DNA of 64,000 bases, taken from Candidatus Eiseniibacteriota bacterium (lineage in GTDB: Bacteria > Eisenbacteria > RBG-16-71-46). The notes under the pieces are model-generated. The model did not search any database and had not been told where the DNA came from. It saw only the letters and a list, made by a program, of their open reading frames with translations. The stretch is from contig OY970342.1 of assembly GCA_963717505.1 (NCBI GenBank), positions 2,496,001 to 2,560,000 of the forward strand, read 5' to 3'. A program made the position numbers and the translations under genes. Positions 1-64,000 of this stretch are shown here, in pieces. Within the stretch, counting starts at the first letter, position 1; each line of letters starts with the position of its first letter.

Positions 1-965
1 CCGGAGATCGCCGGGAACTTCCACTCGCGGATCTGCGACAACGCACACTGTGCGAGCCGCGAGGAGCCGACTGTGTTCTCGACGATGGTCGCTTCGGTTA
101 CGGCACCCGACGCGGACACGGTCAGTGCCACGACCAGCTTGCCTTTGAGCCCGGGGTCGCGCTTGAGCTCGTTGCCGTAGCAATACTGGATGCCGGCCGC
201 GTACCTCTGGATGATCGCCAGCAGCGACGCATTGCTCCGGTAGACTCCGGGCAGCGCGCCGGTGCCGCCACCGGTGCCACCCTCGGTGCCCGAGCCGCCC
301 TCGACACCGCCGCCGCCGGTTCCTCCCAACTCGCCGATCGAGATCCGCGACCCGGCGACCGTCGAGCCACCGAGGTCGACCAGCGCGCCGGTGCCGGCGA
401 CGTCCGTGGCGACCGCGCCGACTTCGGCGCCGGAACGTCCGGAACGCACGCCGCGCGAGCGGCGGCGTCCGGCCGGCGCCTGGGTCGCGGCCGTGGGCGA
501 CGAAGACGCCAGTGACGACGACAGGTTCTTGAGGCTCCGGTCGAGCGCCTCGGTCGATTTCTCGAGGCGTGTGGCGACCTCCTTCGTGGCGCGCGAGCGT
601 CCGACCTGGCCGGCATTGGGCGCCAGCGGCTTCGCCGGCTCGACTCTCCGAGCGCGCGGCGGTGGCGGCGCGGGCTTCGGCGTCTCGACCTGGGCAGGTG
701 CCTCCGGCGCGGAGGACTGCTCGATCGTCGCCTGCGCCGCAGGTCCGGGAGCGGCCGCCTTGGGCTTCTCGAGGATCAGGCGCGCGATGCGCGGTGGCAA
801 TTGTTCGACGGTCAGCACCGCCTGCGGGCGCGCCGGCCACAGAAAGACCGCGAGCAGGAACCCGAGTCCGATCGCCGACGAGACGATCAGACAGCGGTGG
901 AACAACGGGTCGTTGGGGCCGAACGGGGCCCGGCGGTACGCCTGTGCGGAGGCGATGACAGCCAT
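1..965 (-). CDS. TonB-like energy transducer with AgmX/PglI-type C-terminal domain (GltG-like), 3' end runs off the window
   Basis: Not in the ORF track; translated by hand from ATG 965 (RBS AGGAG): MAVIASAQ..., one TM helix (CLIVSSAIGLGFLLAVFLW), Pro/Ala-rich then Gly-rich linker, then RSNASLLAIIQRYAAGIQYCYGNELKRDPGLKGKLVVALTV...QCALSQIREWKFP, with the Cys pair typical of AgmX/PglI TonB_C-like domains. Confidence 0.8.
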   Translation of the reverse strand, partial: MAVIASAQAYRRAPFGPNDPLFHRCLIVSSAIGLGFLLAVFLWPARPQAVLTVEQLPPRIARLILEKPKAAAPGPAAQATIEQSSAPEAPAQVETPKPAPPPPRARRVEPAKPLAPNAGQVGRSRATKEVATRLEKSTEALDRSLKNLSSSLASSSPTAATQAPAGRRRSRGVRSGRSGAEVGAVATDVAGTGALVDLGGSTVAGSRISIGELGGTGGGGVEGGSGTEGGTGGGTGALPGVYRSNASLLAIIQRYAAGIQYCYGNELKRDPGLKGKLVVALTVSASGAVTEATIVENTVGSSRLAQCALSQIREWKFPAIS

Positions 966-974
966 GGTCGTCTC

Positions 975-1469
975 CTAGGTGTGCTTGATCACGGCGAGCG
1001 CGATGTCTTCGAATCCACTCTGCCCAAGCGTGTACATGACGCGCTGCAACACACGGAATTCGATGTCGCGATCGCCCTGGATGGTCACGGTGCGAGCCTG
1101 CGCCTCGGAGTCACCCTGGTGATGGGCAATATCGTCGAGTTGTTGCCACATGGCGTCGAGTCGGTCCGCCATGGGCTCGATCAACATGCCGTCGCTGCTC
1201 CCGACTTCGCTCACGCTGGCCACGCGCTCGCCGCCGACCAGGATGTCGTCGTCGTCGATCGCGACGACCAGCGACGACACCATGGCGTTTTCCGCAGTCG
1301 ACGCCGGCAGCTCGAGTCCCGGCGGAGGCACGGAGACCTCGCCGCCGGCCACGAACGCCTTGAGCACGAACAGCAAGAGCGTGGTCAGGATGTCCATCAT
1401 CGAAGTCATGCGCAGGCCGCCGGGGGCCGAACTTGGGTTTCGCCACTTTCTCTTGCGTTGCCGCCTCAC
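975..1469 (-). CDS. ExbD/TolR family protein (AglS-like)
   Basis: TM motif LRMTSMMDILTTLLLFVL with the conserved Asp; periplasmic IQGDRDIEFRVLQRVMYT; adjacent to an ExbB and a second ExbD. Confidence 0.9.
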   Translation of the reverse strand: MRRQRKRKWRNPSSAPGGLRMTSMMDILTTLLLFVLKAFVAGGEVSVPPPGLELPASTAENAMVSSLVVAIDDDDILVGGERVASVSEVGSSDGMLIEPMADRLDAMWQQLDDIAHHQGDSEAQARTVTIQGDRDIEFRVLQRVMYTLGQSGFEDIALAVIKHT

Positions 1470-1933
1470 GATGCCTCCTCGCCCTGAAGTCCTGCCTGGG
1501 ACAGGCCCGCCGCGCGCGCCAGGTCCATCACGGCGATGATGACTTCGTACCGGGTAGTTTCCTCGGCAACGATCTTCACGTCACGAACGTCCGGATGAGC
1601 GGCTACGAATGCATCGAGCGCCGCGCCAAGCTGGTTCCAGGCCGCGACTCCTGCCGGGCCGTCGCTGCCTCGGGGAATCACCTGGGCGGGCGCTCCGGTC
1701 GCTTGCACGACATAGGCCGCTTCGGTGATGCGCACCGTGACCACCACCGGTTCCTCGTTCGAGGTCGCCGCCGCATCGCCCGGCAGTCTCATGTCGATGA
1801 CCCGGATCTCCATGAACACCGCCGAGAGCAGCAGCATGGGGATCAGCACGATGAACAGGTTCATGAGCGGCAACAACTCGAGGTCCTCAGTGACCTTCTG
1901 CCGCCACGCTCGCTTTCTGCCGAACACCTTCAT
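1466..1933 (-). CDS. ExbD/TolR family protein (AglQ/V-like, Asn at the Asp position)
   Basis: Probable start MKVFGRK at 1933; DLELLPLMNLFIVLIPMLL TM; TRYEVIIAVMDLAR C-terminal motif; 4-bp overlap with the next gene. Confidence 0.88.
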   Translation of the reverse strand: MKVFGRKRAWRQKVTEDLELLPLMNLFIVLIPMLLLSAVFMEIRVIDMRLPGDAAATSNEEPVVVTVRITEAAYVVQATGAPAQVIPRGSDGPAGVAAWNQLGAALDAFVAAHPDVRDVKIVAEETTRYEVIIAVMDLARAAGLSQAGLQGEEAS

Positions 1934-1937
1934 GGAA

Positions 1938-2636
1938 CTAGCGGCTCCCCTGGACGACGCGACCTTGGCCTCCCGACATCGGCACGACCTGCGCCGCGCC
2001 GCGCGCAACCGCCGACATCGCGATCGCACGACTCAGCCGGATGCTCATGTCGTCCACCTGGTCGGCGATGCCCTCGACCATCGAAGACAGCCAGCCGTGG
2101 AGCAGCAGCGTCGGCACTGCGACCAGAAGTCCGAAGGCCGTGGTGTTGAGTGCTTGCGAGATGCCGACCGCCAGGAACGCCGAGCGCTGCGCCGGATCGG
2201 CGGCGCTCACCGACGAAAACGCGATCATGAGCCCGAAGATCGTCCCGAGCAGACCGAGCAGCGTGGCGACATTGGCCAGCATGTTGAGATGGGCGAGACG
2301 CTTGGACAGCGGCGGCAGCACCAGGGTGGCAGCATCGTCGGCTGCGGACTGGAGACGCGCCTCGTCGCCGGGGCCGGCCATCAGGATCGCCTGCGCGACC
2401 CGAGCGACCGGCGTCTTGGACAAGAGGCTCAGGTTCCGGGCTCCCGCCAGGTCGCCTCGCCCCACGGCGGACACCAGGTCGTCGGTCAACTTCCTGCTGT
2501 TCACCGCGCCCGCCCCGAGGATCACGATCGTCCGTTCAGCGACGATCGCGATGATGGCGACCCCTGCGGCCAGGATGAGGTGCATGAACTCGCCACCTTC
2601 CTTGTAGAAGGAGGCGACGGAAGAGAAGTCGATCAT
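1938..2636 (-). CDS. MotA/TolQ/ExbB proton channel protein (AglR-like)
   Basis: Start MIDFSS at 2636; ANVATLLGLLGTIFGLMIAF and GISQALNTTAFGLLVAVP are MotA/ExbB signatures. Confidence 0.93.
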   Translation of the reverse strand: MIDFSSVASFYKEGGEFMHLILAAGVAIIAIVAERTIVILGAGAVNSRKLTDDLVSAVGRGDLAGARNLSLLSKTPVARVAQAILMAGPGDEARLQSAADDAATLVLPPLSKRLAHLNMLANVATLLGLLGTIFGLMIAFSSVSAADPAQRSAFLAVGISQALNTTAFGLLVAVPTLLLHGWLSSMVEGIADQVDDMSIRLSRAIAMSAVARGAAQVVPMSGGQGRVVQGSR

Positions 2637-2932
2637 GGTTGAATCTCCTTTTGTTCTCCCACGGGCCCGGCAAGCACGGTGCTCCAAACCGGGAGCGCCG
2701 TGGCCTGGCCGAGCTCGAGGCTCGTCCTGAGGTAGCGTCGATGATGGAAATCCATGAAACGCCGCTGATCGCGGGTGGTGATGAACAACACCTGGGGCAC
2801 CGGAATCTCGCCTTCGATGTACACGTCCTCGAGACGCCGGGGTGCTCCGCTCTTCGTCTCTGCGCTCGAAACACCCGCGAGACACAAGGTCAGCAGGCCG
2901 GCGAGCGCGCCGGCAAGAATCGATCGGTTCAC
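2633..2932 (-). CDS. Small secreted protein, GltF/CglF-like
   Basis: Signal peptide; LEDVYIEGEIPVPQVLFI resembles the GltF-type 'I.GE...P...I' motif; position between the TPR gene and MotA matches glt-core synteny. Confidence 0.6.
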   Translation of the reverse strand: MNRSILAGALAGLLTLCLAGVSSAETKSGAPRRLEDVYIEGEIPVPQVLFITTRDQRRFMDFHHRRYLRTSLELGQATALPVWSTVLAGPVGEQKEIQP

Positions 2933-3867
2933 TTTTCCTCCCGCTTGCCGGCCAGGTCCTTGGCACTGCCGCTCATCACGCCCGCGATTCCGTCGGGGTC
3001 ATCGTGCGAGCGCTCCCAGTAACGCGCGAACCAGCGCGTCGCGGCCTCGTCGTCGAGCATGTAGAACTTTTCCAGGATCGCGAGGTTGTAGTAGGGACCG
3101 GGGAGTGTCGGCTCGAGGTCGATTGCCTTGAGGAATGCGCGCCGCGCCGATTCCGGGTCGCCGGCCCGCAGCCGGGTGATGCCGAAGTTGTTCTGGTTGG
3201 CGGCACTCTTCGAGTCCTCGGCGACGACGCGAGCCGCGAGCTCGCCGGCGCCATCCGGCTGATCGCCGCGCAGCGTCAGGTAGACGTACGCCGGGCCGCC
3301 CTCGCGCGGATCGGGGCGGGTCATCTCGGTCAGCACCTGCTGGGCCAGGTCGTGGCGGTCGAGCGCGTCATAGTGGAGCGCGAGTCCCGCCAGCAGCGCC
3401 TGCGGCACGCCGTTGGGGAAGGCCTTCGGTCGCTGGCGCGCGGCCTCGAGCATCTGGATCGCCTCCTGGTGGCGACGGGTCTCGAAGTAGAGGCGCGACA
3501 GGAGTGACAGAGCCGGCGCGTAGTTCGGGTCACGCGCCAGCGACGCCTTGAGCTCGACTTCGGCGCGCGCGGTCGAATCGGCGCCGGCGTAGAGCTGGGC
3601 GATCCGGAACGGCCAGTACGGCTCACCGGGCGCCAGGGCCGACTGCGTGCGCGCCTCGGACACCTCGCGATCGAGGGTCGATCCTTCGACCTTGGGCAGA
3701 GCCGCCGAGGGTCGCGAGGTCAGCGGCTGCCAGCCGAAGACCTTGAGTCCGCAACCGGCGAGCGCCGGCGCCAACGCCAGGAGCGCGACCAGGGCAGCCC
3801 ACGAACCCTGCGCCGCCCGTACCGGCGTGGTGCGCTGCGAGGGCGCGGCGAGTCGGTTCGAGGTCAT
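2929..3867 (-). CDS. TPR lipoprotein (GltE/AglT-like)
   Basis: Start MTSNRL at 3867; lipobox LAGC; TPR motifs (ANQNNFGI, ARRAFLKAIDLEP, PYYNLAIL). Confidence 0.8.
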   Translation of the reverse strand: MTSNRLAAPSQRTTPVRAAQGSWAALVALLALAPALAGCGLKVFGWQPLTSRPSAALPKVEGSTLDREVSEARTQSALAPGEPYWPFRIAQLYAGADSTARAEVELKASLARDPNYAPALSLLSRLYFETRRHQEAIQMLEAARQRPKAFPNGVPQALLAGLALHYDALDRHDLAQQVLTEMTRPDPREGGPAYVYLTLRGDQPDGAGELAARVVAEDSKSAANQNNFGITRLRAGDPESARRAFLKAIDLEPTLPGPYYNLAILEKFYMLDDEAATRWFARYWERSHDDPDGIAGVMSGSAKDLAGKREEK

Positions 3868-6800
3868 TTCGGGCTCCGTTGACGTTCGGCCGGCGTGGCG
3901 GCGGCGAGCGGGTGCTCCGCCTCCGGCATGTAGAAGAAGCGACGGGCCAGTCGCTGCCAGAGGGATTCGCGCGCTTTGGCGACCCATTCGCTGGCGGCCG
4001 TCTCGTCGCGCTGTGCGCGCAGCAGGTCCGTCCATACCTGCTCGCCGCGGGCGTGGAATGCGTCGGCCTGGCCGAGCAGCACGTCCTCGTAAGCGATCAG
4101 GTCATCCCCGGTTAGATCGGCAGGACGCTCGCTCTTCTCCAGCGCCTCGCCGAAACCGATCAGCGCTTCGCCAATGCGAAATGCCGAGGCTTGCGCCCAT
4201 TTCGCAACACCGACCTCGGCGCTGCGTCCGTAGGCGGCGATCAGGCTGTCCAGCAACCGCTGGCGGACCGTGATCGACTTGTCGAGCGGCTGGGTCAGAC
4301 GCGCACCCACGTAGGCGCGGCGTGCCTCATCACCCTGGAGGAAGCGTACCTCGGCGATCAGGTCCTTCGACGCCAGGTCGGGTCGCAGGCCCGCGCGCCG
4401 GAGGTACTCGGCCAGGTGCGATGCCGGACGCGTGGTATCCGGGGCCGCGGGTTTCGTCTTAGCTTTCTTCTTCGCCGGCGGCGCCGGTTTCGGCAGCAGG
4501 CTCGAGATCGGCTTATCGGTTCCCAGTGCGGCCACCTCACGACGCGCAAGCTTCTCGTAGATCTCCATCGCCATCTCGACGTCTTCCGGGTGGAGCCGGA
4601 TGTAGGCGATCCGGGTCGCGTCCGCGCGCCCGGTCAGCCCGGCGGCCTCGAGCAAATCGGCTGACTTGAGCAGGGCTTCGCCGGCGCTCTCGTCGTCGGG
4701 GTGACTGGCGGCGAACGCAGCCCAGGCTTCGGCGGCCCGCTCGCGCTCGCCCGATTTCTCCCAGGCGTGTGCGATCTGGAGCCGCGCGTCACGGACGTAT
4801 TCGCTTCTCGGGAAGTCGCGGATCAGCTCCTCGAGCGCCTGGATGCCCGCGGCGCGCGATCCGGCGGCCAACCACGCCAGTCCGGCGCGATACTTGGCCA
4901 CGTGGGCGTGTTCGTAGTTCGGCCAGCGCACGGCGACCCGCTCGAACAGCGCCGCATGCTTCTCGTGTGCGGTCGAGTCCTTGGCGACGGCCGCGTCGGC
5001 GTGCCGGAAGTAGCAAACCGGAATCGCCGCAGACGCGTAACGCGCCAACGAGTCCACGCCAGCGCGTTGCGCGGTAGCCAGCGCGCGTTCATACGCCGCG
5101 CCGGCATCCTCGAAACGCTCGAGGCGAAAGAACGCGTCGGCGCGCAGCCGGGCCGCGATCGGCAGTCGCTTGTCGCTCGAGTCGCGGAGCGCCATTCGGC
5201 CGAAGTCCTCGGCCGCGCGCTCGAACCAGCCATGGGCGAAGGCGAGATTGCCCTGGCGCCAGCGGACGTCGGCCGCCTGCGCGTGCTCGGGGTAGCGCGC
5301 GAGCAACGCGTCGCCGGCCTCGAGCACCGCGCGCGCCAGCGAGTCGTTCCGGGTGGTGTCGCCCGTGGCGCGCGTTCGGCTGTACCAGGAATCGGTCACT
5401 GCCAGTCGCTGCCACAAGGCGAGTGCCACGATGCTGTCGACCCCCGAAGCCGCGGCCGCCTGGTAGTGGACCAGGGCTTCGGCGGGATCGCCCAGCTCGG
5501 CGGCGGCTTCGGCGGCGAACAGGCGCAGCGACGGAGCTTCGGCGTCGTCCGGCCATGCGCGCAGCACGTGCTCGTAGAGTCGACGCGATTCACGCCAGTC
5601 ACTTTCGACATCCTTCTCGCGCGCCAGGCGGTGATGATGCTTGGCGACCGCGAGCATCGAGGTGCGCGCGAACGTGGCGCCCGCAACGCGGACCGAGTCG
5701 GACGTCTGGGCCTCGTACCACTTGCCGCCGGGCGCGAAACCGGCCGCGTGCTCGAGCTGGGCGCGACGGGCGTCGTCCGGACGCTCCGCGCGCCGTTGGG
5801 TCTCGATCATGCGTTCGGCCGCGAGGAGTGCGCCCGGATCCAGCGGGTGGCGCTCGAGCACCAACTGGTCCACGGCCGCCGCCTCGGCGAACATGCTGTA
5901 GCGGCGGAAGTGCTGGCCGAGGGCCAGCAGCAGTCGCAGGTCGTAGGGCCGCCGGCCGACGCGATCGAAGTAGGCGGTGAAGGCTTCGGCGCCGCCGGCC
6001 CGCGACAGGGCGTGCATCAGGTAGGTCTCGGCCTCGTCTTCGACGTCGGCCTGGATCGCGGCGCGTCCGGCCGAGGCGTACAGGTCGAGCACGACGCGGA
6101 ACGCGTCCACGGCCTCGAGGAAGCGGTCTTCGTTGAAGTACGCCCAGCCCTGTTTGAAGCGCGCGATGGCGGTCAGACTCGTGTCCGGACCGGCGGCCGC
6201 GTGCTCGTAGAGATCGACGCAGGCCGAGAAGTGTTTCTCGGAGAATTCCAGGTCGCCCATGCGCAGCCACGACTCCTGAACGTAGGGGGATTCGGGGTGC
6301 GTGGTCACCAGTGTGCGGAACAGGGTCGCTGCTTCAGGGTCGGCGCCGTCGGCCAGGATCATGCCGGCGTTGAACAAGACGGCGTCGCGGCGTTCGAAGT
6401 CGGCGTCCTCAGCCAGGATTTTCCGATAGAGCGCGAGCGCCGGGTCGTAGGTCAGCACCGGCAGGGTCGAAGCCGCCTGACCTGCCTCCTGATCGCGCAG
6501 GTAGGCCTCCATCTGCTGGCGGAAGCGATGGCGGGCCGCGACCAGCAGCAGATCGGCGAGATGGAAGCGCATCTCACCGCGCGCGGGCGACGCCGGGTGG
6601 CGTTCCAGGAACGCAGTCATATGGGCGATCGACGCGCTACGCCAGGCTTCGGCGTGCGGATCGTCCAGGGTGTCGGCGGGAGCCGCGGCCGCGAGCGAAT
6701 CCGACGCCGACAGCCCCACGCTCTGCGCATACGATGAAGCGGCCAGACCGTAGTCGATGCCCTCGCGCTCGGCATCGAGGTCGGCGAGCGTGCGCTCGAT

Positions 6801-8594
6801 CGCGGCGCGTGCCACGCGCGCGCGCAGGGTCTGATGCCCGGCGCGCAGCGAGTCGACGGCGCGAGCCAGTCCCGCCGCCCGCGACTCGAGTGCGGCAAGC
6901 TCGGCGCTGGTGGCAAACGCCTTACGGCTCGAGTCCATGGCGGCAGCCAGCGACCGAGTCCAGATGCGCAGGGCGCGCGCTTCGGCATCGAGCGCCTGAG
7001 CCCGCCCGACCAGGTCGGGACGCCAGGATTCGGCGTACGAGCGGGCGATCAGTCCCGGCACCTCGGCCGCGATCCGTGCTGCGGTCTCGAGAATCAGCGT
7101 GGTCAGCAGGTCCTCCTGGCCGAGGAGGTCGCGCTCGGCGGGCAGGCCCGGAGGTGGCGGCGACCGACGCCCGACCCACGGCCCTTCGAGGTGGAAGTGG
7201 CGCATGGCATGCATCCACGTCAGACTCAGGCGTCCCGACTCGATGATCGCACGGGTGCGCGACAGCATCCGGCTCGTCGCCGTGTCGCGCACGGACTGGA
7301 GCAGCGAGTCCAGAATGTCGAGATGCCGGCGCAGCGAGTCGAGCAACGCCGCGTGCGCGTCCAGCTCCGCGGCTTCGCGTGCCGCGCGGTCGAGGCCGAC
7401 GGTCAGGTACCGGCGATGCGCCGCCAACCGCTGGCGCTCGCGCTCGGCATCGAGCTGGGTGCGCGCCAGGTGGTATTGGTGCTCGTCGAGCACCTGCGCC
7501 GAGGTCGCGACCGCGAGCCAATCGGACCGTGGCGGGGGCAGCACCGGCCACATGGGTGCCGGGGCGGGAGGTGCGATCTCGAACACCGGGGCCGGAAGCT
7601 CCGGCTCGCTCAGCAGGTCGGCGGTGGCCGACGCCATCAGTTCCGCGAGCTTGGCGGTCGCTTCGGCGTCGAGCACGATGCCTTCGGACAGGCCGGGATT
7701 CGTGGCCCACGAGGTCCACAGCGACTCGTAGTCCGCAGTGGCCACGAGTCCCTTCAACGTGTCCCGGTGCTGGACCCAGTCCGTGTCGATCTTCCGGTAG
7801 ACGTCGTACGCTTCGTTCCATCGACCGCGATCGAGCGCGCGCCCGGCCAGAGCGAGGTGCACCTCCCGACGCGACGCGTAGCCCGGATCCGCGACCAGCA
7901 GCGACTCGAGCACGGCCGCACCCTGGTCGATCAGGCCACGCTCCATGAGCGACACGCCGAGCATGTGGCGTGCGCGCGCGGCGTAGCGACTGCCGGCCGG
8001 CACCGACTCGAGTAGCGAGGAAGCGTCCGCGCCGCGCGCCAATGCCGCCGTGGCTCGCCGCATCGCCTCGGCGCCGGCGAGGTCGCGCCCGAGGCGGGTC
8101 TCCGGATCCGGCGCCGGCAGGTCCGACACCCAGGTCGAGTCGCCGGCGGCCGCCGCGGCCAGGTGCTCCTGATGCCGCAGCCAATCGGTGTAGCGACTGC
8201 GTGGGCTCCAGCGGGCAACGACGCGCGCGAGACCCAGGAAATGGTCGCGGCTCCCCAGCGCCAGGTAGGCGTGGCCCAGGAGGAACGCGGCGCGGTCGGC
8301 CTTGGGGAAGGCGGGCGTCGTGAAATCCAGCGGCTCGAGCTGCGCGATCACGCCGTGGTAGTTGCCGAGTCGCTGCTCCATGGCCGCACGCGCCAGTCTC
8401 AGCGCGCCGTCGTCGGGTGCCTCGGCGGACGGCGTGACTTGCGACGGCTGCAGCACACGCTCGCTGGTGTCCTGGGGAGTGGACGACGCCGCGGCCGCGC
8501 GCGGTATCCCCGCAACGGCTAAGCCGGCCGCCACCAGCATCGTGACGGCGAGGATCGGGGCCATGAGGCCCCGGTGGCGGAACGTTCGGCGCAC
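3864..8594 (-). CDS. Very large secreted TPR protein (GltD/AgmU-like C-terminal half)
   Basis: 1576-aa ORF with signal peptide, coiled-coil region and many TPRs; C-terminal LTQPLDKSI...ASAFRIGE...SERPADL...YEDVL...WVAKARESL motif typical of GltD-like proteins. Confidence 0.8.
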   Translation of the reverse strand: MRRTFRHRGLMAPILAVTMLVAAGLAVAGIPRAAAASSTPQDTSERVLQPSQVTPSAEAPDDGALRLARAAMEQRLGNYHGVIAQLEPLDFTTPAFPKADRAAFLLGHAYLALGSRDHFLGLARVVARWSPRSRYTDWLRHQEHLAAAAAGDSTWVSDLPAPDPETRLGRDLAGAEAMRRATAALARGADASSLLESVPAGSRYAARARHMLGVSLMERGLIDQGAAVLESLLVADPGYASRREVHLALAGRALDRGRWNEAYDVYRKIDTDWVQHRDTLKGLVATADYESLWTSWATNPGLSEGIVLDAEATAKLAELMASATADLLSEPELPAPVFEIAPPAPAPMWPVLPPPRSDWLAVATSAQVLDEHQYHLARTQLDAERERQRLAAHRRYLTVGLDRAAREAAELDAHAALLDSLRRHLDILDSLLQSVRDTATSRMLSRTRAIIESGRLSLTWMHAMRHFHLEGPWVGRRSPPPPGLPAERDLLGQEDLLTTLILETAARIAAEVPGLIARSYAESWRPDLVGRAQALDAEARALRIWTRSLAAAMDSSRKAFATSAELAALESRAAGLARAVDSLRAGHQTLRARVARAAIERTLADLDAEREGIDYGLAASSYAQSVGLSASDSLAAAAPADTLDDPHAEAWRSASIAHMTAFLERHPASPARGEMRFHLADLLLVAARHRFRQQMEAYLRDQEAGQAASTLPVLTYDPALALYRKILAEDADFERRDAVLFNAGMILADGADPEAATLFRTLVTTHPESPYVQESWLRMGDLEFSEKHFSACVDLYEHAAAGPDTSLTAIARFKQGWAYFNEDRFLEAVDAFRVVLDLYASAGRAAIQADVEDEAETYLMHALSRAGGAEAFTAYFDRVGRRPYDLRLLLALGQHFRRYSMFAEAAAVDQLVLERHPLDPGALLAAERMIETQRRAERPDDARRAQLEHAAGFAPGGKWYEAQTSDSVRVAGATFARTSMLAVAKHHHRLAREKDVESDWRESRRLYEHVLRAWPDDAEAPSLRLFAAEAAAELGDPAEALVHYQAAAASGVDSIVALALWQRLAVTDSWYSRTRATGDTTRNDSLARAVLEAGDALLARYPEHAQAADVRWRQGNLAFAHGWFERAAEDFGRMALRDSSDKRLPIAARLRADAFFRLERFEDAGAAYERALATAQRAGVDSLARYASAAIPVCYFRHADAAVAKDSTAHEKHAALFERVAVRWPNYEHAHVAKYRAGLAWLAAGSRAAGIQALEELIRDFPRSEYVRDARLQIAHAWEKSGERERAAEAWAAFAASHPDDESAGEALLKSADLLEAAGLTGRADATRIAYIRLHPEDVEMAMEIYEKLARREVAALGTDKPISSLLPKPAPPAKKKAKTKPAAPDTTRPASHLAEYLRRAGLRPDLASKDLIAEVRFLQGDEARRAYVGARLTQPLDKSITVRQRLLDSLIAAYGRSAEVGVAKWAQASAFRIGEALIGFGEALEKSERPADLTGDDLIAYEDVLLGQADAFHARGEQVWTDLLRAQRDETAASEWVAKARESLWQRLARRFFYMPEAEHPLAAATPAERQRSPK

Positions 8595-8604
8595 GCTTTC
8601 GCCG

Positions 8605-9507
8605 TCACCCGTCGACGGCAGGAACGCGCGTGTCGTGGAGCCAGGTGCTCGCCGACATGCCGCTCGACCCGTGCACGCCGGTCAGATTCAGCCGGAGGAA
8701 GGTGATTCGATCACGCGCCGGCTCGAGCGTGACGAAGCCGCGATCGGCTTCGGGGCGACCCTGGCCGGTGACGGCGATCTCGATCACCTGCTCGCGCGGC
8801 TCGACGAACGCATGGAACACCTGGATGACGCCGCCGCGGCGCAACGATGCCTGGTGCTCGGGCGTCAGTGGCACCTGAACCTGGGCGCCGTCCTCGAGGG
8901 TCACCGTGATCTCGGTCAGCGCGCCCTCGGCCGGATGGCCACCGACCACCACCACCAGTGCCGTGCGCTGGTCGCCGGTGAAGTCCTCCTGGAGCATTCC
9001 GAGTCGCACGCGCTGGGCGGCCAACGCGCGTTCGATCTGGTCGAGTTGGGCTTCGAGGCTTCCGAGCATGGTCACGCTCGCCATCAGCTCCAGCCGCTGG
9101 CGTTCGGATTCGGCGGTGTTCACCGAGTCGGTGCCCGCCAGGACGGCGGCGAGCATCTCCTGGTAGGCCAGGTAACGGGGATCGATCTCGGCCGCCGTCT
9201 CGACGTGTTCCCCGGGCTTCTCGCGCAGCAGGTCGAAGCGTGCGCGAATGAAGCCCCGGTTCTCCTTGAGGAATCGCAGGGTCGGGTGCTTCTCGCGCTT
9301 GGGCTTGATCCGCTCGATGCGCACCTCGGCGGCGTCCATCGGTCGGAGGGGCTGCGAATCCGGGGCCGGATCCGAGAGCGCAGGCGGTACCGCCGCATCG
9401 CTCGGGGGCGCGTTCGAAGCCGGCGTCGACTCAGCGGCGGCCGACGCGGCGATCAGGGTGCATGCGGCGAGCGCCAGGGCGTGCCGGTGAAATCTCGGTC
9501 GTCGCAT
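8605..9507 (-). CDS. Secreted coiled-coil protein conserved in glt-like clusters (function unknown)
   Basis: Start MRRPRF at 9507; signal peptide, coiled coil, then ASLRRGGVIQVFHAFVEPREQVIEIAVTG, resembling a family recalled from glt-like TPR/MotA clusters. Confidence 0.6.
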   Translation of the reverse strand: MRRPRFHRHALALAACTLIAASAAAESTPASNAPPSDAAVPPALSDPAPDSQPLRPMDAAEVRIERIKPKREKHPTLRFLKENRGFIRARFDLLREKPGEHVETAAEIDPRYLAYQEMLAAVLAGTDSVNTAESERQRLELMASVTMLGSLEAQLDQIERALAAQRVRLGMLQEDFTGDQRTALVVVVGGHPAEGALTEITVTLEDGAQVQVPLTPEHQASLRRGGVIQVFHAFVEPREQVIEIAVTGQGRPEADRGFVTLEPARDRITFLRLNLTGVHGSSGMSASTWLHDTRVPAVDG

Positions 9508-10136
9508 CAGCCCCTCCACGTGCGGCGCACTTCGCCGCTTCTGGCATCCACCACCACGAACAACGGCGGCACGCCGGCCGCGGCGTAGACCAGAGTCCAG
9601 GTCGCGCGGTCGGGGTCGTCGTCGTGAAACGCGCCGCGCATCAGCAGCATCGTGCGCAGCTCGCCTCCGTGCTTGGTCCGGAACTTCCCGGCGGCATCGT
9701 TTTCCGCCGCCGCGATCGCAGCACCGCTGTCGATCCAGTCGCTCGGGACCGGCGGCGCTTCGAACTTCATCTCGAGGTTCTCGGCGACCAGGATCTTGTC
9801 GTTGCGGATCGAGTACGCGCGCGAAGCCCCCAGGGACGGCGAATGGAACAGATAGCCCCAGCGCACGGACGCGCCCTGTCCGTCGACCGGTTCGTCGTTC
9901 TCGACGTACACCAGCACGGCGTCGGCCGCCCACGACTGCGCGGCGGCGGTCGCCAGGTCGAGCCCGTGGCGCGCGGCGAACGGCGGCGGCGGGGCCGCCG
10001 AGACCGAACCGATCCACAACAGCAGCAACAGCGCCGCGATTCCGGCGCGGCACAAGGCCACGGGCGCCCACAGCCACGCGATGCGGGCGGGCACCCGGGG
10101 GCGCCAGCGACCGGGGAATCCTCGGTGAACGGTCAT
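9507..10136 (-). CDS. Secreted protein with PepSY-like folds
   Basis: RBS AGGAG, signal peptide, two internal repeats, C-terminal WTLVY...VVVDARSGEV PepSY-like motif. Confidence 0.55.
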   Translation of the reverse strand: MTVHRGFPGRWRPRVPARIAWLWAPVALCRAGIAALLLLLWIGSVSAAPPPPFAARHGLDLATAAAQSWAADAVLVYVENDEPVDGQGASVRWGYLFHSPSLGASRAYSIRNDKILVAENLEMKFEAPPVPSDWIDSGAAIAAAENDAAGKFRTKHGGELRTMLLMRGAFHDDDPDRATWTLVYAAAGVPPLFVVVDARSGEVRRTWRG

Positions 10137-10146
10137 CGGATGGCTC

Positions 10147-11068
10147 CTAGAAGAGGAACGAGGTGCCGAGGGTGAACTCGATGTTGTTGTTGGTGCGGCG
10201 TGCGGCATCGGAGCCGAACTCGAAGACGTAGTCGCGGACTTCCCAGCGCATGGCGGTCTTCCTGGACAGGAACAATGCGGTGCCGGCGCCGAAGTTGAAG
10301 CTCGATTCGGTGTCGCCCTGCATGATCGAGGAGCCGACGCCGCCGACCAGGTAGGGGACCATCTGGCGTCCGGGCAGCACCTCGATGATCACGTCCAGGT
10401 GGTAGAACAGCATGTGGAAGTCCTCGGCCTCGAGCGACAGGCCGAACAGCGACTCGACGATCTCGGCCGGACGCTGGATGTGCGTCCACGCGCCGCCGGC
10501 TTCGACCTGGATCCGGTCGAACACGTAGTAGCCGAGCGCGTCCGCCGAGGACGAGCGAGTTCGACTTGCGGTCGAACGCGTAGGCGCCGCCGTAGCCGCT
10601 GAGGATGAACGTGCCGGTGCGCGAGTAGAGCCGGGGATTCGGCTGGAACTTGAGGTCCGACAGGTCGTCGAACTCCTCGCACAGCGACGCGTGGATCCAG
10701 CCGGTCTCGCTCTCGGAGATCTGGACGTTGTACCAGTCGTCGCTCTTCGCGAGCACCGGAAAGTCCGAGCCCTTCTTGAACACACCGACGATCGCGTAGG
10801 CGTCGCCGGGGCCGGCGCGCATCACGTTGCGCGCGGCCTCGTTCAGCCGGACCATGCGGCGTGACGTCATCCGCTCGTTCATGGTCGCGGCGATCGACGT
10901 CGATCCCACCCGGACGGTGTCCGTGGGCGAGGCGGAGTCGAGGCCGTTCGCGGCGACCGAATCGACCGGCGCCGGATCCTCCAACTGGGCGTACGCCATG
11001 CTCGGCGCGGCCAGGGCCGCAACGACGAGCCAGGCCCACGCGGCGCGTACCGAAATCGATCGCATCAT
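10147..11068 (-). CDS. SH3 domain + outer-membrane beta-barrel protein (frameshifted near 10545-10565)
   Basis: ORF 10133..11149 gives signal peptide and bacterial SH3 (NVMRAGPGDAY...WYNVQISESETGWI); ORF 10147..10785 continues with barrel strands (PYLVGGVG, FNFGAG, RWEVRDY) ending in TSFLF. Confidence 0.75.
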
Positions 11069-11081
11069 CGGGACGTCCCTT

Positions 11082-11762
11082 TCACCAGGACCCGCGGAGC
11101 CAGGCCAGCTCCAGACGGGCGTTCCATTCGCCAAACGATTCGCGTTCACGCACGACCGTGCCGCCGCTCTGGTGGGCGGTGTCGAGCGCGAACACGCGAT
11201 GGTCCACTTCCAAGCCCAGCGCCCACGCGGGGCCGATCGACCTGCGCACGGCGAGTCCGCCGCCGCCGATCCACTCGGTGACCGGATCGAACGCGACCTC
11301 GATCGGCGTTCCGCCCGCGTCGAGCGTCACGTGATCGGGGCTCCACCCCAGGTGAATCAGTCCGGTGCTGGCGATGGCGGCGACCTCGGTGCCCCACAGG
11401 GTGCCGAGTCGCGCACGCCCGACGACTTCGCCGGTGGTCGAGCGCACGGTCGGGGACGGAGCGCTGGCGCCCAGATCCTGCGTGGTCGCTCCACTCCACA
11501 GACGAAGTCCGGCCGACCAGCGCGCAGCACCCGCGAGCGCCTGAATGCCCCACGCGGCGCGGGGCTCCGCATTCCACTGGTAGTTCGAAAGCGAGGCGGC
11601 GGGCACCCACGTGCCGGCGAGTACCCCGACCGACAGCCAGCGTCCGCCCTGCGGCCCGGCGTCGGCGTCACACGCCGTCGCCGCGTGCAGCATCACCGCG
11701 GCCGCCAGTGCGGCGGCCGTGCTTGCCACGCGAGCCCGCGTCGCATCCCTGCGAGCGCCCAT
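11082..11762 (-). CDS. Putative outer-membrane beta-barrel protein
   Basis: Signal-like N-terminus, alternating amphipathic strands, C-terminal NARLELAW. Confidence 0.5.
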   Translation of the reverse strand: MGARRDATRARVASTAAALAAAVMLHAATACDADAGPQGGRWLSVGVLAGTWVPAASLSNYQWNAEPRAAWGIQALAGAARWSAGLRLWSGATTQDLGASAPSPTVRSTTGEVVGRARLGTLWGTEVAAIASTGLIHLGWSPDHVTLDAGGTPIEVAFDPVTEWIGGGGLAVRRSIGPAWALGLEVDHRVFALDTAHQSGGTVVRERESFGEWNARLELAWLRGSW

Positions 11763-11763
11763 G

Positions 11764-12405
11764 TCAGGGGCCCACACTCAATTCGAGCCCGACCGGCAGG
11801 ATCTCGTACTGGGCCGAGGGGAACGGCGTCACGATCAGCGAGTCCTGGCCGTTCTGCAGTTCGACCTCTTCGCCCGACCCGAGATAGCAGACGAGGAACA
11901 ATCCGGCTGGCGGCGCACCCGAGGTGTCCATCGGCGCCGATCCGGTGAACGCCAGATCGATGTGCTGGATCAGGTGGTCCCAGCCGGTGACCGCGCGGGT
12001 GGCGCGTCCGACCGAGACCGAGTTGGCCAGCAGGCTGTCGATGTTCGCGGCCATCAGCTCGCGCGGGGCATCGGGGTGCAAGGTCACCTGGGCGGGCGTG
12101 ATCGTGCTGCTCGCCCGCACCTCGGCGATCACGAATCCGGTGAGGATCGACCGATAGGTGATCGCGGCCCGCACGTTGATCGGCAGGCTGCCGCCGGCCG
12201 GCACGATCTGCCCGGGCGTCACGTTCGACGCCGCGAAGTCGAGACGCGTCCAACGGTCCTCGATCTCCGGCTCGTCGAACGCTTCGCACCCCGCGAGCAG
12301 AACGGCGGCGAGCACGACCGACACCCGGAGCGCCCCGCGCAGTCGAGGTCCGGGACGGCCGGCGCTCGCGCGCCGGCCCCCGTGACGGAGTGGAGTGTGC
12401 ATCAT
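11764..12405 (-). CDS. Hypothetical lipoprotein
   Basis: ATG overlaps the upstream TGA; lipobox VLLAGC; beta-rich mature region. Confidence 0.65.
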   Translation of the reverse strand: MMHTPLRHGGRRASAGRPGPRLRGALRVSVVLAAVLLAGCEAFDEPEIEDRWTRLDFAASNVTPGQIVPAGGSLPINVRAAITYRSILTGFVIAEVRASSTITPAQVTLHPDAPRELMAANIDSLLANSVSVGRATRAVTGWDHLIQHIDLAFTGSAPMDTSGAPPAGLFLVCYLGSGEEVELQNGQDSLIVTPFPSAQYEILPVGLELSVGP

Positions 12406-14053
12406 CAATTGACGACCACCAGGCGCTGCATCTGGCGGACCGCATCGGCATTCAGGCGCAGGAAGTAGACGCCCGCTGCGGCACGTGCGCCCTTCTGATT
12501 GCGACCATCCCAAATGACCTCGTGGAGTCCGGCCCCGAACGTGCCGTCGAAGCTCTTCACGCGACGGCCGAGAGCGTCGTAGATGCCGAGCGAGACTTCG
12601 CGGTCGCCGCCCGCCGGCAACACGAACGCGATGCGGGTCGAGGCGAACACCGGGTTGGGCGTGATGCCGACCAGCATCGGCCGGGCCGGCAGAATCGAAG
12701 CATCGCCTCCGCGCAGAGCGGTCTGGGCGGTCGCGACCGGGCCCCCTTCGTAGGCCGAGGCCACGGCGACGCGAAGCAGGACGTCCGGCGAACCGGCGGC
12801 CGCCGCCAGCTCGGCATTGCCGATCGTGAGCGCATGATTGCCGGCCGGGAGCGAGCCTGCCGACTGCTGCGCCAGCGAACGGCCGCTGCGGGTGTCGACC
12901 AGCTCGAGCGTGACGTCCGCCTGGTCGGTCAACAGGAAGCTCGCGACCGGGGCAGCGCCACCGTGGACCGCGAGGTTCTGGACTTCGACGCCCAGGCCCC
13001 ACAGGCGCATGCCGCTGCCGTCGGTCCACTGATCGACCGAGACGCCGCTCGGCGAGCCGACGCGCTCCATCCGCCGGCGCCGCGATGGTCGCGTACGTTG
13101 CGGAACGGCACGTGGAAGGCGCGCGGACGCGCCAGGTCGCCCTTGAGCTCGGCCACCGGAGTCAGGTCGGGCGCGAACTTGCGCACGACGCCCTGATTCG
13201 GAGCCGCCGCGTAGAGGTTGCCCCACTGGTCGGTGTCGAGCGACGTCACGACGTCGGCGTCGTGCTGCACGTCGTCGACCCACGCGAAGCTGCCGGCCGA
13301 TGACGCAGGTGCACGATACGGCGCGTGTGAGCGTCGGCGACATAGACGTCGCGGCGTGTTCGCGCCGTCCGTGCGTCCGACGGCGATCGCCATCGGACCG
13401 GCGAAGCGGCCACGGCCGCTGCCCAGCTCGCCGATCGCGGCGACGCGGCGCGCGCCATTCGTGGTCAGCGCGTACGCGACCACGCGATTGCCGCCGGTGT
13501 CGGCGACGTAGAGGACGTCGTCGCCGGGGACGAACGGCGTGCCGCCGTCGGAGAACGCCACGTCGTGCGGCTCGTGTAGGCCGGCGATCTCGAAGCTCGG
13601 CGCCAGGTCCATGTCGCCGAACTCGGTCCGAGCGTCGAGCACCAGGACGCGGTCGTTGCCGGCGTCGGCGACGTACACGCGGTCGTTCTCGTCCACCGCC
13701 AGTGCCGCGCGGGTTCCTGAGCGCCCCGAACGGACGGCCCTGGCCGTCGATACGCGCGGAGGCTGCGGCCGACCTCGCCGAACACCAGACGGTTCCAGCG
13801 CGGATCGGAGACGACCTGGAAGGTCCGCGACTCGACGTAGGGGAACACGTCGTAGACGTCGACGTTCTCGATGCGTCACCGTCGCGTAGGGATTCGCGAA
13901 CAGGTCGCGACCCAGCTGCTCACGCGCCACGCCCCGGGTCAGGGCGTCGAGGCCGAGCTCGGGTGCGATCGCGCGATCGATCGAACGTCCCCGCACCCAG
14001 CGGCGAGCCGCGACCAGGGCCAGGGTCAGTGTCAGCAGGATGGGTCGTCGCAC
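12405..14053 (-). CDS. NHL-repeat beta-propeller protein with C-terminal FlgD-Ig/T9SS-like sorting domain (multiple frameshifts)
   Basis: GTG 14053 with RBS GAGGAG; NHL motifs (YVADAGNDRV, YVADTGGNRV, GRFAGPMAIAV, YVADAHTRRI) spread over several frames; tail PNPVF...IYDALGRRVK...WDGRNQKG..AAGVYFLRL. Confidence 0.75.
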
Positions 14054-14084
14054 AGGATGCTCCTCTCGCGAGATGCCGCGACCC

Positions 14085-15227
14085 TCAGAACCGGAAACCG
14101 ATCCCGGTTTCGAGGATGTTCGCCGAGTAGTTGTTGCTGTTGAAGTAGCGCTCGTCGTTGAGCCACAGCGCTGAAGCGGCCGCAACGTCGGATGGTCGGC
14201 CGAGATGCCGTCGAGGTCGAGATTCAGAGCGACGCCGAACAGGTGCGACGACAGCGTCCGCCATGCGGTAGTCACCGGTCCGGTAGCCGTCGATGCCGTT
14301 CGCGTCGGTGTATTCGTCGCGGTAGAAGTCGGCCGCGCGTCTGCGTGTACCAGCGGTACTCGTAGCGCGCGAACACGCCGTGCGTGACGTACTGGCTGAG
14401 CTTGGTGCCGACCTCGTGCGAGTCGATGCCCCAGTCGTCGTTGTAGAGGCGGTAGTGGAGCTTCAGGCTCGAGCGGTTCGGCAGGTACTGGTTGAGCTTC
14501 GACGAACGCGTCGCGGCGCTGGCGCTGGTCCGGGTGGCGCTCCGGCACGTTGGTGCCGCCGGCGTAGACGTTGCGATACGGGTTGTGCTGCAGGCCGTCG
14601 ACCAGGTTGTACTCGACGCCGACGCGCATCATGGTGCGTCGGCGTCAGCACCTGGGTCGCGACCGCGTTCCAGTGGAGCGTGGTCTTGGTGTCCGCGTCG
14701 GTCTGGGTGTCGTCGTCGGCCAGCGGATCGATCGCGTCCCAGCCGTAGCTGGTGCCCACCGACAGGTTGAGCTGCGAGTCCATGAAGGTCGCGGTGTAAC
14801 GGGCGCCGAGCTGCTGGGCCAGGTAGTCGGTCTCGCTCGAGAAGTAGTAGTCGACCGACGCGTGGCCGCGGCTCAACTCGCCCTGCGAACTCGTTGCGGA
14901 TCTTGACGAAGTCCTGTAGGCGTTGCCCGAGATCGGGCGGCTCGCGGTGGTGATCGCGTCCACCGCCTCCGGGCTGCCGACCGGAGCGTCGATCGCGGGG
15001 ATCATCACGCGCTCGTTGTTCCAGTGGAAGTTGAGTCCGAGATCGCTGCGCAGCTTGAACGCGTAGTCGCCGAGGAACGATCGCACCGACACCTGGTCGG
15101 AGTCGGTGAACAGGCGCAGCATGGACCCCAGGTTCTGGTCCTCGAGCTCCATCATCGAGCCCGAGGCCGGAGCCGCGGCGGCGCAAAGTCCGAGTGCGAG
15201 CGCCACGATGCCGCACCTCAGTTGCAC
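14085..15227 (-). CDS. DUF3570 family outer-membrane beta-barrel (multiple frameshifts)
   Basis: GTG-CAA-CTG (MQL) start overlapping the DUF4266 stop; VDAITTAS, SSETDY, GLQHNPYR, PERHPD segments across frames; ends ETGIGFRF with C-terminal Phe. Confidence 0.8.
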
Positions 15228-15478
15228 GCGCAGCCCCCGCCGGCGCCGCCGTTGCCGCCGGTCGAGCCCTCGCGGGCCTCGAGCGACTTGGTGAGGCGCG
15301 CGTCCTTGCGGGCTTCTGCGTCGAACGACATGATGCGATCGGTCAGGCGTTCGCGCTGATAGGCGCTCACCGCCCCGCAACCGGTCACCAGGAAATGCAG
15401 GGCGACGATCAGGGCCAGCGCGAACAGGCGGAGCGCGAAGCCCGAAGCCGTGGTCGCCGCCGGGAACGTGCGTTTCAT
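15218..15478 (-). CDS. DUF4266 family lipoprotein
   Basis: Lipobox VTGC; VSAYQRERL...REGSTGGNGGAGGGCACN terminal signature. Confidence 0.88.
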   Translation of the reverse strand: MKRTFPAATTASGFALRLFALALIVALHFLVTGCGAVSAYQRERLTDRIMSFDAEARKDARLTKSLEAREGSTGGNGGAGGGCACN

Positions 15479-16038
15479 GGCGCGTCTCCTTCCGTGGCGC
15501 GCGTCGCCATCGGCGGACGCGCCAGCTCCTGTTTGGTCACCTGGCGCAGCGCGGCCAGCGACGCGGCGTCCGAGCCGGACGTGGCATGCACGACGTCGCC
15601 GCTGCGATCGAGGACGACGGTGTACGGAACGTGCTGCAGGTCGAGCGTGCGGGCCAGCCCGTCGGGCCCGTCGTGATAGACCGGGAGCGACAGGTGGTAG
15701 CGCCGCAGAAGCGCTTGACGTTGCGCGCGTCGTGGTCGATGGAGACCGCCAGCACGCGGCCGCCCTGCTTGGCGATCTCGGCATGGAGCGCGTCGAGCTC
15801 GGGCAGCTCGCGCCGGCAGGGCGCGCACCAGGTCGCCCAGAAGTTGATGACCACGACCTCGCCCTCGAGTGAGGCCATCGGCACGCGGGTGCCGTCGAGG
15901 GCTACGCAATTCGTGCCCGGCGAGCGCGGCGCGCGTCCGCGTCCTGGCCGGCGCCTGCGGCACCCGCAGCGTGCCGCCGCCACCAGCAGTGCGGCGAGTG
16001 CCGAGCAGCGCAGGGCTCATGGCTCGAATCCGGTTCAC
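15475..16038 (-). CDS. TlpA family thiol-disulfide reductase (frameshifted)
   Basis: VVVINFWATWCAPCRRELP, LAVSID, then VPYTVVLDRSG in another frame; GTG start with RBS GGAG. Confidence 0.85.
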   Translation of the reverse strand: MNRIRAMSPALLGTRRTAGGGGTLRVPQAPARTRTRAALAGHELRSPRRHPRADGLTRGRGRGHQLLGDLVRALPARAARARRAPCRDRQAGRPRAGGLHRPRRAQRQALLRRYHLSLPVYHDGPDGLARTLDLQHVPYTVVLDRSGDVVHATSGSDAASLAALRQVTKQELARPPMATRATEGDAP

Positions 16039-16049
16039 GCCCGACTCCT

Positions 16050-18055
16050 CTACTTGTACTGGGCGCCGAGCAGCACCCAGAGGTTGAAGTCGGCGCGTTC
16101 TCGCTCGGTCAGCGCGGGCGCCGTCGGATGCGAACCCATGCCGGCACGCGAGCCGAGGCCGAGGACGTAGTCGATCAGGCGCGACCGGCGCGGGAACGCC
16201 GGCGTCACTTCCTGGTTCTGCATGCTCATCGACTCGCCCGACAGGTTGATGTAGCCGCGCGGGAAGATGCGGTCCTCCATCGTCGTGTCCGGCACGGCGG
16301 TCAGGTCGAGGTTGCCCGCGGCCGCGGTCGTGTCGGTGCCCACGATGGTCGGCTGGTGACAGCTGACGCACTTGTTGGCCACGATCGGACCGATCGTCGA
16401 TTCGTAGTTGATGATCCTGCCAGCTGCGACGCGGGCAGGTTGAGGTCGTGCGCCGGGACCATCGCCGCCATCGGGTTCGGATTGGTCACCACCGGGCCGC
16501 CGGCCGCACGGTCCTCGTGACAGCCGACGCACTTGTCGAACTCCTCGCCGGGCGCACGAAGAGGTGGGTGCGCTTGACGACGAAGCCGCGGCTCAGGTTG
16601 TCGAGCGTGGCGAAGCTGATCGGCGTGTTGGCCGGCACCTTGATGCGGAACGAGCCGTCGGACTGGACCGGCGCGATGCCGATCAGCGCGCGCTTCTCGA
16701 ACTCGTTGGCCGAGAAGTCGTTCATCTCACCGGGCCTGGTCGGACGCGCGGCGATGACGGCGATGCTGTCGATCACGTCGATGCCTTCGATCGGACGCTC
16801 CTGCCCGTCGCTGGTGCCGCGGTTGAACACGTCCTGCGCCAGGAACACGCCGTAGGTCAGGCTCTGTGTTCAACGTCGAGGGAATGACCGGCGGCTTGGT
16901 CTGCGGCGCCAGCAGCTGCGCGTCGTACTCGTTGGCCGTCGGATCGTTGTAGAGGAAGGTCAGGTTGTCGAGCGTGAACGTCGCCGGGTCGCCCGCGCGC
17001 CGGCGCCGGTCTGGGTCAGCGTGAAGGTGTAGAGGCCGTAGTCGACATCGCCTTCGGTCGCCGCCGGCAGCGTGTACGACGCGACGAACTGGTTGCCGCC
17101 GATCGGGTGCGGATACTTGAACGCACCGTAGGGCCAGGGCTCGCCGTCGTTGTTGACCTGCGCGGTCACCACGTCCCAGTGCTGCGAGCTCGGGCCGTTG
17201 GCCGGGTCGGCCGGGCCTTCTTCGAGCTTGAGCACCGCGATCGGACCCGCGTCCTCCTCGATCATCGTCGACTCGATCGCGATCAGGCGGCCGTCGGGCG
17301 TCGGCGACGGCGTGGAAGAAGTTGCGGTCGTGCGGGCCGAACTCGTGGAACGTGCCCGAGCCGTCGGGGTTGGTGAAGAACAGCGGGAAGCGGTTCATCG
17401 TCCCGAAGTGCTCCCAGCGCGTGTAGACGATGCGGCCGTCGGGGAGCAGGGTCGGGTCGAAGTCGTCGCTCTGGTTGAAGCTGATGCGCTCGAGGTTGCC
17501 GCCGTCGGCGTCGCAGACGTAGCAGGTGCTCGGCGGGCGCGTGGTTGTACTCGTCCATCTCGTCGTCGCGCGAGCTGGTGAACATGATCCGGTCGTCCGG
17601 CAGGTAGAGCGGGTCGAAGTCGTGGCCGCCGCCGGTGGTGACCTGGCGCAGCCCGGTGCCGTCGGCGTTGATCTCGCAGATGTTCTTCCGGGAGCCCCGG
17701 ACGGGCGCATCGAGAACAGGATCTTCTTGCCGTCGAACGACACGCACGGGTCCGAGATGCTGGCGCCGGCGAAGTTGGTGATCGGCGTGACCACGCCGTC
17801 CGGCGAGATCGGCGAGAGCTTGTACAGGTTGCTCGGCGCCCAGGTGCGATTGAGCGTCTCCTCGGCGTCGGTCTTGACGAACACCAGCGCCTCGGTGGTC
17901 GGCTCGTCCTGGATCAGGTCGTCAGGCGCGCTGTCGCGACAGCCGGCAAAGCCGGTCGTCAGCAATCCGACGGCGGCCAACGCGGCGAGCATGGCCAGCG
18001 CGTGGAACGCGCGGAGTCGCCGCGAAGCGGGTGCGGTAGCAGGATGTCGGGTCAT
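16050..18055 (-). CDS. Hydrazine synthase alpha (HzsA)-like beta-propeller lipoprotein with two c-heme motifs (several frameshifts)
   Basis: Lipobox FAGC; DPCVSFDGKKILFSM, DFDPLYLPDDRIMFTSSR, DGRIVYTRWEH, FFTNPDGSG, APVQSDGSF..KVPANTPISF; CVGCH at 16517-16531 and CVSCH at 16356-16370. Confidence 0.8.
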
Positions 18056-18086
18056 GGCGTGCTGATGCCTCCGAGGGTGGTGCGGA

Positions 18087-18749
18087 TTACGGGGCGATCG
18101 TGCGGTAGAACGAAAGCCCGATCGTCTGCTGGAGGTATCGGATAAGCCACGATGCCCTCGCCGTTACTTTGCGAGCCGAACACCGTGGCATGGACGACCT
18201 CGGCGCGGAGCGCCAGGTCGTTTCGGATGAAGAACTCGAGTCCGCCGCCGGCCGTGAGTGCGTTCTTGGTCACCGGGTCGGCGTTCAACGCGAGCGGCCG
18301 GGGGAAACCATCATCATCCCGTAGCCGAGGCTGACGTACGGCTGAAAACGCCCTGGCAGCGGGTAGCGGACCAGCGCGCTCACCGAATGGAGCACCGCGT
18401 GCACCGACTGGCCCGGGTTGTGGCCGAGCGAGCCTTCGTAGCCGAGCCAGGAGTTTGGGTTGTACGCGAGCCGAAGGGTGAATAGCGCTTCGGAGCCGAG
18501 CGAGCCGTAGCCCGGCGTCAGCGAGAAGCGATGCAGATACGGCCGCGTTCCCGGCTCCAGCCGATACGGTTCCGTCGCGATATCGGGCACGAGAGCCTCG
18601 AGGCCGGCCCGAGTTCGCGCCACTTCCTTGACGGCGGTCTTCTCCTCCTCGGTCGCGTCGGCGTTCACGCCGCTCGAAGACGCCGCCAGCGACACGACCG
18701 CCCATGCGACCACCCGCCAGAGTGCGGAACGGCGCAGTTGGAGGTTCAT
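18087..18749 (-). CDS. Outer-membrane beta-barrel protein (frameshifted)
   Basis: Start MNLQLRR; signal peptide; strands LRLAYN, FQPYVSLGYG, GGGLEFFI, LALRAE, IGLSFY across frames. Confidence 0.65.
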
Positions 18750-19198
18750 GGCTCCACCCCCGCGAGGATCCAATCGAGGATGGCCTGGTAGCCGACGTCG
18801 GTGGTGTCCGCGAACGGCTTGGTCTGATGTGGTGTTCCGCCGGCGGCGAGCGCCAAAGGTTCGGTCAGGATCGGGCTCTGTTCCCGATCGGTCGCCAAGA
18901 CCTGAAGTGAGACCTGGTCGAAATCGAACTGCGGGTCCTTGTCTCCGACCGGCGACAGCTGCAGCGAGCCGCGGATGCCACCGCCGTGACAGTCGCCACC
19001 GGCATCGCAGCCATGGGCGGCCAGGATCGGCGCCACGTCCTGCTGGTATTGAGCAAAGCTCAACACCAGGCTGGTGCCGCCCCCGGGCGGCGCCGGCGGC
19101 GCCGTCGGTGAGCTGCAACCGTGCACGACGCCCGGCAGTGCGAGCAGCGTGACCGCGATCGATGCCATACGTCGCGGGGTCGGTTTCGTGTCCGCCAA
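18746..19198 (-). CDS. Small lipoprotein with atypical heme-binding motif CX5CH
   Basis: TTG 19198 behind RBS GAGAGGA; lipobox VHGC; DVAPILAAHGCDAGGDCHGGG, distal His (GTPH) and YQAILDWI, like planctomycete-type cytochrome c domains. Confidence 0.65.
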   Translation of the reverse strand: MADTKPTPRRMASIAVTLLALPGVVHGCSSPTAPPAPPGGGTSLVLSFAQYQQDVAPILAAHGCDAGGDCHGGGIRGSLQLSPVGDKDPQFDFDQVSLQVLATDREQSPILTEPLALAAGGTPHQTKPFADTTDVGYQAILDWILAGVEP

Positions 19199-19364
19199 TG
19201 CGTAGTCCTCTCCGAGCCGTGCGTCGTGCACGCGTCCCACGGTCAAATCGCGGTGCGGAAGCGATGCCCGGCTCGCATCTGCGAACCGGTTGCCGCCTAT
19301 CGCCTTGCGACTCCGTGGCGTCTCGTTCAGCGCTCCCCGTCGATGGGAAAGCGCCAGGGATCAC

Positions 19365-19379
19365 GCAAGCGCCGGGCCA
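19365..19379 (-). promoter_or_regulatory. Sigma-54 (-24/-12) promoter of the 19-kb operon
   Basis: Minus strand TGGCCCGGCGCTTGC (GG-N10-GC); upstream TGT-N11-ACA (about 19405-19421) and TCGC-N5-GCGA (about 19446-19458) as candidate enhancers. Confidence 0.6.
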
Positions 19380-19559
19380 CCGAACCGGTCACTCCACCAG
19401 CGAGTGTGCGCGAATGAAACAGTGGGGGAGAGGACGCAGCCCATTCGCAAAACGCGATGGCTGGGGCGTCGCGCGCAGCAGAAGCGGGCACGTCCCTCGC
19501 GGGCTCACGTCGCGAGGGGCCGGCGGAACGCAGGACTTTGGCGGCGGCGGTCGGAGGCG

Positions 19560-19820
19560 CTAGGGTGTCGCGGCGGGCTTGCTGGCCATCTGCAGCATCC
19601 GGCCGACGGCCATGCCGAGCAGGATCCAGAGGAACAACACCACACCGACGCCGGCGCCGTAGGCCAGGTGGGCGATGCGCGAGGATTGGGTGGTGAAGTC
19701 GCTGAGCGCGACCGGGGGAATGGCTTTCAGGTAGAGACGAAAGAACCACTCGCCGAGTGCGACACCGACGGCTTCACTGACCACGAACAAGACGATCAAC
19801 GTGACCGTTCTGGTCGACAT
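19560..19820 (-). CDS. Small two-TM membrane protein
   Basis: ATG 19820 with GGAG upstream; two hydrophobic helices. Confidence 0.6.
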   Translation of the reverse strand: MSTRTVTLIVLFVVSEAVGVALGEWFFRLYLKAIPPVALSDFTTQSSRIAHLAYGAGVGVVLFLWILLGMAVGRMLQMASKPAATP

Positions 19821-19905
19821 GGGAGGATCTCCGGTGATTTCGGGACGGTCGGGTTCCAGACGGAAGGCTATCGCACGGCTCTCGAGACGGAAAGGCTGGG
19901 GGGTA

Positions 19906-20649
19906 ATGACGCGTTCGACAGTTGGAATCGTGCTGGCGCTGGCCGCGGGGATCGCCGCGGCCGCAGTCCGTCCCGCGGCCGCCGACATCACCATCTTCGG
20001 GAGGTACACCTTCGCGAATGGCGACACCGCGACCCGAGCGTCGTACTTCTCGCGCAAACGGGTGCGCATGACGGCTCCGGACGGCAAGGAGTTCATTCAC
20101 GACGCCCAGGCCAAGCGGGTGACGGTGATCGACCACGTCGGCCGGCGCTACTACACCGGCACGATCACCCAGGCCGACAGCCTGGCCGCCAAGCTGCTTC
20201 TCGAGCGAAACCAGGAAATCAAGCCGCTGATCGAGGCCAACCAGGAGCGCTGGTTGCAGATGATGAAGGGGTTCAACGACTCGATCGAGGTGGTGGAAAC
20301 CGGCGATACCCGCACGATCGCCGGCTACCCGTGCACCCGGTGGACCATGCGCGCCGCGTCCTACATGACCCACGAACGCTGGGTGGCGCGCGGGCTGAGC
20401 GTGCCCAACTACGGAGGCGAGCTGGAAAAGGTGGTCATGGCCACGGTGCTCGACCCGCTGGGACGCCAGCTCATGCGGATGTTGATCCAGTTGCGGGAGC
20501 AACCGGGGGCGGTATTGGCCTCGTCCACGAAGTTTCAGACCCTGACGCAAAGCGGCGCCTTCTCGTGGGAGGCGGACAGCACCGACTCGCGGACCATCCC
20601 CCCGGCAGTTTGGGAAGTACCGAAGGACTACACGAGGGTGCAACCCTAG
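19906..20649 (+). CDS. Secreted DUF4412-like protein
   Basis: Signal peptide; ETGDTRTIAGYPCTRW and C-terminal IPPAVWEVPKDYTRV motifs. Confidence 0.7.
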   Translation: MTRSTVGIVLALAAGIAAAAVRPAAADITIFGRYTFANGDTATRASYFSRKRVRMTAPDGKEFIHDAQAKRVTVIDHVGRRYYTGTITQADSLAAKLLLERNQEIKPLIEANQERWLQMMKGFNDSIEVVETGDTRTIAGYPCTRWTMRAASYMTHERWVARGLSVPNYGGELEKVVMATVLDPLGRQLMRMLIQLREQPGAVLASSTKFQTLTQSGAFSWEADSTDSRTIPPAVWEVPKDYTRVQP

Positions 20650-20982
20650 GTCCTGCGGGGCGACGCCCGACGCGTTCGTGCTCCATTCGCCTCGCGCGCG
20701 CCGGCTGGTTTCGATCGGCACGGAAACTGCCACGTCCACGCGACCCTTGACGTCGCCGGGGTCGTCGGCCGCTCAGGGATGAGGCGTCTTCCGGGCGCAC
20801 GTGCGCGTACAACGTGCCTTCGGAGCGGGGAACGCCTGTTGTCCGGCTCTCTCGCTTCGAGGGCTCGAAGCGTGCGGTCTGCCCCTTGGTCCATTGCCCT
20901 CCGCAATTCGTGGGGCTTCCGGATCCCTCGCTCGTCGTGTGCAAGTGCAACGACTTGCGGCCGTTTCATCTAGAAACCGCCG

Positions 20983-20997
20983 TGGCACGGAGCTTGC
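20983..20997 (+). promoter_or_regulatory. Sigma-54 promoter of the minor pilin operon
   Basis: Consensus TGGCACGGAGCTTGC about 45 bp before the ATG; inverted repeat GCAAGT-N6-ACTTGC at 20941-20958. Confidence 0.8.
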
Positions 20998-21042
20998 GGT
21001 CAATTAGCTGCATTTCGACCGTCTTCGTCCGAGGGAGAGGGA

Positions 21043-21513
21043 ATGGATTATCCACGCGCAGCACTCGATGGGACACAACATCCCTTCCGGCAGGATGCCG
21101 TCCGGTCGTGGACGAAGGGCTTCACGCTCACCGAGCTGCTCATCGTCGTTTCGGTGATGGGCCTGCTGATCGCCTTCGGGGTGCCGTCGATGTCGGGGTA
21201 CATCCGCTCGACCCGGCTGACGGGGGCGACCAACATGATGATCGCGGACATTCACTACGCCCGCTCGCTGGCCACGGCCAAGCGGCGCACCTACCAGGTG
21301 GCGTTCGACAGCCTCGGCTATTCGATCGCCCAGGCCAGCCCGTGGGACGTGATTCGGAGCCGTGAGCTGCCGCGCGGAGTGAATTGCGCCGCGACCGACA
21401 CGGTGACGCTGTTCGCGTGGGGCCTGACGACGCCGACCACGATCACGGTCAACGGCCACGACGGAACGAAGACCCTGCAGGTGAGCGCCAACGGGAGCGT
21501 GTCCCATGACTAA
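21043..21513 (+). CDS. FimT/FimU/GspH-like minor pilin
   Basis: Prepilin motif KGFTLTELLIVV; ADIHYARSLA. Confidence 0.88.
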   Translation: MDYPRAALDGTQHPFRQDAVRSWTKGFTLTELLIVVSVMGLLIAFGVPSMSGYIRSTRLTGATNMMIADIHYARSLATAKRRTYQVAFDSLGYSIAQASPWDVIRSRELPRGVNCAATDTVTLFAWGLTTPTTITVNGHDGTKTLQVSANGSVSHD

Positions 21514-21868
21514 GGCCCCGCGAGCCGCCGAGTCCGGGGTCACCCTGGTCGAGCTGATGATCGCGCTGGTCATCATCGGAGTCGGGATCCTGACGCTCTC
21601 CGCCGTCCAGACGCACTCGAGCCGCGACGTCACGGTCACCGCCCAGCACACGCGCGCCCTCAGTTTGGCGCAGGCCCAGGTCGAGAACGCTCGGATCGCC
21701 GGCTTCGACGCCGCGGTGGCGGACTCGGGTGTCAATGGCGTCTACAACTGGCGCCGGGAGATCACTTCGGTTGGCACCGGCCTGAATCGGGTGCGGGTCA
21801 CGGTCAACTGGAACGCTCAGGGCGTTCCTCGCGGCCTCGAAATCAGCACCCTGATGTCCACCCGATGA
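21506..21868 (+). CDS. PilV-like minor pilin
   Basis: SGVTLVELMIALVII prepilin motif; RVRVTVNW; operon position. Confidence 0.82.
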   Translation: MTKAPRAAESGVTLVELMIALVIIGVGILTLSAVQTHSSRDVTVTAQHTRALSLAQAQVENARIAGFDAAVADSGVNGVYNWRREITSVGTGLNRVRVTVNWNAQGVPRGLEISTLMSTR

Positions 21869-22467
21869 GGCCCGCCGTGAATCGACCCGTTCGCTTCAAC
21901 CACGGTTGCGCCGGCCTGACGCTGGTCGAGCTCACCGTCACGGTCGTGATTCTCGCCGTGGTGTTCTTGATCGTCAGCAGTCTGTTCCTGTCGACCAGCC
22001 GGTTCCAGTCGCGGACCGTGCGCCGCGCCGAGGTGCAGATGTCCGGCATGCAGGGCATGTCGCTGATGACCATGGAGATCCGCCAGGCCGGGGCGGATCC
22101 CGCGGACCCGCAGATCGGCGTCGTGCCCATCGTCACCGCGTCCGCCACCCAGATTCGCGTGCGCTCCGACCTCAACGCCGACGGCGTCCTGCAGACCACC
22201 GAGCCGTCGGAGGACGTGACCTACAGCTACGACGCGGGACAGCAGGCGATTCTGCGCGACCCGGGGTCCGGGGCCGCGGTCGCGATCCCCAACGTCACCG
22301 ACATGGCGTTGACCTATTTCGACGCGAGCGACACGCCTCTGACCACGTTTCCGCTCAGCGCGACCGACGCCGCCCTGGTGCGCTCGGTGGGCCTGACCAT
22401 GACCACTCAGGATCGTGATTCCGTCGGCATGACGCTCACCACGCGCATCATGCTCCGGAATCTCTAA
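21865..22467 (+). CDS. PilW-like minor pilin
   Basis: AGLTLVELTV prepilin motif; MEIRQAG; terminal IMLRN. Confidence 0.85.
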   Translation: MRPAVNRPVRFNHGCAGLTLVELTVTVVILAVVFLIVSSLFLSTSRFQSRTVRRAEVQMSGMQGMSLMTMEIRQAGADPADPQIGVVPIVTASATQIRVRSDLNADGVLQTTEPSEDVTYSYDAGQQAILRDPGSGAAVAIPNVTDMALTYFDASDTPLTTFPLSATDAALVRSVGLTMTTQDRDSVGMTLTTRIMLRNL

Positions 22468-22478
22468 GGCGGAACTCG

Positions 22479-22961
22479 ATGCCGAACACGATGCTCACCC
22501 GGAGGTGCCCGATGACGGAACAGCGGGAGTGCGAACGCGGATCGGCCATGATCCTGACCCTGGCCGTGGTCGCGGGCCTGGCCCTGCTGGCGATGATCGT
22601 GGTGTCGATCGCGACGTCGGCCAAGTGGACCGAGTTCGCCGAGTACACGCACAGCCGGGCGTTCTACTCCGCGGATGCCGCCGGGGAAGCCGCGATCAAC
22701 TGGATCCGCTTCCAGCCGAGCCCGCCGGCGATCATCGACGGCCAGAACCACGTGTTCGTCGCCGGCGGTGCGACCGTTCTCAGCGCGAACCACAGCTACC
22801 AATACGACGTCCAGTTCGTGCGCAAGCGTTTTCGAGAGGGATGGAGCCTTGACTATAAAGACTACGAGTATCTGATCGACGCTGACGGCGCTAGCGCGCA
22901 GCAGTCCGAAGCCGCTATCGAAGTACGCGTCACGCGCCTGTTTAAGGAGGGCTACCAATAA
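22479..22961 (+). CDS. PilX-like minor pilin
   Basis: ERGSAMILTL (no Glu5) and RAFYSADAAG; directly precedes pilY1. Confidence 0.82.
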   Translation: MPNTMLTRRCPMTEQRECERGSAMILTLAVVAGLALLAMIVVSIATSAKWTEFAEYTHSRAFYSADAAGEAAINWIRFQPSPPAIIDGQNHVFVAGGATVLSANHSYQYDVQFVRKRFREGWSLDYKDYEYLIDADGASAQQSEAAIEVRVTRLFKEGYQ

Positions 22962-22962
22962 C

Positions 22963-25677
22963 ATGTTCACGCGACTGCACAAATCCGGCGCGGCGCTCAT
23001 GGTGCTCATGGCGGTTGTCACCATGAGCGACGTGGCGGCCGCGCAAACCTGTGATATCCCGTTGGTCGTCCGCCGGACCGCGGGCGAAGCCAACGTGCTG
23101 ATCATCTTCGATACCTCGGGCAGCATGAACGAGGCCATGTGGCACAGCGCCTACGATCCGACCGTCAATTACAGCGGCCGGTTCGATCCCGATGAGACTT
23201 ACAACATCTCGACGGACGGCAACTATCGCCAGCGCGACTTCCGGAGCACGTGGCCGACCACGCCGACCGCGTACCTGGTCGACAGCGACCAGGGCGAGGA
23301 CGGCCGGTACTCGGGCAACTACCTGAACTGGATCTATTCGCATGCGACCACGGCTCAGCGGGCTGCGATCCCGAGGCTGACCCGCATCCAGGCCGCCAAG
23401 CCGGCGGTGGTCAGCATCCTGAATGCTGGCAGCAACATCAGCTATGGGCTCATGGATTTCAACGGCGACGACGGCGGCACCCTGCTGTCGCCGATCGGCA
23501 CCGCTCCGGCCAGCATCATCAGCACGGTCAACACTCTGCGTGGTGATTCGTGGACGCCGCTGGCCGAGACCATGGTCGACGCCCTGGACTACTTCAAGAC
23601 GACCGGCGCCAGTGCTCCGATCAAGGCGGCCTGCCAGAAGACGTTCATCATCCTGGCCACCGACGGCCATCCGACCAAGGACCTGAACGTCCCGGCGTAC
23701 CTTCAGGACTACGACCACGATGGCCGTGAACCGGGCAGTTGCGCGAGCCTGGGGGCGCCGTTCCCTAATTCGTCCGACTGCAGCGAGTACCTCGACGACG
23801 TCGCCGCCTACATGTTCAGCAACGACCTGCGTCCGGATCTGGAGGGCTTCCAGAACGTGACCACGTACGTGATCGGCATGAACATCAACGCCTGGATTCT
23901 GAACGACACCGCGGACAAGGGCGGTGGCGAGTACTTCTCGGCGAACGATCCCGCCCAAATGGCGGAAGCCCTCGATCGGGCCATGAACATCATCGAGACC
24001 AAGATCTCGGCTGGTTCGTCGGTGTCGGTCGTGGCTTCGGAAGGCCAGACCAACGACCGGCTGTATCGCGCGCGGTACGAGTCGGTCTCGTGGCGCGGAT
24101 TCGTCGAAGCGTTCGATCTTCCCTACCACGCCGGCGACCCGCCGGTGTGGCAAGCCGGCGAGCTGTTGCAGAGCCGGGATCCCGCCTCGCGCGAGATCTT
24201 CACTTCGACCACCGGCAGCAACAAGGTGAACCTGACGTCGGCCAACGCTTCGACGCTGATGTCGCCGCTCGGAGCGGCCACCACGGCTGCCGCGACCGAC
24301 ATCATCAACTATTCCCGCGGCGTGGACGTGGCCGGGTTCCGTGATCGCGACGAGTGGAAGCTCGGCGACATCGTCGACTCGTCGCCAATCGCGGTCGGCA
24401 AGCCGTCGCAGGGCTATGACTTCCTGTCCTACGAAAGCTACCGCGCGAGCCACATGACCCGCACCGAGGTCATCTACGTCGGGGCCAACGACGGCATGCT
24501 GCACTGCTTCAACGCCGACGACGGCGTCGAGCGGTGGGCCTACGTGCCCAAGAACCAGCTGCCCCGGCTCGACGAGCTGATGAGCCCGGGCTACTGCCAC
24601 AGCTACTACGTCAACATGCCCCCCGCGGTGTTCGACATCCACAACGGGTCCACCTGGAAGACGGTCCTGATCGGTGGCCAGGAACGTGGCGGCACCGGGT
24701 TGTTCGCTCTGGACGTGACCAACCCCGACCCGAACAACGTGAGCGTGATGTGGGACATCGACTATCCGACGCTCAAGGGCTCGTGGAACAGGCCCGAGCT
24801 GGTGCGGGACAAGACGCTCAACGCGTTCGTCCTGGTCGCGCCCACCGGACTGGATTCGGTCACCCGCCAGGGCCGGCTGCTGGTGTTGAATCCGACCAAC
24901 GGCAACCTGCTCGCGACGCACAACCTGGGTACGGCGGCCACCACGACCAATATGGTCACCTCGGCCAAGGCGATCGACAAGAACTTCGACGGCTACGACG
25001 ACCTGCTCTACTGCGGGGACCTCGCGGGCCGTCTGTGGCGCGTGAACCTCACGACCAATCCGTGGACGGTCTCGCTCTTGTTCAACAACAACCAGCCGAT
25101 CCAGGGCACGCCGGTTCTCAGCATCGACAAAGCCGGCCGGGTTCTCGTCTACTTCGGAACCGGCCGCTATCTGACCGATGCGGACCTGTATACCACCGCT
25201 CAGCAGACGCTGTTCGGGATCTTCGACGATCACTCGGGGACGACGATCACCAAGACCGACTTGGTGAACCAGACCTCGACGATCAACGCGGTGCCCGCGA
25301 ACGCGAAGGGGTGGTACATCAACCTCAGCCAGCACGCCGCCGAGCGGGTGATTCGCAGCCCGGCTCTGGTCGCCGGCGCCCTGTTCTTCACGTCGTTCCG
25401 GCCGCGCTCGGACGTGTGCGAGAGCGGTGGCGAGTCGTGGCTGTACAGCCTGGACTTCGCCGACGGATCGGCGCCCGACAATGCGAACAAGACCGAGAAC
25501 AACAACCTCTCGGCTCGGGTCGAGTCGAAGGGCGATGGCGTCCTCTCGAACCCGACCGTCGACATTGCCAACGAGGAGATCATCTTCCAGTCGTCCGACA
25601 CGTCGTTGATCAGCCATGACATCGACATCGCGCTGCAGAAGGTGCTCGTCCGTTCGTGGCGCCAGCGCTGGAACTAG
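22963..25677 (+). CDS. pilY1: PilY1/PilC type IV pilus tip adhesin with vWA domain
   Basis: Signal peptide; MIDAS DTSGSM, TPLAE, ATDG; LGDIVDSSP, YVGANDGMLHCF, ERWAYVP, ALDVTNP; Ca-binding loop DKNFDGYDD; YFGTG, KGWY. Confidence 0.92.
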   Translation: MFTRLHKSGAALMVLMAVVTMSDVAAAQTCDIPLVVRRTAGEANVLIIFDTSGSMNEAMWHSAYDPTVNYSGRFDPDETYNISTDGNYRQRDFRSTWPTTPTAYLVDSDQGEDGRYSGNYLNWIYSHATTAQRAAIPRLTRIQAAKPAVVSILNAGSNISYGLMDFNGDDGGTLLSPIGTAPASIISTVNTLRGDSWTPLAETMVDALDYFKTTGASAPIKAACQKTFIILATDGHPTKDLNVPAYLQDYDHDGREPGSCASLGAPFPNSSDCSEYLDDVAAYMFSNDLRPDLEGFQNVTTYVIGMNINAWILNDTADKGGGEYFSANDPAQMAEALDRAMNIIETKISAGSSVSVVASEGQTNDRLYRARYESVSWRGFVEAFDLPYHAGDPPVWQAGELLQSRDPASREIFTSTTGSNKVNLTSANASTLMSPLGAATTAAATDIINYSRGVDVAGFRDRDEWKLGDIVDSSPIAVGKPSQGYDFLSYESYRASHMTRTEVIYVGANDGMLHCFNADDGVERWAYVPKNQLPRLDELMSPGYCHSYYVNMPPAVFDIHNGSTWKTVLIGGQERGGTGLFALDVTNPDPNNVSVMWDIDYPTLKGSWNRPELVRDKTLNAFVLVAPTGLDSVTRQGRLLVLNPTNGNLLATHNLGTAATTTNMVTSAKAIDKNFDGYDDLLYCGDLAGRLWRVNLTTNPWTVSLLFNNNQPIQGTPVLSIDKAGRVLVYFGTGRYLTDADLYTTAQQTLFGIFDDHSGTTITKTDLVNQTSTINAVPANAKGWYINLSQHAAERVIRSPALVAGALFFTSFRPRSDVCESGGESWLYSLDFADGSAPDNANKTENNNLSARVESKGDGVLSNPTVDIANEEIIFQSSDTSLISHDIDIALQKVLVRSWRQRWN

Positions 25678-25691
25678 GAGGAGTGACATCC

Positions 25692-26093
25692 ATGAAGACG
25701 CATAAGAGCATGGCGCTGTGCGCCCTGGCGGTGGTGGTGCTGACGTCGGTGTCCTCGGACGCTGGTGCCGACCGCCGCAAACTGAATGACGAGAGCAAGA
25801 GTAAGGGTCGGACGTTCTCGGTCTCGATGGAGTACACCGGACGCGTCGGCGACGACATGGTCATCGGAGGGGTCCGGTATCGAATCGGAAAGAATGTGCC
25901 CGTGTATGTCGTCGGCCAGGGCGCCACGTTCCAGGGCGTCACGGTCACTCGCCAGTCGATCTTCCTCGCCGGCGAGATGCGCGGCAGCGACGCAATCGTC
26001 AAGTCGGTGATCGTGCGTCCGGCGACCACGACCCAGGAAGGGCTCGACAACAGCATGAACGTGAAGCTCATGCCGGCCGGATCACCGCAGTAA
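25692..26093 (+). CDS. Hypothetical secreted protein
   Basis: RBS AGGAGG, signal peptide, beta-rich; co-oriented with pilY1. Confidence 0.65.
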   Translation: MKTHKSMALCALAVVVLTSVSSDAGADRRKLNDESKSKGRTFSVSMEYTGRVGDDMVIGGVRYRIGKNVPVYVVGQGATFQGVTVTRQSIFLAGEMRGSDAIVKSVIVRPATTTQEGLDNSMNVKLMPAGSPQ

Positions 26094-26094
26094 G

Positions 26095-27058
26095 ATGGAC
26101 TCTCACGGACGGCGACGGATCGACGTCCCAACGCCCGGTGTGCGGGCGTGCTTCGTGGCCCTGGCCGTAGCCCTGATCCTGACGGGCTGCGGCAGGGCCA
26201 AGCCACAAGGCGGCGCGAATCCGGCGTCGGCGGAACACAAGGGAGTCCGCCTGTCGCCGGATCCGGCGTTTGCGGCGTCGCGCATCGACGTGATCTTCGA
26301 CGATCGCTGGATCGATCCCGCCCGGTGTCGATTCCGGTGGACCCGAAACGGATCGACGATCATCGGCGCCGAGTCGAGCGCCCTGGACCCGGTTCACGTC
26401 TCGAAGGGGAGTGTGATCGCGGTCGAGGTGGTGGTCGACGATCCGGCCACCGGCGAACCGCGCACGCTCGGTGCCCAGGTTCCGGTGGTCAACACGCCCC
26501 CCAGGATCCATCGAGTCTCGCTGGTGGTGGCCGCGGCCACGGGCAACGCCGAAGTCCGCGCCAGCGTCGAGGGCATCGATCCCGACCAGGACGCGCTGTC
26601 CTACGGATATCACTGGTTCAAGAACGACGCGGCGATGGAAGGCGCGAGCCAGGCCGTCGCTACCGTTGTCGAGCCTGACCCGCGGGGATCGCGTCGCGGT
26701 CGAGGTCGTGGCCAGCGACGGGGAGGCCAACGCGCCGGGGATGCGCAGCGACGTGCTCGAGATCGAGAACGGCCCGCCGCGGTTCACGTCTCAAGCGACG
26801 GCACCCAAGGCCGGCGACGAGTCGTTCCGCTACCGGCCGGTTGCCGTGGATCCCGACGGCGACGCCGTCAAGTACCAACTGCTCGAGGGGCCGATCGGCA
26901 TGATGATGTCCTCCGACGGCACCGTCTCGTGGTCGCTGCCGCCCCAGGGCCAGCGCTCGGGGCAGCATCGGGTCCGCATTCAGGCCAGCGACGCCAAGGG
27001 CGGCGTCACCGTCCACACGTTCTCGATCGACCTGGAGGCCTTGGCCACCCGGCGCTGA
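26095..27058 (+). CDS. Ig-like repeat lipoprotein (frameshift near 26665)
   Basis: Lipobox LTGC; NTPPRI, DPDQDALSY.Y.WFKN, then NGPPRFTS, AVDPDGDAVKYQL..GP.GM in the second frame. Confidence 0.75.
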
Positions 27059-27115
27059 GCGATCGAGGCGGGTTGACCCCGGTGCCGGGACGCGGTACCG
27101 ATCTCCTTGCCCGCC

Positions 27116-28021
27116 ATGTCGATCCGACCCGTCAAACGCATCCTCGAATCCCAGCCCACCGTGGAGGGCGCCGGCGTCAAGCTGCGCCGCGCTTTCGGGT
27201 TCGGCGATACGAGCGAGTTCGATCCCTTCCTGTTGTTCGACGACTTCCGCAACGACGATCCGAAGGACTTCCTCGCGGGATTCCCCTGGCACCCGCACCG
27301 CGGGATCGAGACCATCACGTACGTGCTCGCCGGCACGGTCGAGCACGGCGACAGCCTGGGGAACCGCGGCACGCTGGGCGCCGGCGACGTCCAGTGGATG
27401 ACCGCCGGCAGCGGGATCCTCCACCAGGAGATGCCGCAGGGCGATCCTCGCGGACGCATGCACGGCTTCCAGCTGTGGGCCAACCTGCCCTCGACCCTGA
27501 AGATGACCGCCCCGCGCTATCAGGACATCGCCGCGCGCGACGTCGAGGAAGTCACCGACGACGACGGCACCCGAGTGCGCGTGATCTGCGGCGAGTACTG
27601 GGGGCGTCGCGGGCCGGTCGACGGCATCGCCGCCGATCCCAGCTACCTCGACGTCTGGGTGCCGCCCGGCCGCCGCAAGAGTCTCAAGGCGGAAACCCAT
27701 CGACACGCGTTCGCTTACGTGTTCGAAGGCGCGGGGTCGTTTCGCGGCGCCTCGCCGCCGCAGAACGTCGCGACCGAGTCGGTCGGCGCCGGCGGGGTGC
27801 TCGGCGATCGGGAATCCGCAGACCGCTCGCTCGTGCTGTTCGACGCGGGCGACGAAGTCACGGTGCAGGCGGGCGAACGCGGCGTGCGCTTCCTGTTGGT
27901 TTCCGGCAAGCCGATCGAGGAGCCGGTCGCCTGGCGCGGTCCGATCGTGATGAACACCCAGGACGAATTGCGCCAAGCCTACCGCGAGCTTGGTGAAGGC
28001 ACCTTCATTCGCAAGCGCTAG
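27116..28021 (+). CDS. Pirin family protein
   Basis: DPFLLFD, GFPWHPHRGIETITY, VQWMTAGSGILHQE, FQLWANLP, GPIVMN. Confidence 0.95.
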   Translation: MSIRPVKRILESQPTVEGAGVKLRRAFGFGDTSEFDPFLLFDDFRNDDPKDFLAGFPWHPHRGIETITYVLAGTVEHGDSLGNRGTLGAGDVQWMTAGSGILHQEMPQGDPRGRMHGFQLWANLPSTLKMTAPRYQDIAARDVEEVTDDDGTRVRVICGEYWGRRGPVDGIAADPSYLDVWVPPGRRKSLKAETHRHAFAYVFEGAGSFRGASPPQNVATESVGAGGVLGDRESADRSLVLFDAGDEVTVQAGERGVRFLLVSGKPIEEPVAWRGPIVMNTQDELRQAYRELGEGTFIRKR

Positions 28022-28059
28022 GCGCCGCCGGCGCCATTCCCGATCTCCCGGAGGACTTT

Positions 28060-29472
28060 GTGCCGTTTTCCCGACTCGGCCTGCCCGCACCCATCGTCAA
28101 AGGCGTGCGCGCAGCCGGCTACACTGAACCCACCCCCATCCAGCATCGGGCGATCCCGATCATTCTGGAGGGACACGATCTGGTCGGCGCCGCCCAGACC
28201 GGGACCGGCAAGACCGCGGCGTTCCTGTTGCCGATCCTGACTCGGTTGATCAGCGGAGAACGGGCGCTGCGCGCACTGATCCTGGTGCCGACCCGCGAGC
28301 TGGCGGCCCAGGTCGAGACCAACGCCCGAGACTACGCGCGCTTCACCAACGTGCGCGCCGGAGTCGTCTTCGGTGGCGTGCCGATCGGCCCGCAGGAACG
28401 AATGCTCCGTCATCAGGGCGTCGATCTCCTGGTCGCGACACCAGGCCGATTGCTCGACCTCCACGGGCGCCAGAGCGTGACGTTCGATGACATCGAAGTC
28501 CTGGTCCTCGACGAAGCCGACCGCATGGTCGACATGGGCTTCGCGCCCGACCTGAAACGCATCCTGCGATTGCTGCCGAGTCGCCGGCAGACGCTGATGT
28601 TCTCGGCCACCATGCCGCCCGAGCTCAATCGTGTCGCGGGCGAAGCCCTGCACGATCCGCGCCGGGTCGATCTCGCACCGCCGTCGCGCCCGGCGGCCGG
28701 CATCACCCAGGCCATCTATCCCGTGCCCCGCCATCTCAAGACCGACCTGCTCGACCAGGTGCTGCTCGCCTCGGACGTCGGTAGCGTCATCGTGTTCACC
28801 CGCACCAAGCACGGCGCCGACCGACTGACGCGCCAGCTCAAGCAACGCGGCCATACCGTGGCCGCCCTGCACGGGGACCGTACGCAGGGTCAGCGGGAAC
28901 GGGCGTTGGCCGACCTCAAACGCGGCCGGGTGCAGGTCCTGGTCGCGACCGACATCGCCTCGCGCGGGATCGACGTCGAGGACATCTCGCACGTCATCAA
29001 CTACGACGTACCGCACACTCCCGAGGACTACGTACACCGGATCGGTCGCACCGGCCGCGTCGACGCGGTTGGCGACGCCTTCACCCTGATGAGCCCCGAG
29101 GAGCGCAGCGACGTCGTCGCGATCGAGCGGTTCCTCGGCCGCTCGATTCCCCGCGTGCAGGTGCCGGACTTCGACTACAAGCGCGCGGCCGAACGTGGAG
29201 CGCCGCCTCCGAGTCGCGAGCGGGCGCGCGGTTCGGCTCCGGGACGCGGCGGCTCGGGTCGTGGACCCAAACGGGAGGGAGGCCGGAATGGCGTCGCCGA
29301 GGGCGGCGCGCGCGAGCGCGGCACCCGGCGCAGCCCGGCGCCCGCCGCACCGTCCTCGGGAGAAACCGGATCCACGGGGCGCGACGCGAGCGTCAAGTGG
29401 GACTGGCCTCAGCCGGCGCATGGCCGGCGGCCGAAGCGCAACGCCCCCGATCGCCGCCGGCGCCGGATGTGA
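28060..29472 (+). CDS. rhlE: DEAD-box RNA helicase (RhlE-like)
   Basis: PTPIQ, AQTGTGKT, PTRELA, TPGR, DEAD, SAT, HRIGRTGR; basic C-terminal tail. Confidence 0.9.
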   Translation: MPFSRLGLPAPIVKGVRAAGYTEPTPIQHRAIPIILEGHDLVGAAQTGTGKTAAFLLPILTRLISGERALRALILVPTRELAAQVETNARDYARFTNVRAGVVFGGVPIGPQERMLRHQGVDLLVATPGRLLDLHGRQSVTFDDIEVLVLDEADRMVDMGFAPDLKRILRLLPSRRQTLMFSATMPPELNRVAGEALHDPRRVDLAPPSRPAAGITQAIYPVPRHLKTDLLDQVLLASDVGSVIVFTRTKHGADRLTRQLKQRGHTVAALHGDRTQGQRERALADLKRGRVQVLVATDIASRGIDVEDISHVINYDVPHTPEDYVHRIGRTGRVDAVGDAFTLMSPEERSDVVAIERFLGRSIPRVQVPDFDYKRAAERGAPPPSRERARGSAPGRGGSGRGPKREGGRNGVAEGGARERGTRRSPAPAAPSSGETGSTGRDASVKWDWPQPAHGRRPKRNAPDRRRRRM

Positions 29473-29488
29473 GTGCGAATCGTCGCGG

Positions 29489-31324
29489 CTAGCGACGCTG
29501 GCTGCGCTTCGGCAAGGGAATGACCCTAGCCTCGGACACGAGGCCCCGTGACAGCAGTGTGGCGGCGGAGATGTTGGCGCGATCGGACGAACGGTAGACG
29601 CCGAGCACGACGCGATACGAACCGTCGCCTTCAGAGTCTTCGATCACCCAGCCTTTGAGATCGGTTTCGGCCACGAGCCGGTCGCGCTCGACCTCGGCCC
29701 GGTAGCTGCTGATGTAGGAACCCACGTCGAGGGCGTAGCGCTGCGCGTCCGCCGGGCGAGCGGCCGGTGCCGGCTTCGCGGGATCGCTCGTGCGCTTGGC
29801 GGAAGACGACGCGCCGGCGAGCACCTGGGAGACTTCCAGCGGCTGCGGTGGCGCGGATCGTCGCGGCACCAGGACCAGCACGAATGCGCCGGTGGCGATG
29901 AAGACGCCGACCGCGGCCGGCATCAGCCACGCACGCGGCACGCGCGGCAGGCGCAGAATCGGCAGCCTGAGGGGCATCCGCGGCGCGGGGAAACGTCGCC
30001 GGCGCAGCAACGGTCCACCGCGGCGACGCGGCGCCGGGACCGGTACGGTCGCCTGAGTTCGCTCCGACGAATCGGCTTCGGTCTGTCGGAGGTCACCCTC
30101 GGAGGCCCGGGTCCGTAGCTCGACGCTGAGCAGCGAACCGAATCGGGGCTCGTCCGGCCCGATGAAGCGCTCCACCCACTCGCGACGTCGCTCTTCGGTG
30201 GGTCGCGTGTCCACGACGCGACGCTCGACCGCTGGCGGCGGCGAGGGCATCGAGGTCGGCGCTGCCTTCGCCGCGGGCGCAGGTGTCGGCATCGGCGCCG
30301 ACTTCGCCGCGGGCGCAAGTGTCGGGGTCGACGCCGCCTTGGATTCCGAGGCGGCCGGTGGCTTCTGGAGTGGCGCGGGAGTTGGCGCCGGCACCGGGCG
30401 CGTTGCGGCCACCGACTGGGTGGTCTCGACCCGCGAGGGAGCGGAAACGGCCACGGGCTTCGATGCGATCGTGGGTGTCGTGGCCTGCGCGGCCGGCACC
30501 GGGGCGTCGTCACGAGAATCGTCTTCGGTCCCACTCGCCGCGGCGCCCAGACCGAGAGCCTTGGCGGCGGCCTGCACGTGCTCCGTGGTCACCGAGGATG
30601 CTCCCGACTCACGCGCGCGGCGGAACGCCTCCTCGGCGAGCGCCTGAATCTTGAGTGGCACGCCACCAGAACGGCGGAAGATTTCGCCGCACGCCTTGCG
30701 CGCGAAGGGCCCCGAGGACTCTCCCGGCGCCACCCCGGCAATCTCGTGCAGGTAGCGTCGGGTTTCCTGAATGGTCAGCGGACCCACGTGGCATTGCGCG
30801 CCGATCCGTTGGCGCAGCGAAGCGTGGATCGGGTCGGCGAGTCGGACTTCGAGGTGCGGGAGTCCCGAGAGCACGATGGTCAGCGACAGATCGGCCTGCG
30901 CCGTGGCGTTGGTCAGGAGCCGCAATTCGCCGAGCAGTTCGTCGTCGAGGTCGTGGGCATCGTCGACCACGATCACCGGAATCTGGCCGTTCTCGACCAC
31001 CTCGGCCAGGCGCTGCTCCAGGCAGGCGAGGAGCTGCGGCTTGGTGGCTTCGGTGGGCGGGGTCACGCCGAAGCGCCGAATGATCTCCTCGAGCAGCTCG
31101 GTGCGGGTCAGGGCCGGATTGGTGACGAACGCCACCGCGGCACGCGCTGCCCATCGTGCAACCGCGTCGCGCACCAGCTTGGTCTTGCCCATCCCGGCCT
31201 CACCGGTGACCAGCAGGAATGGTTCGCGAGCGCCCAGGTGATGACACAGATGGTCGAGCTGCTCGCCGCGCGGCGAAGACTCGGAGGTTTGCCCGCTGGC
31301 GGGCGATGGGAGATTGCTGCTCAC
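29489..31324 (-). CDS. ExeA/MshM-like AAA ATPase with TM helix and C-terminal SPOR domain
   Basis: Walker A GEAGMGKT, Walker B VVDDAH, SLRQRI, SGGVP; Pro/Ala linker; TM; SPOR-like YALDVGSY...YRVVLGVY. Confidence 0.82.
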   Translation of the reverse strand: MSSNLPSPASGQTSESSPRGEQLDHLCHHLGAREPFLLVTGEAGMGKTKLVRDAVARWAARAAVAFVTNPALTRTELLEEIIRRFGVTPPTEATKPQLLACLEQRLAEVVENGQIPVIVVDDAHDLDDELLGELRLLTNATAQADLSLTIVLSGLPHLEVRLADPIHASLRQRIGAQCHVGPLTIQETRRYLHEIAGVAPGESSGPFARKACGEIFRRSGGVPLKIQALAEEAFRRARESGASSVTTEHVQAAAKALGLGAAASGTEDDSRDDAPVPAAQATTPTIASKPVAVSAPSRVETTQSVAATRPVPAPTPAPLQKPPAASESKAASTPTLAPAAKSAPMPTPAPAAKAAPTSMPSPPPAVERRVVDTRPTEERRREWVERFIGPDEPRFGSLLSVELRTRASEGDLRQTEADSSERTQATVPVPAPRRRGGPLLRRRRFPAPRMPLRLPILRLPRVPRAWLMPAAVGVFIATGAFVLVLVPRRSAPPQPLEVSQVLAGASSSAKRTSDPAKPAPAARPADAQRYALDVGSYISSYRAEVERDRLVAETDLKGWVIEDSEGDGSYRVVLGVYRSSDRANISAATLLSRGLVSEARVIPLPKRSQRR

Positions 31325-31334
31325 GTGGCGGCTC

Positions 31335-33701
31335 CTAGAAGTACTCGACCCGGAATCGGGCGCGGCCCTCGGCTTCGAGGAAGAACCGATCCTTGAGACC
31401 CGATTCGACCCAAACGGTGTCCAGGCCGTCGCGGCCCTCCTCGACCAGCACCACCATCAGATCGCCGCGTTCGAGCGCCTTGCGCCGCGCCGCCTCGGGG
31501 CCGAGCACGAACAGCGCCGTGCTCCACACGTCGGCGGTCATCGCGGAGGGGGCCAGGACCGTCACCGAGATCAGGCCTTCCGCCGGCCGACCGCTGCGTG
31601 GATCCATGATGTGGCCGTAGGTCTTGCCGTCGGCCGCGACGAACTGTTCGTACTTGCCCGAGGTCGAGATCCCTTCTCCGGCGGGTACGTGCAGTCGCGC
31701 GAAGTAGGGCATGCGGTCCCGCGGATCGCGGATTCCGATCCGCCAGTGATCGGCATTGGCCGGCGAGCCCAGGGCGCGCATGTTGCCCGAGATGTCGACC
31801 AGCCCATCGGTCACGCCGCGGGCGCGCAGGGAGTCCGCGGCGACGTCGACCGCGTAGCCCTTCGCGATGCCGCCGAGATCGATCTGAACCCCGGGTTGGG
31901 CGAAGTGCAGCGTGTGGGCGCCGGAGTCGAACACCAGCTTGCGTGCGCCGACCCGGCGGAACGCCGCCTCGGCTTCCTGCGGCGACGGCACGCGCGGACG
32001 GCCGCCCAGGAACCCCCAGGCACGGACCAGCGGCTCGACCGTGATGTCGAAAGCGCCATCGCTTTCCTGCCAGGCCTTGAGCGCCGTCTCGACCACGCGC
32101 GCCACCTCGGGCTCGACCGCGACGGTCGCCGAGCCGGCCTCGCGGTTGAGCCGTGCGACCTCGCTGGTCGTGGTCCAGTTGCTCATCAGCGAGTCGACGC
32201 GCCAGAACGCCGACTCCGCCGCATGGACCGACGACGACGAGCCGGCCGAGTCGGCGGTGACCACCAGGATGACGCCCATGGTTCCCATCGACCGGAAGGG
32301 ATGGGTGATCGAGCGGCGTGCCGGTACTGTGGCGGAATCGCGCACGGGAGCGAATGCCACCGCGGATCCGGAGGCCGGCGCAGCATCCGTCGCGTAGGAC
32401 CGGGAGCTCGATCGCGCCAGCGCCGGCGGTGCGGCTCGTTGCCGTCGCTTCGCCAGCCCTTCCGCGATCCGGTTACCGAACGTCGCGATCGCCAGGAACT
32501 CCTGCCGCTCCGCCACCCAGGCGCGCATCAGGGCATTGGCTCCGGCACTTTCCTCGCGCAGTCGATCGCGCCACGCGATCGGGCAGCCGACGCCGGTCGA
32601 CGGAATCTCGTCGGCGATGAAGCCCTCGAGGTCCCCCTGGCGCACCAGCATGCGGGGACCGACCCACACCCGCTCCGCCTTGGGCTGGGGCGGCGCCACG
32701 CCGTACCACGACAGAGCGCCGAGATACTGGACACGCTCTTCCCCCGGCGGTGGTGTGGCGTCGTTGGCCCAGTGTCCTCGCCGATCGATCAGGCTGGCCC
32801 AGCGTTCCACCGCGCTGAAGTCGGCGCTGCTCAAGTGGACGCTGTCTCGTGCTGCGCGCTCCACCGCGTGAACGAAGCCCCTCATGGTCTCGGCTTCGAC
32901 CACGCGCCCGAGCTTCGACAGGCGGTCGGCTTCGCGAGGGATGAATGCGTCGCTGTCGTTCAACGCGAGACGGAAGAAGTTCGCATACAGGCGATGCGTG
33001 CCCTGGACCGCGGCGAATCGGTCGGGGGCGTTCTCGTCCCCCATCACCGCGGGTTCGAGCAGCACGCGCCGCCAGGCCTCGCGCGCAATGGTGCGGCCGA
33101 TCTGCGGGGTCTCGAGCACGCGTTGCTGTACGGAACGGCTGCACAGCGAGCTGCCCCAGGTGCCGATGCGATAGCCGACCGAGTAGCCGGAGAGAATTCC
33201 GAGCACGCCGCTCGCGGTCGCGAACGGTTTCACGTAGTCGAGCGTCGAACGGTACAGCTCGTCGAATTGCTCGGGCAGCAGGGACCGCCCGCTGCCGTTG
33301 GGCACTTCGAGCCAGAACCCCTGGTCGACGTGGCCGCGCACCTTGAGCGGACCGTACCGGGTGCCGGTGATCGATCGGCTGTAGACGCGGGAGCGTTCGG
33401 GCGGCAGGAAGCGCCGATCGTCGACGTCGTAACGACCGAACGTCTTGTTGCACGCGCACAGCTCGACGATGAAGCGAGAACTGGTGTCGGACGGCGTTTC
33501 GCGAAAGGAGACCACTTGCATCTGGTCGAACAGCTCGGCCCACGGCAGGGCCTTGGAATCGGGACGGGTCTGAGCGCCGACCCAGATCCCCAGCGCGCAC
33601 AGTCCGAGGAAGACGGTCAGGAGCTGGCTCTTGAGCAGGAATCGAGCAATGCGATGAGCCAGCGGAAGCCAGGTGGGCGAGCGCAACCGGCGCCGTTTCA
33701 C
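31335..33701 (-). CDS. apbE: ApbE FAD:protein FMN transferase fused to an N-terminal domain of about 440 aa of unknown function
   Basis: C-terminal SMGT, SEVARLN, GAFDITVEPL..AWGF, DLGGIAKGYAVD, STSGKYE, HIMDPRSG, ADVWSTAL; N-terminal TM anchor. Confidence 0.88.
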   Translation of the reverse strand: MKRRRLRSPTWLPLAHRIARFLLKSQLLTVFLGLCALGIWVGAQTRPDSKALPWAELFDQMQVVSFRETPSDTSSRFIVELCACNKTFGRYDVDDRRFLPPERSRVYSRSITGTRYGPLKVRGHVDQGFWLEVPNGSGRSLLPEQFDELYRSTLDYVKPFATASGVLGILSGYSVGYRIGTWGSSLCSRSVQQRVLETPQIGRTIAREAWRRVLLEPAVMGDENAPDRFAAVQGTHRLYANFFRLALNDSDAFIPREADRLSKLGRVVEAETMRGFVHAVERAARDSVHLSSADFSAVERWASLIDRRGHWANDATPPPGEERVQYLGALSWYGVAPPQPKAERVWVGPRMLVRQGDLEGFIADEIPSTGVGCPIAWRDRLREESAGANALMRAWVAERQEFLAIATFGNRIAEGLAKRRQRAAPPALARSSSRSYATDAAPASGSAVAFAPVRDSATVPARRSITHPFRSMGTMGVILVVTADSAGSSSSVHAAESAFWRVDSLMSNWTTTSEVARLNREAGSATVAVEPEVARVVETALKAWQESDGAFDITVEPLVRAWGFLGGRPRVPSPQEAEAAFRRVGARKLVFDSGAHTLHFAQPGVQIDLGGIAKGYAVDVAADSLRARGVTDGLVDISGNMRALGSPANADHWRIGIRDPRDRMPYFARLHVPAGEGISTSGKYEQFVAADGKTYGHIMDPRSGRPAEGLISVTVLAPSAMTADVWSTALFVLGPEAARRKALERGDLMVVLVEEGRDGLDTVWVESGLKDRFFLEAEGRARFRVEYF

Positions 33702-33767
33702 GCGTGAAGACCTCAGGGGAACTGGGACGATCGTCGTGAGAGGGCCCCGGTCGCGGGACCCATACGG

Positions 33768-33796
33768 TTATCGGCCTCCGGGGGTAGGGGGCTGAA
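33768..33796 (-). promoter_or_regulatory. Sigma-28 (FliA/WhiG)-like promoter upstream of the apbE fusion
   Basis: Minus strand TTCAG-N16-GCCGATAA; the spacer contains homopolymer runs. Confidence 0.45.
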
Positions 33797-33827
33797 CCGG
33801 CGCGGTTGCGGTACTGTCTCCCCCTCG

Positions 33828-35270
33828 ATGAGGCTCAAAACCCCTTATCCCGCATGGATTCTCGCCGCATGGGCCTGGGGCGGATTCGGGACCGTGGCAC
33901 CGGCTTGCGCCGCCACCCGGCCGGCGCCTGCGGCGGCCAGCGCCGCCACCGATTTGGACCGCCTGAGCGGGGATCTCCAGTCGCTCGCGCGCCGTGTCAG
34001 TCCGGCGGTGGTCCAGGTGTTCGCGAGTTCCCTGGTGCCCGCCTCCGCGGCAGGCGAGGGCGCCGGCGGACTGCTATCGCGCCAGCGCGGTCTCGGCTCC
34101 GGGGTGATCGTCGATCCCGGCGGCTACATCGTGACCAATGCTCACGTCGTGATCGGGGCGCGCCGAATTCAAGTTCAGCTCGCTGAATCGCGCGCCGGAT
34201 CTCCGGGCCGATCGATCCTCAAGCAAGCGGGCCCGCGTCTCGAAGCCAAGGTCGTCGGCATGGACCGCGAGACCGACATCGCGGTGCTCAAGATCGAGAG
34301 CGCCAACCTGCCGTCACTGGTGTTCGCCGACTCGGATCAGCTGCGCCAGGGCCAGCTGGCGCTGGCGTTCGGCAGTCCTCTGGGGCTCGAAAGCTCGGTC
34401 AGCATGGGGATCGTCAGCGCGACCGTTCGCCAGATCGAGCCCGAGTCGCCGATGATCTACCTGCAGACCGATGCCGCGATCAATCCGGGTAACAGCGGCG
34501 GCCCGCTGGTCGACACGCGCGGCGCGGTCATTGGCATCAACACGTTCATCCTGAATCCGCCGGCCGGGAGTGCCGTGGGATTCGCAGCACCCAGCAACAT
34601 CGTGAACGCGGTCTACCGGCAGATTCGTGAACATGGCCGAGTGCGTCGCGGCGAGATCGGAGTGCGCGCCCAGACCATCACGCCCGAAGTCGCCCGCGGA
34701 CTCGGACTCGGGCAGGACTGGGGCGTGGTCCTGGCCGACGTGCTCCCGGGCGGACCCGCAGCTCAGGCCGGGCTCAAGCCCGGCGACGTGGTCGCGACCC
34801 TCGACGGCAAGGTCATGGAGAACGGTCGCCAGCTCGAGGTCAATCTCTATCGTCGCACGGCCGACGATGAAGTCACGCTCGAGATCGTTCGCGACGGCGA
34901 CAAGAGCGCGGTGCGCGTGCGCCTCGCCGAGCGGCCCGGCGACCTGGATCGGCTCGCCGCCTTCGCGCGGCCCGAGGATCACCTGGTCGAGCCGCTCCAG
35001 ATCCTCGCGATTCCGGTGGATGCGCAAGTCGCGCGCATGGTGCCGATGCGCGAGCCGTGGGGGGTGCTGGTGGTGCTCAGCACGGGCGATGCGCCGCCGG
35101 GCGGGGCGCCATTGGCCCCGGGCGACGTGATCCGGGCGATCGGCCGATCGACCGTGCGCAGCCTCGAAGATCTGCGCAACGGATTGGTGGGGCAATCGAC
35201 CGGTTCATGGGTCGTGCTGCACGTCGAGCGGCGCGGGCGGATGGTCTTCGTGCCGTGCGAGATTCCCTAG
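33828..35270 (+). CDS. HtrA/DegP-like serine protease with two PDZ domains
   Basis: GSGVIV, TNAHV, DIAVLK, QTDAAINPGNSGGPL; two PDZ-like segments. Confidence 0.93.
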   Translation: MRLKTPYPAWILAAWAWGGFGTVAPACAATRPAPAAASAATDLDRLSGDLQSLARRVSPAVVQVFASSLVPASAAGEGAGGLLSRQRGLGSGVIVDPGGYIVTNAHVVIGARRIQVQLAESRAGSPGRSILKQAGPRLEAKVVGMDRETDIAVLKIESANLPSLVFADSDQLRQGQLALAFGSPLGLESSVSMGIVSATVRQIEPESPMIYLQTDAAINPGNSGGPLVDTRGAVIGINTFILNPPAGSAVGFAAPSNIVNAVYRQIREHGRVRRGEIGVRAQTITPEVARGLGLGQDWGVVLADVLPGGPAAQAGLKPGDVVATLDGKVMENGRQLEVNLYRRTADDEVTLEIVRDGDKSAVRVRLAERPGDLDRLAAFARPEDHLVEPLQILAIPVDAQVARMVPMREPWGVLVVLSTGDAPPGGAPLAPGDVIRAIGRSTVRSLEDLRNGLVGQSTGSWVVLHVERRGRMVFVPCEIP

Positions 35271-35287
35271 GCCGGGAGCTCGCCCGC

Positions 35288-36928
35288 ATGTCCACGGAGC
35301 CTCGCACCCCGAGTTCCGGGCCGACGCTGTTCCTGCCCCGGGGCCGAACTCCGCGGGTCACGGATTCGAAGGCGCTGCGCAGCCTGCCGCCCGACCTTCG
35401 GCTCCAGATCGCGCGGCGGCTGCGCCTGACCGCGATTCTGTACTCGCTCACATTCTTTTGCGCCGACTTCGTCGCCTCGGCCCTGGTGGGTGAGTTGGGG
35501 CTCAGGTTTCAGAACCCCCGCGACTGGGTGCCGAGCACGGCCTCGATCACGTGCGGCCTGCTGGTCGCGGCACTGGTTCCCCGACTCAAGTGGCAGGCCC
35601 AGATCAATATCGGGCTGATGTTCCTGGTTGCGTCGAGCTACGGCATCGCCCTCGCGCAGTACCTCGGTCTCGAGAGGTTCGCCGACACGCCGATCGTCTT
35701 TCAAGCGGTCTCGCCATCGTGGGTCGGCGTGTGGATGATCGTGTTCGCGGTGGTGGTGCCGGCGCCACCCGGACGCGCGCTGCTCGCGATCCTCGGGGCC
35801 GCATCGGCGCCGGCGGTGGTGATCGGCCTGGGGCTGCGCAGCGCGGGCCTCCAGCACCTGATGACCCCGGGGATGTTCTTCGTCCATCATGTCTTCACGT
35901 ACATGATCTGCGCCGGGCTGGCCTACGCTGCGGCGCGCATCGTGTACCGGCTCGGGGCCGACGTCACGCGCGCACGGGACCTCGGGAGCTACCGCCTGGT
36001 CGAGCGGCTGGGCCGGGGCGGCATGGGCGAGGTGTGGCGCGCGTCGCACCAGCTGCTCGCGCGTCCGGCGGCGATCAAGTTCATTCGCCCGGAGGCGGCG
36101 GGCGCAAATCTCGAGGAAGCCAGGACCGTGCTCAAGCGCTTCGAACTCGAGGCGCGAGCCACCGCCTCGCTCAGCTCGGCGCACACGATCGATCTCTACG
36201 ACTATGGCGCCGCGGAGGACGGCACGTTCTACTACGTGATGGAGCTGCTCGACGGACTCGACTGCGAACGGCTGGTCCAGCAGTTCGGCCCACTGCCGGG
36301 TGCTCGCATCGTGTATCTGCTCCGGCAGGCGTGCGAATCGCTGGAAGAGGCGCACGACAAAGGATTGATCCACCGCGACGTCAAACCCGCGAACCTCTAT
36401 CTGTGCCGCTCCGGCAACCGCTGCGACTTCGTCAAGATCCTCGACTTCGGCCTCGTTTCGCTGCACCGCGCCGAGGCGGCCAATCCGCGACTGACCATGC
36501 CGGAACTGGCGGTTGGCACTCCGGAGTTCATGCCTCCGGAAGTCGCGCGCGGGGAGCGGATCGACGGTCGCGCCGACCTCTACGGTCTCGGGTGCGTGGC
36601 CTACTGGCTGGCCACCGGCAAGCCGGTGTTCGAGGGTGCCAGCCATTTCGACGTGATTTCGAAGCACCTGCACGGGACACCCGAGCCGCCGTCGCGCCAC
36701 GCTCCGAATCCGTTGCCCTCGGAGTTGGACGCGTTGATCCTGCAATGCCTGGAGAAACGGCCGGAAGATCGACCGGCGGGAGCCCGCGAGCTGAGCCGAA
36801 TGCTGGCGGCGATTCCCCTCGACGAGCCCTGGCGCGACGAACACGCGACCGCGTGGTGGAGCCTGCACCTCCCGGCCGACTCGAAGCGTGATTCCGGGCC
36901 CGCGCCGGAGCAACACGAATCCGCATGA
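35288..36928 (+). CDS. Ser/Thr protein kinase with N-terminal multi-TM domain
   Basis: About six TM helices, then [33 protein letters not shown]. Confidence 0.9.
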
Positions 36929-39278
36929 CGAACACGACTTCGTCCCTCGAGCTGCGAGTCCTGCCCGACGACCCCGCCGCCCGCGACCCGGTCTGCGGCA
37001 TGACCGTGCGGCCCGACACCACGCACCGCCACACCCACGAGGGCAGGGAGTATCGATTCTGCTGCGCGGGATGCAGAACGAAGTTCATCGCCGATCCGCA
37101 GCGTTACCTCGATCCGAGCGCGGCGCCCGCGGCTCACGCGATGGAACCGGGTCACGTCGAGGCTTCCGAGTGGACCTGCCCGATGCACCCCGAAGTCGTG
37201 CGCAAGGAATTCGGCACCTGCCCGATCTGCGGCATGGCGCTCGAGCCGCGAACCGTCTCGCTCGACGAAACCGAGAATCCGGAGCTGACCGACATGCGGC
37301 GGCGGCTCGTGGTTTCGGCGTTGCTGACGGCACCGCTGCTCCTGACCATGCTCGGTGCGCTCCTGCCCGGCCAGCCGCTGCACCGATGGCTTCCGCCCTC
37401 CTGGATGGGCTGGTTCGAGATGGCGCTCGCGACCCCGGTCGTTCTCTGGGGCGGGTGGCCGTTCTTCGTGCGCGGCGGGCAGTCCATCGTGCAGCGTAGT
37501 CCCAACATGTTCACGCTGATCGCGCTCGGTGTGGGCACCGCCTATCTCTACAGCATGGCCGCGGTGATCGTGCCCGGGTTGTTCCCGGCGTCGTTTCGCG
37601 ATTCCCACGGCCGCGTAGGCACGTACTTCGAGAGCGCCGCGGTGATCGTCACCCTGGTGCTGCTCGGCCAGGTCCTCGAATTGCGCGCGCGCGGCCAGAC
37701 CGGGGCCGCGCTGCGAGCCCTGCTTCGCCTGGCGCCCAAGACGGCGCGTCGCATTGACGCCGCCGGTTCCGAGCACGACGTGCCGCTCGAGCACGTTCAG
37801 GTGGGCGATCGACTGCGCGTCCGACCCGGCGAGAAGGTTCCGGTCGACGGCGTGGTCGTCGAGGGTGCAAGCGCCGTCGACGAGTCCCTGGTCACCGGCG
37901 AGTCGATCCCGGTCACCAAGAACGCGGGCAGTGCCGTGGTGGGCGGCACGCTCAATGGCACCGGGTCCCTGATCGTGGAGGCGCGCGGGGTGGGCCGCGA
38001 CACGCTGCTCGCGCGCATCGTGCAGATGGTGGCCGAGGCGCAGCGCAGCCGGGCGCCGATCCAGCGACTGGCCGACCGAATTTCGGCATGGTTCGTACCC
38101 GCGGTGGTGCTGGTCGCGATCGCGAGCTTCGTCGCGTGGTCAGTGGGGTCCCGAACCTCGGATGGCGTTCGCGGTGGTCAATGCCGTCGCGGTGCTCATC
38201 ATTGCGTGCCCGTGTGCACTCGGGCTGGCCACGCCGATGTCGATCATGGTGGCGGCCGGCCGCGGCGCGACCATGGGAGTGTTGTTCCGGAACGCCGAAG
38301 CGATCGAGACCCTGCGCGCGGTCGATACCCTTGTAGTCGACAAGACGGGAACGTTGACCGAGGGCAAGCCGCGACTCGTCCGTGTCCTGCCGGCGCCCGG
38401 GCACCAGGAATCCGACGTGTTGCGCATCGCGGCAAGTCTCGAGCGGGGCAGCGAACATCCGCTCGCCGCCGCGATCCTCGCGGCGGCTACCGAGCGCGGG
38501 GATCGCCCACGCGCCCGCCCAGGAGTTCATCTCGAACACAGGCAAAGGGCTCCGCGGCCGGATCGACGGCCGCTCCGTAGCGCTGGGCAACGCGGCGTCC
38601 TGCTCGCCGATCTGGGGTATCGCACCACGCGCTCGAGAACGAAGCCGAAGGTCTGCGCCGGGAAGGTCAGACCGTGACGTGGGTCGCCGTCGACGGCAGG
38701 ATCGCAGGAGTGCTCGGTGTCGCCGATCCGATCAAGGCCTCGACTCCGGAAGCCATCGAGCAGCTCAGGGCTCAGGGTGTGAGATGGTGATGTCACGGGC
38801 GACAGATGGACGACCGGCCCGCGCGGTCGCCCGGCAGACCGGGATCGATCAAGTCGAAGCGAAGTGTTACCGGCGGACAAAGTCGAGCTCGTCGAAAAGA
38901 CTTCGTCCGGCCGGCCACGTCGTCGCGATGGCCGGGCGACGGCGTCGACGACGCTCCGCGCTTGCCGGGGCGAGGTCGGCATCGCCATGGGAACCGGCAC
39001 CGATGTCGCCATTCAGACCGCCGGCGTCACGCTGGTGCGAGGCGACCTCCGCGGGATCGTGCGGGCCGTGCGCTCAGCGCAGGCCACTATGGCGAACATT
39101 CGGCAGAACTCTGTTCTTGGCGTTCGTCTACAACGCGCTGGGCGTGCCGATCGCGGCCGGTGTCTTGGTGCCGCTGCTTCGGCTGGTGGCGCGCCCGGTG
39201 ATCGCCGCCGCGGCGATGAGCCTCAGCTCGGTATCGGTGATCGGAAACGCTCTGCGACTGAGGAGCGTGAAGGTGTGA
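36925..39278 (+). CDS. copA: Cu(I)/Ag(I) P1B-type ATPase with YHS and HMBD domains (multiple frameshifts after about 38150)
   Basis: [55 protein letters not shown] and MSLSS across frames. Confidence 0.88.
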
Positions 39279-39298
39279 CGCGCTCGAACCGAATTCTT

Positions 39299-39327
39299 GC
39301 GACTTTCCCGTCGGTTCGCGGCGTCTA
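39299..39327 (+). promoter_or_regulatory. Possible ECF-sigma promoter
   Basis: GCGACTT-N16-CGTCTA upstream of the serine hydrolase. Confidence 0.3.
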
Positions 39328-39411
39328 CAACGGGGGGCGCCGTCGCCGAAGCGCGGATCCCCGAGCCGGCGTCCTCGCCGGTCCCTCACCCGAACCCGGA
39401 GAACGCTCATC

Positions 39412-40801
39412 GTGCACCGCCCGTCGGCTGTGATCCACGCCGCGCTGTCGCGGATGGTTGCCGCACTCACTCTCGTCTGTGTCTTGGCGCCAGCGGTGTT
39501 CGCGCAACCCGGAAGCCCGGGACCGAGGCAACGCCGCGGAATGGCTGTCGAGGCCCTGATCGAGAGCGCTGGCCCCGAAGCGCTCCAGAAGTTCGCCGAC
39601 GAACACCTGGCGCCCGCCTATCGCGAGTCCTTTGCGCCTGGGGGTACTGGCCGCGCACCTGGAAACGATACGTACCGCGTGCGCGGGTTTTGGCGGGGTC
39701 ACCGCGGGTCCCGCGGACGGTGGTGGCACGCGGCTGACGTTCATGAAGCCGTCGGGCACGCGTTCGGTGGTGTTCCGGATCGAGGACGCGGAGCCTCATC
39801 GCATCGTCTCGCTGGTACTCGAAGCCGGCGAGGCGGCGCCGCCTGGGTTCCAGGTGGCGCCGATCCCCTGGGATCGGCTCGATCAGCGACTCGACGAGGA
39901 AGCGAAGGCTGGCTTTTCTGGAACCGTGCTGGTAGCGCGCGGCGGGAAGATCGTGCTGCATCGCGGCTACGGTTTCGCCAACCGCGAGAAGAAGCTCCCG
40001 AACACGACCGAGACCATCTTTGCGATCGGTTCGGCGCCGATTGACTTCACGCGTGCCGCGATCCTTCAGCTGGTCGAGCGCAAGAAGCTGAGCACGAGCG
40101 ATCCGATCTCCAAGTTCCTCGACGACGTTCCCGCCGACAAGCGCGGAATGACGATCGAACACCTGATGACCGGGGGCTCGGGATTGCCCGACTTCCACCA
40201 CCTGCCGAGTGACGCCGACCGCGAGTTCGTCGTGGATCGACCGGCCGACCGCGATTCGCCGGATTCTGGGCAGGAACTCGAGTTCGCCCCGGGGACCGGT
40301 GAGGCGCACTCGCACTCGGCGTGGGTGCTGCTGGCCGCGGTCATCGAGATCGTTTCCGGCAAGTCCTATGGCGAGTACCTGCGCACGCAGTTCTTCACGC
40401 CCGCAGGGACGACCCGAACCGGCAATCACGAAGACGGAGCGCGATTCCCGGACGACGCGTTCGCCATCGGCTACGACGCCCAGCCGGTCGGCAAGCTGAA
40501 CATCCCCAAGTACTGGGGCAAGACGTCGTGGCTGGTGATGGGGAGCGGCGGCATGCAGTCGACGCCGCACGACCTCTACCGCTGGTTCCAGGCGATCCGC
40601 AACGGAACGACCCTGTCGAACGGGTCGTCGGCCGTCTATCGAACGCCGACCATGATGGTTGGCGGGGACGACCGGGGCTTCCTCACCATGATCGCCTGGA
40701 AGGGCGACGACACGGTGATCTTCTGCAGCAACGCCCACTCGGGCCCGCGCGACTACACGGCGGCGGTCGGCAGGAGACTGATGGAGCTGGTCCGAGAATA
40801 G
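39412..40801 (+). CDS. Beta-lactamase-family serine hydrolase, secreted (frameshift near 39645)
   Basis: Signal peptide; FSGTVLVA, GYG.AN, F.IGS, TIEHLMT, L.FAPG, LLAAVIEIVSG; the SxxK and YxN motifs appear degenerate (SAPI, HSH). Confidence 0.75.
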
Positions 40802-40866
40802 CTGCGTGCTACAATTCGAGCGGCCAGATATCGCATCGTTACGCCACTGACTTCCACCAGGGGGCC

Positions 40867-41995
40867 GTGTTGCGCCGCTCGCGCCGTGCCGATCATTGCA
40901 TCTTCGTCCTCACGGCCCTTCTCACCGCGGGCCTCCCGGCGACCGGATGGACCTGGGGTTTCGCGACACATCATTACATCGCCCAGAACTACTCGAAGCA
41001 TCTGCCACCCGACATCGACGGCTTGCGCGTCTACGACGGCGTGGTCGACCAGAAGGTGACCGACCCGGATACGCGCCGCCCCACCACTCCCGGCGAGAGC
41101 TACCGCCACTACATCGACATCGACAACTACCCGGAGTTCTTCAGCGGGACGTTGTCGCACGATCGTGCGGCGCTCGAGGCGCAGTACGGAGCCGCGACCG
41201 TGCTCGAGAACGGGATCGTGCCCTGGGCGGTGGGGGAAGTCGTGGCCACCCTGACCCTGCAGTTCCAGAGCCAACAATGGAGTGCTGCGGCCACCACGAT
41301 CGCCGACCTCTGCCACTACGTCGGCGACGCCTGTCAGCCCCTGCACTGCACGCGGAACTACGACGGACAGCTCACCGGCAACAACGGCATTCACTCTCGC
41401 TACGAAACCACCATGATGTCGCCACACATCGGCGAGTTGACCACACCGGTGACGCCGGTGACCTACTACGCGAATCCGGTCGACGCGATGTTCGACATCG
41501 TCGACGACTCCTGGGCCGGCGTGAGTCCGGTCCTGGAGGCCGACAACACGGCGCGGGCGGCCTCGGGCGGATCGTTCAACTCCACCTATTACGCCTCGCT
41601 GTGGAACAGCACGCAGAACCTGACCCGTAGCCGGATCAATGTCGCCGCCGTGGCGACCGCGTCGTTCGTGTTCACCGCGTGGTACAACGCCGGGATGCCG
41701 CAGGTGCCCGGCTCGACCCTGGACGTGCCCTCGGCGAGTCGTTTCCGGAGTTCGGCTCGCCGTCGGCCCCTCGCCGTTCCGCGATGCCCTGACCATCCAG
41801 TATGCGGGTGCAGGTCCGCTCACCATCGAAGTTCTCGATGTGCGCGGGGCCCGAGTGGCGCAGGTCGTCGATCACGCATCTGCCCCGGGGAGCGTGTCGT
41901 GGCGACCGACTCAGCAGATCCCGCCTGGGATCTACTTCGTCCGGCTCATCGGGCCGGACGTCAGCCTCGTGCGGCGCGTCATTCGGCTCGAGTAG
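40867..41995 (+). CDS. Zinc-dependent phospholipase C / S1-P1 nuclease family protein with C-terminal sorting domain (frameshift near 41735)
   Basis: Mature N-terminus WGFATH, HYIDID, HYVGDACQPLH, GIHSRYE; tail PSPFRD...LDVRGARV...PGIYFVRL. Confidence 0.82.
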
Positions 41996-42045
41996 CACGG
42001 CCCGCCGCGGATGGACGGGCGCGATTGGCGCTTTGAACCCACGGT

Positions 42046-42462
42046 CTAGGTGGCTTGCCGCCCCCGGCCGAGGAGCGTCGCGATTCCGAGCGCCACGAGG
42101 AATGCCGGCACTGCCGTGAGAAGCGGCCAGGCGACCAGCGCAATCGCGAGCAGGCGCAGATTGCCGGTTTCGGTCATCGCCGCCCGAACCGTCGCCGCTG
42201 CCGCCAGACCGAAGGCCCCTAATGCAGCAGCCAGCGCGGCGTGGAGCGCTGCAACCGACGGCCGATGGCGCAGGCGATACCGCTCATAGCCGATGTGCGC
42301 AACGAACGCCACGCCGCTCACCAGCCACGCGGCCAGCCGCCACCCCCGGACCTGGGTCGCCGAGCCGTGCGCCATCGCGCCGAGGATGACCCCGGATGCT
42401 GCGTAAAAGACGGCGCACAACAGCGCGGGGCCCAGCCAGCGTTGCGACGTCGATGGACTCAT
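42046..42462 (-). CDS. Hypothetical four-TM membrane protein
   Basis: 138-aa ORF with four hydrophobic helices. Confidence 0.6.
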   Translation of the reverse strand: MSPSTSQRWLGPALLCAVFYAASGVILGAMAHGSATQVRGWRLAAWLVSGVAFVAHIGYERYRLRHRPSVAALHAALAAALGAFGLAAAATVRAAMTETGNLRLLAIALVAWPLLTAVPAFLVALGIATLLGRGRQAT

Positions 42463-42625
42463 TCCGAGCGCATTCTAGCTTGGAGACGGGTTCCCGCGCT
42501 GGAGTCGGTTCCTCGACCAAGACGCCGGCTGCGCGACCGGCGACGAATGTGAAACAATCGAGCCGGCTTGAGGCGAGAACTCCGCTTCGAGCCGTTCCCT
42601 TGCGCGAGCCGGATGACCCCCACCC

Positions 42626-43837
42626 ATGGATGCACCCCTCAAAGAGCACTACGACGCCGTGGTCGTGGGGGCGCGCTGCGCCGGAGCGGCGACCGCGATG
42701 CTGCTCGCGCGGCGCGGCCTGAGCGTGTTGCTGTTCGACCGCGATCGTCGGGGCGCCGACACGCTTTCGACGCTCGCGATGATGCGCGCCGGCGTTCTGC
42801 AGCTCTCCCGCTGGGGTCTGCTCGACACGGTGCGCGCGGCCGGAACCCCGGCCATCCGCAGCACGAGCTTCGTGTACGGCGACGAGGTGATCACGGTCCC
42901 GATCAAGTCTCGCGACGGCGTCGACGCCTTGTGCGCGCCGCGACGCACGGTGCTGGATCGGGTGCTGGCGGACGCGGCCTCGGCCGCGGGGGCGGACGTG
43001 CGATATGGCCCACGGCTGGCCGACCTGGTTCGGAGCCGGGAAGGTCGAGTGATGGGAGCGGTGCTCGAGGACCGGGATCGCTCGTTCCACCCGGTGAGCG
43101 CCGGCATCGTCATCGGCGCCGACGGCCTTCGGTCGACGGTGGCACGAAGGGTCGACGCCGCGACCTACCGGGAAGGACGACATGGATGTGGTGTCGTCTA
43201 CGCGTTCTGGCGCGGACTCGAGAACTCCGGCAACCGCTGGCACTACCGCCCCGGGGTCAGCGTGGGCGCGATTCCCACGAACGACGACGACACCTGCGTT
43301 TTCGCGGCGATGCCGTCCGCGCGGTTCCACGACCAGGTCCACGCGAACCTGGAGGTCGGGTACCACGGCGTGCTCCTGGAATGCGCTCCGGCTCTGGCTC
43401 AAGAGCTGTCGAACGCCTCACCCTCGGAGCGATTCCGTGGTTTTCCCGGCGTGCCGGGCCACATGCGTCAGAGCCACGGTCCGGGATGGGCGCTGGTCGG
43501 AGACGCCGGGTACTTCAAGGATCCGATCACCGCTCACGGGATCAGCGACGCATTGCGCGACGCGGAGTTCCTGGCGCGCGCCGTGGTGCAGGGATCGGGC
43601 CGGGCCCTGGCCGGCTACCAGGCGACCCGCGACGAGCTGTCGGCGGAGTTGTTCGAGATCACCGACGCCATCGCGGGGTTCGAGTGGGATCTCGATCGAC
43701 TCAAGCCGCTTCACCGGAGACTGAGTGATGCCATGAACCGCGAGGTCGAGGCCCTGGTGGGTCTCGACCAGGGTGGGGAGGCAGCCGCGGCAGAAATTTC
43801 GGGGCGCCCCACCAACCCTGGGCGGTCCGAGGGGTAA
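42626..43837 (+). CDS. NAD(P)/FAD-dependent oxidoreductase (geranylgeranyl reductase/halogenase-like fold)
   Basis: VVGARCAGAATA, IGADGLRS, WALVGDAGYFKDPITAHG. Confidence 0.88.
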   Translation: MDAPLKEHYDAVVVGARCAGAATAMLLARRGLSVLLFDRDRRGADTLSTLAMMRAGVLQLSRWGLLDTVRAAGTPAIRSTSFVYGDEVITVPIKSRDGVDALCAPRRTVLDRVLADAASAAGADVRYGPRLADLVRSREGRVMGAVLEDRDRSFHPVSAGIVIGADGLRSTVARRVDAATYREGRHGCGVVYAFWRGLENSGNRWHYRPGVSVGAIPTNDDDTCVFAAMPSARFHDQVHANLEVGYHGVLLECAPALAQELSNASPSERFRGFPGVPGHMRQSHGPGWALVGDAGYFKDPITAHGISDALRDAEFLARAVVQGSGRALAGYQATRDELSAELFEITDAIAGFEWDLDRLKPLHRRLSDAMNREVEALVGLDQGGEAAAAEISGRPTNPGRSEG

Positions 43838-43916
43838 TATTGGCGCCAGAGGTCCCAAGGCCTCCGGCTTGACCGAATGGGCCGCGGTCCCAGAACCGCA
43901 CAGCGAGGAGAATTCC

Positions 43917-44477
43917 ATGAGCATGACCAAGAAGCCGGTCGACAACGGCGTCAACGTGGAAGCGCTGCTGGGAGCACGTCAGGCACTGACCGAGACTCCG
44001 GCGGGCGCCAAGTTCAAGTGGCGCGCCAAGTGTGAATGGGTGAGAGGAACTCACAGCCGCTCGACCATCGAGGGGTTCTTCGGACTCGGTGAAGAGCAGA
44101 AGCACAGGACGAAGTTCACTTTCGAAGCCGACCATCCCGAGATCTTCGCGTCCGAGGACCACGGAGCCACTCCGGTCGAGATGGTGCTCGCCGGGCTGGC
44201 CAGTTGCCTGACCGCGGGAGTTGCGGCGGTCGCCCAGAATCGCGAGATCCAGTTGCACTCGGTTACCGCGACGCTCGAAGGCGGGATGGACATCCAGGGC
44301 ATTCTCGGGATCGACAGTGACGTGCGAAATGGCTTCGACGGGATCAAGGTGACCTACGACATCAAGGCCGATGCGACGCGCGAGGAGATCCAGGCGATCG
44401 TCGCTCAGTCGCAGAAACGCTCGGCCGTGTACGACGTGATCACCAATCCAACGAACGTCACGGTCGAAGTCCGGTAG
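43917..44477 (+). CDS. OsmC family protein
   Basis: RBS GAGGAG; NGVNV, DHP, TPVEMVLAGLASC, SAVYDVITNPT. Confidence 0.88.
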   Translation: MSMTKKPVDNGVNVEALLGARQALTETPAGAKFKWRAKCEWVRGTHSRSTIEGFFGLGEEQKHRTKFTFEADHPEIFASEDHGATPVEMVLAGLASCLTAGVAAVAQNREIQLHSVTATLEGGMDIQGILGIDSDVRNGFDGIKVTYDIKADATREEIQAIVAQSQKRSAVYDVITNPTNVTVEVR

Positions 44478-44505
44478 GTCAGGGCTCGATTCGCGAACCG
44501 GTCGC

Positions 44506-45756
44506 GTGCGAGTCACCACCGTTGTCATTGGCGCCGGCCATGCCGGTCTGGCGATGAGCTACCACCTCACCGCCCGCTCGATCGATCATGTGATCCTCGA
44601 GCGCGGTGAGGTCGCTCATTCGTGGAAGACCGAGCGGTGGGACTCGCTGCGGCTGCTCACGCCCAACTGGCTGAGTCGGCTCCCCGGCTACGCCTACGAT
44701 GGCGACGATCCCGACGGCTTCCGCACGATGCCCGAGACGATCGAGTTCATGGAGAGCTATGCTGCCGCCATCTCGGCTCCGGTCCGCACCCACACCAACG
44801 TGCATTCGGTACGCAGGGTCGACGACGACTACAGCATTTCAACCGACCAGGGGGAATGGCGAGCACGAACCGTGGTCCTGGCCACCGGAGCGTGCAACGT
44901 CCCATGCGTCCCGCCGGTCGCGGAGGCGCTGCCCACGGGGATCCGGACCCTTTCGTCTCTGGAGTATCGCAATCCCGACGCGCTCGAACCGGGGGGAGTG
45001 CTCGTGGTCGGAGCCTCTGCCAGTGGAACCCAGATCGCCGAAGAGGTCCACCGGTCGGGACGCCCGGTAACGATCGCGGTCGGCGAACACATTCGAGCGC
45101 CGCGCTCCTATCGGGGCCGCGACATCAAGTGGTGGATGGATGTCGCCGGAGTGCTGGACGATCGCTACGACGAGGTCGACGACATCGGACGCGCCCGAAA
45201 CGTGCCATCTCTGCAGCTGGCCGGTTCCAGGGAGCGCAGGACCGTCGATCTCAATCGGCTGACCGATCTGGGCGTGCGGCTGGTCGGCCGCCTGGTCGGC
45301 GTCGCCGGCGGCAAGGCGCAGTTCTCGGGATCGCTGCGCAACCAGTGCGCGCTCTCGGACCTCAAGATGAATCGCCTGCTCGAACGCATCGACGTATGGG
45401 CGACCGAAAACCGAGTCGACGGCGAGGTCGAGCCGCCGCACCGATTCGAGCCGACCCGGGTCGAAGACTCGCCGCCGCTCATGCTCGATCTGTTCGGTGG
45501 CGGAATTCGCACCGTGATCTGGGCCACCGGCTACCGTCCCGACTACTCGTGGCTGAACGTGCCGGTGCTCGACCCCAAGGGTCGCATCCGGCACGAAGGC
45601 GGCATCGTGCAAGCGCCCGGAATGTACTTGTTGGGCCTTCCATTCCTGCGACGCCGCAAGTCCAGTCTCATCGACGGCGCCGCGGCCGACGCACGCGACC
45701 TGAGCGATCATCTCGTCCGCAGTCTCGATCATCAGATGGTGCGGTCGGATGCCTGA
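44506..45756 (+). CDS. Flavin-containing monooxygenase-like (CzcO-type) oxidoreductase
   Basis: IGAGHAG, RWDSLRLLTPNW, VLATG, YRNP, VGASASG, WATGY. Confidence 0.88.
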   Translation: MRVTTVVIGAGHAGLAMSYHLTARSIDHVILERGEVAHSWKTERWDSLRLLTPNWLSRLPGYAYDGDDPDGFRTMPETIEFMESYAAAISAPVRTHTNVHSVRRVDDDYSISTDQGEWRARTVVLATGACNVPCVPPVAEALPTGIRTLSSLEYRNPDALEPGGVLVVGASASGTQIAEEVHRSGRPVTIAVGEHIRAPRSYRGRDIKWWMDVAGVLDDRYDEVDDIGRARNVPSLQLAGSRERRTVDLNRLTDLGVRLVGRLVGVAGGKAQFSGSLRNQCALSDLKMNRLLERIDVWATENRVDGEVEPPHRFEPTRVEDSPPLMLDLFGGGIRTVIWATGYRPDYSWLNVPVLDPKGRIRHEGGIVQAPGMYLLGLPFLRRRKSSLIDGAAADARDLSDHLVRSLDHQMVRSDA

Positions 45757-45774
45757 GTCCCAAGGAGGACGACG

Positions 45775-46215
45775 ATGACCGTCCCCACGGCAGTCTGGCC
45801 GCGCGGCATTCCCGCAGTCGGACAGACCGCCTCGCGCACGAGAGCCGTCACCGTGCGCGACATCGAGCTGTTCACCGAGATGACCGGCGATCGCAATCCG
45901 CTGCACTACGATGAGGCGCTCGCGCAGGGGACGCGAATGGGCGGGATCGTCGTCCAGGGAGGAGTGACCAGCGGCATTCTGAACGCGGTGGTCGCCGAGG
46001 ACTTGCCCGGGCCGGGCACGGTGTTTCTCGAGGTCCACTGGAGCTTCAAGGCGCCGGTGCGACCGGGCGACACGATCACCGGCGAGGTCCGCGTGCTCAA
46101 GGTGCGCGACGACAAACCCATCACCGAGCTGGCGACTCGCGTGCTGCGCGACGACGGAACCGTAGTGCTCGACGGCAGCGCGGTGTGCTACACGATGCCG
46201 CTGCCGCTGCGCTGA
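45775..46215 (+). CDS. MaoC family dehydratase
   Basis: TGDRNPLHYD, PGPGTVF, FKAPVRPGD. Confidence 0.9.
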   Translation: MTVPTAVWPRGIPAVGQTASRTRAVTVRDIELFTEMTGDRNPLHYDEALAQGTRMGGIVVQGGVTSGILNAVVAEDLPGPGTVFLEVHWSFKAPVRPGDTITGEVRVLKVRDDKPITELATRVLRDDGTVVLDGSAVCYTMPLPLR

Positions 46216-46245
46216 AAACCGCGTCATTGGCCCGCGGCGAGGAGG

Positions 46246-48423
46246 GTGTCATTCATGTCCAGGCCCGTTCGCGTGTCCTCCTGTTGCCTTTCATGTGCAG
46301 CTCTTGCCGCAGTCCTCGTCGGGCTGAACACGGGCGAATCACACGCCCAATGGATTCAAACCAATGGTCCCAGGGGCGGTTCCATCCGCTCATTTGTCGC
46401 GGTTCCCAATGAAGCCGGCGGCACTTCTCTCTACTCGGGTTCGATCCGCGTCTGGCGCACCGATGACCAGGGCGCGAGCTGGACCCCTCTCAGCAATGGA
46501 CTGACGGATCTCAACGCCATGGCGCTTGTCGCCGTGCCGAGTGGATCGGGCGGCAGCGACCTCGTGGTCGGTACGGCCAACGGCATCTTTCGATCGTCCG
46601 ACGGCGGCGCGAGCTGGAATGCCAGCAGTGCCGGAATACCACCCAGCCTCTCCATCTATGCCCTGACCTCGGGTCCGAACGGCTCGGGGGGAACGAACCT
46701 GTATGCCGGAACGTACCTGGGCAATGCCTTTCGCTCGACCGACAACGGCGCCAACTGGACCGAGGTCAATTCGGGCTTGCCCCTCGGCCAGGCCCACGTG
46801 AACGCGCTCACGACTACGGCATCGGGAACGGTTCTCGCCGGCACTGGGAACGGCATCTATCGTTCGACGAACTTCGGGGCGAGCTGGACACGGGTGTTCA
46901 CGCTCTACGGACTCTCGTTCGCCAGAAACGGCGCAGCCCTCTATGCCGGCACCAGCAACGGTGTCTATCGCTCGACCAACGACGGCGCCAGTTGGACCGC
47001 GATCAACAGCGGCATGGGGTTCACCTGGACCTACGCGATGGCGGCGCTCCCCAACGGATCGGGAGTGACGCTCTTTGCCGGGGCCGGCGGTGTTCTCCGC
47101 TCTACCGACAACGGCGTGACCTGGGTCTCGGTCAACAACGGCTTGAGCAGCCTGACCGTCTACGCGCTCACCACGGCGCCGAACGCAACGGGCGGGACCG
47201 ACGTCTACGCCGGGACGACCGAAGGTGTATTCCGAACCACGAACAACGGTGCCAACTGGACCAACGTGTCCTTCGTCTATTCCTACCCCCAGGGGCTCGA
47301 GGTCACGCCCAGCGGCGCCATCCTGGCGGGAACGGAGAGCGACGTCTTTCGCTCGAGCGACGGTGGCGCGACCTGGACGGATGCCCAGATCAACGCGCCG
47401 ATTCTCGACTTCGCGGTCAACCCCAACGGCACCAGTGGCGTCAGCCTGTTCGCGGGGGGCGCCACTTCCGGCGTCTTCAAGTCGACGAATGACGGGGCGA
47501 CGTGGGTGGATGCCAACAGCTCCCTCGATGACGAGGAGGTCAATTCGCTGGGCACCGTCCCGAACGGCTCGGGGGGCACGAATGTGATCGCCGGGGCGTA
47601 CAGCGGGATCTTCGTATCCACGAACGATGGCGGCTACTGGCAGAACGTGGAGCCCAACGCCATGCCGCTCGACTACGTGGTGACGCCGAACGGCTCCGGC
47701 GGTCACAACGTCTTCGGCGGTGGCTTCGGTGGGGTGTGGCTCTCGACCAACGGCGGCCTGACGTGGGCGCCCACCGGACTGCAGGGTGTGATCCCGCAGG
47801 GCATGGCGGCGACTGGCAACGGCGCCAACCTGTTCGCCGGAGGCGATCCGTTCGGCGTGTATCGTTCGACGGACGATGGCGCGACCTGGACGCTGGTCAA
47901 CAATGGCCTGACCGACCTCAGGATCACGGCGTTGTTGAGCCCCGATGGAACCAATCTCTTCGCGGCCGGTGCAGGTGGTGTCTACCTCTCGACGGACAAC
48001 GGGAACCAGTGGTCCTCTGTCAGCACCGGACTGACCACCGGAGTCTTCCAGCTCGCCGTGAGCGCGGATGGATCGACGCTCCTCGCCGGGACGGGGGGCT
48101 TCGGCGTCTGGAAGCGGCCCCTTTCGGAGATGATCAGCCCTTCGGTTGGCGTCCCTTCCCTTCCGGCGCGCGGACCGAGTCTCCTGACCGTCCGCACCAA
48201 TCCGGCCTTTGGGCCGGTGGAGTTCGTGGTCGCCGGTTCCGAGACGGCGGACGCCATCGAGATCTTCGACATCGGTGGTCGCAAGGTGGACGTGCTGCCC
48301 ATTCCATCCGGAGGACGGAGCATGTCCTGGCAATGGAGCCAGATCGGCTGTCGGCCTGGCGTGTACCTGGCGCGGCTGCGCTCGCGCATCGGTGAGAGTG
48401 TGCGCTTCGTCGTCGTCCGGTGA
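46246..48423 (+). CDS. Secreted BNR/Asp-box repeat beta-propeller protein with C-terminal sorting domain
   Basis: Signal peptide; 13 Asp-box-like repeats (e.g. RSTDNGANW); tail TNPAF...IFDIGGRKV...PGVYLARL. Confidence 0.85.
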   Translation: MSFMSRPVRVSSCCLSCAALAAVLVGLNTGESHAQWIQTNGPRGGSIRSFVAVPNEAGGTSLYSGSIRVWRTDDQGASWTPLSNGLTDLNAMALVAVPSGSGGSDLVVGTANGIFRSSDGGASWNASSAGIPPSLSIYALTSGPNGSGGTNLYAGTYLGNAFRSTDNGANWTEVNSGLPLGQAHVNALTTTASGTVLAGTGNGIYRSTNFGASWTRVFTLYGLSFARNGAALYAGTSNGVYRSTNDGASWTAINSGMGFTWTYAMAALPNGSGVTLFAGAGGVLRSTDNGVTWVSVNNGLSSLTVYALTTAPNATGGTDVYAGTTEGVFRTTNNGANWTNVSFVYSYPQGLEVTPSGAILAGTESDVFRSSDGGATWTDAQINAPILDFAVNPNGTSGVSLFAGGATSGVFKSTNDGATWVDANSSLDDEEVNSLGTVPNGSGGTNVIAGAYSGIFVSTNDGGYWQNVEPNAMPLDYVVTPNGSGGHNVFGGGFGGVWLSTNGGLTWAPTGLQGVIPQGMAATGNGANLFAGGDPFGVYRSTDDGATWTLVNNGLTDLRITALLSPDGTNLFAAGAGGVYLSTDNGNQWSSVSTGLTTGVFQLAVSADGSTLLAGTGGFGVWKRPLSEMISPSVGVPSLPARGPSLLTVRTNPAFGPVEFVVAGSETADAIEIFDIGGRKVDVLPIPSGGRSMSWQWSQIGCRPGVYLARLRSRIGESVRFVVVR

Positions 48424-48549
48424 GCTCCCTATTCGCCGTGGACTGACACTCTCTGCCCCAGGATGCCAGCTTGGCAGGCGCGGTCCCGCAGCACCGGTCG
48501 AAGCCTCCGAGAGATCGGCAGGATCCTCGGTCTGCGATAGATTGTCCCG

Positions 48550-51183
<2,634 letters not shown>

Positions 51184-53895
51184 ATGCCCCTGACGCCCGG
51201 GTCTCGTGTGGGTCCCTACGAGATCGTCGGACCGCTCGGCTCTGGCGGCATGGGCGAAGTGTATCGCGCGCGCGACCGGCGGCTGGAGCGGGACGTGGCC
51301 ATCAAGGTGCTGCCGGATGCCGTGGCCCACGACCCGGAGCGACTGGCCCGTTTCGAACGCGAGGCCCGGCTGCTGGCGGCCTCGAACCACGCCGGGATCG
51401 CTTCCGTCTTTGGGGTCGAGGATGCGGATGGTACTCGCGCGCTGATCATGGAGCTGGTCGAGGGACCCACGCTCGACGACCGCATCGCGAGCGGTCGTCT
51501 GCCGGCGGACGAAGTGCTCGGCGTGGCGCGACAGCTCGCCGAGGCGCTCGAGTATGCGCACGAACGCGGCATCGTCCACCGGGACCTCAAGCCGGCCAAT
51601 GTCAAGCTCCGTCCCGACGGGACGGTCAAGGTGCTCGACTTCGGGCTGGCGCGCGCGCTCGACACACAGGCTTCAGCCCCAGTCGGCGACCTCAGTCAGT
51701 CGCCGACCATCACACAGCGGATGACGCAGGCTGGAATGATCCTAGGCACGGCGGCCTACATGTCGCCCGAGCAGGCCCGCGGGCGCGAAGCCGACCGCCG
51801 CGCGGACATCTGGGCCTTCGGCGTCGTCATCTACGAGATGCTCACGGGACGCAGCGCATTCGCCGGAGAGACCATTTCCGACACCCTGGCCTCGGTCATG
51901 CGGGACGACCCGGATTGGTCGGCGCTTCCGCCACGACTGTCGCAACGGTGGCGGGTGCTACTCCAGCGCTGCTTGGCCAAGGAACCGCGACAGCGCCTGC
52001 AGGCGATCGGCGAGGCGCGTATTGCGCTCGAGGATCTGGCGGCGCACCCTGAGGACCCCGCCCTGTCGAGGACCTACGTGCCGCCGCGGCGCCGCCTCCT
52101 TCGCGTGCTGTCCTGGCTCATCGGGGCGGCTGCCCTGGGTCTGCTGGCAGTCGTCATCTGGCGGCGGCCTCCCTCGGTGCCGACCGCGATCGAACTGAGC
52201 ATCGTTCCCTCGGGGGGGCGCAAGATCTCTGGTGAGGTCACCTACCAACCGATGGCGATCGCTCCCGACGGCAAGGCCGTGGCTTACACGGTTCGCGACG
52301 GCGGCCTGCTCAAGCTGCGCGTCCGACGTTTGGACACTCGTGAGGACCGAGAGATTCCCGGCGCGGATGGCGCTCACAACCAGTTCTTCTCCCGCGACGG
52401 CCAGTGGATCGCGTTTTTCGACGGTCGCAAGCTGAGCAAGGTCTCGGTACGGGGTGGGACCCCGGTCGAGCTGACCAACTGTTTTCGAGATCGTCTCGGT
52501 ACCTGGCTGGATGATGGCACCATCGTCTATTCGGGCGACGTCACGGGACCTCTTCAACGCGTCTCCGAGGCCGGTGGCGTGCCGACCGCCATCACCAGAC
52601 TCGACAGCACGAAGGGAGAGCGAACCCACCGTAATCCGTGTGCTCTCGATGGCGGGCCTTGGGTGGTCTTCACCGCACAAACGGTGGACAGCCCTGGTGA
52701 CTACGACGACGCGACCATCGACGCGGTCTCGGTCAAGACTGGGGAGCGTCGCCACCTGTTCAAAGGCGCACGGCGCGCCGTGTGGGCACACGGGGGATTC
52801 CTGGTACTCGCGCGCGGCGGCGACCTGTATGCGGTTCCCATCGATCCGCGCAATCCGCGAATCACCCATGATCCGGTGCCCGTGCTCGGGGGTGTGAGCG
52901 GTGACGCCGCGAGCGGCGCGTCGTTCTTCAGCATCGCGGACGATGGCACCTTGGCATGGATCCCCGAAGATGAACCCGAGAGAATCCGCGACGTGGGCTG
53001 GTTTGATCGTTCTGGCAACTGGACGCCGACCGCCATTGCGGCCGGACCGTACGTGAGGCTCGCCCTATCGCCCGACAACACGCGAGCCATCATCCTGGCT
53101 GGGCCGGGTGGCGCGGTGTCCGACCTGTGGCTGGGCGACCTCCGTACCGGTGGGATGAACCGACTCACCTACGGGGGCCGCAGTGGCTATGGGGCGTGGA
53201 TCCCGGACGGCATCCACATAGCTCATGCCCAGAGCGACACCACCGGTGGGCAGTACGTCGTCGTGCGCCGCCTGGACGGCGTTGGCGGGGGTCGCGTGAT
53301 CTTCCACACAGACCACCCGGTCAATGTCACGGACGTAACCCCCGACGGTAGACAGGTCGTGTTCAGCGACTACGGCATGCCCGCCGGCAGGATCCACCTC
53401 GCCGCAGTGGACGGCGGTTCGCCTTCAAGGGAGCTCTCCGCCGAGGGCGAGGGTTCCGAGCTGTCGGGGGTAGTATCGCCCGACGGGCGATGGCTTGCGT
53501 ACCTCTCGAACAAGACACGCTGGTTGGAAGTCTGTGTGCGCCGACTTGGTGGCGGGGGAGGAAGCTGGCAGGTGTCCACGAATGGCGGGGGTGGAGTCCG
53601 CTGGGGTCGTGAGGGCCGCGAACTGTTCTTCGTGTCCGACGAGACCCTGATGCGGGCCCCTGTTCAGGTTCGGGGCGAAGACCTGACGATCGGGCCGCCG
53701 GAACGGATGTTCGAGGTCCCCCCGTCCCCGACGGAGACCTACTTCCGCGAATACGACTACGACCCCATCGGCGACCGATTCCTGTTCACCCGGCCGCCTC
53801 GCGGAGTGGCAGAACGACGGGAGATCGCGCTGTCGTTGGGTTGGACGAGACGCCTGAGGGATGAGTTACGGGCGTCGAGACGGAACGAACGGTAG
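51184..53895 (+). CDS. Ser/Thr protein kinase with TM helix and TolB/PD40 beta-propeller
   Basis: LGSGGMGEV, HRDLKPAN, DFG, GTAAYMSPEQ; PD40-like repeats; abuts the previous stop codon. Confidence 0.92.
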   Translation: MPLTPGSRVGPYEIVGPLGSGGMGEVYRARDRRLERDVAIKVLPDAVAHDPERLARFEREARLLAASNHAGIASVFGVEDADGTRALIMELVEGPTLDDRIASGRLPADEVLGVARQLAEALEYAHERGIVHRDLKPANVKLRPDGTVKVLDFGLARALDTQASAPVGDLSQSPTITQRMTQAGMILGTAAYMSPEQARGREADRRADIWAFGVVIYEMLTGRSAFAGETISDTLASVMRDDPDWSALPPRLSQRWRVLLQRCLAKEPRQRLQAIGEARIALEDLAAHPEDPALSRTYVPPRRRLLRVLSWLIGAAALGLLAVVIWRRPPSVPTAIELSIVPSGGRKISGEVTYQPMAIAPDGKAVAYTVRDGGLLKLRVRRLDTREDREIPGADGAHNQFFSRDGQWIAFFDGRKLSKVSVRGGTPVELTNCFRDRLGTWLDDGTIVYSGDVTGPLQRVSEAGGVPTAITRLDSTKGERTHRNPCALDGGPWVVFTAQTVDSPGDYDDATIDAVSVKTGERRHLFKGARRAVWAHGGFLVLARGGDLYAVPIDPRNPRITHDPVPVLGGVSGDAASGASFFSIADDGTLAWIPEDEPERIRDVGWFDRSGNWTPTAIAAGPYVRLALSPDNTRAIILAGPGGAVSDLWLGDLRTGGMNRLTYGGRSGYGAWIPDGIHIAHAQSDTTGGQYVVVRRLDGVGGGRVIFHTDHPVNVTDVTPDGRQVVFSDYGMPAGRIHLAAVDGGSPSRELSAEGEGSELSGVVSPDGRWLAYLSNKTRWLEVCVRRLGGGGGSWQVSTNGGGGVRWGREGRELFFVSDETLMRAPVQVRGEDLTIGPPERMFEVPPSPTETYFREYDYDPIGDRFLFTRPPRGVAERREIALSLGWTRRLRDELRASRRNER

Positions 53896-54075
53896 CCCCG
53901 CGCGCGTAGCCGAGATCATCCGCATTGCAAAGCGAGGGTCTTCTCGACCCTCATCGGCTGGAATCGGCTTGGCACATGCGCTTTGACTCTCCGCCCCGCG
54001 ATGGCCCCAAGTGACTCGGGGTGCGGTGCAACCTGCGGGCAGGTCGCATGTCGCACCCCGAGAGTTTCAGTAGAC

Positions 54076-54101
54076 ACGGCGGCCCCGTGCGGGGCCGTCG
54101 T
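54076..54101 (-). terminator. GC-rich hairpin, probable terminator
   Basis: ACGGCGGCCCCG-TG-CGGGGCCGTCGT immediately after the DUF1269 stop; no clear U-tract. Confidence 0.5.
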
Positions 54102-54902
54102 TCACGGCGTGAGCGCGGCTTTCGTCAGCTTCCAGGCCTGATCGAGCTTCGCGGTGCGTTCCCGGTACTCGGTGCGCACCTCGTCCAGCCGCTTCGTCAG
54201 GCGCTCCTTCTGCTCGCTGCGGACCGTCGCGATCTGCTGCTTCAGCGACTCGATCTTGGCTTCGCCTTCGCGTTTCACGGACTCGATGCGGGCCTTCAGC
54301 TCCTGCTGCTTGGCCCCCAGCTTCTTCCGCGTCTCCTGGACCTTCGCCTCGAGCTTCGCCTTCCGATTCGCGGAGGCCTTCTCCAACTCGGCCTCGAGCG
54401 AGTCGAGCTCCGCATCGAACGCGGCGATCTCCTTCTCGTAGTAGGCGTCCTCCACCTGGATGCGGCTGCGGCGGAAGATCCGTCCACTCAGCGCCTCCAT
54501 CCGGGTGTCGAGCGGGGTCTGCCACACCTCGTCGATCTCGGCGATGACCGCCGCGTTCCCGGGCAGCAGGAACTCCTGGACCTCGGTCACGAAGTCACTG
54601 TCGATTCCGAATCGCGTGAGATCGAACGCCGCGCCGATCAGAGTTCCGGTGCCGGCGCCGACAGCCAGGCCGACCGGGCCGCCCACCAGGCCGGCGAAGC
54701 TCCCAACCAGCAGACCGATAAACGTCCCCTCCGGCCCCGGATCGTCGGCCTTGCGAACCGACGCCTTGCCGGCCGGGTCCTTGGTGATCACGGCGTCCGC
54801 ATACAGCGTGATGCTGCCTTCCTGATGGAGGTCCCGCATCGCGCGGGATCCCTCGTAGGCCTGCTTCTCGTCTCCGAAGACGACCACCACGATCTTGTTC
54901 AT
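54102..54902 (-). CDS. DUF1269 family membrane protein with coiled-coil tail
   Basis: MNKIVVVVF, glycine zipper GLLVGSFAGLVGGPVGLAVGAGTG, FVTEV...PGNAAVIAEIDE. Confidence 0.8.
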   Translation of the reverse strand: MNKIVVVVFGDEKQAYEGSRAMRDLHQEGSITLYADAVITKDPAGKASVRKADDPGPEGTFIGLLVGSFAGLVGGPVGLAVGAGTGTLIGAAFDLTRFGIDSDFVTEVQEFLLPGNAAVIAEIDEVWQTPLDTRMEALSGRIFRRSRIQVEDAYYEKEIAAFDAELDSLEAELEKASANRKAKLEAKVQETRKKLGAKQQELKARIESVKREGEAKIESLKQQIATVRSEQKERLTKRLDEVRTEYRERTAKLDQAWKLTKAALTP

Positions 54903-54964
54903 GTCCTTCTCCTTTCGCACGAGAGGTGCACGTTGAGTTCGTTCACGATGGACGCGGGTCACTT

Positions 54965-55531
54965 CTACGAGGCATGCGACGCCAGGCCGACAGAGTGCAC
55001 GCGCCCCCAGCTCTTGAGGCGGAACCCGAGCGCGATTTGCAGGATTCCGGAGGCGATGGCGTAGCCGCCGATCCACAGCACCATGGCGAGCGCACCGACG
55101 GCCGGCGCCGCGACCAGGATCACGCCGAGGGCCACCGACAGAAGCCCCGAAAGGACGAGCCGCCACTCGCCCGTGATCTCCTTCCGCAGCCGGATCGCCG
55201 CGACGATCGTGGTCACCCCGATCGCGATGGCCCACACCGCCATGATCATGAGCAGCGCGACGGTGGTAATGGCCGGGAAGAAGAACGTTACGACACCGGT
55301 AGCGATCCCCAGCAGGCCGCCGATGACCAGCGGAACCCAAGCGGGTTCTCCGTGGCGGTTGGCGATGGCCGACACGACCATGAACACCCCGTCGGCGAGC
55401 GAGTAGGCGCCGAACATCAGCACCAGCGCCGCCAGAGTGATCCCCGGCTGGAAGAACGTGAGAACGCCGAACACAATTGCGGCGATCCCGCGCAACACCA
55501 CCCATCCCCAGTTACGACTCAGAATCTCCAT
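54965..55531 (-). CDS. HdeD/DUF308 family membrane protein
   Basis: RBS GGAGG; NWGWVVLRGI..FG..TFFQP; six TMs; AIRLRKEI.GEW. Confidence 0.88.
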   Translation of the reverse strand: MEILSRNWGWVVLRGIAAIVFGVLTFFQPGITLAALVLMFGAYSLADGVFMVVSAIANRHGEPAWVPLVIGGLLGIATGVVTFFFPAITTVALLMIMAVWAIAIGVTTIVAAIRLRKEITGEWRLVLSGLLSVALGVILVAAPAVGALAMVLWIGGYAIASGILQIALGFRLKSWGRVHSVGLASHAS

Positions 55532-55612
55532 GACCTCCTCCTTTCCTCACGGGATCACGATCCCGCGACTCACGTGTGCTCGGTCGAGCACGGTTGCCGC
55601 GTGCCTCGTATA

Positions 55613-55627
55613 TCAAGTCGTGTGCCA
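55613..55627 (-). promoter_or_regulatory. Sigma-54-type promoter (TTGA at -12) for hdeD-DUF1269
   Basis: Minus strand TGGCACACGACTTGA; inverted repeat GAATCCC-G-GGGATTC at 55688-55702. Confidence 0.6.
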
Positions 55628-55787
55628 TGGCCTGGAATGCGATGGGAGCGCAACTTACGGTTCATCGGTGACCGCGCAGGCGACGCCGAATCCCGGGGAT
55701 TCACCAGAACTGAGGACGGGCCTTGGGGACGACCGGTGACGGGCCCGAGAGCACGGTTCCGACGGACCGGAACCGCTGTGCGGCGCC

Positions 55788-55826
55788 AAAGAAAAGAGGC
55801 AGCTCCCCGCGGGACCTGCCTGTTTC
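55788..55826 (-). terminator. Rho-independent terminator
   Basis: AGGCAG...CTGCCT stem followed on the minus strand by CTTTTCTTT, downstream of the STAS gene. Confidence 0.6.
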
Positions 55827-55843
55827 TCGAATGCGGCCGTTCT

Positions 55844-56158
55844 CTATGGGGCGCTTCGATGCTGCCGAATATCAGCGGCGTCCTCGCTCGAAACCTTGCG
55901 AAGCCAGGCGAGCAGCCCCTGATCCGCACCCTCCAGGCGGACGCCCGACTCCGGACTCGAACAGAATCGCGCGACCAGTCCCGTCGCCGGCCGATCTACG
56001 CGCCACACGCCCGAGACGTCCAGCGTCAGCTCATGGCCCGAATCGAGCGCCGCGCGCACCAAGGCCTCGAGCCGCGGGACCTGGTCCGCGGTGATCTCAC
56101 CCGCCAGCCGGTAGACGACTCCGTTCGCCGAACGCCGCTGCTCCGTGATCTGCAGCAT
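55844..56158 (-). CDS. STAS-like domain protein
   Basis: RBS GGAGG; YRLAGEIT...LTLDVSGVWRVD. Confidence 0.6.
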   Translation of the reverse strand: MLQITEQRRSANGVVYRLAGEITADQVPRLEALVRAALDSGHELTLDVSGVWRVDRPATGLVARFCSSPESGVRLEGADQGLLAWLRKVSSEDAADIRQHRSAP

Positions 56159-56211
56159 GGACGTGTTGCCCTCCGTTCCGGCCCGATGCACCGCGGCCCC
56201 ACCACGACCCA

Positions 56212-56895
56212 TTACCGCTTCTCTACGGCCAGCGCCCTCACGACGACGTTGGCGTAGTACACCGTGCACTGCCCGACGCCGCCCGAGTACGCCGAGAGCG
56301 CGATCCCGCCGCGCGGAGGGGGATCGGGTCGCAGCTCCTGATCGAGCACGACTCGGCCGTCGATCGCCACTCGGCAATGGTCCCTGCCGCGGATCTCGAC
56401 GCGCATGTGGTGCCAGGTCCCGTTGGCGTTCGTGAACTTGGCCGTACCGACCGGAAACTGGTTGACGTACAGCTTGAGGTCGTCGTAGCCGGGTCCACGA
56501 AGGTCGATGCCCAGGCCCTTCTTGCCCGGCATCACACGAACCGCGCAGCCCTTGTCCACGCCGCGCATGCCGCAAACGTCGAAGTCGACCGCATAGTTGA
56601 CCCAGGTGGAATCCCCGGCGTAGAGGAAGGAGTGGGCCTGCTTCTCGTCGGGGAGCTCGGCGCGCAGGACACCCTCACGGATGCTCCAAACCGAGGTGTC
56701 GTCGGTGGTCCATCCTTTCAGACTCCCGTCGGCAAACTCGTCCACGAACATGACGTCCGCCCGGCGATCGAACTTCGGCGTCGGCGGGGGCGCCGGGGCT
56801 CGCCCGGGATCCGGCGGGGTGTCGGCTACTGCGAGCGCTGCCGCCAGACCGACGAGGATCGGCCAACTTGCCAAGATGCGACTAGGCCGTTTCAT
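56212..56895 (-). CDS. Secreted DUF1080 (3-keto-disaccharide hydrolase-like) jelly-roll protein
   Basis: Signal peptide; DGSLKGW, WSIREG, WHHMRVEIRG, GGIAL. Confidence 0.65.
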   Translation of the reverse strand: MKRPSRILASWPILVGLAAALAVADTPPDPGRAPAPPPTPKFDRRADVMFVDEFADGSLKGWTTDDTSVWSIREGVLRAELPDEKQAHSFLYAGDSTWVNYAVDFDVCGMRGVDKGCAVRVMPGKKGLGIDLRGPGYDDLKLYVNQFPVGTAKFTNANGTWHHMRVEIRGRDHCRVAIDGRVVLDQELRPDPPPRGGIALSAYSGGVGQCTVYYANVVVRALAVEKR

Positions 56896-56938
56896 ACAGA
56901 GCACTCTGAGTGCTGCCGGCCAAAGCCCAAGACGCTGA

Positions 56939-57688
56939 TCATGACGCTGCAGAAGTGACGTCTTTGCGGCCCGTCATGCCGTTTGGCAAGGCGAGCCCGA
57001 CGCGCTTGCGAGACATGGGCCCACCGCGATCCAGGTTGGCGAGCATGAACGCGGCGGCGTCAGCGTAGGGAATGATCATCTGTGAGATCTTCATCGCGAA
57101 GAGTGGCAGCACCAGCGGATCGGGCAGCAGCTTCGCCACCGCCGGCATGGCCACGGGCAGGCGTTCGAGCGACACGCGCAGTCGATGGATCCCGACGGCT
57201 GGTTGATCCACCATCGGCCCGGGGCAGAGCAACCGCCACTCGATGGTGGACCGCTGGAGGCGTTCGAAGTTGACCCGATGCGGCCAGTACGTGTCGCGCA
57301 CCTTCGGGAGGTCGAGGCCGCGCCGGCCCGAGGAATCGAGATCGAGCAGGCCCGCGCCAGCGAGCAGCCAGCACAGTGGCCTGCGGTCCCCGGGCAATGT
57401 CTCGACACTGGAGACGACGCGATCGAACAGATCGACGAAACGCTGGCCCTCGGTGACGAGGCCGGCGCAGCTGACCAGCACATCGTGCCCTGAGATGAAT
57501 TCGCCCAGCTGCGAAGGCTGTTGTTGCATGAGATCACCGGTCGTGATCCTCGCTATCGAGGCGATGTCCGGCGGCAATTTGGCCGGCACGCGCACCAGTG
57601 CCGATACGTCGTGACCTGAGGCGACCGCGAGCCGGGCGACATGCGATCCGAGCGAGCCGGTTGCACCGAAGATGGCGATTCGCGTCAT
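56939..57688 (-). CDS. NAD(P)-binding oxidoreductase (atypical SDR / biliverdin reductase B-like)
   Basis: IAIFGATGSLG, GHDVSALVR, WRLLCPG. Confidence 0.82.
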   Translation of the reverse strand: MTRIAIFGATGSLGSHVARLAVASGHDVSALVRVPAKLPPDIASIARITTGDLMQQQPSQLGEFISGHDVLVSCAGLVTEGQRFVDLFDRVVSSVETLPGDRRPLCWLLAGAGLLDLDSSGRRGLDLPKVRDTYWPHRVNFERLQRSTIEWRLLCPGPMVDQPAVGIHRLRVSLERLPVAMPAVAKLLPDPLVLPLFAMKISQMIIPYADAAAFMLANLDRGGPMSRKRVGLALPNGMTGRKDVTSAAS

Positions 57689-57870
57689 GGGTCTTCGCTC
57701 CCGCCGCGCTCCTCTGTGCGTTCGGAGCGCCTGATCTCCCCGAACAGCCCGAGACGTGAAACCCGCGGACGCCACCAGGGCGAGAGGTCCCCGAGCAGGG
57801 CCAGTGCCAGCAGGCCCATGCCCCACCAGAAGGGCGTAAGTGCAATCGTGATCAGCATGGTGGTGTTCAT
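57685..57870 (-). CDS. Small membrane protein
   Basis: RBS GAGGA; one hydrophobic helix; 4-bp overlap with the downstream gene. Confidence 0.5.
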   Translation of the reverse strand: MNTTMLITIALTPFWWGMGLLALALLGDLSPWWRPRVSRLGLFGEIRRSERTEERGGSEDP

Positions 57871-57910
57871 TGTCGTCCTCACTCCGCGTGAAGTCTCCAC
57901 CCAGCCCTAA

Positions 57911-57925
57911 TCAAGCGGTGTGCCA
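57911..57925 (-). promoter_or_regulatory. Sigma-54-type promoter (TTGA at -12)
   Basis: Minus strand TGGCACACCGCTTGA; inverted repeat GAATC-N4-GATTC at 57993-58006; adjacent to a sigma-54 activator gene. Confidence 0.6.
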
Positions 57926-58044
57926 TCGAGGACATGTTGCGGCCGAATGAGTTACATCGCCGTTCGCAAGTGCGGCCCCCACGAAGGACGGGGAATCCTC
58001 CGATTCTGGGGACCGGGCGGCCCGGTGTGCGCGACGAAAGTCGT

Positions 58045-59688
58045 CTACGGCTTCGGACGGAACCGCGCTTTGTCGATGTGGTAGAGCCGGATCTTGTTGT
58101 CCAGGGTGGCCGGAGGGATCCCCAGCCGCCGCGCCGCACCGCGGGTGCCCGCGACCCGGCCTTCGCAGGCCTCAAGCGCTTCCTCGATGAGCTTCTTCTC
58201 CTGGGCGCGCAGCCCTTCCCGCAGGTTGCCTCGCGCCACCGCCGCCGGGGCGATCCACGAGCCCTCCGGTCTCGGGACCGATGACAACTCCATCATCTGT
58301 TCGTCGAGGCGGAGCGGTCCGCCCTCGGAGAGGATCGTGGCGCGCTCTACGAGGTTCCCGAGTTCGCGCACGTTTCCCGGCCAGTCGTAATCCATCATGC
58401 GCCCGAGGCTCTCCGGGTCGATTCCGGCGTAGTTGAGCCCGCGCCGTTCCGCAAGGCGCCGTGCGAAGTACTCGACGAGGGCCGGGATGTCGTCCCGGCG
58501 CTCGCGCAGCGGCGGCAGCTCGATCGGGAACACGCTCAGGCGGTAGTAGAGGTCCTCGCGGAACGAGGCCTGGGCCACACTCGTGCGCAGGTCGCGATGG
58601 GTCGCCGCGATGACACGCACGTCAGTGCGCAGCGTGTGCGAGCCGCCCACGCGCTCGAACTCCTGCTCCTGAAGCACGCGGAGCAGCGCCACCTGCAGGT
58701 CGAGCGGCAGGTCACCGATCTCGTCCAGGAAGATGGTGCCTCCGGCTGCCAGCTCGAAGCGACCCTGACGCCGTTGGGTGGCCCCGGTGAATGCGCCCCG
58801 CTCGTGGCCGAACAGCTCGGAAGCGATCAGTCCCGGCGACAACGCCGCGCAGTTCAGGGACACGAGCGGGCCTTTCGCGCGCGGCGAGCGTTGATGGATG
58901 GCGCGCGCGATCAGCTCCTTGCCCGTGCCGGTCTCGCCGAGGATCAGCACCGTGGTGTCGGTGGGACCGACCCTCTCGACTCGCTTGAGCACCGCGCGCA
59001 GCGCGCTCGAGCTTCCGACGATCTCGCCGAACATGCCACGCTCGGCGACTTCCTGACGCAAGGCGACGTTCTCGCGCACGAGCTGGGCGCGGAGCTGCAG
59101 GATCTCCTGATAGGCCAGAGCATTGGCCACCGCACCCGCGACCGGCTGCGAGAGCTGCTCCAGCAGATGGGCGTCGTGGGGGCTCAAAGGGGGAGGGTGC
59201 AGACGACCGTAAAACAGTGCCCCGAGAAACGTGTCGCGCACGAACATCGGCACGTAGACGCAGGACCGGGACCCGCTCGCCAGGAGGACGTCGCGCTCGG
59301 CGAAATGATACTCGCTCTGAATGTCGCAACAGAGATGCGCGCGGCGGGTGTCACGCACGTGCTCGACGACGGTGCCGGCCAGCGGAATCTCCGGGACCTC
59401 ATCGGGGTTCTCGGGCGACTCGCCACGGAAGCGGTGCATCATGTGGCCGATGGATTCGCCCGGGCGGCGCAGCTCGGTGGAGTGGAAGGAGAAGAGCCGA
59501 ACCCGATCCCGATCGTTGCCGGAAATCACCACCACCCCGGCGGCTTCCACGCGCACGTGGCGCCTCACGGCACCGGACAGGGCCTCGAGCAGCCGGTCGA
59601 TCTCGAGATGGGAGTTGGCCGCCTCCGAGACTTCGAGGAGGAGGCGGTACGGCAACCCGCCTTGCGGTCCGCCGTCCCCGGACGTCAT
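58045..59688 (-). CDS. Sigma-54 enhancer-binding protein, GAF-AAA-HTH (FhlA-like)
   Basis: GAF domain; [28 protein letters not shown]; C-terminal HTH; exact start uncertain. Confidence 0.92.
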
Positions 59689-59881
59689 CCGAGGGCTTCC
59701 CACTTCCCAGAACTCTCCTGGGGTGGCTGGGTGCAGTACGAACGGGGCTGCAGTCTCACGTTCGAGCCGAGTCTCGCTGGCTGCGGCGCCGAATGACGGA
59801 CGCCTCGAGTCCACGCCATCCGAACCGGGAAGCTGCTGTCGTGACGGAAGCGGAGGGTATCACGGGCGCTGAGCCTGCTGT

Positions 59882-59911
59882 CACTTCTGCCGCTCCCACT
59901 TCTGCCGCTCC
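59882..59911. repeat. 15-bp perfect tandem duplication
   Basis: CACTTCTGCCGCTCC twice, between the activator gene and tRNA-Cys. Confidence 0.85.
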
Positions 59912-60056
59912 CAACCCAACCTTCAACGTAGCCATCACTGCGGCCAGTCCCCAAGGAATGCCGGCTGACCTGCGAAAGGCGATGGTCCAATAGTCCATCG
60001 TGGCTGGAATCTCCCCCGCGCCTGCGCTATAAGTCTCCGCCCCACAACTTCTTCGA

Positions 60057-60131
60057 GGCGGCATAGCCAAGTGGTAAGGCGAGGGTCTGCAAAACCCTTA
60101 TTCCCCGGTTCGAATCCGGGTGCCGCCTCCA
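60057..60131 (+). tRNA. tRNA-Cys (GCA)
   Basis: GGCGGCA/TGCCGCC acceptor stem, D-loop AAGTGGTAA, anticodon loop CTGCAAA, TTCGAAT T-loop, encoded CCA. Confidence 0.97.
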
Positions 60132-60184
60132 TTGTTCCCGGGTTTGGGCGAGGACGCGCCGTGCTCCGTGTTGGGTCCAAGCCG

Positions 60185-60724
60185 ATGCTCCGCGGGCTTC
60201 TCGACGTCGGCTTCGCGGTCGCCTTGGTCCTTCCCCTGGCAGCGTGCACGCCCGGAGGCACGTCCAAGACTGGAAAGAGCGCGCAGGAGGGTTTTGTCAC
60301 TGCCGACGACGGCGTGCGTCTGTTCTACCGCAAGGTAGGCAACGGACCGCAAACCATCGTGCTTCCCGGCGATCTGTTTCTGCACCCGGCCCTGGACGGT
60401 CTCTCCGAGGGACGCACCCTCGTCTTCTACGACATGCGCAACCGCGGGCGCTCGGATTCGGTGTCGATCGAGCGCAAGAACACGATCCGCCGTGATGTCG
60501 TCGATCTCGAGAACCTGCGCACGCAGCTCGGCATCGATCGAATGAGCCTGGTGGGCTCGAACGCGCGGCTGCTGACCATCGACGGTGCCGCGCCCTGCCC
60601 GTGGGCGGACGAGCCCGAGCTCGTGCTATCGGCGATGGACGTCTTCTTCGATGGCGACTGGCCGGAGCGCGCGGAAAAAGTGGCGACGCTGGAACCGACG
60701 GCTGCCGGTTTGCCTTCGCGCTAA
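60185..60724 (+). pseudogene. Alpha/beta hydrolase lipoprotein with internal deletion
   Basis: LFYRKVGNG, FYDMRNRGRS, DLENLRTQLG, then MSLVGS joins directly to NARLLTIDGAAPCPW; the nucleophile elbow, cap domain and catalytic His are missing. Confidence 0.65.
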
Positions 60725-61560
60725 CGCAGCAGCCCCGAGCACACCGCCCAAAGCAGTGAAGCCGCCAGTGCCAAGGCGGACAGCAGGCCCAGGATTCGAA
60801 CCGCGATTCCCGGCCCGCGTCCCTCGAGCCTCGGATTGAGCGGCGTCACCATGCCCAGGATCACCCCCACCAGGGTCCCCGCGGCGTGAGCGATGTTGTC
60901 GGTACCGTTCCGCGTGAGTCCGTTGGCGAGGCCCTGCGCCACCAGAAACAGAAACGCGCCGCCGAGTGCTCGGGCTCGCCCCGGGGCGAGTCGGTGACGC
61001 AGGCGAAACGCCGCGGCGAGCAACGCGCCACCAAGGGCGAAGATTGCGCCCGAGGCGCCGACGCTGACGCTGAGCCCCGTCTCGTGACGCTGCGTGCGCC
61101 AGATCAGGCTGGCCCAGGACGCCGCAGCACCGCCGCCGGCAAAGACGATGAAGAAGCCCCAGCGGGTGAAGATGCGCTCGACGGCGGGCCCGAAGATGAG
61201 CATGCTGGTCGCGTTGAAGAAGACATGTGCGATGCCGGAGTGGAGGAACGTCGACGCGAGCAGACGCCACGACGTGTCGAGCGGTCCGAGTCCGGTGGCG
61301 CTGGCTCCCCAGACCAGGAGCGACCAGGGATCGCCGAGATCGCCGCGCACCGCGAGCCCCGCGAACACCAGCGCCCAGGCGAACAGCAGCGCTACCGTTG
61401 CCCACGGGTGGATGTCCCGCAGCGCGGTCCAGAGCTCGAAGGGGGGCGGCTCGTCCGGGTCGGGTGGAACGTAACCGGCGGCGAGATCCTCGGGATCGAG
61501 TGGCTCGGAGGAATCGGAATCCGCGCTCCGATCGACGTGGGTCGGACGCTCGTCGCTCAC
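60721..61560 (-). CDS. Rhomboid family intramembrane serine protease
   Basis: WRLLASTFLH, HVFFN, GASG, AHAAG. Confidence 0.92.
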   Translation of the reverse strand: MSDERPTHVDRSADSDSSEPLDPEDLAAGYVPPDPDEPPPFELWTALRDIHPWATVALLFAWALVFAGLAVRGDLGDPWSLLVWGASATGLGPLDTSWRLLASTFLHSGIAHVFFNATSMLIFGPAVERIFTRWGFFIVFAGGGAAASWASLIWRTQRHETGLSVSVGASGAIFALGGALLAAAFRLRHRLAPGRARALGGAFLFLVAQGLANGLTRNGTDNIAHAAGTLVGVILGMVTPLNPRLEGRGPGIAVRILGLLSALALAASLLWAVCSGLLR

Positions 61561-62258
61561 CGTTTGCCTCGCCGGCGGGATCCGGTCTCGGGAACGAACG
61601 ACAGAGTCAGCGCGTAGCGAAGGCGGGACGCATCGGTGGCGTCGCTGCGCCGGCGTGCGTGACGCTCCAGCAACCGCATGAGGTCCGAGCGCAAGGCCCG
61701 GATCTGTGCACTCGTGCCGGTGACCAGCGTGCGCGCCACGAAAGGCTCGATGCCCGGTTCGAGCCGCACGGAGATTCGGCGGAGCGAGCGGATGTCTCCG
61801 AGTCCCAGGTTCATCACTGACAGTGCCGCGCGAACCACGCCGGCGGCCGCGCGGGACTCCTGAGCGCGGGCGCGGGCGACGTGCGACCCCGCCGGCGGGG
61901 GTGACGCGTTGCCGACGCCACGCGCCCGCGCCGATCGGCGGGTCGGGCGCTCGAGCACGCCGCGGCCGAACTCGAAGCTCCGCGCGACCGCCTCGTAGTA
62001 GCGCTCGGTCGTCCCGCGATTCGGCCGGACCTCCCGGAGCCGGATCAGCCCCCCGCGCTCCAGCACCTGAACGTGATGGTAGAGGCGCGTGGGTGGCTCG
62101 CCCAGCTGCTCGGCGACCTGCTTCGCGGTCGCCGGTCGCTCGGCGAGCGACTGAAGCAGGCGCAGCCTCAGGGGATGGGCCAGCACGCGAACCTGGGCCA
62201 AATCGTTGAGCTGGGCGCGCTCGAGTTTTGCGCCCGAGACCGTTCGCCGACGGGGCAT
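61557..62258 (-). CDS. ArsR-like winged-helix transcriptional regulator
   Basis: LAHPLRLRLL, TAKQVAEQLG, LYHHVQVLERGGLI, ERYYEAVA. Confidence 0.85.
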   Translation of the reverse strand: MPRRRTVSGAKLERAQLNDLAQVRVLAHPLRLRLLQSLAERPATAKQVAEQLGEPPTRLYHHVQVLERGGLIRLREVRPNRGTTERYYEAVARSFEFGRGVLERPTRRSARARGVGNASPPPAGSHVARARAQESRAAAGVVRAALSVMNLGLGDIRSLRRISVRLEPGIEPFVARTLVTGTSAQIRALRSDLMRLLERHARRRSDATDASRLRYALTLSFVPETGSRRRGKR

Positions 62259-62308
62259 GCCCCCAGTGTACTCCGAGGGTTGCATCGAAACCAAATAGTC
62301 AGCTAGAG

Positions 62309-62320
62309 TTGAATAATCAA
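62309..62320. promoter_or_regulatory. Candidate operator in a divergent promoter
   Basis: TTGA-ATAA-TCAA palindrome in an AT-rich patch just after TTGCAT-N18-TAGAGT. Confidence 0.35.
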
Positions 62321-62404
62321 ATCATGGCCGGCCGTTCCACTCCGACGGCGTTGAATGCTCACGACGAGCGACGCGTCGACGGCCGCCGGTGAGACGTTCC
62401 GTCC

Positions 62405-63133
62405 ATGGAGGTGGAAACCATGCGGTCCACGCATCCGCTTCGCCTGTTCGACCACGTCTTCGCATTGTTCCTGATGGTTGGCTTTCCACTGCTTGCCAAG
62501 TTCTGGGGCTATCCGCAGCTGCTCGCGGCCCTGGATCGCGGCGACCCCGGAGCGCGCACCGGCTCCTACCTGACCACCATGGCCATCCAGTGGATGTTGG
62601 TCGCGATCCTGGGGATCGCGTGGGTCCGGCTGGCCCGCACGACCGCAGCCCTGGGTTGGGCTTGGCCGCGCGGTTGGCGGCGGATCCTCGCGATCGCCCT
62701 TCCCGTGGTTGCCATCGTCCTGGCCTGGCTTCAATACGCAGCGGTCACCACCCAGCCGATGGCGATGGAACAAGCGCGCACGCAGATGGGGGATCTGGTG
62801 CGCATGGTCCCGCATACGCGAGCCGAACTGAACGCGTTCATGGCGCTGTCGGTGACCGCGGGATTCTGCGAGGAAATGCTCTACCGCTCGTTCCTGATCG
62901 GCTACGTGTCGCGTTTCATGCCGCCCAGGGTCGCCGCGATTGCGACCGGGATCGTGTTCGGCTTCGGGCACATCTACCAGGGCGTCGATGGCGCGATCCA
63001 AACCGGCATCGTCGGCATTGTGCTGGGGATTCTCTATGTGGTGATGGGCAGCGTGTGGCCGCTCATGGCGGTTCACGCGATCGCCGACATCGGCGGGGGG
63101 TGGGCAGGATTCGCGGTCGCAAGCGGTTCCTGA
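62405..63133 (+). CDS. CPBP (CAAX/Abi) family intramembrane metalloprotease
   Basis: EEMLYR, FGFGHIYQG, VHAIAD motifs; multiple TMs. Confidence 0.92.
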   Translation: MEVETMRSTHPLRLFDHVFALFLMVGFPLLAKFWGYPQLLAALDRGDPGARTGSYLTTMAIQWMLVAILGIAWVRLARTTAALGWAWPRGWRRILAIALPVVAIVLAWLQYAAVTTQPMAMEQARTQMGDLVRMVPHTRAELNAFMALSVTAGFCEEMLYRSFLIGYVSRFMPPRVAAIATGIVFGFGHIYQGVDGAIQTGIVGIVLGILYVVMGSVWPLMAVHAIADIGGGWAGFAVASGS

Positions 63134-63158
63134 AACGGGACGTCCCGAGATTGACATG

Positions 63159-63186
63159 TCAAGCTCCGGCCGCCGGCTGCCGATTC
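63159..63186 (+). promoter_or_regulatory. Sigma-28-like promoter
   Basis: TCAAG-N15-GCCGATTC. Confidence 0.5.
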
Positions 63187-63333
63187 ACTCCCCAGGGCAG
63201 GCTGGTACGGGCTGGGTATTTCTTCTCCCGGCCGGACCACTCGTCCCGGCCGATGCTTCCCTCACGGGTCCTCGGCGTTCACCGCGCTTCCCCGGCGCGA
63301 CCCCAAAGTCTTCCGACGCGCGTGGAGTCCGAC

Positions 63334-63567
63334 ATGCCGCGCAATACGCTCAAGTCGTTCCCAACCGCGAGGCTGCGCCGCGGTCTCGCGCACGTTCACC
63401 CGCTGTGCGCCGCGCCCTTGGCGCCGCCCGTGGAACCGCGGGATCCGAGGCCGCCGCGCTCCGAGGATCCCGTCACCGGGAATGGTCCGGAACCGAACGG
63501 GCCATGGGCCGTGGCTCCGGCGAGCGATCCCACGGCGCTCGTGTCCGTGGGCGATTCGGCGGCCTGA
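63334..63567 (+). CDS. Possible small Pro-rich protein
   Basis: GGAG upstream of ATG; 77 codons; no recognisable family. Confidence 0.3.
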   Translation: MPRNTLKSFPTARLRRGLAHVHPLCAAPLAPPVEPRDPRPPRSEDPVTGNGPEPNGPWAVAPASDPTALVSVGDSAA

Positions 63568-63575
63568 GTTCCTCT

Positions 63576-63848
63576 ATGTACCTCGCGTTCCAGCGCCTGG
63601 CCCCTGGCCCGCGGATGTCCCGCGCACTGCACCCGCCACTGCTCGCGGGACTCGCGGCATCGTTCGCCATGTCCGCGCTGGGGCCCGTCGCTCCCGATGG
63701 GGTGCTCGGGGTTCTGGTGACCGGTTCCCTGGGCGTCGTTGTCTACCTCGTGGGTCCGGCGAGTCGAGGTGAGTTGTTGCGGGCGAATTCGAACGGAATT
63801 CCATCGGTGACGCCGGCCGCGGTCGAACCGGAGCGGAAGGCGGCGTGA
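63576..63848 (+). CDS. Small two-TM membrane protein
   Basis: Two hydrophobic helices; ends ERKAA; start could be 63576 or 63615. Confidence 0.45.
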   Translation: MYLAFQRLAPGPRMSRALHPPLLAGLAASFAMSALGPVAPDGVLGVLVTGSLGVVVYLVGPASRGELLRANSNGIPSVTPAAVEPERKAA

Positions 63849-63901
63849 GACTCGATGCAATTCGCAACCTCGCGGGTCATTCGAACCGGCCTACTCACGC
63901 C

Positions 63902-63929
63902 TCAAGCGCCTTCCTGGAACCGCCGATAG
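63902..63929 (+). promoter_or_regulatory. Sigma-28-like promoter for a gene starting at the window edge
   Basis: TCAAG-N15-GCCGATAG; the window ends GAGACCAT, a probable start codon context. Confidence 0.55.
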
Positions 63930-64000
63930 TTAGCTGTGATCCGAACGCGACGCCTCACGGCGTCGTGTCGTGTTGGTCGAACCCCGGGTTCTGAGACCAT

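Follow-up and report, generated by a model that had tools for sequence, protein, structure and literature searches.

A conserved operon of 19 genes in an uncultured Eisenbacteria genome brings envelope motor genes together with an outer-membrane module. Within the window, i.e. the whole stretch of 64,000 nucleotides that was analyzed, positions 1-19379 of the minus strand hold 19 co-oriented genes (g01 to g19) behind a sigma-54-type promoter. Gene presence and order were established by tblastn with the 19 clean orthologous proteins of the genome G016 against the window, along with Pfam/NCBIfam scans, and agreed with the order described in the initial annotation, nearly all of whose named domains were recovered. 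The overlapping or nearly abutting arrangement described there is also evident in G016, where the cluster is tightly packed, with gaps of at most 43 nt and several stop and start codons overlapping by 4 nt. A GG-N10-GC promoter had been proposed ahead of the genes. This loose pattern is frequent in the window (24 matches observed, 11.5 expected), so that the case for the promoter rests on conservation and not on a lone match: besides the element present in the window, TGG[CT]-N8-TGC was found upstream of g01 in eight of the 12 orthologous upstream regions examined.

Module A and its frame disruptions

Genes g01 to g10 (module A) encode four outer-membrane barrels, four lipoproteins, including a di-heme HzsA-like propeller (g03) and a CX5CH protein (g01), a TlpA/DUF4266 thiol pair and an NHL propeller:

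19365..19379, minus strand: sigma-54-type promoter, -24 TGGC / -12 TTGC, TGGCCCGGCGCTTGC
18746..19246, minus strand: g01, lipoprotein with conserved C-X5-CH, candidate heme site (tblastn, 62.6% to the G016 orthologue)
18052..18725, minus strand: g02, small outer-membrane beta-barrel (tblastn; weak family matches)
16050..18055, minus strand: g03, di-heme HzsA-like beta-propeller lipoprotein, in at least four frames here (HZS_alpha, PD40)
15475..16010, minus strand: g04, TlpA-like periplasmic thioredoxin, CxPC (AhpC-TSA/Redoxin/Thioredoxin; tblastn match in two frames)
15218..15430, minus strand: g05, DUF4266 lipoprotein with C-terminal CxC (PF14086, 50.8 bits)
14085..15240, minus strand: g06, DUF3570-like outer-membrane protein without flavinylation motif, frame-disrupted here (PF12094)
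12405..14080, minus strand: g07, NHL beta-propeller with C-terminal type-IX-like sorting domain, frame-disrupted here (NHL, FlgD_ig)
11764..12390, minus strand: g08, lipoprotein of no known family (tblastn)
11082..11777, minus strand: g09, putative small outer-membrane barrel (tblastn)
10147..11149, minus strand: g10, SH3 domain fused to an outer-membrane barrel, OMP_myx_plus-like (SH3_3/SH3_4)

Of 14 g01 orthologues, 12 have the C-X5-CH motif and the other two a C-X4-CH variant; g01 had no Pfam/NCBIfam match, and its profile match to the C-terminal heme domain of g03 was weak (E 0.012, probability 3.5%). Among solved structures, g03 is best matched by hydrazine synthase alpha (5C2V, E 1.4e-28); the alignment covers both CxxCH sites, which are invariant across nine sequences. 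C-x-P-C was present in all ten orthologue fragments of g04, and the orthologues of g05 carry a C-terminal GGCAC[KN]. With respect to the barrels, the G016 orthologue of g02 gave weak matches to OMP_b-brl (E 0.0014) and OmpA_membrane (E 0.019), while TIGR04565 scored 21.5 bits with g02; the G016 g10 protein matched OMP_b-brl and reached 55.7 bits with TIGR04565 (cut-off 60). The tblastn match of g10 lies in two frames, with the change near 10538-10623, and the N-terminal extension of its barrel is not conserved, so there is no evident TonB box in it. Pfam/NCBIfam scans yielded no family for g08, whose lipobox G-C residues are invariant in 12 sequences, nor for g09, a putative barrel judging from position and sequence character only. 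An HMM built from the last 85 residues of g07 matched 196 ORFs genome-wide, in 171 of which the match ends no more than three residues from the ORF end, and SprA was found in the genome. g07 bears, then, the general sorting domain of this genome and is probably surface-exposed.

The frameshifts mentioned in the initial annotation are real in this assembly. The window copy has 7, 8 and 8 private single-base indels in g03, g06 and g07, respectively (23 frame-breaking indels in total); five orthologues have 0-2 each. The counts for g04 and g10 are no higher than the orthologue range, and module B genes show alignment noise at background level only. The excess is due to decay of the genes or to an error in the local assembly, and, given these 23 indels, the system may be inactive in this genome.

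For a flavin role, also proposed initially, there is no support. PF12094 matched g06 with 118 bits in G016 and 42.5 + 16.4 bits in the window, but the flavinylation site [ST]GA[ST] is present in none of the 14 orthologues, all of which have a 7-residue deletion exactly there, and there is no ApbE within the cluster; the motif is retained in canonical DUF3570 paralogues adjoining ApbE in relatives.

Module B

The remaining genes, g11 to g19 (module B), are of the Agl/Glt "core complex" type. They encode an inner-membrane stator, composed of a MotA-type channel and a heteromeric ExbD pair with the proton-carrying Asp in one subunit only. Also encoded are two scaffolds of the TPR type, a TonB-like arm of the AgmX/PglI type that is anchored in the membrane, and a trio of small exported proteins:

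9507..10208, minus strand: g11, exported protein that opens module B (nearest Atlas clusters)
8605..9552, minus strand: g12, exported protein, "coiled-coil" in the initial annotation (tblastn, 55.9%)
3864..8594, minus strand: g13, giant TPR protein of 1576 aa in the GltD position (TPR_6, YfiO; single intact frame)
2929..3870, minus strand: g14, TPR lipoprotein in the GltE position (TPR families)
2633..2932, minus strand: g15, small exported protein with conserved core IHIEGEIPVPQVLFITAR (tblastn; alignment of five orthologues)
1938..2690, minus strand: g16, MotA/TolQ/ExbB-family proton channel (PF01618, 79.6 bits)
1466..1936, minus strand: g17, ExbD/TolR-family subunit with Asn for the transmembrane Asp (PF02472, 58.9 bits)
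975..1469, minus strand: g18, ExbD/TolR-family subunit with the transmembrane Asp (PF02472, 39.5 bits)
1..965, minus strand: g19, membrane-anchored TonB-like protein with AgmX/PglI C-terminal domain (NF033768; TonB_C, 25.4 bits)

No Pfam or PDB match was obtained for g11, which had been called PepSY-like; its nearest Atlas clusters are hypothetical proteins from Eiseniibacteriota/Krumholzibacteriota, and it accompanies module B in three other genomes (G026, G066 and G069). Pfam/NCBIfam scans also gave no family match for g12 or g15, and the labels "PepSY-like" for g11 and "GltF-like" for g15 are both unsupported; GltF lies outside the conserved core as presented in Luciano et al. (2011; PMC3169522). 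The C-terminal part of g13 is YbgF/BamD-like (TIGR02795, 102.5 bits), and g14 scored 21-26 bits with the GltE model NF033758, far under its cut-off of 225; g13 and g14 are candidate counterparts of GltD and GltE by position only. g16 ranks fifth and weakest among the MotA_ExbB matches of the genome and reached 58 bits with the TolQ equivalog (cut-off 221). The Asp position is occupied by Asn or Ser in g17 of ten out of ten relatives and the window, and Asp is retained in g18 of all 11 relatives and the window. As for g19, whose last ~14 codons fall just outside the window start, NF033768 scored 73.9 bits with the piece in the window and 91.3 bits in the genome (cut-off 40), which places it with AgmX/PglI and not with ordinary TonB.

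Linkage of the two modules across genomes

The initial annotation had raised the linkage of the two halves in related genomes, and the neighborhood analysis bore it out. Of 206 genomes of the phylum, 60 hold markers of both modules, 5 that of A only, 14 that of B only and 127 neither; the five with A only are 78-91% complete. In 33 genomes the two markers share a contig, and the distance between them is 12.6-15.7 kb in every case. The whole cluster is colinear by blastn in eight genera of the family and in one unpublished genome of a neighboring family, and by tblastn also in families f4, f10 and f13, while in G066 and G069, which represent two families, the modules are adjacent though divergently transcribed. 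Among 80 genome-contig loci retained for relatives of g03, the 56 that span the A/B boundary all keep order and strand, and the remaining 24 stop short of it. An AgmX-C domain was located 16-17 kb downstream of g03 in four of five genomes outside the 206, with no match in the fifth, a fragmented assembly. The link was also seen in MAGs labelled Krumholzibacteriota or Latescibacteria, and four distant metagenome contigs carry HzsA-like, barrel, TlpA, DUF4266 and motif-less DUF3570 genes ahead of large TPR proteins. Conservation of this kind shows that modules A and B are inherited together, with one predicted sigma-54-type promoter driving both in the family of the window.

Module B does not need module A, since G026 has it without module A, as do, judged by marker, the 14 genomes mentioned above. 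The stator is not always encoded alongside the rest of the cluster: motA and both exbD genes are missing from the clusters of G009 and G014, and both exbD genes from that of G040.

Proposed function and comparison with known systems

The domain scans uphold the initial interpretation of one operon joining an Agl/Glt-type motor with outer-membrane genes as far as the heme and thiol functions go, but not in its flavin, GltF-like and PepSY-like components. By analogy with known machines, we tentatively consider, at somewhat less than even chances, that the cluster encodes a Glt/Nfs-class trans-envelope machine with its own outer-membrane module, the motor acting on the barrel platform; the leading reading that we infer is that this action serves to handle a redox-active surface complex. 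On the model of the Myxococcus Glt platform and its lipoprotein CglB, proton-motive force would be applied to the barrels via the TonB-like arm and the TPR scaffolds, and could control how the heme lipoproteins and the sorted NHL propeller are assembled, exposed at the surface or turned over. The surface complex that results would be energised and either redox-active or adhesive.

A surface-motility or adhesion machine, in which g07 would be an adhesin moved or unmasked by a Glt-type motor as CglB is, with the heme and thiol proteins as accessories, seems improbable. The resemblance of module B to the Agl/Glt core, the probable surface exposure of g07 through its general sorting domain, and the reported exposure of an adhesin by the Glt outer-membrane platform (bioRxiv 10.1101/2020.07.22.216333) would fit, but two conserved heme proteins and the thiol pair would be left unexplained, Group A gliding genes were not identified in the cluster (GltG/GltJ equivalogs scored 41-58 bits, with cut-offs of 450-650) and Luciano et al. 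(2011; PMC3169522) argue, in their account of the core complex, that it is present in non-gliders and by itself does not drive gliding. Full-text literature searches retrieved no paper pairing "Eisenbacteria" with "gliding", and two unrelated ones for "Krumholzibacteri" with "gliding".

We give an equally low probability to energised uptake, in which the TonB-like arm would open the barrels and a metal or other substrate would be imported after reduction by the heme and thiol proteins. The TonB-like C-terminal domain and the ExbB/ExbD-family genes point in this direction, as does the occasional link of DUF3570 clusters to iron transporters noted in Méheust et al. (2021; PMC8238504); however, a TonB-dependent receptor or plug domain was matched in none of the 19 proteins, and the small size of the barrels, the AgmX/PglI character of the TonB-like protein and the absence of an inner-membrane transporter gene from the cluster also speak against it. 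Envelope maintenance similar to that by Tol-Pal, in which the outer membrane would be tethered or remodelled and module A proteins would be clients or structural partners, is less probable still: the YbgF/CpoB-like part of g13, the TolB-like propeller of g03 and the TolQ/TolR-like motor are suggestive, but the genome has a separate Tol-Pal locus, with a TolQ-like match at genome position 3810752 (115.6 bits) beside a full-length TolB match at 3808368 (318 bits), and absence by both markers from 127 of the 206 genomes indicates that the cluster is not housekeeping. That two independent systems lie merely side by side is very unlikely, since the occurrence of module B alone and the separate transcription units in two families are outweighed by the constant spacing, the persistence of adjacency after rearrangement in G066 and G069, the incompleteness of the A-only genomes, the 10-nt gap between g10 and g11 (the A/B boundary) in G016 and the recurrence of a similar association on distant metagenome contigs.

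Returning to the motor acting on a barrel platform, several known systems share parts of the cluster. The TlpA-like, DUF4266 (CxC) and DUF3570 genes appear in the same order in the ApbE-linked system presented in Méheust et al. (2021; PMC8238504), but the copy in the cluster lacks ApbE and [S/T]GA[S/T] and sits between heme proteins and a motor, while a canonical copy with ApbE occurs elsewhere in relatives. The triad could be a flavin-free offshoot of that system, with thiol handling or heme-protein maturation at the outer membrane being more likely than flavin-based electron transfer. A protein with a C-terminal sorting signal also accompanies DUF4266/DUF3570/TlpA in the case of the JDVT-CTERM proteins (Haft, 2023; bioRxiv 10.1101/2023.06.07.544157), although the signal and the organisms (Pseudomonadota) differ and that account of the triad describes no motor. 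With hydrazine synthase alpha (5C2V) and its non-anammox homologues (PMC12758564), g03 shares the beta-propeller, the HZS_alpha middle domain and two c-type heme sites; unlike that enzyme it is a lipoprotein, scores 95.5 bits with NF052339 (cut-off 800) and has no beta-gamma partner gene in the cluster. The HzsA-like profile matches 40,156 proteins at E <=0.001 and hence defines a large superfamily.

There is also a close likeness to the Agl/Glt core complex of non-gliders, given in Luciano et al. (2011; PMC3169522) as aglR, aglQ, aglS, gltD, gltE, gltG, gltC and one extra gene. Both combine in one operon a MotA/TolQ channel, two ExbD/TolR subunits, an AgmX/PglI TonB-like protein, a giant TPR protein and a TPR lipoprotein. 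In contrast to the core complex as described there, the present cluster occurs in Eisenbacteria and in MAGs labelled Krumholzibacteriota, one ExbD subunit lacks Asp, and a ten-gene outer-membrane heme/thiol module and two further exported proteins precede the motor; a GltC homologue was not identified in the cluster. In Myxococcus xanthus, where the Glt outer-membrane platform has been reported to control exposure of the lipoprotein adhesin CglB (bioRxiv 10.1101/2020.07.22.216333), Agl-Glt with the GltA/B/H/K platform likewise comprises a motor, a TonB-like arm and TPR scaffolds along with several small barrels of the OmpA-like kind and lipoproteins, which could be exposed at the surface in a controlled way. 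In our case the equivalog models for GltG, GltJ and GltE score far under their cut-offs and a CglB-like vWA adhesin is absent; the candidate cargo would be the heme lipoproteins and the sorted NHL propeller.

Gene models, promoter and frame state of the cluster

The source genome (G000) is a single contig of 4.16 Mb, 86.7% complete, and composition together with GC3 frame analysis assigned the genes of window positions 1-19400 to the minus strand. Since the window copy has frame breaks, gene models were borrowed from the frame-clean orthologous cluster of a relative (G016), which consists of 19 genes (g01-g19) on one strand, with no gap above 43 nt and 4-nt overlaps of stop and start codons in several places. 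All 19 G016 proteins were matched in the window in identical order, with 42-80% identity (tblastn). Searches with Pfam and NCBIfam models recovered the domains listed in the initial annotation, namely HZS_alpha plus PD40, thioredoxin/Redoxin, DUF4266, DUF3570, NHL plus FlgD_ig and SH3 plus barrel in module A, followed by two TPR proteins, MotA_ExbB, two ExbD and a TonB-like protein with an AgmX/PglI C-terminus. Two of its names had to be dropped: g11, called PepSY-like, has no match in Pfam or PDB (profile comparison with PDB gave nothing, best E 1.5, and the neighbours of g11 in the protein Atlas are hypothetical clusters only, from the same two phyla as the cluster), and g15, called GltF-like, has a short, strongly conserved core and no family match of any kind.

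A promoter of the sigma-54 type precedes g01:

19365-19379, minus strand: sigma-54-type promoter, TGGCCCGGCGCTTGC, fitting the -24/-12 pattern

The loose sigma-54 pattern has 24 matches in the window where 11.5 are expected, so that a single match carries little and conservation is the evidence. Of 12 orthologous regions 5' of g01, 8 have a similar site, with the -24 GG and -12 GC elements and their spacing conserved among orthologues; with the patterns used, no such upstream site was seen in four relatives (G008, G040, G072 and G037). A perfect -24/-12 consensus was also observed at the head of a neighbouring block, divergent from the cluster:

20983-20997, plus strand: perfect sigma-54 consensus, TGGCACGGAGCTTGC
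20974-21510: GspH-like gene of the minor-pilin/PilY1 block
21485-21865: N_methyl gene of the same block
22876-25674: PilY1 gene of the same block

For the frame state of the window copy, private indels with a length that is not a multiple of three were counted per gene against five orthologues.

Private frame-changing indels per gene
Gene; window; each of five orthologues
g03; 7; 0-2
g06; 8; 0
g07; 8; 0-2

Over 4.75 kb these three genes carry 23 single-base indels, of which 17 add a base and 6 remove one. Counts in g04 (5) and g10 (2), both split over two frames in tblastn, are no higher than the orthologue range, and g11-g14 lie within the indel background of the other copies. With 17 frame runs, the 5-kb bin at 14001-19000 ranks at the 99th percentile of the genome, where the median is 7. 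SprA is in pieces elsewhere in G000, so frame errors are a general feature of this assembly. Local assembly error is suggested by the surplus of insertions and by the codon periodicity, which is intact; confined as they are to module A, the 23 indels may also represent real decay. Short low-depth contigs, mostly of relatives and a few of them identical, carry the orthologue-like state at 16418/16423/16549, 14168/14183/14255, 13971/14006 and 15907, which neither proves nor excludes assembly error.

Distribution and linkage of the two modules

Colinear whole clusters were found in 8 genera of the same family and in a genome of a neighbouring family, G020, which is unpublished and carries no claim by itself (blastn with the whole stretch); all 19 genes stand in the same order in families f4, f10 and f13 (tblastn). 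Occurrence of module A (g01-g10) and module B (g11-g19) was then tallied across the phylum, with a cluster-type DUF3570 match (marker A) and NF033768 (marker B) as markers.

Markers in 206 genomes of the phylum (counts are descriptive, because related genomes are not independent)
Both markers; 60
Marker A only; 5 (genomes 78-91% complete)
Marker B only; 14
Neither marker; 127

The initial annotation had made its proposal depend on the two halves being linked in related genomes, and this linkage holds: in all 33 genomes with both markers on one contig the distance is 12.6-15.7 kb; 31 of them have the two markers on one strand, and in 2 the strands differ. A g03 profile search of genome contigs gave 125 relatives, 80 of which were kept; 56 of these loci extend to at least g11 and 48 to g13, with order and strand kept in all, and the remaining 24 stop less than 5.8 kb after g03. 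The MAGs behind several of these loci bear the label Krumholzibacteriota, Latescibacteria or Gemmatimonadota. Four of five such genomes outside the 206 have an AgmX-C domain 16-17 kb downstream of g03, and the fifth, which is fragmented, had no AgmX-C match.

Two genomes, G066 (family f8) and G069 (family f9), have the locus arranged as two divergent operons, g01-g10 and g11-g19, and a third, G026, contains only g11 and g13-g19, with unrelated genes upstream; in genus g23, to which G026 belongs, marker B occurs without marker A in 6 of 6 genomes. Because of this separate operon and this occurrence without its partner, module B is a unit that stands on its own, of the type of the Agl/Glt core complex. 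Module A is an accessory outer-membrane module, placed beside module B wherever it is present. Two otherwise complete clusters (L017 in G009 and L026 in G014) were seen to be without motA/exbD/exbD, and another (L028/L029 in G040) without both exbD genes, TlpA and DUF4266; these clusters would have to draw on a stator encoded at another locus.

Metagenome contigs were scanned for more distant g03 homologues and 80 loci were kept, about 65 of which have no further cluster gene. Four loci (L131, L147, L152 and L154) combine an HzsA-like protein with a g01-like protein, SH3-barrel, barrel, TlpA, DUF4266 and a motif-less DUF3570 and, read up to the TPR genes, continue with large TPR proteins matched by the g13 profile. 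This distant variant, with the coordinates of L131, is laid out as follows:

L131, 9920-21790: variant with 1000-aa HzsA-like protein, g01-like protein, SH3-barrel, barrel, TlpA, DUF4266, DUF3570-like protein without SGAS, 205-aa protein, 631-aa TPR protein and giant TPR protein

In a further locus, L126, module A is permuted and includes an NHL protein, with a weak Por_Secre_tail match.

Haem, thiol and putatively sorted proteins of module A

Among solved structures g03 comes nearest to hydrazine synthase alpha (5C2V, E 1.4e-28), with the propeller, the middle domain and both CxxCH motifs aligned. The corresponding equivalog NF052339 was missed (95.5 bits, cut-off 800), and no genes for the beta and gamma subunits were found near g03. 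As the g03 profile matches 40,156 proteins at E <=0.001, its superfamily is large, and the cluster gives a defined genetic context to one member of this unexplained HzsA-like group. Of 14 orthologues of the lipoprotein g01, 12 have the motif C-X5-CH and the other two C-X4-CH; g01 can be aligned only weakly to the second of the g03 haem domains (E 0.012, probability 3.5%). PD40 repeats were also seen elsewhere in the window:

48541-53892, plus strand: pair of neighbouring Ser/Thr protein kinases, both with fused PD40 beta-propeller repeats

Genes for TlpA/Redoxin/AhpC-TSA, DUF4266 (PF14086) and DUF3570 (PF12094) stand together in the cluster, and g04-g06 are a paralogue of the TlpA-DUF4266-DUF3570-ApbE operon found elsewhere in relatives. 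The flavinylation motif of DUF3570 and its function have been described by Meheust et al. (2021; PMC8238504). At this motif g06 has a 7-residue deletion in 14 of 14 orthologues, none of which has [S/T]GA[S/T], a sequence retained in both canonical DUF3570 paralogues. There is no ApbE gene in the cluster, the nearest being about 12 kb off behind unrelated genes, and no canonical DUF3570 that might serve as ApbE substrate was found in G000. The module had been proposed to join haem, flavin and thiol chemistry; the flavin part is unsupported, with the motif absent from all 14 g06 orthologues and the cluster lacking ApbE. A flavin-free form of the DUF3570/DUF4266/TlpA module, tied to haem proteins, hence exists. 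The nearest ApbE domain has an architecture of its own:

31338-33767, minus strand: 810-codon open frame with the ApbE domain at its C-terminal end and no Pfam match in the first ~490 residues

Canonical TlpA-DUF3570-ApbE operons were located in relatives at L121 (G016, contig C21) and L122 (G013, contig C1), that of G016 being preceded by a histidine kinase and by a response regulator with a fused glycine-cleavage H-like domain. In G072, G038 and G039, a second DUF3570-like copy turned out to be an unrelated paralogue accompanied by DUF4266 only.

The C-terminal domain of g07, of about 83 residues, is common to 196 ORFs of G000 (HMM), and 171 of the 196 matches end no more than 3 residues from the ORF end. 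SprA is present in G000 (226 bits, cut-off 200), and PorV scored below its cut-off. Against the Pfam type IX tail models g07 itself scores weakly (CHU_C, E 0.023), and a distant homologue reaches 23.5 bits with Por_Secre_tail (cut-off 27). On the basis of the shared tail and of SprA, g07 is probably a surface-exposed cargo of a type-IX-like pathway, and the 196 ORFs suggest a very large type-IX-like secretome in G000. In Pseudomonadota the TlpA/DUF4266/DUF3570 triad has been reported beside a protein with a different sorting tail (bioRxiv 10.1101/2023.06.07.544157).

Module B and the possible role of its motor

The core complex described by Luciano et al. (2011; PMC3169522) is matched in module B by a MotA/TolQ/ExbB-family channel (g16; PF01618, 79.6 bits), two ExbD/TolR-family genes (PF02472, 58.9 and 39.5 bits) and the AgmX/PglI C-terminal domain of g19 (NF033768, 73.9-91.3 bits, cut-off 40), g19 not reaching the full-length GltG equivalog (53-58 bits vs 650). 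TPR architecture and gene position of g13 and g14 fit GltD and GltE; the GltE model NF033758 gave 21-26 bits (cut-off 225), and neither a GltD model match nor a third TPR protein was found in the cluster. At the position of the transmembrane Asp of ExbD/TolR proteins, ExbD1 has Asn (Ser in G026), both in the window copy and in 10 of 10 relatives; ExbD2 retains the Asp, in the window copy as in 11 of 11 relatives.

The cluster is a real, conserved system, the function of which we infer only. By analogy with the Glt outer-membrane platform of Myxococcus, the motor of module B may work on the module A barrels by way of g19 and the TPR scaffolds, and would thereby control how the haem lipoproteins and the sorted propeller are assembled, exposed or turned over. 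Among the alternatives, motility or adhesion would agree with the Agl/Glt type of the core; the features of gliding systems looked for in the cluster gave GltJ scores of 39-41 bits (cut-off 450), barrel scores with TIGR04565 of 55.7 bits for g10 and 21.5 bits for g02 (cut-off 60), and no vWA (CglB-like) protein, and full-text literature searches returned nothing joining Eisenbacteria with gliding and only unrelated work for Krumholzibacteri. Mere adjacency of the two modules would accord with the divergent and the solitary forms of module B, and has to be set beside the constant spacing of the markers. Energised uptake would suit a TonB-like protein next to barrels, and Pfam scans of the 19 proteins found no TonB-dependent receptor with a plug domain. 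Against Tol-like envelope maintenance, to which the YbgF/BamD-like part of g13 could be related, stand TolQ at 58 bits (vs 221), TolR at 22-32 bits (vs 127) and a separate Tol-Pal locus (TolQ-like/TolB) at 3.81 Mb of G000. The objection raised in the initial annotation, that the TPR and TonB proteins might group with ordinary Tol-Pal or TonB uptake systems, does not apply.

Returning to a motor that acts on the module A barrels, it could, in a reading that we consider rather improbable, be the first Glt-type proton motor dedicated to extracytoplasmic redox chemistry, mechanically gating or assembling a complex of outer-membrane c-type haem lipoproteins and a thiol relay, with the PMF switching electron or thiol transfer at the surface. 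If true, this would provide a concrete cargo for the long-unexplained core complex of non-gliding bacteria. Neither this cluster nor the union of core complex and DUF3570 system was found described in the literature, where Figure S1 and Table S3 of Luciano et al. (2011) and file 1 of Meheust et al. (2021) might list such neighbourhoods.

In Myxococcus, the Glt outer-membrane platform is made of the small barrels GltA/B/H and the lipoprotein GltK and governs surface exposure of the lipoprotein adhesin CglB, the TonB-like GltG/GltJ being proposed to pull (bioRxiv 10.1101/2020.07.22.216333). The Agl/Glt core complex has been known as conserved since 2011, with a function unexplained outside gliding myxobacteria as far as that report goes (PMC3169522). 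Here it is hard-wired, in two uncultured phyla, to one defined group of proteins of the outer membrane and the surface, which offers a candidate cargo and a testable function.
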